Positions 1-64,000 of a stretch of 64,000 bases of DNA are shown here, one piece after another (the stretch's first letter is position 1; each line of letters begins with the position of its first letter). Made by a program: the position numbers and the translations under genes. The DNA is from Epithemia pelagica (Eukaryota > Protista > Bacillariophyta), in the NCBI GenBank assembly GCA_946965045.2, contig OX337228.1, positions 930,001 through 994,000 of the forward strand, given 5' to 3'. The notes beneath the pieces were generated by a model that saw only the letters and a program-made list of their open reading frames with translations, was not told where the DNA came from and did no database searches.

Positions 1-203
1 GTTTGGCACATCGATAGCACATTACAATCTTGTTCGCCAGCATTGAATCTGGCATTTCTCAAAGATTGTTCCAACTCATTCAGGCTCGTTATATAGTGAT
101 TGCGAGGATTGTACCGCTCGTATTCGCCGTCCCGACCAACTTGAACACGTCGAGGCAATCGTGGCCAACGAACCGTTCCGTTTGCACGTTCATTATCATC
201 CAT
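1..203 (-). CDS. Possible 5' part of an unidentified ORF running off the left edge (MDDNERANGTVRWPRLPRRVQVGRDGEYERYNPRNHYITSLNELEQSLRNARF...)
   Basis: ATG at 203, then 67 stop-free codons to the edge with protein-like composition. No recognisable motif. Confidence 0.25.
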   Translation of the reverse strand, partial: MDDNERANGTVRWPRLPRRVQVGRDGEYERYNPRNHYITSLNELEQSLRNARFNAGEQDCNVLSMCQ

Positions 204-1430
204 ACTGTTACGAACACGTGAGATCAACAATGGAATCATTTGTACCTTTCAAGTGCGCATCCACTGCTTACCTTTTCTGCTTCTAATCCTTCACCACTGT
301 TCGGTGCTTCAGATCCTTCCCCGCTCGTATATTGTGCCTTGTGTTCCTCCTGTGATCTTTCCGCTTCCAACGATAGTGGTCAGATACGCGCTACCTTCAC
401 CCTAAAACTTAACCTTCAATTTTTGATATGTACTGGAAACCCAACGCTTGCAACTATATTCTCTATCGTCAGGACCGTTACCCTCAAAACGGCCGCTTCA
501 TCCTAGCATCTTTTCTATTGCCCCCAATTTTTCCCCTTCCTTCTTCCTCGGCTATGCCAAACTCTCGACGAATTTGTACCGCAATATTTATCCCCTTCCC
601 GTACTCTCGACTCCTGTATACTGTTTTTTTTCTCCACTCAGCCTACTCTTCCTTTTCCTCGGTACTGTACTTCAACGATTCCTCTAAGCTAAGACGCTAT
701 GTTCCCTATCTATGTTTTCGATACTCCTCCGCGCTCCTTTTCCACCCTCTTCTTCCCCCTTCCTCCTATTCCGTCCTCTCATACCTCTACGTTTTCCTGT
801 GTTTGCGCTTCTCTTGGCTCGCTTCGTAGGGTCCAAAAAGGCGAGGCAACTGAACGCCGTCGCATCGATAAACCTGTCCAAAAGACTCGCACATTCTTGA
901 CTTCCTCCTTGATCGAACTGTGGTGCCTACCTACCCTGTTTGCTGGAATCTGGGGATCACGTCGTCTTTTTCTGGAGCACCTACCTCTCTTGCACATTTG
1001 ATCATGGCTCCTCGACTTATTACAAAGGACCAAAGGTTACGATAGGAAGATGTACATCTGTGTCCTTGGTTGCCAGCCACATGGACGAGAGAGCCACTTT
1101 CCTTCTTCTATACAACTACCTCTAGCTAGGAATACGCGTTCCAGGATGGAGAAAAAACAGCCAGGAGACGTTGTGTGGAGCAGCAGAGTATTCGCCATGC
1201 GAGAGAATCGTGTAGTATAGATGATAGGGGAAACCGTTTGCTGTTTGTACTGCAGTCGATCATGAGGGGTGCTGGATAGGAGTTTTTGTTTTGGGAACAG
1301 TTTTTGACGTCCACCAACGGTCGGCGGTCGGACGGTTTAAAAGGGCGACTCCCGTCATGGACACTACGTAGAGGTAGTACTCTGTAATTTGTTTGAGATG
1401 ACGGATCGGGAGTTGCAACCTACCCCCCAG

Positions 1431-1559
1431 CGGGGGTGAGTGAGTCCCGCAGGCCTCAGTCGGAAAAAAGCTGCACTCTGGTTCTCACCCGGGGGTGAGT
1501 GAGTCCCGCAGGCCTCAGTCGGAAAAAAGCTGCACTCTGGTTCTCACCCGGGGGTGAGT
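1431..1559. repeat. 58-59 bp tandem repeat (2 copies plus a partial) with a CTCACCC/GGGGTGAG hairpin at the junctions
   Basis: cgggggtgagtgagtcccgcaggcctcagtcggaaaaaagctgcactctggttctcacc starts at 1431, 1490 and 1549. Also at 25548-25675 and 43105-43869 (the latter interrupted by a MITE). Confidence 0.9.
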
Positions 1560-2968
1560 AAGGGAATGCAACACTAGGTGCGACTGACCGGGTCGCCCCT
1601 GCTTCGGGTAAGTTGCAACCGCATCATCGCAAGAATACAACATCCCATCTCAGGCAGACGAGCAAACGATCCAAGTGTGCTGCTGCTGTGTTCTCTTAGG
1701 AACCAAACGAGTGCATAACAATATCTTGGTGTCGTTCTACTTTCACAGGCGGCACGATGACAAGAATCCATCAGTGGGGGAACAACAACATGATGGTCAT
1801 GACTTCTGTTAAAACAGAAACCACGATTCGGTCGACTTCTTTTCTTCCTCCTGAACCACAAGACGACGAGGACCTTTCGTCACGACTTGTATATCATTTG
1901 GAATATCCCCGTATTTCCGTGCATGCAGTGCCTCCTATATGAAGCACCATGGTAGGATTCCTCGTCCAAGCCATTAGTGTCCATCCCATTCTCCGTCTGG
2001 TGGTCGGAGGAGGAGAATGACAAGAGGGACCAACCTCCAACAGTCTTGTGAAGTACCATTTGGATTGGCTGTGTTTTGGTTTGGCCGTGGAGCGATTGGT
2101 CCAATCCATGGTGTACCCTCCTTGTTGTTGCTGTTGTACCTCATTCTCGTCAGTCCAGTGGTAGAAGAAGAAGGATTATGAACCTGATCCTCAATCCTTG
2201 CTCGTGCATTCACTGGTTGTGCCTGGCACTCCCCTTGACCGTTTTGTTACCCACAAAGATGGTGACCAAGAGTCGGCCAGTCATTCAGGGTGACCGCAAG
2301 ACAAAGAATTTGTAAGAACCACTCAAGTAGACAGTCTCGACGGGTGGTTCCTTGTGGTTGTGGCTGTGGTTGTCATGCGCATCCCAATGGGGGAATGATC
2401 CAAGAGTGTGTGCTGGAGCGCCCACCCAACGTCCAAGTTTCGTGAAATGTTCCTATCTTCTTCTACTACTAGTACCGGAAAGCACGACAGGGAAGGATCC
2501 GTTCCACCAAGGAACTCTTGCTTCTTCCTCTTTTTGTTGTGTTCCATTACGTGTTTGTGTGGAATCGCACACCACGTTGTTTCTTGATGTCACTTTATAC
2601 GACGACAGGAAGCTCGTGTAGTGTTCCTTGAGAAGTGTGTTTCAGAGGAAAAGAGTCGATGGCGACAGAATAATTGTTGTGATTGGAATCAGCTGTCCTT
2701 TGTTTCCCAGCGTCCATACAGGAATCTGCATCGCAAGAAAGATGTGTTGATGCGTAGATGCAAGTTAACCCTTTCAGCCCGGCAACTCAATTTTCTGATG
2801 TCAGTCATTTCCCGTTTTTAGTGACCGCAGCAACTACTTAACAAAAAAGTCAAAATACTCTATGGGTGTATCAATCCACGTACTTACACGTACAAATAAT
2901 CTATAGGGACCTGCAACCCAAGACTCATTTGTCGATCTTCTTCTTTCACCGTCTCTTGTTCAAGGACC

Positions 2969-3331
2969 ATGGACTCTCCAGCTCACCAACGTCGTACCAA
3001 ACGATATAAACAGACCACCCCACAGTCGGAAGCGAAATGCTTGTTCCTAGAAGAAGACGATGAGAAGACATTCAACAATGAATGCAAGGCTGCTTCCTCC
3101 CCTTTGTTCCTCAGTCCTCTTGGCACCAAGTTAGTCCTCGACGCTGAAGCGAATGGCAAGCCCATTGATCTTTTGGAAATCAACAAGAAGGTCATTGAGC
3201 ATGACGTCCAACAAATGATAGAAGAGGACAAGAAGGTTCTTACGGACGATAATGATCCTTCCGATCCGAACAAGAAAGATATTGTCGTTGTCCTGCAATT
3301 GTCTCATCCTGATGGCAGATGCTGGAACTGA
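2969..3331 (+). CDS. Acidic 120-aa ORF inside piggyBac, antisense to and overlapping the transposase 3' end
   Basis: ATG in ACCATGG context and charged, protein-like composition. Open in both piggyBac copies; it is 167 aa at 27085-27588 because TGA is replaced by GGA. Confidence 0.4.
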   Translation: MDSPAHQRRTKRYKQTTPQSEAKCLFLEEDDEKTFNNECKAASSPLFLSPLGTKLVLDAEANGKPIDLLEINKKVIEHDVQQMIEEDKKVLTDDNDPSDPNKKDIVVVLQLSHPDGRCWN

Positions 3332-5239
3332 GGAACCACTTGTGGAAGGTGTCCCCCTTTTCCGAGACGACTTCTGAGTCTTCCTGCTTTGTTGATAAAT
3401 ATCTGCATACGGAGTGCAGAGAGAACATGCCAGTTGCCTCTTGAACTCACGGAGTTTCCTGGCCGTAGATAGCTTCTCCACCCCATCTCCTTCTTCGTCA
3501 TTACCTTCTTCTGTGTCGTCTTTTTCTTCGACTTCGATAAGTTTCATCTCCCTAAGCTTCAGGTAGACATTGAATGCATTTAGGATGCAAATATCTTGGA
3601 GAAAGTGCCACACTTGAATCGACAGTACAGTTTCTTTTCGTTTACAGGCGTTGGTAGCTCTCATCTGGTCGGCCCTGTCGACCCCATTCATGAAAAGATT
3701 GTATGCCACAACCGGTGCAGGAGCTCTAAAGGAAGCTCGAATGTGAAGAGAATGACCAACCCAGCGCCACATTGTCGCTAAGCCATGAACCTTTTCAATG
3801 GCTTCCGGATCGTCTTGATATAAGAAGGTCTTGGATGGAGTTCCAAAGAGATCATTAGTGTAAAACACCACTGGCTTTTTATCGAGATATACGATGTAGC
3901 CACAACAATCCGCTGCAATGGCGTATTCCTTTTCGATCTCGATAATGTCCGCTACCTCAAAGCCAACTTTCATTCGAGGGAGAGTCTTGGCATACTCCTT
4001 TGTCTTCTCTTTGGCCTGTTGCTTGCTTCGGTCTGGATGCACAACACCAGTGAAAGCCTTGGCCAATACCCAGGAACCTCGATCTTTATTCTCTAAATAC
4101 TTGATCGCCGTGGTAACATTGTTCTTGTTGATTTTGTCGACCAAGTTCAATCGAACTGTACCAGTTACCTTGATATTCCCATCCGTGTATTTGTCGATCG
4201 CTCGAGCCAGACTGTGTCTGGTATAGAAATTATCCATATAGACAACAGTTTGCGGCATTGATTCCCTCGGCCGTACGGCGTTGGCAGCAATAAGAGCTCG
4301 GTACAAGAGGCCCATCATTAGGACCCATAACATGCTGGCGGAGTCCACGGCCACAGGACAGGCATTGCGAATACGACTTTTGGTGGCTTGACAGAGTTGA
4401 TTGAATGAGGATGTCAACTCTCCAAAGATCTTCAAATATCGCTCAGCCGGAGTTTGACTGGTCATATTACCAGAACCATTGTCAAAAAGGCCGAATGTGT
4501 ATGTATAACTCCACCCAACAACGGCGTAAAAACGAATTGCGAATTTGTCAGGCTTCGACGGTATGTAGGTAGAGGCCCGTGTTTTTGCTTTCGTAGGACA
4601 GCTTGCCTCGTCCAATGCAACCGGACCAACTGGCTGAGCAACGGAACTGAAGTTCCGGAGTATGTGGGACATAGCAGCTCGACAGGTCCACATAGGGTCA
4701 TCTGGATTTCTTGCCATCGACTGTGAATAGATTCGGAGCGATCCTCGGATGGTGACAAATGTATCTCTAGACATGGTAGAAGAGAAGGCAGACGAACCGA
4801 GAAATAATTTGGTGCTCCACAATTCCTTCATTTGAGTTGAGTTACAGAGCGAAAGCGCAATATCCAACCCCAGTACACAGCGAAGAGCCTTTGTAGTAAG
4901 AACAATTTTGGTTCTTTGTCCACTCTGTTTGGCTTCCAAGGCTTCTTTTGTCGCTTTGAAGATGAAACCGTCGATGAATCGTTTGGGGATAAATAGGAAG
5001 AATAATCCCAAAGGACCGGATTCCAAGAAGGCTTGTTGGCATGCCTTGGGATTATGTAGATATAGATCGGCAGAGGCAATTTGGTTGTCGATGTACTGGT
5101 TCTCTCTCTGAGCCGACTTTATATCCCTCAGACGAACCTTACCATCTCGGTGAAGGTTCGTGATGAGGTTGTCATCTTCTTCATTATCATCTTCGTTGTT
5201 GTAATGGAGCTCTCTGGCGACATCAGAGGTGCTCTCCAT
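3131..5239 (-). CDS. piggyBac-family DDD transposase (about 702 aa from the first ATG, MESTSD...)
   Basis: Motifs VALDEAS, KPDKFAIRF, VYMDNFYT, TGTVRLN and YNLFMNGVDRADQ give an intact D-D-D triad. No C-terminal Cys-rich domain is visible. The ORF-track start at 5293 is a GTG. Confidence 0.92.
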   Translation of the reverse strand: MESTSDVARELHYNNEDDNEEDDNLITNLHRDGKVRLRDIKSAQRENQYIDNQIASADLYLHNPKACQQAFLESGPLGLFFLFIPKRFIDGFIFKATKEALEAKQSGQRTKIVLTTKALRCVLGLDIALSLCNSTQMKELWSTKLFLGSSAFSSTMSRDTFVTIRGSLRIYSQSMARNPDDPMWTCRAAMSHILRNFSSVAQPVGPVALDEASCPTKAKTRASTYIPSKPDKFAIRFYAVVGWSYTYTFGLFDNGSGNMTSQTPAERYLKIFGELTSSFNQLCQATKSRIRNACPVAVDSASMLWVLMMGLLYRALIAANAVRPRESMPQTVVYMDNFYTRHSLARAIDKYTDGNIKVTGTVRLNLVDKINKNNVTTAIKYLENKDRGSWVLAKAFTGVVHPDRSKQQAKEKTKEYAKTLPRMKVGFEVADIIEIEKEYAIAADCCGYIVYLDKKPVVFYTNDLFGTPSKTFLYQDDPEAIEKVHGLATMWRWVGHSLHIRASFRAPAPVVAYNLFMNGVDRADQMRATNACKRKETVLSIQVWHFLQDICILNAFNVYLKLREMKLIEVEEKDDTEEGNDEEGDGVEKLSTARKLREFKRQLACSLCTPYADIYQQSRKTQKSSRKRGTPSTSGSSVPASAIRMRQLQDNDNIFLVRIGRIIIVRKNLLVLFYHLLDVMLNDLLVDFQKINGLAIRFSVED

Positions 5240-5431
5240 GGTTGAAAGTACTTTGTAACATGAATGAGGTGCATGTGGTTTTATGAAAAACACATGTAAC
5301 TCGAGAAGTAGGCGCCGGATTGCGGTGGTCCGACCACCAACTGGTAGAACGTACTAAGACGGATGTATGGTGACAAACAGTAGTCCTATAACATGAATGT
5401 CATTGACATATGATTGCTACAAAATCGCAAT

Positions 5432-5723
5432 TTTGGTAAATGGCGATATTGTCATCATTTTTTGAATCACGAGTTGTTGGTCATAACTCACGTGGTAATT
5501 TGTTAATTGGATTGCAATTTTGTTAAGTATTTTTGATGACAAATTTGTCAGTGACCGGGCAAAAAAAGGTGCCGGGCTTTGGTAAATGGCGATATTGTCA
5601 TCATTTTTTGAATCACGAGTTGTTGGTCATAACTCACGTGGTAATTTGTTAATTGGATTGCAATTTTGTTAAGTGTTTTTGATGACAAATTTGTCAGTGA
5701 CCGGGCAAAAAAAGGTGCCGGGC
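5432..5723. repeat. 146-bp tandem duplication in the subterminal region of piggyBac copy 1
   Basis: tttggtaaatggcg...gtgccgggc at 5432-5577 and 5578-5723. It is single in copy 2, which is exactly 146 bp shorter. Confidence 0.92.
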
Positions 5724-5963
5724 TGAAAGGGTTCATGTCATCCGTCTCACTCTCACCCTTCGCTGTCGACTATGCACCAGGAGAGTGGGGTAAACCTGAT
5801 AATATCAGCCCCACTTCATCATAGAAAGGCAGACCGACTATGTTAGCTATTGCTAGGTTAGTAATACGATCAACAGAATAATAGGTAGCTTAAAATATAG
5901 TGTAATCGGTCCCCACCACCACCCGGTTTTTGCAACCGCGACACAAGAACACTTTACAGCTAT

Positions 5964-6976
5964 CTAAAGGGCCACCATTTTGTGGCGCATTCCACCCTCG
6001 AATTTTGCATCCGGTTCGTCTAGGAATACCATCAGTGCACGAAATCCATTGATAGTGTCAAACAAGAACTCGTAGTCAAACTTTGACTGTACTGCAAAAG
6101 GCAAAGAGAGGACAAACTTGGATCTCACAAAATCAGTCTGTTTTTCTTTCAATTGATTGAATGCATCTTCTAGAGCCAATTTCTTACGAATGTTTTCATC
6201 CTTCTCCATCCACTCCTGGGAGAACTGCTTCAACAGTTCTCCCACATCTGTGCTATTGGTAGGCCAAATGATCTTCACAATCAGTTCCTTCTGTGACTCA
6301 CCAACCTCAATGTCGCAATTTGTTGTATCTCTGTGCGCAACCCCAGTGGGCAGGTTGATCACTACAACCACATGCTTTTGTTTGTTCTGATCCACCCACT
6401 GGGTCAGCACATGAGGGGGCGTCCATTCTTTCATCATATCCTTCTTTTCTGACTTCTTTCTCCTGTTTTCCAATGCTCCAAGGTCAGCACCACCGACTGG
6501 AATGGCGACTCCAGACCTTTTTTTCTCTTTTCCTTGTAACAAATTCATAGCTATACTCTTAATTTTATCTGTAGAGAAAGAGAGAAAGAGCAATAGATGA
6601 GAGAACATTAGGTAGGTACCAAGAAGTCGGCAATTTTGATCACGTACCATGACTTACCTGGTGCACCTGGTGCCTTCTTCTTCCCAAACAAACCAGAACC
6701 AGGGGGAAGGTCGTCGTCTGCATCATCCTCAATATCTTCCAATGGATTGAAACTCTCTTCCTTGCTGGTCACCTTGCTGTCCTGCTCCTTTGGGCCATCT
6801 CTCAAATGGTATCCATATTTTTTTTTGAGTTTATTCAATGCAGTACGAAATGATTCAAGCTTGTACTTCTTGAATTGTGGATGATCCGACCACACTTGCT
6901 TTGGTGCAGCGCTTGCTGCAAAGGCACGATTTTTTACCAAGTCTTCCAGGTACTCATCGTCTGCTGTCCTGGAATC
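5964..6976 (-). CDS. Probable Harbinger accessory (second, putatively DNA-binding) gene; exons 6976-6658 and 6568-5964, 5' end unresolved
   Basis: A GTAAGT...ctacAG intron (6657-6569) joins the two track ORFs in frame (...APGAP-D-KIKSIAMN...). Basic helical segment PKQVWSDHPQFKKYKLESFRTALNKLKKKY. It is divergent from the transposase, as expected for two-gene Harbinger elements. Confidence 0.65.
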
Positions 6977-7754
6977 CTAAGAAAGTAAGGGACCTTCACC
7001 AAGGGTGTTCCTACCGGAGCGTGTCATAAGAATTTTGGAATGAACGTTGGGGAGTTTAGTACCTGGGTGGTTTTTTTGGCAAAACCAAACTATGACCAAG
7101 AAAGCATACTGGGTTATTGGTATTCTGGTCTGACCATGATCAGACCGGGTCTGATCCTGATTCTTATAAATGAAGATTTCTCCATGACATTGGCACTTAT
7201 GCCAATACTGAACCAACCTCCTTGTTCCTTATTTAATGAGTTAACTGTGGGTCGGTTAAATATAAGGATTACTTATGTAGGTTGTCTTTGGGTCTGGTGG
7301 TAAAAAAACGACCCAGGTCGTTTTTTCGACCCAGGCAGCTTTTTCATTGGCAGACCAGACGACCTTGTCGATGAGCAATGTTAAGGCTTAAGTTATATCT
7401 AGTTAACTCTTTTTTCAGTGAATAAGAGGGTTGCTTCTCTACTGTTCCTAGAGAGACTTGCGAAAAGTTATTCATGTTTCAATATTGGTCCTCATCACTG
7501 AAACTGATACAGTGGTCTGATCCAAGATCTGACCGGATCAGACCCAAGTGACCCAGAAATAGTGACTGTGACCATTTCTGTACTTAGATTACTCCATGGC
7601 GTTCACGTATAGACAGTCATACATTAAATTCGAACACTACTATAACGAAAATTCTTGATGAACGCAAAGGAATAGTGTTTTGGCATTGGAACTTAGCTTC
7701 ACTGCACGGCATGGGCACCAACATGAATATCGCATAAACTCACAATTCCTGACG

Positions 7755-8675
7755 ATGGAGGTGAATGCAGGAACATTCATTCAAAGTGCTCTTCCTATGA
7801 TGGGGAAGAATAGGAATCCAACAACAAATGAGTTTCATAGAGCTTTTTGAGGCTATTTCAGTCTAACCCCTTCTCTTTGTGTGCATGTGTGGGACGAAAT
7901 AGAGAACCTTCTGCCAAGAGGAGGGAAGCCAGTCCACCTGTTGTGGGGACTTCTTTACCTTAAGGTTTACGCCTCAAAAGATGTCCTGGTGGCAATTGCA
8001 AATACAACAAGAAAGACTTTTAGAAAGTGGAGTAAGATAGTGACAAAGCTGATGGCTCATCTTAACTATGTAAGTACTGGCATGTACCAGTTTGTCAGCA
8101 TTGTATTCTCACCATCTTTGTCCTGTTTTCTTTAGATAAAATGGGAAAATAGATATGATGCAAGAAAAGAAGGACAATGTTGCTTCATTACTTTTGATGG
8201 AACAGACTTTAGAATTTTTGAGCCTGCTCCATTCGACCCTAAGTGGTTTTCCCACAAATTCAAGGGACCTGGGCTGCGTTATGAAATTGGAGTATGCATC
8301 AACACTGGGTGGATTGTGTGGTGGAATGGCCCATACCCTTGTGGGACATGGGCAGACCTCAATATCAGCAGAGATTGGCTCATAGACAAAGTGGATGAAG
8401 GGGAAATGATGGTTGCAGATGGAGGCTACAATGATGGTGGAGAATACTTCATTACACCGTCTGGACACAACAACTTTATGGACAAAATGTTGGCTGATGC
8501 AAGAGCACGACATGAAACAGTCAACAGCTACTTCAAAAGGTACAACATTCTAAAAGACAAATACAGAGGTGACCTTGGATGGCACAATGTGGTTTTTGGG
8601 GCGGTGGTAAATTTGGTCCAGCTTCGTATCGAAAACAACGACCTCGATGTATTCCAAGTCGAAGTAGAAGATTAG
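7755..8675 (+). pseudogene. Harbinger/IS5-like DDE_Tnp_4 transposase; one 66-bp intron (8070-8135) and a premature TGA at 7848-7850
   Basis: The phase-0 GTAAGT...tttAG intron fuses HLLWGLLYLKVY...HLNY to IKWENR...FDGTDFRI...WFSHKFKGPGLRYEIGVC...WNGPYPCG...VADGGY...RARHETVNSYFKRY. The D-D-E residues are present. The upstream frame reads HRAF*GYFSLTP, probably CGA>TGA. Confidence 0.85.
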
Positions 8676-8912
8676 TCTAGCTAGTAGTGCTAAGTGTAGT
8701 GGTCGAAAGACCGGGTGGAGACGAGAATTCTCTTGCCGATGCAGTGGAAACCACGACTGACGTGCGACCAGAACCAGACCCGTGCTGCCGCCAACCGCGG
8801 GGATGTTGATCCTCACACAAAAGTCTGAGAGTGCGTTCATCGATTATCATGAATCATGACGGAAACCCTTCGCTGTCGACGGCGAATGTTGCCGGACTAT
8901 TCGTAGAGGATC

Positions 8913-10814
8913 ATGTCGTTGGATCAAAGAAAGAAAGCCAAAGTCAACCCCGACGCTATGGAAGTTGATTCTGCCGAAGCACCGGAAACGTTGATTTACT
9001 TAAAGGAGTCGAAGGCAACGACGATAGAAGATGGAGAAATTCTAAAGAGGTTGCGCCCCGTTGTTTTTAAGTTGAAACCGTACGACGACACGGCATCGCT
9101 ATGTTCGGACCTGGACAAAATCGACTTTCTAGAGCAATGTTCGTCGATTGCTTCCAAACCGAAGGATGGTATTTTGAAAGATTTGTTCTCAATTTACTCT
9201 GAATCGATGGATCGCGAAGCCGCTAGTATCTTAACGACGGGCGAAGTTGATCGCATCGATCAAAAGGCGGCGATTGAGATTCGCCAGGCGATTTTATTTT
9301 CACAGTTGGTGGACATAGATGATGAGGAGTCAGGAATGAAGGTTTACAACGAGATGGTTCCTGATTTACAGAGTCCTGGATATATGAAATCCCTCGTCAT
9401 CCGCCCCGACGATCAAGAATTTTGGGACCGATGCATCCAGCTCAGTTTGGAGCATCGCCCGGTGTGTGGAGTGGGAAATCCTGGCATTGGAAAAACAATG
9501 ACGACGCTTTATTTGCTGCAGAAACTCCTCATGATACACAAGAAGCCAGTCGTCTATACTATCCGAATGGAATCTGGATTCAGAGATATCTTTTACGAAT
9601 TTGTTCCGGTTGTCGTGAATGGGACAGTCCCCGCTATTACTGTGTCTGTTCACAATATGTTTCACCACGAAATGATCAAAATTGCCAGTATGAAAGTAAG
9701 AGGAGCATTCTTTGTTGTAGATTCAGGAACATATGAGAATTCGTGCGATGTTTCAAGTGAACTCTTTGAAGCGAGATTCATCATGACTGCCGCTAATGAT
9801 AAACGGCACTGGGGTGGCAGCAATTTTACCAAGTTTCGGGAAGCAGATCCTCATCCGATGGAACCCAGACGTCCAAATTCGAAGACAGGTAGACTGGTGT
9901 ATGGTCGTCTTTGGACTGGAAGTCAAGTGCTCAAGGCTAAGCCTTACATCACGCGCTTGCAAGGTGTCGATGACGAGGAATTGTTGCGTCGTTTCAGAAT
10001 AGTGGGAGGATCCATGCGTGATATCATCGCCTTCAAAGAGAAGGAGTTCACACAAAATGTGGAAGTTGCACTGAATCTCGATGCAGACACAGTCAAAGAT
10101 CTTGCAGAGGGAAGATATCAATTTACTTTTGATCAAACGGTACCCTCGAGTATCCTTATCGGACTGGGTCCAGACGATAAAGACCCGACACTATTCAAGA
10201 CAACCCTGAAATCAGACTTTGTAGAAGAAAGGCTTGCCAGCAGGCACCTTAAAATTTCGTGGTATGCAGTGCTTGACAAGGGCGAGGGCAATCGCGGAAA
10301 CCTTTTCGAATCATATCTGCGTTTGAAGTTCTCCTCTGGACCGGTTCTGTTTTCACAAGAGAAAATCCGTGAGAGCCACCGAGAAAAGCCACCTGCAAGT
10401 AAAAGAGAACGAAAGAACTACCAGCCAGTTCCCAATGGGATGACGATTGGATCAGACCGGAATCTTGTGCGAGTGTCGGATATGAATGCGGCTGTGCACG
10501 CAGACCAGACCCAAGTGAACATGTTCTATTCTAAGGATGAGAGTGAGCCTCTGATCGACATGATTTTTCGGGTCGACAACGGGTACGATGCAGTTCAGGC
10601 TACTATTGGTAAGTCTCACGGTGCTGCTACCGCGAAAATAAGAACCTTGAAGGCTGAATTGGGCTTGCAAGACGACGAAAAACTGCGGATCTTTTTCGCA
10701 GTACCGGTGGGTCGCTTTAGGGAGCTTGAAACGGCTCCAGTCAATCCGCTTCTCGATGAGGAAGACCTCAATAATGTGTTTATTTACCACATTGCCGTCT
10801 CCGACATTGAATGA
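8913..10814 (+). CDS. Crinkler/RHS (retrotransposon hot spot)-type protein, 633 aa: P-loop NTPase plus C-terminal PD-(D/E)xK-like nuclease
   Basis: Walker A GNPGIGKT followed by LYLLQKLL, plus FFVVDSG, IMTAAN, RFRIVGGSMR, GNLFESY and C-terminal PLIDMIF...AVQATIGKSH. Single uninterrupted ORF. Confidence 0.75.
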   Translation: MSLDQRKKAKVNPDAMEVDSAEAPETLIYLKESKATTIEDGEILKRLRPVVFKLKPYDDTASLCSDLDKIDFLEQCSSIASKPKDGILKDLFSIYSESMDREAASILTTGEVDRIDQKAAIEIRQAILFSQLVDIDDEESGMKVYNEMVPDLQSPGYMKSLVIRPDDQEFWDRCIQLSLEHRPVCGVGNPGIGKTMTTLYLLQKLLMIHKKPVVYTIRMESGFRDIFYEFVPVVVNGTVPAITVSVHNMFHHEMIKIASMKVRGAFFVVDSGTYENSCDVSSELFEARFIMTAANDKRHWGGSNFTKFREADPHPMEPRRPNSKTGRLVYGRLWTGSQVLKAKPYITRLQGVDDEELLRRFRIVGGSMRDIIAFKEKEFTQNVEVALNLDADTVKDLAEGRYQFTFDQTVPSSILIGLGPDDKDPTLFKTTLKSDFVEERLASRHLKISWYAVLDKGEGNRGNLFESYLRLKFSSGPVLFSQEKIRESHREKPPASKRERKNYQPVPNGMTIGSDRNLVRVSDMNAAVHADQTQVNMFYSKDESEPLIDMIFRVDNGYDAVQATIGKSHGAATAKIRTLKAELGLQDDEKLRIFFAVPVGRFRELETAPVNPLLDEEDLNNVFIYHIAVSDIE

Positions 10815-11637
10815 TCTTCTGCAAGTTGTCGCGGTATTATTCCATGCAAAGTTGCCTTAGGGCTATTATACATTTGAGATGCTTTTCTGGACATCGTTGT
10901 TGTTTGTTATTGCTCCTGCTAGTAGAAAAGGCCAAGATCCATGAGGCCCCGAGGAGGCTGCAGCCGCGTAGGACATTGAAAACGACGAGTTGCCAGAAGC
11001 AGTAGAGAAATAATCTTGTCAGATCGATTGAAGAAAGGCCCAAGTGTTTTATCCTAGTCGATTGTCAAAAATTCCGATTACAACATGTAGATAATCCTAA
11101 AAGGAACGCGTAGAGCACTCCCCAATCGCATGTCCGGGTCATCTACCCATCGACCCGAATGAAACCCGCAAAGGGTAGAGCACCCTTTGCCATCCATGTT
11201 TGATGGGTGGTCCGCCCAAACCGAATGCAAAAGCATTTACCGACTCTGTATTTTATCATGAGGATACTACGAGTATGAGAGTCTGGATCTAGTAGGTCGG
11301 GGATGGGAGGATGTCGTTCTAAATCCAGCAAAAAAGAAGGAAAGCCACGGACATTACTCATATTTACATGGCGTCTTGCTTCTTTTTCACTCGTGACATC
11401 TCCCTAGTCAAACCATAAATAAACTACCATGTAGAGTTTCCTATGGATGATAAAAGTTCCCAAAGTCGTCTTCTGGTGGATGGCGGATACCCGCCACGCC
11501 ATGCAGAGAGTTCGAGACTGTTTTGTCCGCCTCATTCCACAAAATCGCGGGACTAAACAAACATCCACCCTGTACTTTTAGCACAGTCCTCATATTTCTG
11601 TTTAGAAGGAGAAATACAGGACCCGACATTAACAGCA

Positions 11638-13188
11638 ATGTCGAAACAAATCAGAACCAGTCCAGCAAGAGGGGTATCTCTACAGAAGAGAGGGACTACT
11701 GTAGACAGGAGTCGTCACACCCCTGTATGTGGTGGCCCTTTCGGAACAATCGCGATGTTATGGTTCCCTCCGCTCTGGTTGCTATGCTGGATGGTGGTCC
11801 TAACGTGGTGCCTCCTAGAGCTCGTGTTTCTGGAACAACTTCTCGTTCTGGAGCCGTCCAACTTGGTTCCAGAAAAGACTCCATACAACAACAATCAGCA
11901 ACATCCCGAAAGCAGCATAAAAGGCCACACTAGTCGTTTCGTTCCAACCTTATCCGCCGCAAACACTTCTCAACCTCCAACAACAACAACAACAAACACA
12001 CGGGGGGACTATTCACAGCCAGAGTTTGTTCCTACTCATCGTTCCATCCATCTCAAACCTCAAGAAGGTACACAAAGTCGCAACAACACGACAGTCGCCA
12101 CTACCACCATGCACGAAAAATCAAACAGTTCCAACCTTGCGATCGATCATGTCCATGCTACAGAATTTCCATACGCCTTAAGCTGTCCCGGTCAAGTGTT
12201 GCATCCCCGACAGAACAATTACACAATAGTGTTGGGATACCACGTTGGCATGTTGCGTAATTGGCGTTCCATTGTTCAAGATCAATTGCAAACCTTGTAC
12301 CAATGTGGATTGGGACCGGCGCTTTCCGAGTGGTTTGTTTCGTACGCCATGCCACGGCATTTGCAAGAGCATCATCAACCCGAAAAAGAACCAACACGAC
12401 GCCGTCGTCAACGGCTTGTCCAGGAACTGCAAACCTTGTTAATCCCGCCTCCATCAGTACCACAAAGTGTCACACTACCACAACTCTTTGCCAGTACAGG
12501 AATTCCGTGGGAAGGATCCATGTTGAATCAATTGATTCAGTATTGTCAAGAGATCCCACAAGACAAGAAGGCAACCACTCTGGTCTTTTATTGGCACACC
12601 AAGGGTTCCTCCCGATGGCATCAAGATTGGCGTGCCCGTTGGCAAGAACCATATACGTATGGACCCGTCCTGTATTGGCGCAAATATCTGGAATACTTTG
12701 TCCTGGAACGACCAGCCCATTGCATTCATCGCCTGATGCGAGAGGGAGCACAAATTTGTGGAGTAGCACACCAAGCCCAGTCGGGGATCTATGCTGGCAA
12801 TATATGGGCCGCCACATGCTCGTATCTCACACAAATACCCAAGGTGCAAATTCGAACATTCAACCAACCAGTAATGTCCAATCAAACTCACTCCCCCTCC
12901 TCTCAAAGTTACACCGCCGCCAAGTCTTGGGAGAGTGGGTATTTTGATGCGGAACAAGCCTTTGGTATTCCTCAGCGACAAGCAAGGAAGCAACAACAAG
13001 AGCTGCTGAAGCGAAACCATACTCGTCCGAGTAGTAGTAGCAGGAACGATCTTTCCCATATCTTTGTATCATTGCACCAACCCATACAAGCGCAACGACG
13101 AAAGCGACAAGCCGGTTTCTACGCACATGCGTTGAAACCAGAGGAATATCGTTCCGCCATTGCGGATTGGGGACCACTGTCCGTGTAG
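11638..13188 (+). CDS. Type II membrane protein, putative glycosyltransferase-like, 516 aa (start may be the later MLWFPP)
   Basis: N-terminal TM helix (LWLLCWMVVLTWCLLELVFL) and a T/N/Q-rich stem, then YHVGMLRNWRSIVQDQL, FYWHTKG, YWRKYLEYFVLERP and YAGNIWAATCSY. The enzymatic assignment is inference. Confidence 0.7.
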   Translation: MSKQIRTSPARGVSLQKRGTTVDRSRHTPVCGGPFGTIAMLWFPPLWLLCWMVVLTWCLLELVFLEQLLVLEPSNLVPEKTPYNNNQQHPESSIKGHTSRFVPTLSAANTSQPPTTTTTNTRGDYSQPEFVPTHRSIHLKPQEGTQSRNNTTVATTTMHEKSNSSNLAIDHVHATEFPYALSCPGQVLHPRQNNYTIVLGYHVGMLRNWRSIVQDQLQTLYQCGLGPALSEWFVSYAMPRHLQEHHQPEKEPTRRRRQRLVQELQTLLIPPPSVPQSVTLPQLFASTGIPWEGSMLNQLIQYCQEIPQDKKATTLVFYWHTKGSSRWHQDWRARWQEPYTYGPVLYWRKYLEYFVLERPAHCIHRLMREGAQICGVAHQAQSGIYAGNIWAATCSYLTQIPKVQIRTFNQPVMSNQTHSPSSQSYTAAKSWESGYFDAEQAFGIPQRQARKQQQELLKRNHTRPSSSSRNDLSHIFVSLHQPIQAQRRKRQAGFYAHALKPEEYRSAIADWGPLSV

Positions 13189-13524
13189 TAGGAAACAAGG
13201 CCAAGACGGTTTGATCAGGTTTGTTGGCGGATCGTATCGGATAACTAGGCAGATTGGCATCTAGGCAAAGCAAGAGACTTGTAAAAAAATGCTCATGACA
13301 GGGTGTCTTGGTTATAGAGGTTGTTTTGAGAAACATCTACCAATCTCCATGGCATGCAGTGTTCCTGCGCTTCTGATCGATTTGACATTCGAGGAATTTC
13401 TTGTTCTTGTTTCGTTTTACGTCTTCTTTTCTCTCTCTCTCTGTCTCGATGTTTTCGTAAGGGGTGTCACGACCTGTAGGCAAGCTTCATCTTGTTTCCA
13501 TATAGCGTGTCTTCTTGTTCTTTC

Positions 13525-13974
13525 TTAATCTTTGAGTGTATTGATAATGGTCGCCACCACACCTCCAATTCCACCATCGCCCAAATTGGCCAATGCCAGG
13601 AAATTGAGGGCGATCAATCCAAAGCCAATCGCCGTCAAGGTGACCGAGTCGACATCATCGACCAAATCGACACGAACCTTTTGTGGCTCGCCCAAAGGAC
13701 GAGGAGACGGACGATCAAAACCCAAGGATTGAGCTGATGGCGGTTTCGGGTCGTTATCGTCTGGATTGTTGGAGGAAGCCAAGGGTCTACACGACCATGG
13801 CGACTGTTTTGGTTGGGTCAGAGAAGTGCCACCAAATCCAATTTTCCTGGATGGTGTTTTCGATCGGGTCACAGTAAAGGCTTCCACCGATTGAAACGGT
13901 TGATCCAGTGAATGGAACAGAAAGGAAAGCAAGAGGCAAGCAAGCAGGCTTTGAAGAAATGGCCTTATCGTCAT
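13525..13974 (-). CDS. Small plastid-targeted membrane protein of unknown function, 149 aa
   Basis: Signal peptide ending SVEA|FTV (ASAFAP-type), an S/T/R-rich transit peptide, and a C-terminal hydrophobic Gly-rich segment TLTAIGFGLIALNFLALANLGDGGIGGVVA. Confidence 0.8.
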   Translation of the reverse strand: MTIRPFLQSLLACLLLSFLFHSLDQPFQSVEAFTVTRSKTPSRKIGFGGTSLTQPKQSPWSCRPLASSNNPDDNDPKPPSAQSLGFDRPSPRPLGEPQKVRVDLVDDVDSVTLTAIGFGLIALNFLALANLGDGGIGGVVATIINTLKD

Positions 13975-14293
13975 GGTCGTTTGGAAACCAACAGGAGGTG
14001 GGTTTAGCTACACTAATTGCGTTAGACTGTACTCCCTTGTTATGACTACCTATCTTTTCAATACGTATGGAAACCATATAGATAAATCTACGTTCTGGTA
14101 TCAGATAATATCAGGTTTACCCCACACTCCAGATGGCAGCAGCTGCCGTTTGTTCCCCAGAATGGGACCACCGGGTGAGGGGAATGGAGGATTTTCTGTA
14201 GAACCATAACCGACAAATCTGTGTATCCTCTCAGACACGTTCGGTCCGTATGGCCCATATTTTGATCTTTTTGGAGTCTTGACTGTCTTGACA

Positions 14294-14671
14294 ATGCCCC
14301 TGTCCAAAGAATGGATTGCCACCTATACCAGACAATCCGAGCTATGGCGAGTCCTTTGTCTATTGGAACCCTTCAAAGCTCAAGTCGAAGAAGATCCGAA
14401 TGAAGAATCGAGCAGCAGTGACGAATCCATGTTTTCGGGTGTAATGGCCGAGTCCGAGTTGCGACTGCGGTATGGAAAGTTTCGGCTTTTGTATTCGTCC
14501 TTTATCCGTTGCATGCGATATTTGGCTCGAATCAAGGACGATGCTTTGAGTGGACGACAACCGTCCATGATTGACTATGGAACCAGTGGAGCCGAAACCT
14601 CGTCACACAGTCATCGCAACATTTCGTGCAATCAAAATCTTCAAGACTTTTTGGTAGGGCACGAGGTGTAG
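14294..14671 (+). CDS. Hypothetical ORF or gene fragment in region Y (MPLSKEWIATYTRQSELWRVLCLLEPFK...), possibly part of a decayed gene
   Basis: Open in all three units (also 29912-30289 and 45278-45655). Downstream protein-like sequence continues only in other frames. Confidence 0.4.
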   Translation: MPLSKEWIATYTRQSELWRVLCLLEPFKAQVEEDPNEESSSSDESMFSGVMAESELRLRYGKFRLLYSSFIRCMRYLARIKDDALSGRQPSMIDYGTSGAETSSHSHRNISCNQNLQDFLVGHEV

Positions 14672-16080
14672 TGGCACAAAACAACAACAACCAAAATAAT
14701 AGCCCCTCGTGTCAACAGGAGCAACATCTGCAACATCATCCGGACAGTACAGTGGCCATGGAATCCTTTACCGCAACGATCAAGTTCTCCAACAAAGTAC
14801 CGCCGGAACCTTGCGCAGATTACAGTTCACCTTGAGCAGCAGTGAGAACTTGCGGTCTCGATTCTATGCTGCCGTTGCTTCCCAACAACAATTATCGCTT
14901 GAACAAGCACACAACGAAGCTGTGTTACTTCATGAAGAACAAGAACGGCAGCTGCAAAGACAGAATCAAGAAGCTATCCGTGTAAGGCAGGCTGGCAATG
15001 ACTGACGAAAGCGAAGAACGATGAATCTGTCTGCCGCAGCTCGATGGGATCACTCCATGAACCTGAAGGTACGACGGTTGTTATACAGAGCACAAAACAC
15101 TACGAGTTTATATGAAGCAAGGGGATTGTGTTCGTCGATTTAAACGAAGAACTTTCTCGACAAATTACCCTTTGAGCAAGTCGGTCAAAACAATCATTCC
15201 GATACCTCCATTGGAGCAGAGTTACCAGCAACATTTATGAATCACACACATTGATTATGATCGGCAAAAAATGTATTTTAATTTGTTGATTCGTATTCAT
15301 GTTGAGACTGCAGGCGGGAAATCAAGTCATAGCCTCCACGTATGACCTTTCACTGTATAGTACATAGAAATAATTCTATGCAAAGACATAAAAACGTGTA
15401 CTTCTGAGTCAACGCAACGCACTGAAACATCTTCGATAGCACTCATTCGTTGACATTCCGGTAACTCAAAGTATTGGCCGTTTCGTGGACTCCCGTAGTA
15501 CGACGATTATGCCACTATGAACTACCTAGGTAGAGTATATGAAAGCATTACATGGAGTGTGCAAAGGCTAAGTGGGAAATAAATCTCAAAACAGAAACGA
15601 CGTCTCCAACATGAGAATCCAAGTTACGAACATATCAAAGATATCCGTACCATTCATATCAGATTGGTTGACTGCGCCAACGTGGGAACCCCAGTTGCTC
15701 CCATTTGTTTTGTTCGATTTGAATCTTCAAAGGACATTACATTGCCACATCAACTACCTATGTGTATTGTGTACACAGACCATTTAAAATATTATTATGC
15801 ATCTTTTCTGATGAAGATAATACGACTTAAGCAACTGATATTCTTGGTGAATAGGGCGTCTTTTTTCACGCTATCACAGCTACCGTAGCATTCATGAACT
15901 TCTTTTTCTTCTTTTTGCTCTTTGCACTCTTTGCACTCTTTGCACTCTTGGCCGTTTTAGTTTTTAGTCTTTGAAACTTTTCCACTCTTTTCACTCTTTT
16001 CACTCTTTTTACTCTTTTTACTCTTTTCACTCTTTTCACTCTTTTCACTCTTTTTACTCTTTTTACTCTTTTCACTCTTT

Positions 16081-19000
16081 TCACTCTTTCTTCTTACTCT
16101 TCTTACTCTTCTTACTCTTCTTACTCTTCTTACTCTTCTTACTCTTTTTGCTTGTACTACTCTCCGCAGCCGGCGGAACACCAGCGGTGGGTTCGTCACT
16201 TCTTGACGGAGATTGGGTTGGCTGTGTTGTCGGAACGGCAGTCGGAGCGGCCGTAGGGACACTAGTTGGTGCACTTGTTGGAACCAAAGTGGGAGAAGAC
16301 GTTGGGGCCGTAGGACTTCCTGTAGGACTTGACGTTGGGGCTGTTGGATTGGACGTTGGTTGTGCCGTTGGTGCACTTGTCGGCTGTGAAGTGGGGCCGC
16401 TTGTTGGTGCAGCCGTCGGGGCTGTCGTAGGACCGAAGGTTGGTTGACTAGTCGGACCCGCAGTTGGTCCACTTGTAGGTCCACTTGTTGGTGCAGATGT
16501 TGGAGCTGACGTTGGTCCGGCGGTAGGACCAGATGTTGGACCAGATGTGGGTCCATGTGTTGGAGTACTCGTTGGTGATGAAGTTGGCTCGCTGGTCGGC
16601 GACGATGTTGGTCCACTTGTCGGACTGTTTGTTGGTCCACTTGTAGGTCCCGAAGTCGGAGCTGACGTTGGTCCTGCGGTAGGACCAGATGTTGGACCAG
16701 ATGTGGGTTCATCTGTGGGAGTACTCGTAGGTGATGAAGTTGGTTCGCTGGTCGGCGACGATGTTGGTCCACTTGTTGGTCCACTTGTCGGACTGCTTGT
16801 CGGACCACTTGTAGGTCCCGATGTCGGAGCTGACGTTGGGCCGGCGGTCGGGGCAGATGTTGGACCAGATGTGGGTCCATCTGTGGGAGTATTTGTTGGA
16901 GATGAAGTTGGTTCGCTGGTCGGCGATGATGTTGGTCCACTTGTCGGACTGCTTGTCGGACGACTTGTAGGTCCCGATGTCGGAGCTGACGTTGGTCCGT
17001 CGGTAGGACCAGATGTTGGACCAGATGTGGGTTCATCTGTGGGAGTACTCGTTGGTGATGAAGTTGGTTCGCTGGTCGGCGACGATGTTGGTCCACTTGT
17101 TGGTCCACTTGTCGGACTGCTTGTCGGACTGCTTGTCGGACCACTTGTAGGTCCCGATGTCGGAGCTGACGTTGGGCCGGCGGTCGGGGCAGATGTTGGA
17201 CCAGATGTGGGTTCATCTGTGGGAGTACTCGTTGGTGATGAAGTTGGCTCGCTGGTCGGCGACGATGTTGGTCCACTTGTTGGTCCACTTGTCGGACTGC
17301 TTGTTGGTCCACTTGTAGGTCCCGATGTCGGAGCTGACGTTGGGCCGGCGGTCGGGGCAGATGTTGGACCAGATGTGGGTTCATCTGTTGGAGTACTCGT
17401 TGGTGATGAAGTTGGCTCGCTGGTCGGCGACGATGTTGGCAATGATGTTGGTGCACTTGTCGGACTGCTTGTTGGTCCACTTGTAGGTGACGAAGTCTTT
17501 GGAACTTTTCCACTCTTTTCACTCTTTTCACTCTTTTCACTCTTTTCACTCTTTTCACTCTTTTTGCTTGTACTACTCTCCGCAGCCGGCGGAACACCAG
17601 GGGTGGGTTCGTCAGTACTACTTGACGGAGATTGGGTTGACTGTGTTGTCGGAACGGCAGTCGGAGCGGCCGTAGGGTTACTCTTCTTACTCTTCTTACT
17701 CTTCTTACTCTTTTTGCTTGTACTACTCTCCGCAGTCGGCGGAACACCAGGGGTGGGTTCGTCAGTACTACTTGACGGAGATTGGGTTGGCTCTGTTGTC
17801 GGAACGGCAGTCGGAGCGGCCGTAGGGACACTAGTTGGTCCACTTGTTGGTGCACTCGTTGGTTGACTTGTGGGTGTCGATGTTGGAGCAGACGTTGGGC
17901 CATCAGTCGGAGCAGATGTGGGACCATCAGTCGGTTGGGTTGTCGGAGCGGATGTTGGGCCATCTGTGGGAGCAGATGTGGGACTTGTAGTAGGCTCTGT
18001 TGTCGGAGCTGATGTGGGAGCAGATGTGGGACCAGCGGTTGGTTCTGATGTCGGAGCGGATGTTGGGCCGGCTGTCGGAGCTGATGTGGGACCATCAGTT
18101 GGTTCTGCTGTTGGAGTACTCGTTGGGGTTTCCGTAGGCTCACTGGTCGGCAACGATGTTGGTGATGACGTTGGTGCACTTGTCGGACTGCTCGTCGGAT
18201 TTTCAGTCGGCTCAGTTGTAGGACCACTCGTAGGTGAGCTCGTTGGTTGACTGGTTGGTGTTGATGTGGGAGCGTTCGTCGGGCCGTCTGTGGGACTTGC
18301 AGTGGGATTGTCAGTGGGATTGTCAGTTGGCTGTGATGTGGGAGTACTCGTGGGTGTTTCAGTGGGCTCACTGGTAGGGGTGGACGTAGGTTGACTGGTC
18401 GGAGGTGTGGTGGGACCGACCGTGGGTTGATTAGTGGGATTGTTCGTGGGCGCAGATGTCGGGGTCGATGTGGGATTGTCGGTAGGTCCACTTGTTGGTG
18501 CAGATGTTGGTCCGGCGGTAGGACCAGATGTTGGACCAGATGTGGGTCCATCTGTTGGAGTACTCGTTGGTGATGAAGTTGGCTCGCTGGTCGGCGACGA
18601 TGTTGGTCCACTTGTTGGTCCACTTGTCGGACTGCTTGTTGGTCCACTTGTTGGTGCACTCGTTGGTTGACTTGTGGGTTTCCTGTGGGAAAAGACGTTT
18701 CCTGTGGGAGAAGACGTTGGGGCTGTAGGACTTCCTGTAGGACTTGACGTTGGGGCTGTTGGATTGGACGTTGGTTGTGCCGTTGGTGCACTTGTTGGCT
18801 GTGAAGTCGGGCTGCTTGTTGGTCCCGCAGTCGGAGCTGTCGTCGGACCATTCGTTGGTGCACTTGTGGGCGCTGAGGTAGGACTGTTTGTTGGTGTCGC
18901 CGTCGGAGCTGTAGTTGGACCTGCTGTTGGCTGACTTGTCGGACCCGCAGTTGGTGCACTTGTTGGTGCACTCGTTGGTTGACTTGTGGGTGTCGATGTT

Positions 19001-22000
19001 GGAGCAGACGTTGGGCCATCAGTCGGAGCAGATGTGGGACCATGAGTCGGTTGGGTTGTCGGAGCGGATGTTGGGCCATCTGTGGGAGCAGATGTGGGAC
19101 TTGCAGTAGGCTCTGTTGTCGGAGCTGATGTGGGAGCAGATGTGGGACCAGCGGTTGGTTCTGATGTCGGAGCGGATGTTGGGCCGGCTGTCGGAGCTGA
19201 TGTGGGACCATCAGTTGGTTCTGCTGTTGGAGTACTCGTTGGGGTTTCCGTAGGCTCACTGGTCGGCAACGATGTTGGTGATGACGTTGGTGCACTTGTC
19301 GGACTGCTCGTCGGATTTTCAGTCGGCTCAGTTGTAGGACCACTCGTAGGTGAGCTCGTTGGTTGACTGGTTGGTGTTGATGTGGGAGCGTTCGTCGGGC
19401 CGTCTGTGGGACTTGCAGTGGGATTGTCAGTGGGATTGTCAGTTGGCTGTGATGTGGGAGTACTCGTGGGTGTTTCAGTGGGCTCACTGGTAGGGGTGGA
19501 CGTAGGTTGACTGGTCGGAGGTGTGGTGGGACCGGCCGTGGGTTGATTAGTGGGATTGTTCGTGGGCGCAGATGTCGGGGTCGATGTGGGATTGTCGGTA
19601 GGTCCACTTGTTGGTGCAGATGTTGGTCCGGCGGTAGGACCAGATGTTGGACCAGATGTGGGTCCATCTGTTGGAGTACTCGTTGGTGATGAAGTTGGCT
19701 CGCTGGTCGGCGACGATGTTGGTCCACTTGTTGGTCCACTTGTCGGACTGCTTGTTGGTCCACTTGTAGGTCCCGATGTCGGAGCTGACGTTGGGCCGGC
19801 TGTCGGTGCTGACGTAGGGGCTGTTGGGCTTCCTGTGGGAGAAGACGTTGGGGCTGTAGGACTTCCTGTAGGACTTGACGTTGGGGCTGTTGGATTGGAC
19901 GTTGGTTGTGCCGTTGGTGCACTTGTTGGCTGTGAAGTCGGGCTGCTTGTTGGTCCCGCAGTCGGAGCTGTCGTCGGACCATTCGTTGGTGCACTTGTGG
20001 GCGCTGAGGTAGGACTGTTTGTTGGTGTCGCCGTCGGAGCTGTAGTTGGACCTGCTGTTGGCTGACTTGTCGGACCCGCAGTTGGTGCACTTGTTGGTGC
20101 ACTCGTTGGTTGACTTGTGGGTGTCGATGTTGGAGCAGACGTTGGGCCATCAGTCGGAGCAGATGTGGGACCATCAGTCGGTTGGGTTGTCGGAGCGGAT
20201 GTTGGGCCATCTGTGGGAGCAGATGTGGGACTTGTAGTAGGCTCTGTTGTCGGAGCTGATGTGGGAGCAGATGTGGGACCAGCGGTTGGTTCTGATGTCG
20301 GAGCGGATGTTGGGCCGGCTGTCGGAGCTGATGTGGGACCATCAGTTGGTTCTGCTGTTGGAGTACTCGTTGGGGTTTCCGTAGGCTCACTGGTCGGCAA
20401 CGATGTTGGTGATGACGTCGGTGCACTTGTCGGACTGCTCGTCGGATTTTCAGTCGGCTCAGTTGTAGGACCACTCGTAGGTGAGCTCGTTGGTTGACTG
20501 GTTGGTGTTGATGTGGGAGCGTTCGTCGGGCCGTCTGTGGGACTTGCAGTGGGATTGTCAGTGGGATTGTCAGTTGGCTGTGATGTGGGAGTACTCGTGG
20601 GTGTTTCAGTGGGCTCACTGGTAGGGGTGGACGTAGGTTGACTGGTCGGAGGTGTGGTGGGACCGGCCGTGGGTTGATTAGTGGGATTGTTCGTGGGCGC
20701 AGATGTCGGGGTCGATGTGGGATTGTCGGTAGGTCCACTTGTTGGTGCAGATGTTGGTCCGGCGGTAGGACCAGATGTTGGACCAGATGTGGGTCCATCT
20801 GTTGGAGTACTCGTTGGTGATGAAGTTGGCTCGCTGGTCGGCGACGATGTTGGTCCACTTGTTGGTCCACTTGTCGGACTGCTTGTTGGTCCACTTGTAG
20901 GTCCCGATGTCGGAGCTGACGTTGGGCCGGCTGTCGGTGCTGACGTAGGGGCTGTTGGGCTTCCTGTGGGAGAAGACGTTGGGGCTGTAGGACTTCCTGT
21001 AGGACTTGACGTTGGGGCTGTTGGATTGGACGTTGGTTGTGCCGTTGGTGCACTTGTTGGCTGTGAAGTCGGGCTGCTTGTTGGTCCCGCAGTCGGAGCT
21101 GTCGTCGGACCATTCGTTGGTGCACTTGTGGGCGCTGAGGTAGGACTGTTTGTTGGTGTCGCCGTCGGAGCTGTAGTGGGACCTGCTGTTGGCTGACTTG
21201 TCGGACCCGCAGTTGGTGCACTTGTTGGTGCACTCGTTGGTTGACTTGTGGGTGTCGATGTTGGAGCAGACGTTGGGCCATCAGTCGGAGCAGATGTGGG
21301 ACCATGAGTCGGTTGGGTTGTCGGAGCGGATGTTGGGCCATCTGTGGGAGCAGATGTGGGACTTGTAGTAGGCTCTGTTGTCGGAGCTGATGTGGGAGCA
21401 GATGTGGGACCAGCGGTTGGTTCTGATGTCGGAGCGGATGTTGGGCCGGCTGTCGGAGCTGATGTGGGACCATCAGTTGGTTCTGCTGTTGGAGTACTCG
21501 TTGGGGTTTCCGTAGGCTCACTGGTCGGCAACGATGTTGGTGATGACGTTGGTGCACTTGTCGGACTGCTCGTCGGATTTTCAGTCGGCTCAGTTGTAGG
21601 ACCACTCGTAGGTGAGCTCGTTGGTTGACTGGTTGGTGTTGATGTGGGAGCGTTCGTCGGGCCGTCTGTGGGACTTGCAGTGGGATTGTCAGTGGGATTG
21701 TCAGTTGGCTGTGATGTGGGAGTACTCGTGGGTGTTTCAGTGGGCTCACTGGTAGGGGTGGACGTAGGTTGACTGGTCGGAGGTGTGGTGGGACCGGCCG
21801 TGGGTTGATTAGTGGGATTGTTCGTGGGCGCAGATGTCGGGGTCGATGTGGGATTGTCGGTTGGTGCGTCCGTGGGCTGACTTGTGGGACTGCTGGCCGG
21901 ATCATTGAGTCGTCGGCGGGAAACACCCGATCGCAAATGCCCCCCGACATCGGTCGAGTCGGTGTTTTCTCGGTCGTCATCGTACGGAACGCGTTTGGAA

Positions 22001-22446
22001 AGATTCGAATTCGTGATTGGTGGTTTGAACGGGTTCGTATCATCCTGGTGCGATGAATGGGATGTTTGGTCTTTTCCGGACCACAAGGATGACCAAAAAC
22101 CTTGAAGACTGGAAGCTGACTTTGTCACAGACGTGGGATGTTCAGTTGTGTTATGAGAACTATTGTCCTCAGCAGTCTTGGTTGTCACATTCATGTTGCA
22201 TGGGTCGGCTTCGTTGCAGCTCGTCGTCGTTTTACTTTCCTTCAACAACATAGCGTCGGAAGGTACGGGAGGAGTGGGCGTTGGAGAAGCCGGGGACGAC
22301 AAGGAGACGACAGGTTCTTTTCGTCTGTCTGGGTTGGTGGACTTGGCAAAACTGGTTCCACACAGAAGCTGTACAACAAGGAGTGCGTGGAGAAAGCGGG
22401 TCCCCCGTTTCCCCATAGTGGCAATTCTACAGGAGGAGGACACCAT
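16081..22446 (-). CDS. Secreted Pro/Thr/Ser-rich (xPTx repeat) mucin-like protein with Lys-Ser blocks, paralog 1, 2121 aa
   Basis: Signal peptide (FLHALLVVQLLCGTSFA), a propeptide ending RRRL, about 1900 aa of tetrapeptide repeats organised in 377-aa (1131-nt) units, and (SKK)n and (SEK)n blocks. The frame is open throughout. Confidence 0.9.
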   Translation of the reverse strand: MVSSSCRIATMGKRGTRFLHALLVVQLLCGTSFAKSTNPDRRKEPVVSLSSPASPTPTPPVPSDAMLLKESKTTTSCNEADPCNMNVTTKTAEDNSSHNTTEHPTSVTKSASSLQGFWSSLWSGKDQTSHSSHQDDTNPFKPPITNSNLSKRVPYDDDRENTDSTDVGGHLRSGVSRRRLNDPASSPTSQPTDAPTDNPTSTPTSAPTNNPTNQPTAGPTTPPTSQPTSTPTSEPTETPTSTPTSQPTDNPTDNPTASPTDGPTNAPTSTPTSQPTSSPTSGPTTEPTENPTSSPTSAPTSSPTSLPTSEPTETPTSTPTAEPTDGPTSAPTAGPTSAPTSEPTAGPTSAPTSAPTTEPTTSPTSAPTDGPTSAPTTQPTHGPTSAPTDGPTSAPTSTPTSQPTSAPTSAPTAGPTSQPTAGPTTAPTATPTNSPTSAPTSAPTNGPTTAPTAGPTSSPTSQPTSAPTAQPTSNPTAPTSSPTGSPTAPTSSPTGSPTAPTSAPTAGPTSAPTSGPTSGPTSSPTSGPTSGPTSSPTSEPTSSPTSTPTDGPTSGPTSGPTAGPTSAPTSGPTDNPTSTPTSAPTNNPTNQPTAGPTTPPTSQPTSTPTSEPTETPTSTPTSQPTDNPTDNPTASPTDGPTNAPTSTPTSQPTSSPTSGPTTEPTENPTSSPTSAPTSSPTSLPTSEPTETPTSTPTAEPTDGPTSAPTAGPTSAPTSEPTAGPTSAPTSAPTTEPTTSPTSAPTDGPTSAPTTQPTDGPTSAPTDGPTSAPTSTPTSQPTSAPTSAPTAGPTSQPTAGPTTAPTATPTNSPTSAPTSAPTNGPTTAPTAGPTSSPTSQPTSAPTAQPTSNPTAPTSSPTGSPTAPTSSPTGSPTAPTSAPTAGPTSAPTSGPTSGPTSSPTSGPTSGPTSSPTSEPTSSPTSTPTDGPTSGPTSGPTAGPTSAPTSGPTDNPTSTPTSAPTNNPTNQPTAGPTTPPTSQPTSTPTSEPTETPTSTPTSQPTDNPTDNPTASPTDGPTNAPTSTPTSQPTSSPTSGPTTEPTENPTSSPTSAPTSSPTSLPTSEPTETPTSTPTAEPTDGPTSAPTAGPTSAPTSEPTAGPTSAPTSAPTTEPTASPTSAPTDGPTSAPTTQPTHGPTSAPTDGPTSAPTSTPTSQPTSAPTSAPTAGPTSQPTAGPTTAPTATPTNSPTSAPTSAPTNGPTTAPTAGPTSSPTSQPTSAPTAQPTSNPTAPTSSPTGSPTAPTSSPTGNVFSHRKPTSQPTSAPTSGPTSSPTSGPTSGPTSSPTSEPTSSPTSTPTDGPTSGPTSGPTAGPTSAPTSGPTDNPTSTPTSAPTNNPTNQPTVGPTTPPTSQPTSTPTSEPTETPTSTPTSQPTDNPTDNPTASPTDGPTNAPTSTPTSQPTSSPTSGPTTEPTENPTSSPTSAPTSSPTSLPTSEPTETPTSTPTAEPTDGPTSAPTAGPTSAPTSEPTAGPTSAPTSAPTTEPTTSPTSAPTDGPTSAPTTQPTDGPTSAPTDGPTSAPTSTPTSQPTSAPTSGPTSVPTAAPTAVPTTEPTQSPSSSTDEPTPGVPPTAESSTSKKSKKSKKSKKSNPTAAPTAVPTTQSTQSPSSSTDEPTPGVPPAAESSTSKKSEKSEKSEKSEKSEKSGKVPKTSSPTSGPTSSPTSAPTSLPTSSPTSEPTSSPTSTPTDEPTSGPTSAPTAGPTSAPTSGPTSGPTSSPTSGPTSGPTSSPTSEPTSSPTSTPTDEPTSGPTSAPTAGPTSAPTSGPTSGPTSSPTSSPTSGPTSGPTSSPTSEPTSSPTSTPTDEPTSGPTSGPTDGPTSAPTSGPTSRPTSSPTSGPTSSPTSEPTSSPTNTPTDGPTSGPTSAPTAGPTSAPTSGPTSGPTSSPTSGPTSGPTSSPTSEPTSSPTSTPTDEPTSGPTSGPTAGPTSAPTSGPTSGPTNSPTSGPTSSPTSEPTSSPTSTPTHGPTSGPTSGPTAGPTSAPTSAPTSGPTSGPTAGPTSQPTFGPTTAPTAAPTSGPTSQPTSAPTAQPTSNPTAPTSSPTGSPTAPTSSPTLVPTSAPTSVPTAAPTAVPTTQPTQSPSRSDEPTAGVPPAAESSTSKKSKKSKKSKKSKKSKKSKKKE

Positions 22447-23144
22447 GGTGATGGGGAGCGTTCGCTTTGCTCCAAAGTGGTACTGTCTCTAGTAGGTCGA
22501 CAAGAGGGCTCACGGTCAATGTCCCTGGTGGTGGAGCCTCAAAGCTTTGATGAAACCAAACGGATCAAATGGAAAAATATGAGTTTCCAACTAGTAAAGT
22601 GACGAAAACACTTGCACAACAACGATATCGTCGTCGATCACTTCCTCTCGAATGATGACCTTTTTGGTTTGTCCCCCAAATGGTGTATATTGAGAATGTT
22701 TGTGCAACAGTCATTTCCAAAAGTGGCAGGGCCACAGGATGACCCGCAAAGGAGAACCCGATCATGCGCTCGAAAGACGTTGACGTTAGCGGCGGAAGGA
22801 TCCTATAGTACTCCCAACCCGATATCTTTACTATTCAAACGTCCAGTTTCCAGTGAAATTTAGCGTGTGGGCGATACAAAGATTTATGTTTTATGCTTTG
22901 ATGCACCCAGGACCCAGGTACTCGTAGGGTACGAATACTCGAAAGGGGGTCATCGGATATCGGATACAGGAAATGGGAAACGATTACGAGTACGAGTATA
23001 CTCGTATTCTACAAAATCTTACATCAAATATCGCTCTACGATGAAAGAGAGAAAGACAGAAAGAAAGAGACAAAGAGACAAAGAGAGAAAGGCCCTTTGG
23101 CCTTTGGGGACTCAAAGAATACGAGTACGAGTACGACCTACGAG

Positions 23145-23499
23145 TAGTGTTGGGGTAACGGTCTCATTCTGATGGGCACGAGGGACGCTCCCATCTATGA
23201 CTGATGGTAACGTTTCCATTACCCAGAAATGCCTTTCAAGGATGGTCGTAATGGGAGCGTTCCCATTACCCAGTGCACGTTATGTTACCCCTGGATAACC
23301 TCTAGATTACCCCATTCCAAAGTCATGCCCCTACTCAATCTACGGAAAAACGAAGATCTCATGCCCAAAAAGTATGCACGACGGGTTTAGGCGCTCCTGG
23401 GAATGCCCATGGTCATTTTGACATCAATGGGCACAGGGGTATCGTGCCCACCTTGCCCATGCCCCCGGGCATTCCACGTGCCACATTCCCCCAACACTA
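23145..23499. mobile_element. 355-bp hAT-type MITE
   Basis: 11-bp TIR TAGTGTTGGGG/CCCCAACACTA and 8-bp TSD cctacgag/gctacgag (7/8 match). Many internal ATGGG/CCCAT motifs. Absent from the unit-3 upstream region. Confidence 0.75.
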
Positions 23500-23817
23500 G
23501 CTACGAGCTCATATTCGTGCTACCTAGTCCAATTCTCCTCGCACTTTTCCAATATTGCCTCCATATGGTGGCAATTATTAGATGTTCGAATTCGAGATAT
23601 TTTCTCGATCGTGGTGTCTTGGCCGGCTTAAGTAAACACTAATCTGAATTTTGTTATTGTATTGGGTGCGTCATCGTCCCAATCGTCCTCTGTCGTCGTC
23701 AGTCGTACGCGTTACGCGTACGAGGTACGGACGCAGGTCTTACTCCTTGTACGTACGAGGTATAAGTAGTACAACTCGTAAGTACGAGTACGTGTACGAG
23801 TACGGACCACTGAACTC

Positions 23818-24442
23818 TAGAGGTGGCTCCAGCGGTGTGCGGACGCGCAGCTCCAGCGCTGGAGCTTCAGCGCTAGAGAAACTCCAGCAGAGATTTTCTG
23901 TTGCAGGAAAAGTCCGCTACATTGGTCGCCTTTCTCTGTGACTGTTGCCTGTGTTGCATCTCATTCATTTGCTCCGCACTGGTCATTGCTGACCCTGTGT
24001 CATTCATTTGCTCCACACTGCCTTCCACAATGTTTGATTACAATGATAATGATGACTCATCAAAGGTGGAAGAGCTTGATATGGATGGCACTCCGAAGGC
24101 CACGCAGAAAAAGAAGGTTCTCTCGGATGGATACAACAGGCCATTGCCTGCGACTGCTGCCTCTTCTGAACGGGTATTCAGTATTGCAGGACTGATCATA
24201 TCTGCGAAACAAGCATCACTGGACCCTTCCACCGTTACAGATTTCCTTTTTTACGTGAGAATTGGGAACATGTGTTCTCACCATAAGATAGATTCACTAG
24301 CTTCTAGCTAGGTATTTTCATCATGGTAGCACAGGTAGTCTTTTCTCCAGCTTGAGCGCTTACCTAGCTCCAGCAGAGACGTCTCCAGCGCTTACCTAGA
24401 TCCAGCAGAGATGAGCTGTTGCTGTTGCTGGAGCCACCTCTA
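23818..24442 (+). mobile_element. 625-bp non-autonomous hAT deletion derivative
   Basis: Perfect 16-bp TIR TAGAGGTGGCTCCAGC/GCTGGAGCCACCTCTA and perfect 8-bp TSD CTGAACTC (23810-23817, 24443-24450). Contains a hAT C-terminal dimerisation remnant, PATAASSERVFSIAGLII. Confidence 0.92.
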
Positions 24443-26884
24443 CTGAACTCCCGATTAAAAAACTGGGTGTGCTTAATCATGAGTCTCTACCAATTTCACA
24501 CGACCAAAAAAATACATGATAATGTCGTTTTGGTGATCCAAAAACTTTTGGAGCTGAAAGGGACGAAACTCGATTGAGCTTTCCTGATTCTGGTTGGGGA
24601 GTCATTCATGGGTTCCCACGCCAACGCCCAATCCCCCAGTCACAGTCACACATGACAACACCCAAAATACACAACATATCAGACGCTCGATACGGGAAGA
24701 GGTAATGTTGGTGGCAATAGGCGAAAAACATTGAAAGGGCCTTTGGGAGTAGGGAGAGATTCAATTCATCACCACTAGACCCGATCAAAAAGTCTTTTTC
24801 TTCAGGAAGCCCTCCTTCGGAAAGAAACAAGAGTACGAAGGTGTCCGCCGGTCTAACAGCCAACAGAGACGTCAAGACGGTGCAAGAACAACCGACACGT
24901 GAAGGTGCATGGTAGAAAGACTATTTCATCCTTGGCTCACTTCGTAGGGTCCAAAAAGGCGAGGCAACTGAACGCCGTCGCATCGATAAACCTGTCCAAA
25001 AGACTTGCACATTCTTGACTTCCTCCTTGATCGAACTGTGGTGCCTACCTACCCTGTTTTCTGGAATCTGGGGATCACGTCGTCTTTTTCTGGAGCACCT
25101 ACCTCTCTTGCACATTTGATCATGGCTCCTAGACTTATTACAAAGGACCAAAGGTTACGATAGGAAGATGTACATCTGTGTCCTTGGTTGCCAGCCACAT
25201 GGACGAGAGAGCCACTTTCCTTCTTCTATACAACTACCTCTAGCTAGGAATACGCGTTCCAGGATGGAGAAAAAACAGGCAGGAGACGTTGTGTGGAGTA
25301 GCAGAGTATTCGCCATGCGAGAGAATCGTGTAGTATAGATGATAGGGGAAACCGTTTGCTGTTTGTACTGCAGTCGATCATGAGGGGTGCTGGATGGGAG
25401 TTTTTGTTTTGGGAACAGTTTTGACGTCCACCAACGGTCGGCGGTCGGACGGTTAAAAAGGGCGACTCCCGTCATGGACACTACGTAGAGGTAGTACTCT
25501 GTAATTTGTTTGAGATGACGGATCGGGAGTTGCAACCTACCCCCCAGCGGGGGTGAGTGAGTCCCGCAGGCCTCAGTCGGAAAAAAGCTGCACTCTGGTT
25601 CTCAGCGGGGGTGAGTGAGTCCTGCAGGCCTCAGTCGGAAAAAAGCTGCACTCTGGTTCTCACCCGGGGGTGAGTAAGGGAATGCAACACTAGGTGCAAC
25701 CTACCGGGTCGCCCCTGCTTGGGGTAAGTTGCAACCGCATCATCGCAAGAATACAACATCCCATCTCAGGCAGACGAGCAAACGATCCAAGTGTGCTGCT
25801 GCTGTGTTCTCTTAGGAACCAAACGAGTGCATAACAATATCTTGGTGTCGTTCTACTTTCACAGGCGGCACGAGGACAAGAATCCATTAGTGGGGGAACA
25901 ACAACATGATGGTCATGACTTCTTTTAAAACAGAAACCACGATTCGGTCGACTTCTTTTCTTCCTCCTGAACCACAAGACGACGAGGACCTTTCGTCACG
26001 ACTTGTATATCATTTGGAATATCCCCGTATTTCCGTGCATGCAGTGCCTCCTATATGAAGCACCATGGTAGGATTCCTCGTCCAAGCCATTAGTGTCCAT
26101 CCCATTCTCCGTCTGGTGGTCGGAGGAGGAGAATGACAAGAGGGACCAACCTCCAACAGTCTTGTGAAGTACCATTTGGATTGGCTGTGTTTTGGTTTGG
26201 CCGTGGAGCGATTGGTCCAATCCATGGTGTACCCTCCTTGTTGTTGCTGTTGTACCTCATTCTCGTCAGTCCAGTGGTAGAAGAAGAAGGATTATGAACC
26301 TGATCCTCAATCCTTGCTCGTGCATTCACTGGTTGTGCCTGGCACTCCCCTTGACCGTTTTGTTACCCACAAAGACGGTGACCAAGAGTCGGCCAGTCAT
26401 TCAGGGTGACCGCAAGACAAAGAGTTTGTAAGAACCACTCAAGTAGACAGTCTCGACGGGTGGTTCCTTGTGGTTGTGGCTGTGGTTGTCATGCTCATCC
26501 CAATGGGGGAATGATCCAAGAGTGTGTGCTGGAGCGCCCACCCAACGTCCAAGTTTCGTGAAATGTTCCTGTCTTCTTCTACTACTAGTACCGGAAAGCA
26601 CGACAGGGAAGGATCCGTTCCACCAAGGAACTCTTGCTTCTTCCTCCTTTTGTTGTGTTCCATTACGTGTTTGTGTGGAATCGCACACCATGTTGTTTCT
26701 TGATGTCACTTTATACGACGACAGGAAGCTCGTGTAGTGTTCCTTGAGAAGTGTGTTTCAGAGGAAAAGAGTCGATGGCGACAGAATAATTGTTGTGATT
26801 GGAATCAGCTGTCCTCTGTTTCCCAGCGTCCATACAGGAATCTGCATCGCAAGAAAGATGTGTTGATGCGTAGATGCAAGTTAA

Positions 26885-29701
26885 CCCTTTCAGCCCGGCA
26901 ACTCAATTTTCTGATGTCAGTCATTTCCCGTTTTTAGTGACCGCAGCAACTACTTAACAAAAAAGTCAAAATACTCTATGGGTGTATCAATCCACGTACT
27001 TACACGTACAAATAATCTATAGGGACCTGCAACCCAAGACTCATTTGTCGATCTTCTTCTTTCACCGTCTCTTGTTCAAGGACCATGGACTCTCCAGCTC
27101 ACCAACGTCGTACCAAACGATATAAACAGACCACCCCACAGTCGGAAGCGAAATGCTTGTTCCTAGAAGAAGACGATGAGAAGACATTCAAGAATGAATG
27201 CAAGGCTGCTTCCTCCCCTTTGTTCCTCAGTCCTCTTGGCACCAAGTTAGTCCTCGACGCTGAAGCGAATGGCAAGCCCATTGATCTTTTGGAAGTCAAC
27301 AAGAAGGTCATTGAGCATGACGTCCAACACATGATAGAAGAGGACAAGAAGGTTCTTACGGACGATAATGATCCTTCCGATCCGAACAAGAAAGATATTG
27401 TCGTTGTCCTGCAATTGTCTCATCCTGATGGCAGATGCTGGAACGGAGGAACCACTTGTGGAAGGTGTCCCCCTTTTCCGAGACGACTTCGGAGTCTTCC
27501 TGCTTTGTTGATAAATATCTGCATACGGAGTGCAGAGAGAACATGCCAGTTGCCTCTTGAACTCACGGAGTTTCCTGGCCGTAGATAGCTTCTCCACCCC
27601 ATCTCCTTCTTTGTCATTACCTTCTTCTGTGTCGTCTTTTTCTTTGACTTCGATAAGTTTCATCTCCCTAAGCTTCAGGTAGACATTGAATGCATTTAGG
27701 ATACAAATATCTTGGAGAAAGTGCCACACTTGAATCGACAGTACAGTTTCTTTTCGTTTACAGGCGTTGGTAGCTCTCATCTGGTCGGCCCTGTCGACCC
27801 CATTCATGAAAAGATTGTATGCCACAACCGGTGCAGGAGCTCTAAAGGAAGCTCAAATGTGAAGAGAATGACCAACCCAGCACCACATTGTCGCTAAGCC
27901 ATGAACCTTTTCAATGGCCTCCGGATCGTCTTGATATAAGAAGGTCTTGGACGGTGTTCCAAAGAGATCATTAGTGTAAAACACCACTGGCTTTTTATCG
28001 AGATATACGATGTAGCAACAACAATCCGCTGCAATGGCGTATTCCTTTTCGATCTCGATAATGTCCGCTACCTCAAAGCCAACTTTCATTCGAGGGAGAG
28101 TCTTGGCATACTCCTTTGTCTTCTCTTTGGCCTGTTGCTTGCTTTGGTCTGGATGCACAACACCAGTGAAAGCCTTGGCCAATACCCAGGAACCTCGATC
28201 TTTATTCTCTAAATACTTGATCGCCGTGGTAACATTGTTCTTGTTGATTTTGTCGACCAAGTTCAATCAAACTGTACCAGTTACCTTGATATTCCCATCC
28301 GTGTATTTGTCGATCGCTCGAGCCAGACTGTGTCTGGTATAGAAATTATCCATATAGACAACAGTTTGCGGCATTGATTCCCTCGGCCGTACGGCGTTGG
28401 CAGCAATAAGAGCTCGGTACAAGAGGCCCATCATTAGGACCCATAACATGCTGGCGGAGTCCACGGCCACAGGACAGGCATTGCGAATACGACTTTTGGT
28501 GGCTTGACAGAGTTGATTGAATGAGGATGTCAACTCTCCAAAGATCTTCAAATATCGCTCAGCCGGAGTTTGACTGGTCATATTACCAGAACCATTGTCA
28601 AAAAGGCCGAATGTGTATGTATAACTCCACCCAACAACGGCGTAAAAACGAATTGCGAATTTGTCAGGCTTCGACGGTATGTAGGTAGAGGCCCGTGTTT
28701 TTGCTTTCGTAGGATAGCTTGCCTCGTCCAATGCAACCGGACCAACTGGCTGAGCAACGGAACTGAAGTTCCGGAGTATGTGGGACATAGCAGCTCGACA
28801 GGTCCACATAGGGTCGTCTGGATTTCTTGCCATCGACTGTGAATAGATTCGGAGCGATCCTCGGATGGTGACAAATGTATCTCTAGACATGGTAGAAGAG
28901 AAGGCAGACGAACCAAGAAATAATTTGGTGCTCCACAATTCCTTCATTTGAGTTGAGTTACAGAGCAAAAGCGCAATATCCAACCCCAGTACACAGCATA
29001 GAGCCTTTGTAGTAAGAACAATTTTGGTTCTTTGTCCACTCTGTTTGGCTTCCAAGGCTTCTTTCGTCGCTTTGAAGATGAAACCGTCGATGAATCGTTT
29101 GGGGATAAATAGGAAGAATAATCCCAAGGGACCGGATTCCAAGAAGGCTTGTTGGCATGCCTTGGGATTATGTAGATATAGATTGGCAGAGGCAATTTGG
29201 TTGTCGATGTACTGGTTCTCTCTCTGAGCCGACTTTATATCCCTCAGACGAACCTTACCATCTCGGTGAAGGTTCGTGATGAGCTCGTAATCTTCTTCAT
29301 TATCATCTTCGTTGTTGTAATGGAGCTCTCTGGCGACATCAGAGGTGCTCTCCATGGTTGAAAGTACTTTGTAACATGAATGAGGTACATGTGGTTTTAT
29401 GAAAAACACATGTAACTCGAGAAGTAGGCGCTGGATTGCGGTGGTCCGACCACCAACTGGTAGAACGTACTAAGACGGATGTATGGTGACAAACAGTCGT
29501 CCTATAACATGAAAGTCATTGACATATGATCGCTACAAAATCGCAATTTTGGTAAATGGCGATATTGTCATCATTTTTTGAATCACGAGTTGTTGGTCAT
29601 AACTCACGTGGTAATTTGTTAATTGGATTGCAATTTTGTTAAGTATTTTTTAATGACAAATTTGTCAGTGAACGGGCAAAAAAAGTGCCGGGCTGAAAGG
29701 G
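26885..29701 (-). mobile_element. piggyBac copy 2 (2817 bp), at the same site as copy 1
   Basis: Same 16-bp TIRs (26885-26900 and 29686-29701). Flanks are TTAA (26881-26884) and TCAA (29702-29705). Confidence 0.95.
27247..29355 (-). pseudogene. piggyBac transposase with two nonsense mutations
   Basis: TGA at 28269-28267 and 27855-27853, both CGA (Arg) in copy 1. No frameshift is visible. Confidence 0.92.
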
Positions 29702-31619
29702 TCAATGTCATCCGTCTCACTCTCACCCTTCGCTGTCGACTATGCACCAGATGGCAGCAGCTGCCGTTTGTTCCCCAGAATGGGACCACCGGGTGAGGGG
29801 AATGGAGAATTTTCTGTAGAACCATAACCGACAAATCTGTGTATCCTCTCAGACACGTTCGGTCCGTATGGCCCATATTTTGATCTTTTTGGAGTCTTGA
29901 CTGTCTTGACAATGCCCCTGTCCAAAGAATGGATTGCCACCTATACCAGACAATCCGAGCTATGGCGAGTCCTTTGTCTATTGGAACCCTTCAAAGCTCA
30001 AGTCGAAGAAGATCCGAATGAAGAATCGAGCAGCAGTGACGAATCCATGTTTTCGGGTGTAATGGCCGAGTCCGAGTTGCGACTGCGGTATGGAAAGTTT
30101 CGGCTTTTGTATTCGTCCTTTATCCGTTGCATGCGATATTTGGCTCGAATCAAGGACGATGCTTTGAGTGGACGACAACCGTCCATGATTGACTATGGAA
30201 CCAGTGGAGCCGAAACCTCGTCACACAGTCATCGCAACATTTCGTGCAATCAAAATCTTCAAGACTTTTTGGTAGGGCACGAGGTGTAGTGGCACAAAAC
30301 AACAACAACCAAAATAATAGCCCCTCGTGTCAACAGGAGCAACATCTGCAACATCATCCGGACAGTACAGTGGCCATGGAATCCTTTACCGCAACGATCA
30401 AGTTCTCCAACAAAGTACCGCCGGAACCTTGCGCAGATTACAGTTCACCTTGAGCAGCAGTGAGAACTTGCGGTCTCGATTCTATGCTGCCGTTGCTTCC
30501 CAACAACAATTATCGCTTGAACAAGCACACAACGAAGCTGTGTTACTTCATGAAGAACAAGAACGGCAGCTGCAAAGACAGAATCAAGAAGCTATCCGTG
30601 TAAGGCAGGCTGGCAATGACTGACGAAAGCGAAGAACGATGAATCTGTCTGCCGCAGCTCGATGGGATCACTCCATGAACCTGAAGGTACGACGGTTGTT
30701 ATACAGAGCACAAAACACTACGAGTTTATATGAAGCAAGGGGATTGTGTTCGTCGATTTAAACGAAGAACTTTCTCGACAAATTACCCTTTGAGCAAGTC
30801 GGTCAAAACAATCATTCCGATACCTCCATTGGAGCAGAGTTACCAGCAACATTTATGAATCACACACATTGATTATGATCGGCAAAAAATGTATTTTAAT
30901 TTGTTGATTCGTATTTATGTTGAGACTGCAGGCGGGAAATCAAGTCATAGCCTCCACGTATGACCTTTCACTGTATAGTACATAGAAATAATTCTATGCA
31001 AAGACATAAAAGAGAATACTTCTGGGACGCACAGAAACATATTCGATAGCACTTATTCGTTGACATTCCGGTAACTCAAAGTATTGGCCGTTTCGTGAAC
31101 TCCCGTAGTACAACGATTATGCCCCTATGAACTACCTAGAGTATAAGAAAGCATTTCATGGAATGTGCAAAGGCTGAGTGGGAAATAAATCTCAAAACAG
31201 AAACGACGTCTCCAACATGAGAATCCAAGTTACGAACATATCAAAGATATCCGTACCACACATATCAGATTGGTTGACTGCGCCAACGTGGGAACCCCAG
31301 TTGCTCCCATTTGTTTTGTTCGATTTGAATATTCAAAGGACATTACATTGCCACATCAACTACCTATGTGTATTGTGTACACAGACCATTTAAAATATTA
31401 TTATGCATCTTTTCTGATGAAGATAATACGACTAAAGCAACTGATATTCTTGGTGAATAGGGCGTCTTTTTTCACGCTATCACAGCTACCGTAGCATTCA
31501 TGAACTTCTTTTTCTTCTTTTTGCTCTTTGCACTCTTTGCACTCTTTGCACTCTTTGCACTCTTTTCACTCTTTTTACTCTTTTCACTCTTTTCACTCTT
31601 TGTACTCTTTTCACTCTTT

Positions 31620-34600
31620 TCACTCTTTCTTCTTACTCTTCTTACTCTTCTTACTCTTCTTACTCTTCTTACTCTTTTTGCTTGTACTACTCTCCGCAAC
31701 CGGCGGAACACCAGCGGTGGGTTCGTCACTTCTTGACGGAGATTGGGTTGGCTGTGTTGTCGGAACGGCAGTCGGAGCGGCCGTAGGGACACTAGTTGGT
31801 GCACTTGTTGGAACCAAAGTGGGAGAAGACGTTGGGGCTGTAGGACTTCCTGTAGGACTTGACGTTGGGGCTGTTGGATTGGACGTTGGTTGTGCCGTTG
31901 GTGCACTTGTTGGCTGTGAAGTGGGGCCGCTTGTTGGTGCAGCCGTCGGGGCTGTCGTAGGACCGGAGGTTGGTTGACTAGTCGGACCCGCAGTTGGTCC
32001 ACTTGTAGGTCCACTTGTTGGTGCAGATGTTGGAGCTGACGTTGGTCCGGCGGTAGGACCAGATGTTGGACCAGATGTGGGTCCATCTGTTGGAGTACTC
32101 GTTGGTGATGAAGTTGGCTCGCTGGTCGGCGACGATGTTGGTCCACTTGTCGGACTGTTTGTTGGTCCACTTGTAGGTCCCGAAGTCGGAGCTGACGTTG
32201 GTCCTGCGGTAGGACCAGATGTTGGACCAGATGTGGGTTCATCTGTGGGAGTACTCGTTGGTGATGAAGTTGGTTCGCTGGTCGGCGACGATGTTGGTCC
32301 ACTTGTTGGTCCACTTGTCGGACTGCTTGTCGGACCACTTGTAGGTCCCGATGTCGGAGCTGACGTTGGGTCGGCGGTCGGGGCAAATGTTGGACCAGAT
32401 GTGGGTCCATCTGTGGGAGTATTTGTTGGAGATGAAGTTGGTTCGCTGGTCGGCGACGATGTTGGTCCACTTGTCGGACTGCTTGTCGGACCACTTGTAG
32501 GTCCCGATGTCGGAGCTGACGTTGGTCCTGCGGTAGGACCAGATGTTGGACCAGATGTGGGTTCATCTGTGGGAGTACTCGTTGGTGATGAAGTTGGTTC
32601 GCTGGTCGGCGACGACGTTGGTCCACTTGTTGGTCCACTTGTCGGACTGCTTGTCGGACCACTTGTAGGTCCCGATGTCGGAGCTGACGTTGGGCCGGCG
32701 GTCGGGGCAGATGTTGGACCAGATGTGGGTCCATCTGTGGGAGTATTTGTTGGAGATGAAGTTGGCTCGCTGGTCGGCGACGATGTTGGTCCACTTGTTG
32801 GTCCACTTGTCGGACTGCTTGTTGGTCCACTTGTAGGTCCCGATGTCGGTGCTGACGTTGGGCCGGCGGTCGGGGCAGATGTTGGACCAGATGTGGGTCC
32901 ATCTGTGGGAGTATTTGTTGGAGATGAAGTTGGCTCGCTTGTCGGCGACGATGTTGGTCCACTTGTTGGTCCACTTGTCGGACTGCTTGTTGGTCCACTT
33001 GTAGGTCCCGATGTCGGAGCTGACGTTGGGCCGGCGGTCGGGGCAGATGTTGGACCAGATGTGGGTCCATCTGTGGGAGTATTTGTTGGAGATGAAGTTG
33101 GCTCGCTTGTCGGCGACGATGTTGGTCCACTTGTTGGTCCACTTGTCGGACTGCTTGTTGGTCCACTTGTAGGTCCCGATGTCGGAGCTGACGTTGGGCC
33201 GGCGGTCGGGGCAGATGTTGGACCAGATGTGGGTTCATCTGTTGGAGTACTCGTTGGTGATGAAGTTGGCTCGCTGGTCGGCGACGATGTTGGCAATGAT
33301 GTTGGTGCACTTGTCGGACTGCTTGTTGGTCCACTTGTAGGTGACGAAGTCTTTGGAACTTTTCCACTCTTTTCACTCTTTTCACTCTTTTCACTCTTTT
33401 CACTCTTTTCACTCTTTTCACTCTTTTCACTCTTTTTGCTTGTACTACTCTCCGCAGCCGGCGGAACACCAGGGGTGGGTTCGTCAGTACTACTTGACGG
33501 AGATTGGGTTGACTGTGTTGTCGGAACGGCAGTCGGAGCGGCCGTAGGGTTACTCTTCTTACTCTTCTTACTCTTCTTACTCTTCTTACTCTTTTTGCTT
33601 GTACTACTCTCCGCAGTCGGCGGAACAACAGGGGTGGGTTCGTCAGTACTACTTGACGGAGATTGGGTTGGCTGTGTTGTCGGAACGGCAGTCGGAGCGG
33701 CCGTAGGGACACTAGTTAATCCACTTGTTGGTGCACTCGTTGGTTGACTTGTGGGTGTCGATGTTGGAGCAGACGTTGGGCCATCAGTCGGAGCAGATGT
33801 GGGACCATCAGTCGGTTGGGTTGTCGGAGCGGATGTTGGGCCATCTGTGGGAGCAGATGTGGGACTTGCAGTAGGCTCTGTTGTCGGAGCTGATGTGGGA
33901 GCAGATGTGGGACCAGCGGTTGGTTCTGATGTCGGAGTAGACGTTGGGCCATCAGTCGGAGCAGATGTGGGACCATCAGTCGGTTGGGTTGTCGGAGCGG
34001 ATGTTGGGCCATCTGTGGGAGCAGATGTGGGACTTGCAGTAGGCTCTGTTGTCGGAGCTGATGTGGGAGCAGATGTGGGACCAGCGGTTGGTTCTGATGT
34101 CGGAGCGGATGTTGGGCCGGCTGTCGGAGCTGATGTGGGACCATCAGTTGGTTCTGCTGTTGGAGTACTCGTTGGGGTTTCCGTAGGCTCACTGGTCGGC
34201 AACGATGATGGTGATGACGTCGGTGCACTTGTCGGACTGCTCGTCGGATTTTCAGTCGGCTCAGTTGTAGGACCACTCGTAGGTGAGCTCGTTGGTTGAC
34301 TGGTTGGTGTTGATGTGGGAGCGTTCGTCGGGCCGTCTGTGGGACTTGCAGTGGGATTGTCAGTGGGATTGTCAGTTGGCTGTGATGTGGGAGTACTCGT
34401 GGGTGTTTCAGTGGGCTCACTGGTAGGGGTGGACGTAGGTTGACTGGTCGGAGGTGTGGTGGGACCGGCCGTGGGTTGATTAGTGGGATTGTTCGTGGGC
34501 GCAGATGTCGGGGTCGATGTGGGATCGTCGGTAGGTCCACTTGTTGGTGCAGATGTTGGTCCGGCGGTAGGACCAGATGTTGGACCAGATGTGGGTCCAT

Positions 34601-37600
34601 CTGTGGGAGTACTCGTTGGTGATGAAGTTAGCTCGCTGGTCGGCGACGATGTTGGTCCACTTGTTGGTCCACTTGTCGGACTGCTTGTTGGTCCACTTGT
34701 AGGTCCCGATGTCGGAGCTGACGTTGGGCCGGCTGTCGGTGCTGACGTAGGGGCTGTTGGGCTTCCTGTGGGAGAAGACGTTGGGGCTGTAGGACTTCCT
34801 GTAGGACTTGACGTTGGGGCTGTTGGATTGGACGTTGGTTGTGCCGTTGGTGCACTTGTTGGCTGTGAAGTCGGGCTGCTTGTTGGTCCCGCAGTCGGAG
34901 CTGTCGTCGGACCATTCGTTGGTGCACTTGTGGGCGCTGAGGTAGGACTGTTTGTTGGTGTCGCCGTCGGAGCTGTAGTTGGACCTGCTGTTGGCTGACT
35001 TGTCGGACCCGCAGTTGGTGCACTTGTTGGTGCTCTCGTTGGTTGACTTGTTGGTGTAGATGTTGGAGCAGACGTTGGGCCATCAGTCGGAGCAGATGTG
35101 GGACCATCAGTCGGTTGGGTTGTCGGAGCGGATGTTGGGCCATCTGTGGGAGCAGATGTGGGACTTGCAGTAGGCTCTGTTGTCGGAGCTGATGTGGGAG
35201 CAGATGTGGGATCAGCGGTTGGTTCTGATGTCGGAGCGGATGTTGGGCCGGCTGTCGGAGCTGATGTGGGACCATCAGTTGGTTCTGCTGTTGGAGTACT
35301 CGTTGGGGTTTCCGTAGGCTCACTGGTCGGCAACGATGTTGGTGATGACGTCGGTGCACTTGTCGGACTGCTCGTCGGATTTTCAGTCGGCTCAGTTGTA
35401 GGACCACTCGTAGGTGAGCTCGTTGGTTGACTGGTTGGTGTTGATGTGGGAGCGTTCGTCGGGCCGTCTGTGGGACTTGCAGTGGGATTGTCAGTTGGCT
35501 GTGATGTGGGAGTACTCGTGGGTGTTTCAGTGGGCTCACTGGTAGGGGTGGACGTAGGTTGACTGGTCGGAGGTGTGGTGGGACCGGCCGTGGGTTGATT
35601 AGTGGGATTGTTCGTGGGCGCAGATGTCGGGGTCGATGTGGGATCGTCGGTAGGTCCACTTGTTGGTGCAGATGTTGGTCCGGCGGTAGGACCAGATGTT
35701 GGACCAGATGTGGGTCCATCTGTGGGAGAACTCGTTGGTGATGAAGTTGGCTCGCTGGTCGGCGACGATGTTGGTCCACTTGTTGGTCCACTTGTCGGAC
35801 TGCTTGTTGGTCCACTTGTAGGTCCCGATGTCGGAGCTGACGTTGGGCCGGCTGTCGGTGCTGACGTAGGGGCTGTTGGGCTTCCTGTGGGAGAAGACGT
35901 TGGGGCTGTAGGACTTCCTGTAGGACTTGACGTTGGGGCTGTTGGATTGGACGTTGGTTGTGCCGTTGGTGCACTTGTTGGCTGTGAAGTCGGGCTGCTT
36001 GTTGGTCCCGCAGTCGGAGCTGTCGTCGGACCATTCGTTGGTGCACTTGTGGGCGCTGAGGTAGGACTGTTTGTTGGTGTCGCCGTCGGAGCTGTAGTTG
36101 GACCTGCTGTTGGCTGACTTGTCGGACCCGCAGTTGGTGCACTTGTTGGTGCTCTCGTTGGTTGACTTGTTGGTGTAGATGTTGGAGCAGACGTTGGGCC
36201 ATCAGTCGGAGCAGATGTGGGACCATCAGTCGGTTGGGTTGTCGGAGCGGATGTTGGGCCATCTGTGGGAGCAGATGTGGGACTTGCAGTAGGCTCTGTT
36301 GTCGGAGCTGATGTGGGAGCAGATGTGGGATCAGCGGTTGGTTCTGATGTCGGAGCGGATGTTGGGCCGGCTGTCGGAGCTGATGTGGGACCATCAGTTG
36401 GTTCTGCTGTTGGAGTACTCGTTGGGGTTTCCGTAGGCTCACTGGTCGGCAACGATGTTGGTGATGACGTCGGTGCACTTGTCGGACTGCTCGTCGGATT
36501 TTCAGTCGGCTCAGTTGTAGGACCACTCGTAGGTGAGCTCGTTGGTTGACTGGTTGGTGTTGATGTGGGAGCGTTCGTCGGGCCGTCTGTGGGACTTGCA
36601 GTGGGATTGTCAGTTGGCTGTGATGTGGGAGTACTCGTGGGTGTTTCAGTGGGCTCACTGGTAGGGGTGGACGTAGGTTGACTGGTCGGAGGTGTGGTGG
36701 GACCGGCCGTGGGTTGATTAGTGGGATTGTTCGTGGGCGCAGATGTCGGGGTCGATGTGGGATCGTCGGTAGGTCCACTTGTTGGTGCAGATGTTGGTCC
36801 GGCGGTAGGACCAGATGTTGGACCAGATGTGGGTCCATCTGTGGGAGTACTCGTTGGTGATGAAGTTGGCTCGCTGGTCGGCGACGATGTTGGTCCACTT
36901 GTTGGTCCACTTGTCGGACTGCTTGTTGGTCCACTTGTAGGTCCCGATGTCGGAGCTGACGTTGGGCCGGCTGTCGGTGCTGACGTAGGGGCTGTTGGGC
37001 TTCCTGTGGGAGAAGACGTTGGGGCTGTAGGACTTCCTGTAGGACTTGACGTTGGGGCTGTTGGATTGGACGTTGGTTGTGCCGTTGGTGCACTTGTTGG
37101 CTGTGAAGTCGGGCTGCTTGTTGGTCCCGCAGTCGGAGCTGTCGTCGGACCATTCGTTGGTGCACTTGTGGGCGCTGAGGTAGGACTGTTTGTTGGTGTC
37201 GCCGTCGGAGCTGTAGTTGGACCTGCTGTTGGCTGACTTGTCGGACCCGCAGTTGGTCCACTTGTTGGTGCACTCGTTGGTTGACTTGTTGGTGTAGATG
37301 TTGGAGCAGACGTTGGGCCATCAGTCGGAGCAGATGTGGGACCATCAGTCGGTTGGGTTGTCGGAGCGGATGTTGGGCCATCTGTGGGAGCAGATGTGGG
37401 ACTTGCAGTAGGCTCTGTTGTCGGAGCTGATGTGGGAGCAGATGTGGGATCAGCGGTTGGTTCTGATGTCGGAGCGGATGTTGGGCCGGCTGTCGGAGCT
37501 GATGTGGGACCATCAGTTGGTTCTGCTGTTGGAGTACTCGTTGGGGTTTCCGTAGGCTCACTGGTCGGCAACGATGTTGGTGATGACGTCGGTGCACTTG

Positions 37601-39593
37601 TCGGACTGCTCGTCGGATTTTCAGTCGGCTCAGTTGTAGGACCACTCGTAGGTGAGCTCGTTGGTTGACTGGTTGGTGTTGATGTGGGAGCGTTCGTCGG
37701 GCCGTCTGTGGGACTTGCAGTGGGATTGTCAGTTGGCTGTGATGTGGGAGTACTCGTGGGTGTTTCAGTGGGCTCACTGGTAGGGGTGGACGTAGGTTGA
37801 CTGGTCGGAGGTGTGGTGGGACCGGCCGTGGGTTGATTAGTGGGATTGTTCGTGGGCGCAGATGTCGGGGTCGATGTGGGATCGTCGGTAGGTCCACTTG
37901 TTGGTGCAGATGTTGGTCCGGCGGTAGGACCAGATGTTGGACCAGATGTGGGTCCATCTGTGGGAGTACTCGTTGGTGATGAAGTTGGCTCGCTGGTCGG
38001 CGACGATGTTGGTCCACTTGTTGGTCCACTTGTCGGACTGCTTGTTGGTCCACTTGTAGGTCCCGATGTCGGAGCTGACGTTGGGCCGGCTGTCGGTGCT
38101 GACGTAGGGGCTGTTGGGCTTCCTGTGGGAGAAGACGTTGGGGCTGTAGGACTTCCTGTAGGACTTGACGTTGGGGCTGTTGGATTGGACGTTGGTTGTG
38201 CCGTTGGTGCACTTGTTGGCTGTGAAGTCGGGCTGCTTGTTGGTCCCGCAGTCGGAGCTGTCGTCGGACCATTCGTTGGTGCACTTGTGGGCGCTGAGGT
38301 AGGACTGTTTGTTGGTGTCGCCGTCGGAGCTGTAGTTGGACCTGCTGTTGGCTGACTTGTCGGACCCGCAGTTGGTCCACTTGTTGGTGCACTCGTTGGT
38401 TGACTTGTTGGTGTAGATGTTGGAGCAGACGTTGGGCCATCAGTCGGAGCAGATGTGGGACCATCAGTCGGTTGGGTTGTCGGAGCGGATGTTGGGCCAT
38501 CTGTGGGAGCAGATGTGGGACTTGCAGTAGGCTCTGTTGTCGGAGCTGATGTGGGAGCAGATGTGGGATCAGCGGTTGGTTCTGATGTCGGAGCGGATGT
38601 TGGGCCGGCTGTCGGAGCTGATGTGGGACCATCAGTTGGTTCTGCTGTTGGAGTACTCGTTGGGGTTTCCGTAGGCTCACTGGTCGGCAACGATGTTGGT
38701 GATGACGTCGGTGCACTTGTCGGACTGCTCGTCGGATTTTCAGTCGGCTCAGTTGTAGGACCACTCGTAGGTGAGCTCGTTGGTTGACTGGTTGGTGTTG
38801 ATGTGGGAGCGTTCGTCGGGCCGTCTGTGGGACTTGCAGTGGGATTGTCAGTTGGCTGTGATGTGGGAGTACTCGTGGGTGTTTCAGTGGGCTCACTGGT
38901 AGGGGTGGACGTAGGTTGACTGGTCGGAGGTGTGGTGGGACCGGCCGTGGGTTGATTAGTGGGATTGTTCGTGGGCGCAGATGTCGGGGTCGATGTGGGA
39001 TTGTCGGTTGGTGCGTCCGTGGGCTGACTTGTGGGACTGCTGGCCGGATCATTGAGTCGTCGGCGGGAAACACCCGATCGCAAATGCCCCCCGACATCGG
39101 TCGAGTCGGTGTTTTCTCGGTCGTCATCGTACGGAACGCGTTTGGAAAGATTCGAATTCGTGATTGGTGGTTTCAACGGGTTCGTATCATCCTGGTGCGA
39201 TGAATGGGATGTTTGGTCTTTTTCGGACCACAAGGATGACCAAAAACCTTGAAGACTGGAAGCTGACTTTGTCACAGACGTGGGATGTTCAGTTGTGTTA
39301 TGAGAACTATTGTCCTCAGCAGTCTTGGTTGTCACATTCATGTTGCATGGGTCGGCTTCGTTGCAGCTCGTCGTCGTTTTACTTTCCTTCAACAACATAG
39401 CGTCGGAAGGTACGGGAGGAGTGGGCGTTGGAGAAGCCGGGGACGACAAGGAGACGACAGGTTCTTTTCGTCTGTCTGGGTTGGTGGACTTGGCAAAACT
39501 GGTTCCACACAGAAGCTGTACAACAAGGAGTGCGTGGAGAAAGCGGGTCCCCCGTTTCCCCATAGTGGCAATTCTACAGGAGGAGGACACCAT
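31620..39593 (-). CDS. Secreted xPTx mucin-like protein with Lys-Ser blocks, paralog 2, 2657 aa
   Basis: N-terminus almost identical to paralog 1. The repeat region is built from 373-aa (1119-nt) units plus 56-aa (168-nt) subunits. It ends (SKK)nKE*. Confidence 0.9.
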   Translation of the reverse strand: MVSSSCRIATMGKRGTRFLHALLVVQLLCGTSFAKSTNPDRRKEPVVSLSSPASPTPTPPVPSDAMLLKESKTTTSCNEADPCNMNVTTKTAEDNSSHNTTEHPTSVTKSASSLQGFWSSLWSEKDQTSHSSHQDDTNPLKPPITNSNLSKRVPYDDDRENTDSTDVGGHLRSGVSRRRLNDPASSPTSQPTDAPTDNPTSTPTSAPTNNPTNQPTAGPTTPPTSQPTSTPTSEPTETPTSTPTSQPTDNPTASPTDGPTNAPTSTPTSQPTSSPTSGPTTEPTENPTSSPTSAPTSSPTSLPTSEPTETPTSTPTAEPTDGPTSAPTAGPTSAPTSEPTADPTSAPTSAPTTEPTASPTSAPTDGPTSAPTTQPTDGPTSAPTDGPTSAPTSTPTSQPTSAPTSGPTAGPTSQPTAGPTTAPTATPTNSPTSAPTSAPTNGPTTAPTAGPTSSPTSQPTSAPTAQPTSNPTAPTSSPTGSPTAPTSSPTGSPTAPTSAPTAGPTSAPTSGPTSGPTSSPTSGPTSGPTSSPTSEPTSSPTSTPTDGPTSGPTSGPTAGPTSAPTSGPTDDPTSTPTSAPTNNPTNQPTAGPTTPPTSQPTSTPTSEPTETPTSTPTSQPTDNPTASPTDGPTNAPTSTPTSQPTSSPTSGPTTEPTENPTSSPTSAPTSSPTSLPTSEPTETPTSTPTAEPTDGPTSAPTAGPTSAPTSEPTADPTSAPTSAPTTEPTASPTSAPTDGPTSAPTTQPTDGPTSAPTDGPTSAPTSTPTSQPTSAPTSGPTAGPTSQPTAGPTTAPTATPTNSPTSAPTSAPTNGPTTAPTAGPTSSPTSQPTSAPTAQPTSNPTAPTSSPTGSPTAPTSSPTGSPTAPTSAPTAGPTSAPTSGPTSGPTSSPTSGPTSGPTSSPTSEPTSSPTSTPTDGPTSGPTSGPTAGPTSAPTSGPTDDPTSTPTSAPTNNPTNQPTAGPTTPPTSQPTSTPTSEPTETPTSTPTSQPTDNPTASPTDGPTNAPTSTPTSQPTSSPTSGPTTEPTENPTSSPTSAPTSSPTSLPTSEPTETPTSTPTAEPTDGPTSAPTAGPTSAPTSEPTADPTSAPTSAPTTEPTASPTSAPTDGPTSAPTTQPTDGPTSAPTDGPTSAPTSTPTSQPTRAPTSAPTAGPTSQPTAGPTTAPTATPTNSPTSAPTSAPTNGPTTAPTAGPTSSPTSQPTSAPTAQPTSNPTAPTSSPTGSPTAPTSSPTGSPTAPTSAPTAGPTSAPTSGPTSGPTSSPTSGPTSGPTSSPTSEPTSSPTSSPTDGPTSGPTSGPTAGPTSAPTSGPTDDPTSTPTSAPTNNPTNQPTAGPTTPPTSQPTSTPTSEPTETPTSTPTSQPTDNPTASPTDGPTNAPTSTPTSQPTSSPTSGPTTEPTENPTSSPTSAPTSSPTSLPTSEPTETPTSTPTAEPTDGPTSAPTAGPTSAPTSEPTADPTSAPTSAPTTEPTASPTSAPTDGPTSAPTTQPTDGPTSAPTDGPTSAPTSTPTSQPTRAPTSAPTAGPTSQPTAGPTTAPTATPTNSPTSAPTSAPTNGPTTAPTAGPTSSPTSQPTSAPTAQPTSNPTAPTSSPTGSPTAPTSSPTGSPTAPTSAPTAGPTSAPTSGPTSGPTSSPTSGPTSGPTSSPTSELTSSPTSTPTDGPTSGPTSGPTAGPTSAPTSGPTDDPTSTPTSAPTNNPTNQPTAGPTTPPTSQPTSTPTSEPTETPTSTPTSQPTDNPTDNPTASPTDGPTNAPTSTPTSQPTSSPTSGPTTEPTENPTSSPTSAPTSSPSSLPTSEPTETPTSTPTAEPTDGPTSAPTAGPTSAPTSEPTAGPTSAPTSAPTTEPTASPTSAPTDGPTSAPTTQPTDGPTSAPTDGPTSTPTSEPTAGPTSAPTSAPTTEPTASPTSAPTDGPTSAPTTQPTDGPTSAPTDGPTSAPTSTPTSQPTSAPTSGLTSVPTAAPTAVPTTQPTQSPSSSTDEPTPVVPPTAESSTSKKSKKSKKSKKSKKSNPTAAPTAVPTTQSTQSPSSSTDEPTPGVPPAAESSTSKKSEKSEKSEKSEKSEKSEKSEKSGKVPKTSSPTSGPTSSPTSAPTSLPTSSPTSEPTSSPTSTPTDEPTSGPTSAPTAGPTSAPTSGPTSGPTSSPTSGPTSGPTSSPTSEPTSSPTNTPTDGPTSGPTSAPTAGPTSAPTSGPTSGPTSSPTSGPTSGPTSSPTSEPTSSPTNTPTDGPTSGPTSAPTAGPTSAPTSGPTSGPTSSPTSGPTSGPTSSPTSEPTSSPTNTPTDGPTSGPTSAPTAGPTSAPTSGPTSGPTSSPTSGPTSGPTSSPTSEPTSSPTSTPTDEPTSGPTSGPTAGPTSAPTSGPTSGPTSSPTSGPTSSPTSEPTSSPTNTPTDGPTSGPTFAPTADPTSAPTSGPTSGPTSSPTSGPTSGPTSSPTSEPTSSPTSTPTDEPTSGPTSGPTAGPTSAPTSGPTSGPTNSPTSGPTSSPTSEPTSSPTSTPTDGPTSGPTSGPTAGPTSAPTSAPTSGPTSGPTAGPTSQPTSGPTTAPTAAPTSGPTSQPTSAPTAQPTSNPTAPTSSPTGSPTAPTSSPTLVPTSAPTSVPTAAPTAVPTTQPTQSPSRSDEPTAGVPPVAESSTSKKSKKSKKSKKSKKSKKKE

Positions 39594-40282
39594 GGTGATG
39601 GGGAGCGTTCGCTTTGCTCCAAAGTGGTACTGTCTCTAGTAGGTCGACAAGAGGGCTCACGGTCAATGTCGCTGGTGGTGGAGCCTTAAAGCTTTGATGA
39701 AACCAAACGGATCAAATGAAAAATATGAGTTTCCAACTCGTAAAGTGACGAAAACACTTGCACAACAACGATATCGTCGTCGATCACTTCTTCTCGAATG
39801 ATGACCTTTTTGGTTTGTCCCCCAAATGGTGTATATTGAGAATGTTTGTGCAACAGTCATTTCCAAAAGTGGCAGGGCCACAGGATGACCCGCAAAGGAG
39901 AACCCGATCATGCGCTCGAAAGACGTTGATGTTAGCGGCGGAAGGATCCTATAGTACTCCCAACCCGATATCTCTACTATTCAAATGTCCAGTTTCCAGT
40001 GAAATTTAGCGTGTGGGCGATACAAAGATTTATGTTTTATGCTTTGATGCACCCAGGACCCAGGTACTCGTAGGGTACGAATACTCGAAAGGGGGTCATC
40101 GGATATCGGATACAGGAAATGGGAAACGATTACGAGTACGAGTATACTCGTATTCTACAAAATCTTACATCAAATATCGCTCTACGATGAAAGAGAGAAA
40201 GACAGAAAGAAAGAGACAAAGAGAGAAAGGCCCTTTGGCCTTTGGGGACTCAAAGAATACGAGTACGAGTACGACCTACGAG

Positions 40283-40637
40283 TAGTGTTGGGGTAACGGT
40301 CTCATTCTGATGGGCACGAGGGACGCTCCCATCTAGGACTGATGGTAACGTTTCCATTACCCAGGCATGCCTTTCAAGGATGGTCGTAATGGGAGCGTTC
40401 CCATAACCCAGTGCACGTTATGTTACCCCTGGATTACCTCTAGATTACCCCATTCCAAAGTCATGCCCTTACTCAATCTAAGGAAAAACGAAGATCTCAT
40501 GCCCAAAAAGTATGCACGACGGGTTTAGGCGCTCCTGGGAATGCCCATGGTCATTTTGACATCAATGGGCACAGGGGTTTCGTGCCCACCTTGCCCATGA
40601 CCCCGGGCATTCCGCGTGCCACATTCCCCCAACACTA
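40283..40637. mobile_element. 355-bp hAT-type MITE, unit-2 copy
   Basis: Same TIR and TSD as 23145-23499. Confidence 0.75.
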
Positions 40638-40955
40638 GCTACGAGCTCATATTCGTGCTACCTAGTCCAATTCTCCTCGCACTTTTCCAATATTGCCTCC
40701 ATATGGTGGCAATTATTAAATGTTCGAATTCGAGATATTCTCTCGATCGTGGTGTCTTGGCCGGCTTAAGTAAACACTAATCTGAATTTTGTTATTGTAT
40801 TGGGTGCGTCATCGTCCCAATCGTCCTCTGTCGTCGTCAGTCGTACGCGTTACGCGTACGAGGTACGGACGCAGGTCTTACTCCTTGTACGTACGAGGTA
40901 TAAGTAGTACAACTCGTAAGTACGAGTACGTGTACGAGTACGGACCACTGAACTC

Positions 40956-41580
40956 TAGAGGTGGCTCCAGCGGTGTGCGGACGCGCAGCTCCAGCGCTGG
41001 AGCTTCAGCGCTAGAGAAACTCCAGCAGAGATTTTCTGTTGCAGGAAAAGTCCGCTACATTGGTCGCCTTTCTCTGTGACTGTTGCCTGTGTTGCATCTC
41101 ATTCATTTGCTCCGCACTGGTCATTGCTGACCCTGTGTCATTCATTTGCTCCACACTGCCTTCCACAATGTCTGATTACAATGATAATGATGACTCATCA
41201 AAGGTGGAAGAGCTTGATATGGATGGCACTCCGAAGGCCACGCAGAAAAAGAAGGTTCTCTCGGATGGATACAACAGGCCATTGCCTGCGACTGCTGCCT
41301 CTTCTGAACGGGTATTCAGTATTGCAGGACTGATCATATCTGCGAAACAAGCATCACTGGACCCTTCCACCGTTACAGATTTCCTTTTTTACGTGAGAAT
41401 TGGGAACATGTGTTCTCACCATAAGATAGATTCACTAGCTTCTAGCTAAGTATTTTCATCATGGTAGCACAGGTAGTCTTTTCTCCAGCTTGAGCGCTTA
41501 CCTAGCTCCAGCAGAGACGTCTCCAGCGCTTACCTAGATCCAGCAGAGATGAGCTGTTGCTGTTGCTGGAGCCACCTCTA
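40956..41580 (+). mobile_element. 625-bp hAT derivative, unit-2 copy
   Basis: Same TIRs; TSD CTGAACTC at 40948-40955 and 41581-41588. Confidence 0.92.
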
Positions 41581-42411
41581 CTGAACTCCCGATTAAAAAA
41601 CTGGGTGTGCTTAATCATGAGTCTCTACCAATTTCACACGACCAAAAGAATAGTCGTTTTGGTGATCCAAAAACTTTTGGAGCTGAGAGGGACGAAACTC
41701 GATTGAGCTTTCCTGATTCTGGTTGGGGAGTCATTCATGGGCTCCCACGCCAACGCCCAATCCCCCAGTCACAGTCACACATGACATCACCCAAAATACA
41801 CAACATATCAGACGCTCGATACGGGAAGAGGTAATGTTGGTGGCAATAGGCGAAAAACATTGAAAGGGGCTTTGGGAGTAGGGAGAGATTCAATTCATCA
41901 CCACTAGACCCGATCAAAAAATTCTTTTTCTTCAGGAAGCCCTCCTTCGGAAAGAAACAAGAGTACGAAGGTGTCCGCCGGTCTTGGAGCCACCTCTACT
42001 GAACTCCCGATTAAAAAACTGTGTGTGCTTAATCATGAGTCTCTACCAATTTCACACGACCAAAAAAATAGTTGATAATGTCGTTTTGGTGATCCAAAAA
42101 CTTTTGGAGCTGAGCGGGACGAAACTCGATTGAGCTTTCCTGATTCTGGTTGGGGAGTCATTCATGGGCTCCCACGCCAACGCCCAATCCCCCAGTCACA
42201 GTCACACATGACATCACCCAAAATACACAACATATCAGACGCTCGATACGGGAAGAGGTAATGTTGGTGGCAATAGGCGAAAAACATTGAAAGGGGCTTT
42301 GGGAGTAGGGAGAGATTCAATTCATCACCACTAGACCCGATCAAAAAATTCTTTTTCTTCAGGAAGCCCTCCTTCGGAAAGAAACAAGAGTACGAAGGTG
42401 TCCGCCGGTCT
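41567..42411. repeat. Local tandem duplication of about 420 bp (418 + 427 bp) beginning inside the hAT right TIR
   Basis: tggagccacctctactgaactcccg...gtgtccgccggtct at 41567-41984 and 41985-42411. Single in unit 1. Confidence 0.88.
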
Positions 42412-43154
42412 AACAGCCAACAGAGACGTCAAGACGGTGCAAGAACAACCGACACGTGAAGGTGCATGGTAGAAACACTATTTCATCCTTGGCTCGCTTC
42501 GTAGGGTCCAAAAAGGCGAGGCAACTGAACGCCGTCGCATCGATAAACCTGTCCAAAAGACTCGCACATTCTTGACTTCCTCCTTGATCGAACTGTGGTG
42601 CCTACCTACCCTGTTTTCTGGAATCTGGGGATCACGTCGTCTTTTTCTGGAGCACCTACCTCTCTTGCACATTTGATCATGGCTCCTCGACTTATTACAA
42701 AGGACCAAAGGTTACGATAGGAAGATGTACATCTGTGTCCTTGGTTGCCAGCCACATGGACGAGAGAGCCACTTTCCTTCTTCTATACAACTACCTCTAG
42801 CTAGGAATACGCGTTCCAGGATGGAGAAAAAACAGGCAGGAGACGTTGTGTGGAGCAGCAGAGTTTTCGCCATGCGAGAGAATCGTGTAGTATAGATGAT
42901 AGGGGAAACCGTTTGCTGTTTGTACTGCAGTCGATCATGAGGGGTGCTGGATGGGAGTTTTTGTTTTGGGAACAGTTTTGACGTCCACCAACGGTCGGCG
43001 GTCGGACGGTTAAAAAGGGCGACTCCCGTCATGGACACTACGTAGAGGTAGTACTCTGTAATTTGTTTGAGATGACGGATCGGGAGTTGCAACCTACCCC
43101 CCAGCGGGGGTGAGTGAGTCCCGCAGGCCTCAGTCGGAAAAAAGCTGCACTCTG

Positions 43155-43788
43155 CAACTTCCGGTAACTACCCGTGAGTCCCATATCCGCTAGCAATACC
43201 CAGAGGCCAAGACCAAGAACTTCTTCGACAAAGGATCGATATTAATACAAAATACGTATTATGCAACCATAGAGTATGGTTTCCCAATCTCTCGTATGGA
43301 AGAAACGGGAATGTCGTGAGGAATGTCGTTTGATGTCGTGAGGGATGTCGTTTGATGTTGTTTGATGTTGTTTGATGTCGTTTGATGTCGTTTCGGGCTC
43401 GCGCGGAAACATGGTTTGAGTCAAAATCAAGCGGTGCGTATTCAGTTGATTGAGCGATGGGCCTCCTACCGTCAATCAGTGGTGTGTTTTCTGTTGAAGA
43501 ATACCAACTGCTGGAGAGTAGAGCTTCTTTTGGCGATATAAAAACAAACGACATCAAACGACATCAAAAGACATCAAACAACATCAAAAGACATCAAAAG
43601 ACATCTACAATGTCCCCCGACATCCGTGACTCGGGATGCATGCCTCATATCGAAAGAATCTGTGTCTAATATGGTCATATCAGATATTTTGGTGTGTGAT
43701 AACGCTATATGAAAACGGTTGTTTTATCGTGACGATACTCTGAGAAGTAGAAAGCTTTCGTACGTTTTGAGTCCATTACCGGAAGTTG
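43155..43788. mobile_element. 634-bp non-coding MITE with a 3-bp CTG TSD and internal inverted microsatellite arms
   Basis: Perfect 13-bp TIR CAACTTCCGGTAA/TTACCGGAAGTTG. TSD CTG at 43152-43154 and 43789-43791. The empty site cactCTGgttc is present in units 1 and 2. Confidence 0.9.
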
Positions 43789-46157
43789 CTGGTTCTCAGC
43801 GGGGGTGAGTGAGTCCCGCAGGCCTCAGTCGGAAAAAAGCTGCACTCTGGTTCTCACCCGGGGGTGAGTAAGGGGGAATGCAACACTAGGTGCGACTGAC
43901 CGGGTCGCCCCTGCTTGGGGTAAGTTGCAACCGCAGAATACAACATCCCATCTCAGGCAGACGAGCAAACGATCCAAGTGTGCTGCTGCTGTGTTCTCTT
44001 AGGAACGAAACGAGTGCATAACAATATCTTGGTGTCGTTCTACTTTCACAGGTGGCACGATGACAAGAATCCATCAGTGGGGGAACAACAACATGATGGT
44101 CATGACTTCTGTTAAAACAGAAACCACGATTCGGTCGACTTCTTTTCTTCCTCCTGAACCACAAGACGACGAGGACCTTTCGTCACGACTTGTATATCAT
44201 TTGGAATATCCCCATATTTCCGTGCATGCAGTGTCTCCTATATGAAGCACCATGGTAGGATTCCTCGTCCAAGCCATTAGTGTCCATCCCATTCTCCGTC
44301 TGGTGGTCGGAGGAGGAGAATGACAAGAGGGACCAACCTCCAACAGTCTTGTGAAGTACCATTTGGATTGGCTGTGTTTTGGTTTGGCCGTGGAGCGATT
44401 GGTCCAATCCATGGTGTACCCTCCTTGTTGTTGCTGTTGTACCTCATAATCGTCAGTCCAGTGGTAGAAGAAGAAGGATTATGAACCTGATCCTCAATCC
44501 TTGCTCGTGCATTCACTGGTTGTGCCTGGCACTCCCCTTGACCGTTTTGTTACCCACAAAGACGGTGACCAAGAGTCGGCCAGTCATTCAGGGTGACCGC
44601 AAGACAAAGAGTTTGTAAGAACCACTCAAGTAGACAGTCTCAACGGGTGGTTCCTTGTGGTTGTGGCTGTGGTTGTCATGCGCATCCCAATGGGGGAATG
44701 ATCCAAGAGTGTGTGCTGGAGCGCCCACCCAACGTCCAAGTTTCGTGAAATGTTCCTGTCTTCTTCTACTACTAGTACCGGAAAGCACGACAGGGAAGGA
44801 TCCGTTCCACCAAGGAACTCTTGCTTCTTCCTCCTTTTGTTGTGTTCCATTACGTGTTTGTGTGGAATCGCACACCATGTTGTTTCTTGATGTCACTTTA
44901 TACGACAACAGGAAGCTCGTGTAGTGTTCCTTGAGAAGTGTGTTTCAGAGGAAAAGAGTCGATGGCGACAGAATAATTGTTGTGATTGGAATCAGCTGTC
45001 CTTTGTTTCCCAGCGTCCATACAGGAATCTGCATCGCAAGAAAGATGTGTTGATGCGTAGATGCAAGTTAATGTCATCCGTCTCACTCTCACCCTTCGCT
45101 GTCGACTATGCACCAGATGGCAGCAGCTGCCGTTTGTTCCCCAGAATGGGACCACCGGGTGAGGGGAATGGAGGATTTTCTGTAGAACCATAACCGACAA
45201 ATCTGTGTATCCTCTCAGAGACGTTCGGTCCGTATGGCCCATATTTTGATCTTTTTGGAGTCTTGTCTGTCTTGACAATGCCCCTGTCCAAAGAATGGAT
45301 TGCCACCTATACCAGACAATCCGAGCTATGGCGAGTCCTTTGTCTATTGGAACCCTTCAAAGCTCAAGTCGAAGAAGATCCGAACGAAGAATCGAGCAGC
45401 AGTGACGAATCCATGTTTTCCGGTGTAATGGCCGAGTCCGAGTTGCGACTGCGGTATGGAAAGTTTCGGCTTTTGTATTCGTCCTTTATCCGTTGCATGC
45501 GATATTTGGCTCGAATCAAGGACGATGCTTTGAGTGGACGACAACCGTCCATGATTGACTATGGAACCAGTGGAGCCGAAACCTCGTCACACAGTCATCG
45601 CAACATTTCGTGCAATCAAAATCTTCAAAACTTTTTGGTAGGGTACGAGGTGTAGTGGCACAAAACAACATCAACCAAAATAATAGCCCCTCGTGTCAAC
45701 AGGAGCAACATCTGCAACATCATCCGGACAGTACAGTGGCCATGGAATCCTTTACCGCAAAGATCAAGTTCTCCAACAAAGTGCCGCCGGAACCTTGCGC
45801 AGATTACAGTTCACCTTGAGCAGCAGTGAGAACTTGCGGTCTCAAGTCTATGCTGCCGTTGCTTCCCAACAACAATTATCGCTTGAACAAGCACACAACG
45901 AAGCTGTGTTACTTCATGAAGAACAAGAACGGCAGCTGCAAAGACAGAATCAAGAAGCTATCCGTGTAAGGCAGGCTGGCAATGACTGACGAAAGCGAAG
46001 AACGATGAATCTGTCTGCCGCAGCTCGATGGGATCACTCCATGAACCTGAAGGTACGACGGTTGTTATACAGAGCACAAAACACTACGAGTTTATTTGAA
46101 GCAAGGGGATTGTGTTCGTCGATTTAAACGAAGAACTTTCTCGACAAATTACCCTTT

Positions 46158-46326
46158 TGAAAAGGGCGCGACCTAATGGAGACTAGCCATAGGGCTGACG
46201 TATAGGGTCGACGTCACCTTGCCCAACCAGCCTCACACTCTGGATGACGCACTACTTGCATATCTTTTAGGAACGTACGAACTAGGTAATCTTCTATCAT
46301 AATTTTACGAATACATACCCTTTTCA
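46158..46326 (+). repeat. 5' LTR (169 bp)
   Basis: TGAAAAGGG...CCCTTTTCA. No differences from the 3' LTR were seen by eye. Confidence 0.96.
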
Positions 46327-46339
46327 GGTTATGAGCCCA
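46327..46339 (+). other. Primer-binding site GGTTATGAGCCCA (half-tRNA-iMet type, as in Drosophila copia)
   Basis: Lies immediately 3' of the LTR and resembles the GGTTATGGGCCC PBS of hemivirus-type elements. Confidence 0.75.
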
Positions 46340-46533
46340 AGCATCACGCATTGAAGCCTGTTGCGAAAAGACCATAACGATTTGGTGGACCAGTTCAAGC
46401 GTTTGACGTTGAGGAAATCCGTACAAGCGGCCGTTGAAGTCCCCAAGACCTACCAGTTTCGATAGCCCGTTTAAAGAACGGTGGTGCGTCGAAGAAGCAA
46501 GAACCAGGTGGTTTCGTTGCGATTTTCCAGTGA

Positions 46534-48126
46534 ATGGAAAGGATAGCTGACTTTCTCAGAGTAGGAGCAGCTGCTGAAGACTCAAGCTTGGATTCCAGTT
46601 CCACGAGAATACCAGGTTGGTTGTCCTCTGAAGACTCAAGTTTAAGTAGTATCGAAACGATGAGTAATAAAGTAATTATTAACGGAGAAGAGGTTGAAGT
46701 GAACACAAGTGCCACACGGTCTGAAGATGTGGAGACAGCCCTGTTCAAGAAAGAAGACCGAGAAGGGATGGGTGCAGAGAAGCGCCAGGAACTCTTCTCG
46801 AAGGCTGCTACTTCAACCCCTGCCAAGTTTGATCTCCTATCAGCTAACATCACAGACGTGAAACAGCTGGAGGAGTGTTACAATTTGAATCTTTTGGTGT
46901 CTCGTCTGAAGAGCCAACATATTACGTACGACATGCATGATGTGTTTACTATTGTTGTACCTGATGGAACAGGACCGAACCTCAAGACGAATACGACACC
47001 CAAGGATTTATATCTGTTCTATGCAGATCTCTCAGAAGAAGAAGTCGCTGCCAGTAACGAGTGGTATTCCACATGGCCGAGTAAGTCTTGGTATCGTGAA
47101 AACTTAATGTTAACCGCGAAGCAACTTGAGGCCAGCATGAAGAATTCCCTTTGGACCAAGGTCTATGAACGGTACAAACGTTACAAGACCGAACAGCAAG
47201 GTGGTCCTTTACTTTTTGTGATCATGATGAAGCTTCTCGTGACCCACACCGAACAAGCAACGAAGAATCTTGTAGACACAGTTGAAAATCTTAAGATTTC
47301 TAAAGTCCGTGGGGAGAATGTTTCTAAGATCGTAAGCCTCATCCTCGGTGCTCACGAACGATTGGAGGCAATTTCGAATGTTCCCGATGATTTCTCTAAA
47401 ACGGTTCTAAAGGTCTTACAGACTAGTTCCGTGGATCAGTTTAATAAAGTGTTTGAGCTAATTGAGAGCCAAGCACGCATTGCTGGCGCCTTGACTCGCT
47501 CTACGCCATCTACCCAAGCACAGTTCCAGATCCCCTCTGTTGAAGCCTTGTTGGATCTAGCCGAGCAAGAATATCTCTCCCTTTGTCGCTCCAACGATTG
47601 GACGGGGAGCAAGACACGGGGAAGCCCCTCTACATTCACGGCTGGTGGCCTCACGGCTGATTCCGGCGGTTCTCGGAAATGGAAGCCCGTCTGTTGGAAC
47701 TGTGGTGGGGAACATACCATCAAGGACTGCCCCAAACCAAAGAACGAAGCCCTCATTGAGGCCAATCGTCAAAAATATCAGGCCAAGAAGAAGGCCAGCG
47801 CTGGCAACGGCAATGGCGATCGTAACCGTAGCTCTAACAAGTGGCGCCCTCCTTCGTCCGACGAGAATGGCAAGCGCATCATTGATGGCAAAACCATGCA
47901 CTGGGATGCCACTACCAAACGTTGGAACAAGCCTCAAGGCAATGTTGCCAACGATCAAGCCGCTCCAGCAACCGACTCTTCGACCTCGACCTCCCCAGTG
48001 CGGTTTGCTGGTGCCACTGCCAATGTTGCTGCCACTGGCTCTGCTGCGACGACCCACGCTCAGTCTCGTCGCGTTCTTGAGCGCACCCTTGAGTCTTTAA
48101 TGACCCAGGTGCAGAACTTATCTTGA
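46534..48126 (+). CDS. gag: Copia Gag with a CX2CX3HX4C zinc knuckle
   Basis: 530-aa ORF with QGGPLLFVIMM and CWNCGGEHTIKDC. Confidence 0.9.
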   Translation: MERIADFLRVGAAAEDSSLDSSSTRIPGWLSSEDSSLSSIETMSNKVIINGEEVEVNTSATRSEDVETALFKKEDREGMGAEKRQELFSKAATSTPAKFDLLSANITDVKQLEECYNLNLLVSRLKSQHITYDMHDVFTIVVPDGTGPNLKTNTTPKDLYLFYADLSEEEVAASNEWYSTWPSKSWYRENLMLTAKQLEASMKNSLWTKVYERYKRYKTEQQGGPLLFVIMMKLLVTHTEQATKNLVDTVENLKISKVRGENVSKIVSLILGAHERLEAISNVPDDFSKTVLKVLQTSSVDQFNKVFELIESQARIAGALTRSTPSTQAQFQIPSVEALLDLAEQEYLSLCRSNDWTGSKTRGSPSTFTAGGLTADSGGSRKWKPVCWNCGGEHTIKDCPKPKNEALIEANRQKYQAKKKASAGNGNGDRNRSSNKWRPPSSDENGKRIIDGKTMHWDATTKRWNKPQGNVANDQAAPATDSSTSTSPVRFAGATANVAATGSAATTHAQSRRVLERTLESLMTQVQNLS

Positions 48127-51100
48127 TGGCGTGGCCGTCGCCCTCGTGTCGATGCAGGCCACCCTTTCCCTCAAACCTCTCTTCCCAGGAGGGATACCTG
48201 GGTAACCTCAGTTTGGTTGTTGTTTTCTTTTTCTGTGATCCTCGTTTTGTGTTTTCGTTCCATGATGCACTGGGCCTTGTCCTTTGAGTCACAGTATTGC
48301 CCCCTTTGTCCGTTCGCTTGTGCGTCTTTCGTCTCCATCTGTTTGCGAGAGGGAGGTGCACGTGGACGCAACCCTTTTTCGCGTGCGATGTTTGGTCCCA
48401 ACCAGATACGACGACGTCGCAAGACTCGGATTTATCACGTACGACGGCGCTTTACCACACAGAGTATGGCCTTTAACGTCGTAACGGATTCGACGGTTAC
48501 ATGGGCTGGTACGATTGATATTCAACGGACTCCCTTTACTAGAGCCAGAGCGCGCCTTCCAAGACGACGCGCAAGGCGAGGCAAGAAACCGAAACACAAG
48601 AAAGCTACCATACCACGAAGAAGTGCAACGGATAGCTATGAGTTTAACTTCCAAGGAATCTATGTCCCTACAACGTGGACAATACAACAAGAGGAGCCGC
48701 CAGATCGAACATCAGAGCGACTTTCTCGTTGGTTTGGAACGATGGAGGAGCTGGAAGATGCCATCTTCAAGCCTTGGCCAAGAAAAGGTCCAGATCCTCT
48801 AGCCCAGTTCCACGCTATACGGGTACTGAGTGGGTCACCTTTCTCCAAAAGTCATGCACCAAAGAAACGCATGCAGAAAGCAATGATTGCTGCTGCCAAG
48901 CTGACTGGTGCTGTGCCTTCCCAAGTCAAACAAGGATCACTGCCACCTTTGCTGCAGCAACGCATGTCAGTCTATCTCAATGCAGCCGATGATGCCGACC
49001 TTCCTGTAGTGATTGATACAGGAGCATCAACGTCTTTGACTCCTCGGCTGGAAGATTTCGATGGACCAATCAAGGATTGCGAGACAACCGAGCTCAATGG
49101 ATTGTCGAGTACAACGACTGTGGTTGGAGTAGGGATGGCTGCCTGGACACTGAAGGACGTGTTTGGAGTGGTACGAACCATCCGAACACGTGCCTATTAC
49201 GTTCCAGAGGCGCAAATCCGCCTGTTTAGCCCCCAAACCTACTTCCAAGAACAAGCCAAAGGCGAATTGTCGGTTAATGCCTTCCGTTCCAGGTTGACTC
49301 TTCATGATGGAAGCGAACTAGAGTTTCCCTTTCATCCCAACAGCAATCTCCCCTTAATGCTGTCTGGCCGCCAAACCAAGATGGGACTTGCCTTTGAAGA
49401 TGTCATGGCATTGTCCAAAGAGTTTGATTGTCATGGTTTGATGTCGGTAGCGGACGAAGTGAATCAAAATGTAACACAGGCTCAAAGAGAGCTGTTGACA
49501 TGGCACTGGAAGCTAGGCCATGCGAATTTTGAGTGGATCCAAGATTTGTGTCGAGATCCTAAAACCGATCGACGCCGAATCCTTCGGACACGACACCGTC
49601 ACGTGTCAAGTTGTCCCGTCAACGGTTTGCGATGTGCCGCCTGTCAATTGGGAAAACAGCGGCGTCGCGGTGCAAACACACAGCACACTAACACCAAGGA
49701 TGGTCGTTTTATGGTCACTCGGTCAAATAATCTTCGTCCCGGTGACTGCGTCAGTCTTGACCAATATGACTCGACGTTGACTGGCCGTCTTCCGCATACA
49801 CGCGGCAAAGAACCAAAGAAGGACCAGTACACTGGCGGCACGCTCTTTATCGACCATGCTACGGGACTAATGCATTGTGTACATCAAGTCTCCCTAAACA
49901 CTGGTGAAACCATCGAAGCCAAACTTCAGTTCGAACGGTTTGCACAGGACCATGGAGTCACCGTCAAGTCGTATCTGGCGGATAATGCCCCTTTTGGCAA
50001 TACCAAGTTTGTGGACGCAGTGAAACATGCTGGTCAGTCCCTGTCGTTTTCTGGTGTGGGGGCCCATCACCAAAACGGTGTGGCTGAGCGCGGCGTTCGT
50101 ACGGTAACCTCTTGGGCCCGTACTATGATGCTACACGCTGTGTTGCACTGGCCTGAGCATGCTCACGATTTAAGCCTCTGGCCATTTGCCCTCAACCACG
50201 CAGTATGGATGTGGAATAACCTTCCCAAGCGTGGCTCGTTTATGGCCCCGCTTGAACTTTTCTCTGGCACAGTCTTCCCTACCTTGGACCATCTACATCG
50301 AAGCCATGTGTGGGGATGCCCAGTCTATGTACTGGACCCCAAGATTCAGGACGGAAAGAAGCTCCCTAAATGGTCGCCACGTGCCCGACGAGGGCAATAT
50401 CTTGGCGTTTCTCCCGACCATTCTAGCACGGTGGGCTTAATTCTGAATATTGCGACTGGCTATGTTAGCCCGCAATATCACGTCGTCTACGACGACCTCT
50501 TTTCAAGTGTTCCTAATGCCAAAACCGGCGGTGTCCTACAACAAGATATGTTTACTGGGTCTTTTTGGGACCAGTTGGTGGCCTCTGGTCTGGAGCGAAT
50601 TGATGATGGTGACTTTGAGGACGAGCAGCCCCAGCCACCACCCCTCCACCAAGATTGGCTCACTCCTGAAGAGATTGATGCCCTACGGCACCAACAAAAC
50701 GACATGGCTCGTATTAACCCCTTGCCTATGCCTCCTATCCTTCCTCCACGCGCCCCTGCTCCAGAGGGAGCGGCCGCTCCAGAGGGAGCTCTGGTGCCCT
50801 TGGCTCCAGAGGGAGAGGACAATGGTGATGGTGAGATCAACGATGGGGAACCTCTTTTTCCTCCCCTTGATTTGGATGTGGAGCCAAATCCACCAGCAGC
50901 TCCTCCTGACGATGATCCCCAGGACTTGATTCCTCCTTTGGTGATGGATGGAGTATGGGACGGCCCAAACAACTCCACCATTGACTCTGGAGACGAAGTT
51001 GTGATTTTTGAGAATGAGGAGCAGGATGTGGAAGATCCAGTCCGGGCACAGGAGAAAATGAGACGTGCCCAGCACCTGGAACAGCCGGATGAAATGCATT

Positions 51101-53019
51101 TTGGTCGTGGCAAGCGCGCACGCAAGCCCAATCCTAAGTATGCTGCGTACTCGCGCGAACGGTGGAAAGAACACGCCTTATTTGGTCACGACGATTATGC
51201 GCGACTCAAGGTGAAACGTGACTGCCTTAACGATTCATTCCTGGCAAGACTTGATTGGACCTCAACCATTCGTGACCTCAAGTCATCTCAGTCAACGCTG
51301 ATGAGTCGCATCCTAGCTATGAACACCAACCCTAAGACGGAAACTGTGGAAGCTATGCATCCGATGTTCCTCATTACCAAGGCCGACGCAGCAGATAACC
51401 CACGATGGAACGAAGCCATGAGTGGACCAGATGCTGCTGGCTTCATGGAAGCATGCAAGAAGGAGATCGATACGCTATTCCGCCTGATGAAAGCCTGGAT
51501 AGTCGTCGATCGCGAACCTTGGATGAACGTCATCCCATCAACTTGGGCGTTCAAGAGAAAGCGTTTCCCAGATGGAACGGTCAAGAAGTTGAAAGCACGA
51601 TTCTGTGCTCGTGGAGATTACCAGGTGGAAGGGATAGACTTCTTCGACACCTTTGCTCCAGTGGTGAACTGGACTACAGTCCGCCTAATGCTTATCCTGT
51701 CGATTATCCTTAACCTTGCAACGGTGCAGGTAGACTATACTGCGGCATTCCTTCACGCCCCAATTGATCGTGATCCCAAATGGGACTCAATGACACGTCA
51801 AGAGCGGGAAAGGAGCGGTGTCTACGTTGAGATGCCCAGAGGATTCGGACAAGACGGCAAAGTACTGAAGCTGAAGCGTTCACTGTACGGCCTGAAACAA
51901 GCCCCACGGAATTTCTTTCAACACTTTAAAGGGCAATTGGAACGAGTCGGCTTTGTTGCCCAGGACTCGGTTGATCCATGCCTATTTATTTCGGACAAGG
52001 TAATAGCCGTAGTCTATGTGGATGACACGCTATTTTACAGTCCCAAAAGAGAGTACATTGATGAGGTACTCAACAGACTGAAAACCGAAGAGCACGCAGA
52101 ACTCGATGTTGAGGATAGCGTTGCTGGTTTTCTGGGTGTCCATATTGAAAGGGACGAGACCCAAGGAACAATCAAGCTAGTACAGAAGGGCTTGATTAAA
52201 CGCATCTTAGAGGCCCTACAAGTTGGTGACTTGGACCGGAGTTGTACCCCAGCTCTTTCTAAGCCCCTGATAGAGGACAAGAATGGAGATCCCCCACAAG
52301 GCAGATACAATTATGCAAGTGTGATTGGGATGCTACAATATTTACAGGCACACAGTCGCCCCGACATTACCTATGCGGTGAGCCAATGTGCACGCTTTGC
52401 TTTCAGTCCAAAGAGATCCCATGAGCAAGCGGTTGAAAAGATTGGACAGTACCTTAAGCACACGCAAGACCAAGGACTGATCCTTAAGCCCGCCACAAGT
52501 CTGGACATCGATTGTTTTGTCGACGCCGACTTCGCTGGATTGTGGCCATATGAAGAAAAGCTGGACTCGACCTGTGTGAAAAGTCGTACAGGATTTGTGA
52601 TCTGTCTGGCAAATTGTCCCATGGTTTGGACAAGTAAACTACAAACATCCATTGCCTTGAGCACTATGGAGGCCGAATATAACGCACTGAGTGAGTCGTT
52701 GAAATCGGTCCTACCACTACAAGAGTTGCTGACCCACGTTGCAGAAGGAGTTGGGCTCAGCAAAGAATACACAACAACATTTAAAACGACAATCTGGGAA
52801 GATAACATGGGAGCCTTGACTTTGGCCAACCTAGAACCCGGGCGGATCACACCACGATCGAAATACTACGCTGTTAAGATTCATTGGTTTCGACAGCATA
52901 TCAGTGATCGGCTGCGAGTCGTCAAAGTGGATACGACACAACAACGCGCCGACATCTTGACGAAAGGTCTCACACAAACCACATTCGAACACATTCGGAA
53001 GCTCCTCTGTGGGTGGTGA
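48127..53019 (+). CDS. pol: Copia Pol (protease, integrase, reverse transcriptase, RNase H), in the same frame as gag after a single TGA
   Basis: VIDTGAS (protease); HWKLGH..C..C, SLDQ, ADN and QNGVAER (integrase); KLKARFC, SLYGLKQAP and YVDD (RT); FVDADFAG, EAEY, WEDN and ADILTK (RNase H). The frame is open from 48127. Confidence 0.93.
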   Translation, partial: WRGRRPRVDAGHPFPQTSLPRRDTWVTSVWLLFSFSVILVLCFRSMMHWALSFESQYCPLCPFACASFVSICLREGGARGRNPFSRAMFGPNQIRRRRKTRIYHVRRRFTTQSMAFNVVTDSTVTWAGTIDIQRTPFTRARARLPRRRARRGKKPKHKKATIPRRSATDSYEFNFQGIYVPTTWTIQQEEPPDRTSERLSRWFGTMEELEDAIFKPWPRKGPDPLAQFHAIRVLSGSPFSKSHAPKKRMQKAMIAAAKLTGAVPSQVKQGSLPPLLQQRMSVYLNAADDADLPVVIDTGASTSLTPRLEDFDGPIKDCETTELNGLSSTTTVVGVGMAAWTLKDVFGVVRTIRTRAYYVPEAQIRLFSPQTYFQEQAKGELSVNAFRSRLTLHDGSELEFPFHPNSNLPLMLSGRQTKMGLAFEDVMALSKEFDCHGLMSVADEVNQNVTQAQRELLTWHWKLGHANFEWIQDLCRDPKTDRRRILRTRHRHVSSCPVNGLRCAACQLGKQRRRGANTQHTNTKDGRFMVTRSNNLRPGDCVSLDQYDSTLTGRLPHTRGKEPKKDQYTGGTLFIDHATGLMHCVHQVSLNTGETIEAKLQFERFAQDHGVTVKSYLADNAPFGNTKFVDAVKHAGQSLSFSGVGAHHQNGVAERGVRTVTSWARTMMLHAVLHWPEHAHDLSLWPFALNHAVWMWNNLPKRGSFMAPLELFSGTVFPTLDHLHRSHVWGCPVYVLDPKIQDGKKLPKWSPRARRGQYLGVSPDHSSTVGLILNIATGYVSPQYHVVYDDLFSSVPNAKTGGVLQQDMFTGSFWDQLVASGLERIDDGDFEDEQPQPPPLHQDWLTPEEIDALRHQQNDMARINPLPMPPILPPRAPAPEGAAAPEGALVPLAPEGEDNGDGEINDGEPLFPPLDLDVEPNPPAAPPDDDPQDLIPPLVMDGVWDGPNNSTIDSGDEVVIFENEEQDVEDPVRAQEKMRRAQHLEQPDEMHFGRGKRARKPNPKYAAYSRERWKEHALFGHDDYARLKVKRDCLNDSFLARLDWTSTIRDLKSSQSTLMSRILAMNTNPKTETVEAMHPMFLITKADAADNPRWNEAMSGPDAAGFMEACKKEIDTLFRLMKAWIVVDREPWMNVIPSTWAFKRKRFPDGTVKKLKARFCARGDYQVEGIDFFDTFAPVVNWTTVRLMLILSIILNLATVQVDYTAAFLHAPIDRDPKWDSMTRQERERSGVYVEMPRGFGQDGKVLKLKRSLYGLKQAPRNFFQHFKGQLERVGFVAQDSVDPCLFISDKVIAVVYVDDTLFYSPKREYIDEVLNRLKTEEHAELDVEDSVAGFLGVHIERDETQGTIKLVQKGLIKRILEALQVGDLDRSCTPALSKPLIEDKNGDPPQGRYNYASVIGMLQYLQAHSRPDITYAVSQCARFAFSPKRSHEQAVEKIGQYLKHTQDQGLILKPATSLDIDCFVDADFAGLWPYEEKLDSTCVKSRTGFVICLANCPMVWTSKLQTSIALSTMEAEYNALSESLKSVLPLQELLTHVAEGVGLSKEYTTTFKTTIWEDNMGALTLANLEPGRITPRSKYYAVKIHWFRQHISDRLRVVKVDTTQQRADILTKGLTQTTFEHIRKLLCGW

Positions 53020-53077
53020 CCAAATCTATTCTCACAATTTACACATTTCAAAGCCATTATCTCATCCGTGTTCGGCT

Positions 53078-53086
53078 GAGAGGGAG
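53078..53086 (+). other. Polypurine tract GAGAGGGAG
   Basis: Purine run abutting the 3' LTR. Confidence 0.8.
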
Positions 53087-53255
53087 TGAAAAGGGCGCGA
53101 CCTAATGGAGACTAGCCATAGGGCTGACGTATAGGGTCGACGTCACCTTGCCCAACCAGCCTCACACTCTGGATGACGCACTACTTGCATATCTTTTAGG
53201 AACGTACGAACTAGGTAATCTTCTATCATAATTTTACGAATACATACCCTTTTCA
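53087..53255 (+). repeat. 3' LTR (169 bp)
   Basis: Matches 46158-46326. Confidence 0.96.
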
Positions 53256-53969
53256 CCTTTGAGCAAGTCGGTCAAAAGCTTAGCAATCATTCCGATACCT
53301 CCATTGGAGCAGAGTTACCAGCAACATTTATGAATCACACACATTGATTATGATCGGCAAAAAATGTATTTTAACTTGTTGATTCGTATTCATGTTGAGA
53401 CTGCAGGCGGGAAATCAAGTCATAGCCTCCACGTATGACCTTTCACTGTATAGTACATAAAAATAATTCTATGCAAAGACATAAAAGAGAGTACTTCTGG
53501 GTCAACGCGACGCACAGAAACATATTCGATAGCACTTATTCGTTGACATTCCGGTAACTCAAAGTATTGGCCGTTTCGTGGACTCCCGTAGTGCAACGAT
53601 TATGCCCCTATGAACTACCTAGAGTATAAGAAAGCATTTCATGGAATGTGCAAAGGCTGAGTGGGAAATAAATCTCAAAACAGAAACGACGTCTCCAACA
53701 TGAGAATCCAAGTTACGAACATATCAAAGATATCCGTACCACACATATCAGATTGGTTGACTGCGCCAACGTGGGAATCCCAGTTGCTCTCATTTTGTGT
53801 TCTTCGATTCGAATCTTCAAAGGACATTAGTTCAGTATCACCACATTGCCACATCAACTACCTATTTGTATTGTGTACGCAGACCATTTTAAATAATATT
53901 ATGCACCTTTTCTGATGAAGATAATACGACTAAAGCAACTGATATTCTTGGTGAATAGGGCGTCTTTTT

Positions 53970-56900
53970 TCACGCTATCACAGCTACCGTAGCATTCATG
54001 AACTTCTTTTTCTTCTTTTTGCTCTTTGCACTCTTTGCACTCTTTGCACTCTTTTCACTCTTTTCACTCTTTTCACTCTTCTTACTCTTTTCACTCTTCT
54101 TACTCTTTTCACTCTTCTTACTCTTTTCACTCTTCTTACTCTTTTCACTCTTTTTGCTTGTACTGTCGGACTCTTTCCACTCTTTTTACTCTTTCCACCC
54201 TTTCCACTCTTCTTGCTCGTACTACTCTCCGCAGCCGGCGGAACATCAGGGGTGGGTTCGTCAGTACTACTTGACGGAGATTGGGTTGGCTGTGCTGTCG
54301 GAACGGCAGTCGGAGCGGCCGTAGGGACACTAGTTGGTGCACTTGTTGGAACCAAAGTGGGACCGGTAGTAGGGACAGTGGTTGGTTCACGTGTTGGAAT
54401 TGACGTTGGTAAAAGAGTGGGTAGTGCAGTCGGTAGTTCAGTTGGAACATCTGTTGGAGAACTCGTAGGGACTAACGTAGGTTCAGAAGTCGGCTGTGCA
54501 GTAGGAATCCGAGTTGGTAACAAAGTTGGGAAAAGTGTCGGCAAACTAGTGGGAACGGAAGTCGGAACAGAAGTTGGTTCACTTGTGGGCGAATCCGCTC
54601 CGACAGCACCTCCAGTCGGAGAAACACCACTATCAATTGTTGGAGCCGAAGTTGGAGCAGTTGTTGGAGCACTCGTTGGTGTGTCTGTAGGCAAACTAGT
54701 CGGCGCTCCTGTCGGTAATGACGTTGGTGCACTTGTCGGACTACTCGTTGGACTACCTGTAGGACTTGACGTTGGGGCTGTGGGACTACCTGTCGGAGAC
54801 GCTGTTGCTACTTGTTGGAGAAGACGTTGGGGCTGTAGCAGCTGATGTAGAAAGACGTGTAGGGCCCGCAGCTGAACCACTTGTTGGTGCAGATGTCGGA
54901 GCTGACGTTGGGCCGGCGGTAAGACCAGATGTTGGACCAGATGTGGGTTCATCTGTGGGAGTACTCGTTGGTGATGAAGTTGGCTCGCTGGTAGGCGACG
55001 AAGTTGGTCCGCTTGTCGGACTGGTTGTTGGTCCACTTGTAGGTCCCGATGTCGGAGCTGACGTTGGGCCGGCTGTCGGTACTGAAGTTGGGGCTGTTGG
55101 GCTACCTGTTGGAGAAGACGGTGGGGCTATCGGACTTGCTGTAGGACTTAACGTTGGGGCTGTAGAATTGGACGTTGGTTGTGCCGTTGGAGCACTTGTT
55201 GGCTGTGAAGTGGGGCTGCTTGTTGGTTCCGCCGTCGGGGCTGTCGTAGGACCGGAGGTTGGTTGACTAGTCGGACCCGCAGTTAATCCACTTGTAGGTC
55301 CACTTGATGGTGCAGATGTCGTAGCTGACATTGGTCCGGTGGTAGGACCAGATGTTGGACCAGATGTGGGTTCATCTGTGGGACTACTCGTTGGTGACGA
55401 AGTTGGCTCGCCGGTCGGCGACGATGTTGGTCCACTTGTTGGTCCGCTTGTTGGTCCCGATGTCGGAGCTGACGTTGGGCCGGCTGACGGTACTGAAGTT
55501 GGGGCTGTTGGGCTACCTGTTGGAGAAGACGTTGGGGCTGTCGGACTTGCTGTAGGACTTGACGTTGGGGCTCTTGGATTGGACGTTGGTTGTGCCGTTG
55601 GTGCACTTGTTGGCTGTGAAGTGGGGCTGCTTGTTGGTTCCGCCGTCGGGGCTGTCGTAGGACCGGAGGTTGGTTGACTAGTCGGACCCGCAGTTAATCC
55701 ACTTGTAGGTCCACTTGTTGGTGCAGATGTCGTAGCTGACGTTGGTCCGGTGGAAGGACCAGATGTTGGACCAGATGTGGGTTCATCTGTGGGAGTACTC
55801 GTTGGTGATGAAGTTGGCTCGCTGGTCGGCGACGATGTTGGTCCACTTGTTGGTCCACTTGTAGGTCCCGATGTCGGAGCTGACGTTGGGCCGGCTGTCG
55901 GTACTGAAGTTAGGGCTGTTGGGCTACCTGTTGGAGAAGACGGTGGGGCTGTCGGACTTGCTGTAGGACTTGACGTTGGGGCTGTAGAATTGGACGTTGG
56001 TTGTGCCGTTGGAGCACTTGTTGGCTGTGAAGTGGGGCTGCTTGTTGGTTCCGCCGTCGGGACTGTCGTAGGACCGGAGGTTGGTTGACTAGTCGGACCC
56101 GCAGTTGGTCCACTTGTAGGTCCACTTGTTGGTGCAGATGTTGTAGCTGACGTTGGTCCGGTGGTAGGACCAGATGTTGGACCAGATGTGGGTTCATCTG
56201 TGGGAGTACTCGTTGGTGATGAAGTTGGCTCGCTGGTCGGTGACGATGTTGGTCCACTTGTTGGTCCACTTGTAGGTCCCGATGTCGGAGCTGACGTTGG
56301 GCCGGCTGTCGGTACTGAAGTTGGGGCTGTTGGGCTACCTGTTGGAGAAGACGTTGGGGCTATCGGACTTGCTGTAGGACTTGACGTTGGGGCTGTTGGA
56401 TTGGACGTTGGTTGTGCCGTTGGTGCACTTGTTGGCTGTGAAGTGGGGCTGCTTGTTGGTTCCGCCGTCGGGGCTGTCGTAGGACCGGAGGTTGGTTGAC
56501 TAGTCGGACCCGCAGTTAATCCACTTGTAGGTCCACTTGTTGGTGCAGATGTTGTAGCTGACGTTGGTCCGGTGGAAGGACCAGATGTTGGACCAGATGT
56601 GGGTTCATCTGTGGGAGTACTCGTTGGTGATGAAGTTGGCTCGCTGGTCGGTGACGATGTTGGTCCACTTGTTGGTCCACTTGTAGGTCCCGATGTCGGA
56701 GCTGACGTTGGGCCGGCTGTCGGTACTGAAGTTGGGGCTGTTGGGCTACCTGTTGGAGACGACGTTGGGGCTGTCGGACTTGCTGTAGGACTTGACGTTG
56801 GGGCAGTTGGATTGGACGTTGGTGGTGCCGTTGGTGCACTTGTTGGCTGTGAAGTGTGGCTGCTTGTTGGTCCCGCAGTCGGAGCTGTCGTCGGACCATT

Positions 56901-58806
56901 CGTTGATGCACTTGTGGGCGCTGAGGTAGGACTGTTTGTTGGTGTTGCCGTCGGAGCTGTAGTTGGACCGGCTGATGGCTGACTTGTCGGACCCGCAGTT
57001 GGTCCACTTGTTGGTGCACTCGTTGGTTGACTTGTTGGTGTCGATGTTGGAGCTGACGTTGGGCCATCTGTCGGCGCAGATGTGGGACCAGCAGTCGGTT
57101 GTGTTGTCGGAGCTGATGCTGGGGCATCTGTTGGAGCTGCTGTTGGACCTACAGTTGGTGCCGCTGTTGGAGTACTCGTGGGTGTTTCAGTAGGCTCACC
57201 GGTCGGTGATGTTGTTGGTAATGACGTTGGTGCACTTGTCGGACTGCTCGTTGGTCCACTTGTAGGTGACGTTGTCGGAGCTGACGTTGGGCCGGCTGTC
57301 GGAGATGATGTTGGTGCCGTGGGACTGCTCGTTGGAGACGACGTTGGGGCTTTAGGACTTTCTGTAGGACTCGACGTAAGGGCAGTTGGATTCGACGTTG
57401 GTTGTACCGTTGGCGCACTTGTCGGCTGTGAAGTCGGGCTGCTTGTTGGTGCCGCCGTCGGGGCTGTCGTAGGACCATTCGTTGGTGCAGTTGTGGGTGC
57501 TGAGGTAGGACTGTTTGTTGGTGTCGCCGTCGGACCTGCTGTTGGCTGACTCGTTGGACCCGCAGTTGGTGCACTTGTTAGTGCACTCGTTGGTTGACTT
57601 GTGGGTGTGGATGTTGGAGCAGACGTTGGGCCATCTGTCGGAGCAGATGTGGGACCAACAGTCGGTTGGGTTGTCGGAGCGGATGTTGGGCCATCTGTCG
57701 GAGCAAATGTGGGACCAGCAGTAGGCTCTGTTGTCGGAGCTGATGTTGGGCCATTTGTGGGAGCAGATGTGAGACCAGCGGTTGGTTCTGATGTCGGAGC
57801 GGATGTTGGGCCGGCTGTCGGAGCTGATGTGGGACCATCAGTTGGTTCTGCTGTTGGAGTACTCGTTGGGGTTTCCGTAGGCTCACTGGTCGGCAACGAT
57901 GTTGGTGATGACGTCGGTGCACTTGTCGGACTGCTCGTCGGATTTTCAGTCGGCTCAGTTGTAGGACCACTCGTAGGTGAGCTCGTTGGTTGACTGGTTG
58001 GTGTTGATGTGGGAGTGTTCGTCGGGCCGTCTGTGGAACTTGCAGTGGGATTGTCAGTGGGATTGTCAGTTGGCTGTGATGTGGGAGTACTCGTGGGTGT
58101 TTCAGTGGGCTCACTGGTAGGGGTGGACGTAGGTTGACTGGTCAAAGGTGTGGTGGGACCGGCCGTGGGTTGATTAGTGGGATTGTTCGTGGGCGCAGAT
58201 GTCGGGGTCGATGTGGGATTGTCGGTTGGTGCGTCCGTGGGCTGACTTGTGGGACTGTTGGCCGGATCATTGAGTCGTCGGCGGGAAATACCCGGTCGCA
58301 AATGCCCCCCGAGATTGGTCGAGTCGGTTTTTTCTCGGTCGTCATCGTACGGAACGCGTTTGGAAAGATTCGAATTCGTGATTGGTGGTTTCGACGGGTT
58401 CGTATCATCCTGGTGCGATGAATGGGATGTTTGGTCTTTTTCGGACCACAAGGATCCAAAAACCTTGAAGACTGGAAGCTGACTTTGTCACAGACGTGGG
58501 ATGTTCAGTTGTGTTATGAGAACTATTGTCCTCAGCAGTCTTGGTTGTCACATTCATGTTGCATGGGTCGGCTTCGTTGCAGATCGTCGTTTTACTTTCC
58601 TCCAACAACATGGCGTCGGAAGGTACGGGAGGAGTTGGCGTTGGAGGAGGCGGGGACGACAAGGAGACGACATGGTCTTTTCGTCTGTCGGGGTTGGTGG
58701 ACTTGGCAAAACTGGTTCCACACAAGAGCTGTACAACAAGGAGTGCGTGGAGCAAGTGGGTCCCCCGTTTCCCCACAGTAGCAATTCTACAGGAGGAGGA
58801 AACCAT
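53970..58806 (-). pseudogene. Mucin-like paralog 3, diverged, with frameshifts at about 58455, 54807 and 54163
   Basis: Same signal peptide and RRRL. Apparent 2-nt deletions at TGG-[TC]-ATCC and AGC-[CC]-AACA, plus a shift before the Lys block. 137-aa (411-nt) repeat units and many P>L and P>S substitutions. The indels could be consensus errors. Confidence 0.75.
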
Positions 58807-60369
58807 GGTGGTGGGGAGCGTTTGCTTTGCTCCAAAATGGTACTATCTCTAGTAGGTCGACAAGAGGGCTCACGGTCAATGTCCCTGGTGGTGGAGCCTC
58901 AAAGCTTTGATGAAACCAAACGGATCAAATGAAAAAGATGAGATTCCAAGGTCGTAAAGTGACGAAAACACTTGTACAACAACGGCAATGTTGTCAATCA
59001 CTTCTTGTCGAATGATAAATGGTAACCTTTTTGGTTTGTCCCCCAAATGGTGTATATTGAGAGTACAAGCCAACGGGTTTGTTCAACAGTCATTTCCAAA
59101 AGTGGCAGGGCTCCCGTCCTCGACACCACATTGACGTTAGTCCTATAGTACTCCCAACCCGATATCTCTACTACGGAGCTTAAATTGAACTGTCCAGTTT
59201 CTACTAGCTTCTGGGCAATACAAAGATTTATGCTCTGATGGGGTACGAGTACTCGTAGGGTACGAATTACGAGTACGAGTAGCTGCTAGCGAAGAACGCT
59301 TTCAATTCTCCTCGCACATTTCCAATTATTCAATTTTCGATTCCGAGATATTTTTTCGATCGTGGTGCCTTGGTCGGCTTAAGTACGAGTACTCGTACAC
59401 CTACTTAGCCGAACATGGATCGGCTTACCCAGCCCTTACGTGGTACGGACCCAGTGCCAGGTCCTACGAGGAACGAGTACTACGAGCTCCACCGCACTGA
59501 AATTGCACAACCAGTAGCCCGTGCTTTTTTGGTCCCCAACTTTTTCTATAATGATTCTAGCTTCGTAGAAAGACCACTACGGTCATTTTGCACTGCATAA
59601 CACCACCATGGACGATAAAGACCGCTGTGCACCTCCAACGAAAGGTGCTAGTACTCCTCTGAACACCCAGGGGGCTGATCTTCATGTGTACCGTGAACGG
59701 TGAAAAGGGCGGCGTTAAGATGTCTGTTTTCATGGACCTACGGCAAGATCTAGAAGACCTTCCATTTTTGGGTTGGAAGGAAGCAATGAGAGGATCAAGA
59801 TTGGAGTCTGATAATGGTGCAATGAACGAAGATTGCAGGGATGGACGACAATGGAAGCTCCGAAATGGATGGATGAGGCACAGGAGAGCAGCGGCAAGGA
59901 CACGCGGCAATCAACTGGAGGATTCCGAACCGCAAACATGACGTGAATCTCGGCAACCGCATCGAAGGAAGTGACAATCAGAAGACGATGCCAAGGGAGA
60001 CAATGAATCCAGCAATTCACTTAACGTCCGTCCGCATGCAACAATCAACTTCTTAGTTTTGCGTGGTCCGAACACAGCAAATGAAAGCGTCGTCGGGTTG
60101 GTTTAAACGCAACAAGCAACAAAAGTTTGGTTCGACCAAACAAGGAAACAAACGCAACCATGGGTGGACAGACTACTTCTGTCGCAGCCAACAATGGTGC
60201 TGCTGCTGCTGATTGTTCGAGTGGAAGAAGGAGGGGATGCCGTGGAGCTGCGGCAGCGGTAGACGAAGATGGTGTGGTCGTCCTCCTTCTTCTACATTGC
60301 GACGAAACAATCAACTCCTTGTCTTTTCGTTACCCTCACCCAACAAATCGGAGCCTCGTCCATTGGAGG

Positions 60370-60720
60370 TAACAAGCGGCAACAACCACAACAAGCGGCG
60401 ACAACCACAACAAGCGGCGACAACCACAAAGACAGCAAGCGGTGACAATGACAACAACAACCCAAAGCTCGCTGAGACCGAACGAAACACGCGGCGACAA
60501 CCACCACAACAACAAGCGGTGACAACGACAACAACAACCAACTACTCGCTGCCGCCGAACGAAACACTCGGCGACAAGGACAACACTCGGACAACAACAA
60601 CCCCAATGCAACAATCAACGATCGAACATGGGATGGTGGTGAAACAAAAATCAACAAAAGAAAGGATCGCGAACGAGGATGGATGAACAAGGATGGATGG
60701 ACAAGGATGGATGAACGAGT
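60370..60720. repeat. Low-complexity (ACA)/(GCGGCGACAACC) repeats followed by GGAT repeats
   Basis: Visible CAA-rich repeats; two copies of ctcgctg..ccgaacgaaacac..ggcgacaa; (ggatggatgaacaa)-like repeats at about 60676-60716. Confidence 0.7.
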
Positions 60721-61036
60721 AGCGAAAGCCTACGACACATACAAAGCTATTTAGATGCTTTCTATTCGTAGATGGTCTCTATTAGTAGCTGTTCATATTC
60801 ATACTTGTAGAGAAGGCGGGTTGATTGTTGTGCCAGCGCCTCGTCTCCATGGTGATCGGTTTTAGTCCACCACGTGGGAGTGTGTGTCGGCATGTGAAGG
60901 GGGGGCAATTCATTTTACTCTATGAAAATGAATGGTGTATTATATCTCGTTGGGCCGGAAGTGCCACCGAGAATCAAAAATGTAAAGGACAGGCTACCGC
61001 GCGGAGAACTTTCGCTCGGTGGAGCTCGTAATATGA

Positions 61037-62443
61037 GAAACTCGATTGAGCCTTTCTGATTGTGGTTGGGGAGTCATTCATGGGTTCCCACGCCAACCGC
61101 CAACGCTCAACGCTCAATCCCCAAAAGTCACACAAGATGAAACATGAAACATGAAACATGAAACTTGACATACAAAATACAAAATACACAACATATCCGA
61201 CATCCGATGCTCGATACGGTTAAAGGTAATGTTTAATGTTTGTGGCAATAGGCGAAAAACATTGAAAGGGCCTTTTGGGAGATTCAATTCATCGCACCAC
61301 TAAACCCGATCAGAATCTCTTTTTCTTCAGGAAGCCCTCCTGCGGAAAGAAACAAGAGCACGAAGCCATGTGTGTGTGCGAGTTGTCCGCCGGTCTAACA
61401 GCCAACAGAGACGTCAAGAGGGCGCAAGAACAACCGACACGTGAAGGCGCATGGTAGAAACACTATTTCATCTTTGGCTCATGTCGTAGGGTCCAAACAA
61501 GCGAGGCACATGAATGCCGTCGCATCGAAAAACCTGTCCAAAAGACTTGCACGTTCTTGACTTCCTCATTGACCGAACTGTGGCGCCCGCCTACTCTGCT
61601 TTCTGGAATATGGGGATTACGTCGTTTTTTTCTGGAGCACCTACGTCTCTTGCACATTTGCTCATGGCTCCTCGACTTACTAGCAAGGACCAAAGGTTAC
61701 GACAGGAACATGTACATGTGTCCTTGGACACCAGCCACATGGACGAGAGAGCCACTTTCCTTCTTCTATTCGACTACCTCCAGCTAGGAATACGCGTTCT
61801 AGGATGGTGAGAAAAAACCGGCAAGAGACGTTGTGTGGAGCAGCAGAGTATTCGCCATGCGAGAGGATGTTGTAGTTGTTGTTGTTGTTGTTGTTGTACC
61901 TCATTCTCGTCAGTTCAGTGGTAGAAGAAGGAGGATTATGAACCAGATCCTTGATCCTTGCTCGTGCATTCACTGGTTGCATTCACTGGTTGAGCCTGGC
62001 ACTCCCCTTGACTTTTTTGTTATCCACGAAGACGGCGACTCTGGGTGGTCGACTCGGGTTCCAGTCTGTGATGGCAACGACAAGATCAAGAGTTTGTAAG
62101 AACCGCTGACGTAGACAGTCTCCACGGGTGGATCCCTGTGACTGTGGCTGTGGCTGTCATGCGCGTCCCAATGGGAATGGTCCGACAGTGTGTACTCGAG
62201 GTGCTCACTGAACGTTCAAGTTTCGTGAAATGCTCCTGTCTTCTTCTACTACCACTTGTATCGGAAAGCACGACCGGGAGGATCCGTTCCACCAAGGAAC
62301 TCTTGCTTCTTCCTCCTTTTGTTGTGATTCCATTACGTGTTTGTGCGGATTCGCACACCATGTTGTTTCTTGATGTCACTTTATACGACGACAGGAAGCC
62401 CGCGTAGTCAAGAACGAAGTGTGTGTCTGAGGAAAAGAGTCCA
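61037..62443. repeat. Diverged partial fourth copy of the spacer and X region
   Basis: Homologous to about 24565-26770 with many substitutions. It lacks a block of about 0.9 kb that includes the 59-bp repeat. Homology ends at gaggaaaagagtc. Confidence 0.85.
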
Positions 62444-62774
62444 TCACCCCCCAAAGTCTCCAGGAGTGAGAGATTCCAACATATCTCATAAAGAGTGGAT
62501 GAATCCACTTCTCTTTTGAAACCCTTCACAACGAGGTATAGGAGACAGCTGTTCATTCATACTTTAGTCTCAGTATGTGATGGTATTAGGTAGTCGTTCA
62601 GATACATACAGCCCGGATTTTTTTCAATGAAGTCTGTCAAAATCAAACGTGGATGGACTCAAAACTCCATTGTCCCTCCTACTCCCTATTCATAGCTCAG
62701 TCGTACAAGTCCTATTTCTTGAGTCACTAGAGGCTGTCCCTGCAGATGCAGATCCCAATGGTCAACCATTCGCC

Positions 62775-64000
62775 ATTAAATCCCCTCCATTTTGGTGAGG
62801 CGGCCAGACAAATCCCCAACCCTATCCTTTTTTCAATGTCGCCCGCCACTTCTCCAGGTAGCTCTAAGTATCTCTAATTGCCAACACCGTTACATCAAGG
62901 TCGGCTTGCGTCCAGCTTCCTCGGATTTGGTTTCTTGTTTAGGACGAATCCTCACAAAATTGGGCAACCCTCTCGTTCACGTCTCTCACAAAACCCAAAA
63001 CCGAGGCACATGACATGAGGTATGAACCATGGACGAATCATGCTGGGCTGAATCGCTTCTAACTTCTCACTACTGCTGCTTAGTTCTAATCTTCTTGTCT
63101 CCTTTTCTTTCTTCTTACTCATCACTGCTGCAATCTTTCCTTTCGTTCATGCATAATCCTTTGGTTTTGTCTCATGTTGTACGCGTAGACTAGTAGGTAT
63201 AAGCTGCTTGTGGTCAAGTGGAATATCTATCCCTTTCCCCTTGTTGCAATTCTTTTGTTGTTTGATTGTTGGCTGGTTGGTTACTTTTATGTCTTCTGTA
63301 GGATAGATCATTCTCAATCATTTCTCAACGACCAAACATGTTGTTGTTTTTGCTTCCACACCTTACCTTCCAATTATCAGCACCTAGATCTAGAGTCATA
63401 CAGCGAATGATTCAATTCGTAGCTGTAGATGCGTGTAAGAGCTGCTCTGTCGTGTGTTCATGGTGGAACTGAGGGTCATCGACGTGCTCAAAACAGAAAA
63501 CAGATGTACAACACGCATACAGGAGGCACTTAACTCTATAGATGGCTAGCACATGAGTTCTATTTCTAGTGAATAAAGAAAAGAAGGTTTATAGTCTGTG
63601 GATGAATGCAATGAAAGTTATGGACTCATTTCGACAGAAATGAACAATGGCAAGTAATTAGCTGCTGAGCCAGAGACACAGCAGATGAGCAGACGCTCGT
63701 CCAGTGAGCAGAGCAAGCAAAAGAGACAAGTGTGAGTGAGCATGAGCAATGTAATTGTCATGGCAATCCGCAATGGATCAAGCTCACCTGGAATGCCATT
63801 AATCCGATGTGCTTTGGCAAGAGAAAAGGATTGTGTGCTTGTTACTTGTCCGACATTATGAAACAACCAACCGTCATCCACGCAGGGCCGCTGGAGAGCT
63901 GGCAAAGCCACTCATTTGAGAGCAAGCTCTTCCAAGCACGTGTCCAGGACACGCGACCGAATTTGGTCTGGCCGCCTCACCAAAATGGAGGGGATTTAAT
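62775..64000. repeat. Inverted repeat arms 62775-62813 and 63961-64000 (open at the window edge)
   Basis: attaaatcccctccattttggtgaggcggccagac (35 bp) is the exact reverse complement of the last 35 bases of the window. Confidence 0.8.

Follow-up and report, generated by a model that had tools for sequence, protein, structure and literature searches.

How did three complete host coding sequences come to lie between the ends of a single Harbinger-type transposon in a diatom, and does the transposon carry them from place to place? The question is raised by an 8,349-bp insertion (hereafter the composite) in the window, the term used here for the whole stretch of 64,000 nucleotides of Epithemia pelagica DNA that was analysed. 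An earlier note on this DNA had interpreted the insertion as a gene-ferrying transposon. Comparison with cargo-free family members and with a parental locus points to another history: very probably, a Harbinger-type copy captured 5,277 bp of host DNA from contig ctg1261l in place, by a one-off transduplication.

The outline of the insertion given in the earlier note, namely positions 5781-14129 with 28-bp terminal inverted repeats (TIRs), a CAG duplication and two exact empty sites, was confirmed. The left TIR (5781-5808, forward strand) does not differ from that of the canonical copies L006-L008, the right TIR (14102-14129) lies within the right element end, and the two match each other at 25 of 28 positions. 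They are flanked by the two copies of the target-site duplication (CAG at 5778-5780 and 14130-14132), where the sister units each hold one CAG (29748-29750 in unit 2, 45114-45116 in unit 3) within flanks that run uninterrupted across 29710-29790 and 45076-45156. The sister units are copies of a segmental duplication of ~17 kb and are 97-99% identical; since they are empty, the insertion is younger than the duplication. The empty site described previously thus stands, with the correction that the units are those of the segmental duplication and not of the 146-bp tandem repeat (5432-5724) that adjoins the insertion site. That repeat was rejected as a source of sister units because the joined flanks do not match it. 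A 17-nt TIR core, searched with up to three mismatches, occurs in the 64-kb window at the two TIR positions only (shuffle mean 0.12), so there is no internal TIR copy, as had been claimed. Rfam and tRNA scans of window positions 5000-15000 returned no matches.

The element belongs to a family that was sampled at 13 or more distinct sites. Most copies are 3,082-3,092 bp long (canonical copies 3,086-3,092 bp), ~99% alike and share the same TIRs, to which both TIRs of the composite are identical. Their transposase and partner reading frames are open, which together with their close likeness suggests recent activity. Target duplications were read in 10 family copies and comprise seven CAG/CTG, two CCG/CGG and one mismatched case, a CNG pattern that is mostly CWG. 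The search for further TIR-bounded copies proposed earlier did reveal other sites with differing CNG duplications, and the cargo was absent from all twelve of them. Nine of these are intact-length copies of 3.1 kb; in the remaining three, the right TIR is deleted (L003/L019) or ordinary nested transposable elements are present (ctg1258l and L021). Copy counts derive from protein clusters and sampled loci and are lower bounds, which a degraded second composite could escape.

The DDE transposase gene occupies 7755-8675 on the forward strand (exon 1 7755-8069, intron 8070-8135, exon 2 8136-8675), and the motifs D (FDGTD), D (ADGGY) and E (ARHE) are visible in its sequence. Exon 2 from the window gave no Pfam match when searched alone. 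It has 3,038 homologs, and P0089, P0099, P0169 and P0187 (E 1e-31 to 1e-44 against the window protein) pass the Pfam gathering score for DDE_Tnp_4 over the aligned region, so that the gene is recognised as a DDE_Tnp_4/IS5-like transposase via its homologs. The 3-bp target duplication and the short TIRs common to the family copies are likewise characters of PIF/Harbinger (PHIS) elements. Transposase homologs, TIRs and family target duplications together support the earlier assignment of the element to PIF/Harbinger, with its CWG-type duplication of 3 bp. The partner (accessory) gene, with two exons, is transcribed divergently from the transposase on the reverse strand (5964-7027), its ATG at 7027-7025 and its exon-2 reading frame extending down to 5964. 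This frame of 228 aa is represented by at least 20 copies at 90% identity or higher in the same assembly. The partner protein is without a Pfam match; its Atlas feature matches all fall in Myb/SANT/MADF families but have low scores (0.62-0.64), a poor single-sequence structure model of exon 1 contains three helices (pLDDT 54), and a Myb/SANT-like nature may be taken as a weak lead.

Both genes of the composite are broken. The transposase has a premature TGA at 7848-7850, where canonical copies read CGA (Arg), and the partner gene a premature TAG at 6979-6977, where canonical copies and the second composite contig (L004) encode Trp. The composite is an old, now disabled copy of a multi-copy Harbinger-type element, and the premature stops in both of its own genes speak against autonomy. 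With these nonsense codons, movement would be possible only with proteins from intact sibling copies.

The extent of the cargo can be read from the canonical copies. The Harbinger-type core (2,940 bp, 5781-8720) aligns with positions 1-2960 of canonical 3,086-bp copies at 97.4-97.7% identity, and the right element end (132 bp, 13998-14129), which includes the right TIR, matches these copies as well. The sequences on the two sides of the cargo are contiguous in canonical copies (...CGGGTGGAG followed directly by GTGGGTTTAGC). Window position 8720 there abuts 13998, and 8721-13997 is therefore an insertion into the element. The transposase stop codon lies 45 bp upstream of the insertion point, which is 132 bp away from the right end of the element, and the cargo splits the right subterminal motif; no element sequence was lost there and none duplicated beyond 4 bp. 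The ratio of observed to expected CpG changes stepwise at the junction, from 0.45 in the CpG-depleted core to 0.94 in the cargo, with 0.85-0.96 in the flanks. The view that the right part of the insertion, 5.3 kb, is host-derived cargo was borne out by the recovery of both a cargo-free canonical element and a parental locus, and the size of the cargo, previously put at about 5.4 kb, is now 5,277 bp.

A search for a donor locus of the cargo genes had been proposed, and such a locus was found on another contig of the assembly, ctg1261l, where L002 9102-14878 is 98.65% identical to the cargo. The two sequences differ by 48 substitutions, one 483-bp MITE and indels. The neighbours at this locus are host-like (aminotransferase, patatin, zf-CCCH), and Harbinger sequence was absent within 21.7 kb of it. 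The dN/dS ratio of cargo versus donor is 0.54 (p = 0.07), too weak for a claim of selection. A third contig, ctg1250l (L004), is collinear with the composite site, either as its allele or as a paralog, and shares the insertion and both of its junctions, around a decaying cargo that has gathered later mutations of its own. At 90% identity or higher, each cargo protein is confined to two or all three of the contigs ctg1332l (the composite site), ctg1250l and ctg1261l.

Both capture junctions can be resolved to the base. At the left one (8711-8720, forward strand), the canonical sequence CCGGGTGGAG ends and the corresponding donor flank is CGGATGAAG, with which it matches at seven of nine positions. 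At the right one (13994-13997, forward strand), the donor segment ends in GGAG, which the canonical element also has at this place, a microhomology of 4 bp. TIRs, LTRs or a clean target-site duplication were sought at the junctions of the cargo segment and not found. The left flanks of the segment are alike in both loci (CGGRTGRAG), and G[G/A]AG borders it on both sides. A search of metagenome contigs for the left capture junction gave no matches, and a TIR scan of the same contigs gave one 23-nt match devoid of further similarity, which was judged to be chance. Parsimony and the better right-hand microhomology (4 bp versus 2) suggest that copying proceeded from ctg1261l into the element.

Three complete long open reading frames had been reported in the cargo, and all are present, encoding 633, 516 and 149 aa; a Pfam search of all element and cargo reading frames gave no significant matches. 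Gene 1 (8913-10814, forward strand) encodes a 633-aa P-loop NTPase of a diatom-wide family with an invariant Walker A motif GxxGxGKT. It yields only weak nSTAND3/AAA matches in Pfam, and a profile search of the PDB with the family only weak matches to the ClpB/Hsp104 P-loop. Its Atlas features score 0.95-0.98 against Crinkler/RHS clusters, and these language-model features suggest a Crinkler/RHS-like protein. The family is multi-copy, with homologs among MMETSP/Attheya sequences, and the transposon-borne gene is the sole intact copy of this paralog in the accessible data. Linkage of its paralogs and homologs elsewhere to DUF8361 genes was sought and none was found. Gene 2 (11638-13188, forward strand) encodes a glycosyltransferase-like DUF8361 protein of 516 aa, with a transmembrane helix, a disordered stalk and a GT-A-like domain; Bacillariophyta clusters are among the relatives of this gene. 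The 149-aa product of gene 3 (13525-13974, reverse strand) has a signal peptide at its N-terminus, a hydrophobic helix at its C-terminus and an A-F motif; upstream of the ATG of the gene, the donor sequence extends for just 23 bp.

Several histories could in principle have produced this arrangement. If the cargo had been acquired elsewhere and the whole 8.35-kb composite had then transposed to its present site with a sibling's transposase, it would be a true gene ferry that could still be mobilised. Such a history would agree with TIRs that are the same as in canonical copies, whose open frames and ~99% likeness suggest recent activity, and with empty sister units that place the insertion after the duplication; cut-and-paste transposition would, moreover, leave no copy at the earlier site. 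It is nonetheless distinctly unlikely, given that no second composite site was found among the protein clusters and sampled loci, that cargo protein clusters are limited to the same three contigs, that the twelve other sampled sites are cargo-free, that the junction pattern is missing from the metagenome contigs and that the cargo splits the right subterminal motif. In-place capture accounts for the same data with one step fewer. It also removes the need for the whole 8,349 bp to have behaved as one insertion, as the earlier note had concluded, since the insertion of a 3.1-kb element could have preceded the acquisition of its cargo at this site. The label of a macro-transposon was rejected on the canonical sequence, which is unbroken across the cargo site and uninterrupted on both sides of it, with neither internal ends nor flanking partial elements.

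A segment that exists in two copies with sharp and identical boundaries might instead be a mobile element in its own right, for example one associated with the Crinkler/RHS-like gene, that reached the Harbinger copy and ctg1261l by separate insertions. The borders, GGAG/GGAG in the window and GAAG/GGAG in L002, could be read as a 4-bp duplication, the left flanks resemble each other, the same border pattern could arise from a target-specific mobile unit, and gene 1 stems from a multi-copy family. The putative duplication in L002 is, however, imperfect, and the segment has neither TIRs, LTRs or Helitron-type termini nor a transposase, integrase, reverse transcriptase or Rep gene. It occupies only two loci among the protein clusters, genes 2 and 3 resemble ordinary host genes, and the paralogs of gene 1 elsewhere are unlinked to DUF8361 genes, all of which makes an independent element highly improbable. 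That the assembly falsely joined a Harbinger copy to the ctg1261l segment is barely credible: the two junctions are identical on ctg1332l and ctg1250l alongside 31 private substitutions and private indels, and the cargo is set apart from ctg1261l by its substitutions, MITE and indels. The recurrence of the junctions on ctg1250l, together with the later mutations of that contig, argues against misassembly.

In-place capture would have proceeded from a PIF/Harbinger-type family member residing in one unit of the segmental duplication. During gap repair after excision, or during replication in a microhomology-mediated manner, the growing strand would have left the element at ...GGAG, primed on a look-alike host sequence on ctg1261l, copied 5.3 kb of ordinary host DNA (the 5,277-bp segment) and returned to the element at GGAG. 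The product would be a TIR-bounded composite with three complete host coding sequences, movable only by means of sibling proteins. Template switching during DNA synthesis is the most likely mechanism, as judged from junction anatomy only: the microhomology at the junctions is short, and the segment brings along neither ends of its own nor a target duplication.

Does the composite move? The cargo-bearing form occurs at one site and its collinear contig and the twelve other sites are cargo-free, which speaks against the mobile cargo family envisaged earlier. Further sites with this cargo, as expected after capture and transposition, were not encountered among the protein clusters and sampled loci. 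There is no sign of movement with the cargo since the one-off capture, and mobility is unproven. That the composite can still be mobilised by intact siblings, and that diatom Harbinger-type elements relocate multi-gene blocks, is unlikely; if true, transposon capture would be one way in which genes are relocated and turned over in diatom genomes. The practical importance of the locus is modest unless mobility or expression is shown. Its value lies in the unusual completeness of the case, which combines a cargo-free family, a parental locus, junctions resolved to the base, a second haplotype or paralog and the subsequent decay of each copy. In a stramenopile alga, one microhomology-mediated copying event may thus suffice to bring three whole genes between transposon ends that look functional. 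The composite provides a substrate for asking whether such elements are mobile and whether genes remain in use once captured, and the survival of an intact gene 1 inside the transposon only bears on the latter.

Most documented cases of gene capture by cut-and-paste transposons come from plants, and most involve gene fragments within non-autonomous elements. Large families with repeated cargo movement, driven by other enzymes, are represented by fungal Starships, medaka Teratorn and cargo-bearing Mavericks. The composite shares with them intact genes within mobile-element boundaries, whereas its cargo is small, the event is unique and movement is not evidenced here. The zebrafish element Harbinger3_DR reportedly generates a CWG duplication. 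Common to this and other PIF/Harbinger elements and to the diatom family are a CWG-centred 3-bp duplication, short TIRs, a DDE_Tnp_4-type transposase and a second gene. The diatom transposase differs in being short (~285 aa) and too divergent to pass Pfam alone, the partner has no Myb/SANT match above noise, and the duplication is CNG rather than strictly CWG. [quoted passage not shown] As in Pack-type elements, a DNA transposon bounded by TIRs and a target duplication encloses host coding DNA that has a separate parental locus. Pack-type elements lack a transposase, whereas both element genes are full-length here, with a single nonsense codon each. The composite also differs in its diatom host, in its single copy without amplification and in a cargo whose three complete coding sequences lie in a single block of 5.3 kb. 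For Pack-CACTA and Pack-PIF, tandem insertion and remobilisation have been proposed; the composite does not conform to this model, since canonical sequence continues without a break to either side of its cargo. The nearest counterpart in mechanism may be the internally rearranged Ac/Ds or P elements with filler DNA that arise by abortive gap repair and template switching, or the products of microhomology-mediated break-induced replication, a known process. Like these, the composite combines a microhomology of a few bases with an ectopic insert, no loss of element sequence and no target duplication; unlike them, it carries a long copied tract of 5.3 kb that comprises whole genes.

The composite at 5781-14129 (8,349 bp) is best read against the cargo-free, canonical members of its family in the same assembly. 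In every canonical copy, the base matching 8720 directly adjoins the base matching 13998 (position 2960, ...CGGGTGGAG|GTGGGTTTAGC), so that 8721-13997 (5,277 bp) is extra. This cargo begins 45 bp past the transposase stop codon and ends 132 bp from the right end of the element, and around it no canonical sequence is lost and none is duplicated beyond 4 bp. Since the canonical sequence is complete and internal TIRs are absent, a two-element model of the 'macro-transposon', one of the options named in an earlier note, is excluded. The 17-nt core of the TIRs indeed has no further occurrence in the window at up to three mismatches (mean of 0.12 matches in shuffled sequence), in line with that note's statement that it saw no internal TIR copy.

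The composite carries imperfect 28-bp inverted repeats at both ends, which match at 25 of 28 positions, with CAG directly outside each. Its flanks belong to a large segmental duplication (813-24930, 24931-~42000, 42488-~46157 and 53256-62441) whose units are 97-99% alike. Positions 4800-5780 and 14130-15500 together align without a break to 28916-31110 in sister unit 2, and 5731-5780, the 50 bp of left flank next to the insertion, plus 14130-15173 to 45067-46157 in sister unit 3; in both units the two flank matches join at a single CAG. The insertion, its TIRs and CAG duplication and the two empty sister sites are therefore real, and the empty sites date the insertion as younger than the segmental duplication. 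Precise excision could also have emptied the sister sites, but this is less parsimonious than a younger insertion. The note's claim that the whole 8,349 bp behaved as one insertion does not follow from the empty sites, which are silent on whether 3.1 kb or 8.35 kb arrived. A 146-bp tandem repeat left of the site was considered as the empty-site sister units and rejected as unrelated to the argument. The two copies of this repeat (5432-5724), 99% identical to each other, lie 57 bp to the left of where the element inserted; the doubling is confined to the window copy, and the segment is single in sister unit 2 and in L004, the second contig with the composite (ctg1250l).

Each duplication unit also contains a piggyBac-type (DDE_Tnp_1_7) 720-aa ORF, found at 3131-5293 (-), 28267-29409 (-) and L004 4342-6501, which is intact in unit 1 and L004, shortened in unit 2, and could be a domesticated or recently duplicated transposase gene. 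The units further contain tandem repeats of ~156/168 bp and ~1.1 kb and very long repeat-built ORFs, such as 15957-22446 (>2,000 aa), which look like mucin-like or cell-wall proteins.

The transposase gene (+) has a GT...AG intron between its two exons, 7755-8069 and 8136-8675. Exon 2 has 3,038 homologs in a library of 1.84 billion proteins. It falls below Pfam thresholds by itself, and its homologs P0089, P0099, P0169 and P0187 (E 1e-31 to 1e-44) pass the DDE_Tnp_4 gathering score in the aligned region; by transitive homology, the protein is a DDE transposase of PIF/Harbinger type, though a divergent one. The partner gene, transcribed divergently, likewise has two exons, the first beginning with MTRSGRN... 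in canonical copies. A Pfam search with its protein gave no hit, Atlas matches were to Myb/SANT/MADF at low scores (0.62-0.64), and the single-sequence structure model was poor. In the window copy, point mutations break both genes: the transposase has a nonsense codon (CGA to TGA, 7848-7850) that is also present in L004, and the partner gene has a TAG (6979-6977) in the window copy only. Reading frames are open at both positions in canonical copies. The window copy is hence non-autonomous, and its siblings look intact and young.

The minus-strand 228-aa ORF at 5964-6650 has 20 cluster members at ≥90% identity, all in ENA assembly ERZ21939226, and a second subfamily at 60% identity comprises 42 members. 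Loci fetched for identical or near-identical proteins represent 13 distinct insertion sites, all these copy numbers being lower bounds. Family copies mostly measure 3,082-3,092 bp and are ~99% identical to one another; the window copy is 97.4-97.7% identical to them and has the same TIRs. The family target is CNG, mostly CWG, as seen in the 3-bp duplications of ten copies (seven CAG/CTG, two CCG/CGG and one mismatched pair).

A subterminal inverted motif, CCCACC-N-CCACCCGG, lies ~135 bp from each end of the canonical element (131-147 and 2950-2966; in the window ~5911-5927 and 8711-8720/13998-14003). The right motif, G-rich on the top strand, mirrors the left one and is split exactly by the cargo. 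One may speculate that it serves as a protein-binding site or promotes fork stalling. Inserts in other family copies are ordinary nested transposable elements with their own duplications. The copy at L021 (ctg1340l) harbors at 7332-8121 a 790-bp MITE, which has a TAA duplication and is nested 19 bp to the right of the cargo-uptake position. The MITE's TIR contains CCGGGTGGAG, a 10-mer of the Harbinger motif at the cargo junction, which may reflect a shared binding motif or chance. The ctg1258l copy (L005 5350-6870, L012 5866-7444) is interrupted by 6.15 kb of inserted DNA that shows an 8-bp overlap and has a 1,417-aa ORF without Pfam hit, probably another, uncharacterised transposable element.

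A probable donor locus for the cargo genes was found on ctg1261l of the same assembly (L002), which encodes a relative 98% identical to the gene 1 protein (633 aa). Window 8712-13997 and L002 9093-14878 share 98.65% DNA identity, and the same three ORFs occur in the same order and orientation. Harbinger sequence is absent across the 21.7 kb of L002, and the neighboring ORFs are ordinary (aminotransferase class V, patatin, zf-CCCH). A ~480-bp TIR MITE (9211-9693, ends GCCATTCCTTTAGCTC...), apparently flanked by a 5-bp CTGAG duplication, lies upstream of donor gene 1 and is missing from both element copies. At ≥90% identity, copies of each cargo protein come exclusively from ctg1332l (the window), ctg1250l and ctg1261l, from two of these contigs or from all three; ctg1250l is unrepresented in the DUF8361 cluster, gene 2 being frameshifted there.

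L004 is collinear with window 1 to ~19,000 (98.5-99.2% identity) and has in common with it the insertion and its flanks, the capture junctions and the nonsense codon in the transposase; it is the other haplotype or else a paralog of very recent origin. The cargo in L004 is in decay: gene 1 carries an insertion of 23 bp and has lost 1 bp, gene 2 has lost 19 bp, and the start region of gene 3 is changed. Only this contig has a 1,292-bp element (15083-16364) nested near the right cargo end, Mutator-like in style with ~20-bp TIRs (TACCCCC...GGGGGTA) and a 10-bp duplication (GGAAACCAAC). As donor gene 1 is also broken, by a 1-bp deletion near codon 87, the window holds the sole intact copy of that paralog in the accessible data. 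In a three-way comparison (5,255 aligned bp), 36 substitutions separate the donor from both element copies, with 12 private to the window and 19 to L004, which points to one capture event that preceded the split of the two element copies.

At the left junction, canonical CGGGTGGAG matches the donor sequence that borders the copied tract on the outside, CGGATGAAG, at 7 of 9 positions. At the right, ...CAGGAG closes the tract and ...GTGGAG precedes the point where the canonical sequence resumes, with GGAG in common. Neither terminal inverted or direct repeats nor a recognisable mobility protein were found in the tract. The observed/expected CpG ratio is 0.45 in the Harbinger core, 0.94 in the cargo and 0.85-0.96 in the flanks, and the step from 0.45 to 0.94 falls exactly at the capture junction. 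This fits a long-resident, probably methylated transposon that recently imported normal host DNA. We infer that DNA synthesis switched templates in two jumps guided by microhomology, which could have happened in the repair of a gap left by excision or in the course of replication. Copying from ctg1261l into the element is favored because the accessible data contain no third locus and the right microhomology is 4 bp versus 2. Capture in place is predicted by gap-repair models and needs no further step. The earlier note regarded the composite as a gene-ferrying transposon, and nothing shows this: the other TIR-bounded copies it proposed to look for exist, mostly with CAG/CTG but also with CCG/CGG duplications, yet all 12 other sampled family sites are without this cargo (intact-length 3.1-kb copies at nine), and the junction pattern is absent from JGI metagenome contigs.

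Gene 1 (8913-10814, +) has full-length relatives with 45-57% identity in diatom transcriptomes (Attheya septentrionalis, MMETSP) and many metagenomic contigs, with an invariant Walker A motif. HMM methods detect only a weak P-loop signal, and in language-model features the protein adjoins Crinkler and trypanosome RHS clusters (0.95-0.98). Its paralogs elsewhere show no linkage to DUF8361 genes. Homologs at L009 6269-9521 (a same-genome paralog) and L010 2516-5981 (a metagenomic relative) each lie head-to-head with an unannotated gene of ~485-500 aa, a pair that may be a conserved two-gene module. Gene 2 (11638-13188, +, 516 aa) is annotated as Pfam DUF8361 (precomputed), and its diatom relatives reach at most 43% identity. 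In an alignment-based model (pLDDT 70), a globular domain is combined with a TM helix and a disordered stalk, and the PDB structures that the model matches, though weakly, are all GT-A-type glycosyl- or nucleotidyl-transferases. Gene 3 (13525-13974, -, 149 aa) encodes an N-terminal signal peptide with an A-F junction after it and a hydrophobic helix at the C-terminus; by the diatom ASAFAP rule, the product would be plastid-targeted. As the donor DNA upstream of its ATG extends for just 23 bp, the promoter is unlikely to have been copied along. Between the window cargo and the donor, dN/dS is 0.54 (p = 0.07), too weak for claiming constraint.

The papers searched describe neither transduplication nor cargo-carrying DNA transposons in diatoms, which does not prove their absence. 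Pack-type PIF/Harbinger elements of maize and rice are non-autonomous and carry gene pieces, and tandem insertion followed by remobilisation has been proposed as their route (PMC8903248). Unlike these, the composite resides in a diatom, keeps the full element, carries three whole coding sequences as one block and has junctions suggestive of template switching.

Follow-up and report, generated by a model that had tools for sequence, protein, structure and literature searches.

Our analysis of a 64,000-nucleotide stretch of the Epithemia pelagica genome (contig OX337228.1, positions 930,001 to 994,000; hereafter the window) points to a young, six-gene family of predicted secreted proteins in this raphid pennate diatom, composed almost purely of Pro-Thr four-residue repeats and provided with lysine-rich ends. 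We consider it reasonably probable (roughly 0.6) that they are lineage-specific, recently amplified, disordered "rod plus anchor" proteins that are secreted and form a fibre of the frustule coat or of the mucilage. This reading is carried by the regularity of the repeat, by its conservation at the peptide level, and by an N-terminal region and lysine blocks reminiscent of known diatom wall proteins.

Members of the family and their arrangement

The six members (840-4627 aa) lie on a single contig. Two intact copies and a broken one are found within the window, all on the minus strand (Table 1), and three further members stand beyond it at 674.7, 686.9 and 883.2-897.1 kb; the number of three given in an earlier note on this DNA was thus too low. 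The same note was right that the window holds three paralogs with a common N-terminal layout, but missed the damage in one of them. Moreover, the lower bound that it gave for the family (15866) marks where an out-of-frame relic tail of copy 1 terminates, while the ORF itself ends at the stop codon listed in Table 1. In the PT frame, five family ORFs, spanning the whole length range, are free of interruptions between Met and stop; they possess a common N-terminus, with an in-frame stop directly upstream of Met1 in the paralogs and up to 13.9 kb kept in frame. Since the repeat can be read without a stop for up to 2028 aa in alternative frames as well, the length of an ORF alone proves little, and plus-strand ORFs over the repeats (e.g., 16547-17866) are antisense by-products of the repeat composition.

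The copies are 97-99% identical. A haplotype mis-join as the origin of copies 1 and 2 was rejected, given three successive units of a ~17-kb repeat in the window, which contains no N. The genes are set in a transposon-rich, gene-poor stretch, and a search of the flanks for co-duplicated enzyme genes returned only transposon ORFs. In copy 3, the frame is broken first by a 2-bp deletion at 58455/58456, right after ...SSLQGFW, then again near 54786-54808, and once more within the lysine tail; additionally, Met11 is replaced by Val. Given these at least three frameshifts, along with a loss of 7.9% of the PT units (0-1.4% in intact copies), copy 3 looks like a pseudogene.

Table 1. Positions, in window coordinates, of the family copies and their parts
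Feature	Position	Strand	Remarks
Copy 1	16081..22446	(-)	Intact single-exon ORF, 2121 aa; stop codon 16081-16083; from ORF list and translation
Copy 1, signal-peptide-like N-terminus, aa 1-34	22345..22446	(-)	n-region KRGTR, h-region FLHALLVVQLLC, c-region GTSFA
Copy 1, pro-region, aa 35-176	21919..22344	(-)	Ser/Thr-rich, Cys77 and Cys83, four N-x-S/T sequons
Copy 1, RRRL, aa 177-180	21907..21918	(-)	Junction of pro-region and PT rod; candidate for RXL or dibasic processing
Copy 1, PT rod A, aa 181-1540	17827..21906	(-)	About four higher-order units of 372-377 aa
Copy 1, internal modules K1 and K2	17494..17826	(-)	K1 17680-17826, ends (SKK)4; K2 17494-17676, ends SKK(SEK)5SGKVPKT
Copy 1, PT rod B, aa 1652-2063	16258..17493	(-)	Higher-order units of 52-56 aa (156-168 bp)
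Copy 1, C-terminal module K3	16084..16257	(-)	Ends (SKK)7KE; C-terminus ...SKKSKKKE*
Copy 1, relic tail	15866..16080	(-)	Past the stop: (SEK/SKK)n...SGKVSKTKN*, then, after a change of frame, AKSAKSAKSKKKKKKFMNATVAVIA*
Copy 2	31620..39593	(-)	Intact single-exon ORF, 2657 aa
Copy 2, signal peptide (predicted)	39492-39593	(-)	
Copy 2, pro-region	39066-39491	(-)	
Copy 2, RRRL	39054-39065	(-)	
Copy 2, PT rod A	33708..39053	(-)	About five higher-order units of 373 aa, DNA ~99% identical to each other
Copy 2, internal modules	33348..33707	(-)	K1 33552-33707, ends (SKK)5; K2 from 33548 downwards, ends SKK(SEK)7SGKVPKT
Copy 2, PT rod B	31788..33347	(-)	Units of 52-56 aa
Copy 2, C-terminal module	31623..31787	(-)	Ends (SKK)6KE
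Copy 2, relic tail	31472..31619	(-)	One frame change off the ORF; ends ...KKKKKKFMNATVAVIA*
Copy 3	53970..58806	(-)	Broken paralogue; ORF pieces 58405-58806, 54786-58451, 53996-55036
Copy 3, lysine module	54170-54325	(-)	Relic tail ends at 53970

Architecture of the predicted proteins

The three paralogs of the window begin with MVSSSCRIATMGKRGTRFLHALLVVQLLCGTSFA, followed by a pro-region with Cys77 and Cys83 in SCNEADPC. Judged from its basic n-region, hydrophobic stretch and small-residue c-region, the N-terminus is a candidate signal peptide. Its hydrophobic segment (in copy 1, a stretch of 11-12 aa; Kyte-Doolittle 2.3 over 11 aa) is the only one in the protein; hence, neither a transmembrane helix nor a GPI signal is expected. 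A single-sequence AlphaFold2 model of the N-terminus (mean pLDDT 51.9) showed no structure apart from a helix at aa 15-29, which is weak evidence fitting disorder. The plastid-targeting motif of diatoms requires Phe at position +1, and a cut after ...GTS would place Phe there. The pro-region (~142 aa) is predicted to be coil or disordered, and all of the only four Cys of each protein fall within the first 83 aa. The RRRL sequence at aa 177-180 is retained in 5/5 intact paralogs, as is the candidate signal peptide, and RXL is a processing motif of diatom wall proteins (PMC4557024). The succession described earlier, i.e., a signal-peptide-like start, a Cys-pair pro-region and RRRL with PT repeats directly after it, was seen in all three N-termini. 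Changes among paralogs in the N-terminal region are few, and its pN/pS of ~0.7-2.2 therefore gives no signal of purifying selection. The N-terminal 190 aa had no Pfam match, no match in a word-index search of 5.8 billion clusters (two length classes), and 0 matches at E <= 0.001 among 1.84 billion representatives (HMMER); in JGI metagenome contigs, 0 of 179 pattern matches were confirmed.

The repeat, written xPTx in the earlier note, is a strict PTxx tetrapeptide in which Pro and Thr are fixed and the other two positions vary. We counted 464 P[TS] units for copy 1 and 597 for copy 2; across the family, a protein holds 150-1100 xPTx tetrapeptides. Successive P[TS] pairs are spaced by 4 aa in ~95% of cases (441/463 in copy 1, 569/596 in copy 2 and 1028/1100 in the 4627-aa gene), with in-phase runs of 96 and 123 units in copies 1 and 2, respectively, and Thr directly follows Pro in 99% of the units; the PT repeat far exceeds what chance would produce. 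The first variable position is occupied mostly by S (62%), followed by A (12%), D (9%), T (6%) and N (5%), and the second by G (27%), A (21%), S (15%), T (10%), Q (9%) and E (9%). Pro and Thr are encoded via all four synonymous codons (third-position entropy 1.7-1.9 bits); hence, selection has acted on the peptide rather than on a DNA satellite. In the full-length 843-aa paralogue, the PT repeat (PF04886) was the sole Pfam domain, matched in 7 stretches with 238.1 bits (E = 3.5e-72; gathering cut-off 26.2 bits); the C-terminal piece of copy 3 scored 47.1 bits, and a PF04886 scan of the same genome also matched copies 1 and 2 and the 4627-aa gene. A query of the ESM Atlas with the 843-aa paralogue yielded no usable match. 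Genome-wide, at least 28 loci carry a P4H-type 2OG-oxygenase domain.

Each protein contains one to three modules of ~50 aa (PTAAPTAVPTT.PTQSPS..DEPT.GVPP.AESSTS) that run into (SKK)4-7, (SEK)5-7 or an SGK/SAK block. The earlier note had recognized this module, with a length of ~35 aa; it recurs three times in either intact copy of the window and stands once in copy 3. The lysine runs are perfect 9-nt DNA repeats, and the lysine content is 0.7-2% in the three giant proteins and 4.0-4.4% in the two short members. The proteins fall outside the KXXK class of a published silaffin screen, defined by X = S or G and repeats 1-6 residues apart (PMC5501833): the intact proteins have 0-1 K[SG][SG]K motifs each, the broken copy 3 three. 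In all members, 1-3 blocks reach a density of at least 5 Lys in 14 aa; the lysines of (SKK)n stand in consecutive pairs, and the (SEK)n and SGK/SAK blocks come closer to the pentalysine cluster of the same screen, i.e., five non-consecutive lysines within 12-14 residues. Overall, the backbone bears a net negative charge (-70 for copy 1 and -104 for copy 2), and strongly charged patches are confined to the (SKK)n, (SEK)n and SGK/SAK blocks. The lysine-module/C-terminal region had no relatives among proteins of 1166-3711 aa. Separately, unrelated PT-repeat genes of the same genome were seen to bear lysine blocks as well.

Past their stop codons, copies 1 and 2 possess relic tails. In copy 1, two frame changes are needed to reach AKSAKSAKSKKKKKKFMNATVAVIA* at 15866, and only the 4627-aa paralogue has the relic-tail sequence in frame. 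A premature ...KKKE* stop, beyond which the old tail is still legible out of frame, is common to four copies; hence, one inherited 1-nt insertion is the simplest reading, and an intron or a sequencing error is disfavoured. Compared with the longest paralogue, 5/6 copies have a shifted frame in the lysine tail; hence, the length of the tail is under no tight constraint.

Known counterparts and alternative readings

TLP-4, a freshwater fibre from the Tsinghua Lotus Pond, was resolved by cryo-EM as a linear PT/Sxx chain with a rise of 12.4 Å per repeat, the core of which contains dihydroxyproline with two O-glycans and a third glycan on the next Ser/Thr; its authors named diatom proteins as candidates, e.g., Nitzschia inconspicua KAG7367681.1 (PMC11725842). 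The family resembles TLP-4 and the PT/Sxx proteins in being a chain of hundreds of tetrapeptides, in which Pro is followed by Thr/Ser and two variable residues, with no folded domain in the rod, and it was in diatoms that dihydroxyproline was discovered. TLP-4, however, is a freshwater fibre without an assigned protein, and the family adds an orphan RRRL pro-region and (SKK)n blocks; moreover, none of the library proteins had alignable unique sequence in common with it.

Lysine clusters are silica-targeting signals (PMC4557024; PMC9650480), and 14 silaffin-like or KXXK proteins of T. pseudonana, TpSil1 included, have PT repeats; mature tpSil1H contains dihydroxyproline (PMC5501833). The family shares with TpSil1/2, SFLPs and C. 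fusiformis Sil1p (PMC4557024) an ER signal peptide (a candidate one in the family), a pro-region followed by R-x-L, and Lys/Ser clusters, and with the T. pseudonana proteins the PT repeats (PMC5501833). Unlike in silaffin-like proteins, however, the PT rod accounts for >90% and the lysine blocks for <5% of the sequence, i.e., the proportions are reversed, (SKK)n pairs take the place of K[SG][SG]K, and the proteins, of 840-4627 aa, have a single RXL, placed between the domains, from which no release of lysine peptides would follow. The term "mucin-silaffin hybrid" chosen in the earlier note is a fair description, but it does not denote a new kind of protein, as T. pseudonana silaffin-like proteins already combine PT repeats, lysine motifs, RXL and dihydroxyproline. 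As to the mucin side, a search for the flanks of gel-forming mucins (vWD, C8, TIL, cystine-knot) found no Cys-rich domain beside the PTS-like domain.

Among raphid pennates, the adhesive material of Craspedostauros australis contains 17% dihydroxyproline and giant PTS proteins (bioRxiv 10.1101/2023.03.06.531300). The adhesive-trail proteins CaTrailin4 and Ca5609 and the mucin-like coat protein CaFAP1 of this species (bioRxiv 10.1101/2023.03.06.531300; PMC11420354) are secreted, as is predicted for the family, and, like the latter, very large, repetitive and Pro/Thr/Ser-rich, with heavy O-glycosylation and an extension of 0.2-2 μm expected for both. Lysine blocks, in contrast, are not reported for CaTrailin4 and Ca5609 (bioRxiv 10.1101/2023.03.06.531300). 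Neither the choice-of-anchor-A domain (PF20597; Pfam on the full-length paralogue), nor Cys-rich spacers (Cys count), nor the raphid-specific C-terminal region (C-terminal module search) was found in the family. AC3362, a Pro-, Lys- and Thr-rich wall protein of Amphora coffeaeformis that was placed in the cell wall by a YFP fusion (PMC4220933), resembles the family in its Pro/Thr-rich and lysine-rich repeats, in having no membrane helix and in being secreted (predicted for the family), but it is small and tyrosine-rich, with KG dipeptide repeats. Small GK-rich KPT-repeat genes at G000:C1:1352-1362 kb are closer to AC3362 than the family is.

These likenesses also permit other readings. The proteins could form a free strand of mucilage or of the adhesive trail, secreted via the raphe or pores and not bound to silica, in which the lysine blocks would tie acidic polysaccharides (uronic or sulphated) to one another or cling to negatively charged substrata, without a share in frustule targeting. 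Giant PTS proteins of ~2 μm are indeed present in C. australis trails, the material of which is 17% dihydroxyproline and ~70% carbohydrate, the family is without a membrane anchor, and the TLP-4 authors suggest adhesion or tethering for diatom PTxx proteins. We nevertheless regard a free strand as unlikely, for the CAA domain, Cys-rich spacers and conserved C-terminal region of CaTrailin4/Ca5609 are missing here, and published in vivo data tie lysine clusters to silica targeting. A further reading is a true silaffin that enters the silica deposition vesicle, bears polyamines on its lysines and phosphate on its serines, and precipitates silica like the high-molecular-mass tpSil1/2H isoforms. 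The candidate signal peptide, pro-region, RRxL and repeats are laid out as in Sil1p; the 1-3 lysine-dense blocks per protein, as well as the PT repeats and dihydroxyproline of TpSil1, point in the same direction. Such a role, however, seems highly improbable for proteins so poor in lysine and nearly devoid of strict KXXK (X = S or G), and a fibre of 0.2-1.4 μm is hard to imagine within forming silica; moreover, silaffins have no conserved sequence by which homology could be judged.

On the other hand, the family might be young and largely non-functional or decaying, the product of unequal crossing-over in a transposon-rich region, with little or no expression, whose lysine runs are role-less, slippage-prone microsatellites. 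The pN/pS of ~1 in the sole non-repetitive region, the pseudogene, the premature ...KKKE* stop in four copies with the old tail readable out of frame, the perfect 9-nt repeats, the 97-99% identity of the copies and the lack of relatives in the libraries searched would all be compatible with this scenario. We find it quite improbable, as synonymous diversity alongside an invariant Pro-Thr in unit after unit, hundreds in all, requires that the peptide has long been under selection; moreover, up to 13.9 kb has stayed in frame, while the broken copy shows how decay looks, and the candidate signal peptide and RRRL are preserved in all intact copies.

Proposed function and its meaning

Hence, we return to the "rod plus anchor" reading, in which the proteins are probably the cores of sugar-coated fibres that adhere to the silica shell or its slime. 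The signal peptide would direct the protein into the ER, and an RXL or dibasic endoprotease of diatom wall proteins may remove the ~142-aa pro-region at RRRL. In the remaining rod of 150-1100 PTxx units, Pro would be converted to hydroxy- or dihydroxyproline and, with the adjacent Thr, become heavily O-glycosylated, yielding a stiff bottle-brush glycofibril of the TLP-4 type, ~0.19 to 1.4 μm long at 1.24 nm per unit. Polybasic blocks on a net acidic backbone, which can be read directly from the sequence, may then anchor the fibre to silica, to the organic coat or to acidic mucilage, either electrostatically or via silaffin-type modification of lysine and serine. The length of the fibre would be governed by the number of higher-order units amplified in each paralogue. 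Of the two halves of the first reading, the glycosylated rod is well backed by sequence and literature, while the silaffin half is plausible by analogy.

Our findings bring no new principle, since silaffin-like proteins are known to unite PT repeats, lysine motifs and RXL, and raphid diatoms are known to possess giant PTS proteins; in the libraries that were searched, the orphan N-terminal region and the lysine module are without sequence relatives. A bolder proposal, which we consider quite unlikely, is that the family provides TLP-4-type glycofibril cores graded in length (~0.19, 0.58, 0.74 and 1.4 μm) and pinned to silica by polyamine-modified (SKK)n caps, thereby forming a frustule brush tuned in thickness by the gain and loss of repeat units. 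If true, it would offer a culturable, genetically tractable source of the TLP-4 glycan assembly class and the first case of a glycofibril anchored to silica by lysine clusters.

If the proteins are made, they would represent clean natural PTxx rods, almost domain-free and available in five lengths in one genome, with a short and separable lysine anchor. Thus, the family may serve as a test case for which proteins build the sugar-coated fibres rich in dihydroxyproline that cryo-EM has revealed and that occur in diatom slime, for how such fibres are fixed to silica, and for how fast the length of a fibre evolves by unequal crossing-over.

Six paralogs on one contig and their transposon setting

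Three minus-strand regions of the window stand out by GC contents of 54-58% and by strong skews in both GC and AT, and each holds a very long ORF. These are the PT-rod paralogs referred to here as copies 1, 2 and 3. Searched in six frames with the N-terminal 190 aa as query, the whole assembly (G000; 60.5 Mb, 23 contigs) gave six loci and none further, all on contig C1, which carries the window at 930001-994000; the remaining three, outside the window, are two short genes and the longest paralogue. The family of three giant paralogs that an earlier note had placed at 15866-58806 is real and was mostly accurately described, except that copy 3 is frameshifted and that the lower bound, 15866, is the relic end of copy 1, i.e., an old protein end still legible past an early stop. 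When its 5' end is aligned with those of copies 1 and 2, the first break of copy 3 maps to a 2-bp deletion at 58455/58456, directly after ...SSLQGFW; the frame changes again near 54786-54808 and, for a third time, within the lysine tail.

Coordinates of the family genes and of the repeats and mobile elements around them (window positions unless contig C1 is named)
Feature	Position	Strand	Remark
Copy 1	16081-22446	minus	ORF, 2121 aa
Copy 1, old (relic) end	15866
Copy 2	31620-39593	minus	ORF, 2657 aa
Copy 2, old (relic) end	31472
Copy 3	53970-58806	minus	readable only as three overlapping pieces in different frames
Short paralogue	C1 674.7 kb	plus	843 aa
Short paralogue	C1 686.9 kb	plus	840 aa
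Longest paralogue	C1 883.2-897.1 kb	minus	4627 aa
Repeat unit 1	~813-24930		interrupted at ~5781-14129 by Harbinger element
Repeat unit 2	24931-41984
Repeat unit 3, partial	ends ~45071
piggyBac-like (DDE_Tnp_1_7) transposase ORF, in segmental repeat	3131-5293
piggyBac-like (DDE_Tnp_1_7) transposase ORF, in segmental repeat	28267-29409		truncated
Copia-type retrotransposon, between copies 2 and 3	46534-53019	plus

Copies 1 and 2 sit in a tandem segmental repeat (window 813-45071), whose ~17-kb units are 97-98.7% identical. The Copia-type element encodes a 1600-aa ORF with GAG-pre-integrase, integrase SH3-like and RVT_2 domains, preceded by a 530-aa ORF that has no Pfam match and is probably gag. 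The window sequence is free of N, and no other obvious host genes were found in the flanks. A 427-bp unit at 41567-42411 is present as two repeats of 97% identity, and each segmental-repeat unit contains a 58-59-bp tandem repeat (1431-1559 and 25545-25675).

Protein architecture, lysine modules and coding status

The N-terminal layout is common to all members. The signal peptide, recognized by inspection, consists of a basic KRGTR, one 11-12-aa stretch that is the sole hydrophobic segment of the whole protein, and GTSFA. It is followed by a Ser/Thr-rich pro-region of ~142 aa with Cys77 and Cys83 (SCNEADPC), four N-x-S/T sequons and a nearly neutral charge (18 acidic vs 14 basic residues). AlphaFold2, weak evidence as a single-sequence model, returned the signal helix only (mean pLDDT 51.9). 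RRRL occupies aa 177-180, and the PT repeat starts 5-7 residues later. The rod comprises 464 P[TS] units in copy 1, 597 in copy 2 and 1101 in the 4627-aa gene; the two short genes have ~150. Of adjacent units, ~95% are exactly 4 aa apart, with in-phase runs of up to 96-123 units, and Thr directly follows Pro in 99% of all units, while the remaining two positions vary (S/A/D/T/N, then G/A/S/T/Q/E). The tetrapeptides are arranged in higher-order units. Copies 1 and 2 have units of 372-377 aa and of 52-56 aa, the 4627-aa gene has units of 193 and 361 aa, and those of copy 3 measure 137 aa. Since these sizes differ among paralogs and the units are up to ~99% identical inside one gene, each paralogue must have lengthened its own rod independently and recently.

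The lysine module (PTAAPTAVPTT.PTQSPS..DEPT.GVPP.AESSTS), a 50-aa stretch confined to the six family genes, leads into (SKK)4-8, SKK(SEK)5-7SGKVPKT or SKKSGKSKKSAKSAKSAK(K)n; there are three modules in copies 1 and 2, two in the short genes, and one in copy 3 and the 4627-aa gene. The net charge after RRRL is acidic (-70 in copy 1, -104 in copy 2), and hence the Lys blocks form isolated cationic or zwitterionic patches. The runs are perfect 9-nt DNA repeats, and their length evolves by slippage, evidently without tight constraint. The 4627-aa gene alone stays in frame as far as ...KKKKKKFMNATVAVIA*. Copies 1 and 2 and both short genes stop early at ...SKKSKKKE*, and in each of these genes other frames still contain the (SEK/SKK)n continuation and the old ...FMNATVAVIA* end. 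This shared stop is most simply explained by one inherited 1-nt insertion; possibly, it reflects a systematic assembly error. An internal K2 block (...SEKSGKVPKT), in frame in copies 1 and 2 (17494-17676 and 33348-33548), matches the out-of-frame relic tail of the short paralogs (...SEKSGKVPKTKN*), which points to an origin of the long genes by unequal recombination, with one gene's tail joined to another's rod.

ORF length is weak coding evidence, because other frames of the repeat are open for up to 2028 aa. The PT frame as real coding sequence is better supported by three other features. The frame with the Met and signal peptide is the one reading PT, and it closes in a defined tail. Moreover, all four codons for Pro, and likewise for Thr, are in use (1.7-1.9 bits of entropy at the third position) with the first two codon positions fixed, so that conservation has acted on the peptide rather than on a 12-nt DNA unit. 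Finally, of 280 in-phase PT units, 22 (7.9%) are lost in the frameshifted copy 3, mainly through changes to LT, PS and TT, as compared with 0-1.4% in intact copies. Purifying selection is not visible in the N-terminal 190 codons (pN/pS ~0.7-2.2 among paralogs, from 1-7 synonymous changes only), which fits a disordered propeptide but also weak function.

Relatives and class membership

The only Pfam match was PF04886 (PT disordered repeat, 238 bits). For the N-terminal region, no relative was found by word-index search in two length classes, by HMMER over 1.84 billion representatives or among metagenome contigs; the lysine module had none among proteins of 1166-3711 aa, and the 843-aa paralogue gave no usable match in the ESM Atlas. 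Judged by these searches, the family is an orphan apart from its low-complexity rod. It is positive in the Pfam PT test and also shows the sequence-level features of a TLP-4-type core. In the silaffin-like screen (PMC5501833), the RXL site is present, and the signal peptide is recognized only by inspection. Intact proteins have just 0-1 K[SG][SG]K each; lysine density is high, yet the (SKK)n lysines are consecutive pairs, unlike the "non-consecutive" pentalysine pattern. None of the defining domains of Trailins, Ca5609 or animal mucins was found in the family. Given these mixed results, we file it neither as silaffin nor as Trailin, although it probably works like a silaffin-tagged glycofibril.

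Lys blocks also occur on unrelated PT-repeat genes of the same genome, which favours "stalk plus lysine tag" as a general design in this organism. At G000:C1:1352001-1362000, four tandem minus-strand genes encode ~280 aa each. Each has a clear signal peptide and an SGKGKK/GKGKGKG block, as well as (S/A)KPT tetrapeptide repeats and, at the C-terminus, a GKGKGG...GKGKKGED block. AC3362 (PMC4220933), a wall protein of Amphora, is nearer to them than to the window family. Three further loci (G000:C6:842001-849000, C9:331001-337000 and C2:1711001-1718000) hold genes for apparently secreted proteins that have a (KPTx)n stalk, in at least one case together with a KGKGKGKGK block; each ends in a domain that contains Cys and an ITGGTGxFxGAxG motif and may be dirigent/AOC-like. 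A 684-aa open frame (G000:C5:1863001-1872000, locus 3693-5747) has a KKKSEKSKSEKSPKSEKS... block immediately in front of (SQPT)n repeats and is a second, unrelated SEK-type block adjoining a PT rod. A 3548-aa minus-strand open frame (G000:C10:1146001-1176000, ~1153.1-1163.7 kb) contains 398 P[TS] units, with 355 in four-residue phase; its C-terminal domain is non-repetitive, and it has neither a lysine cluster nor an RXL.

Known systems and the proposed role

The closest structural precedent for the rod of this family is TLP-4, an 8-nm glycofibril whose sole protein is a linear tetrapeptide chain; each repeat carries a conserved 3,4-dihydroxyproline with two glycans and an adjacent Ser/Thr with a third, rising 12.4 A (PMC11725842). 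As candidates for this protein, its authors name PT/Sxx proteins of diatoms, among them one of 6077 aa from Nitzschia inconspicua, and the role they propose is adhesion or tethering (PMC11725842). In C. australis adhesive material, dihydroxyproline accounts for 17% of all amino acids, and giant PTS proteins are present as well (bioRxiv 10.1101/2023.03.06.531300), and the mucin-like coat protein CaFAP1 is thought to reduce friction in gliding (PMC11420354). RXL is accepted as the motif at which diatom wall proteins are processed, and the family's arrangement, with a signal peptide, then a pro-region, RRxL and repeats, is also that of Sil1p (PMC4557024). In vivo, lysine clusters direct proteins to silica (PMC9650480, PMC4557024). 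Among the silaffin-like or KXXK proteins of T. pseudonana, fourteen have PT repeats, TpSil1 being one of them, and tpSil1H has dihydroxyproline (PMC5501833).

By analogy with these precedents, we infer every step of the role beyond the sequence features: the protein would be secreted as a PTxx rod, the propeptide would be released at RRRL, hydroxylation and O-glycosylation would yield a stiff fibre of ~0.19-1.4 um, and the Lys blocks would fix it to silica, its coat or acidic mucilage. The genome encodes many P4H-type oxygenase domains. The mucin-silaffin interpretation offered in the earlier note is a reasonable proposal but less novel than claimed, since PT repeats and lysine motifs already occur together in silaffin-like proteins. 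We rate the family as a lineage-specific addition to an already known kind of protein, and its main value lies in offering a clean candidate for the protein that forms the core of PTxx glycofibrils.
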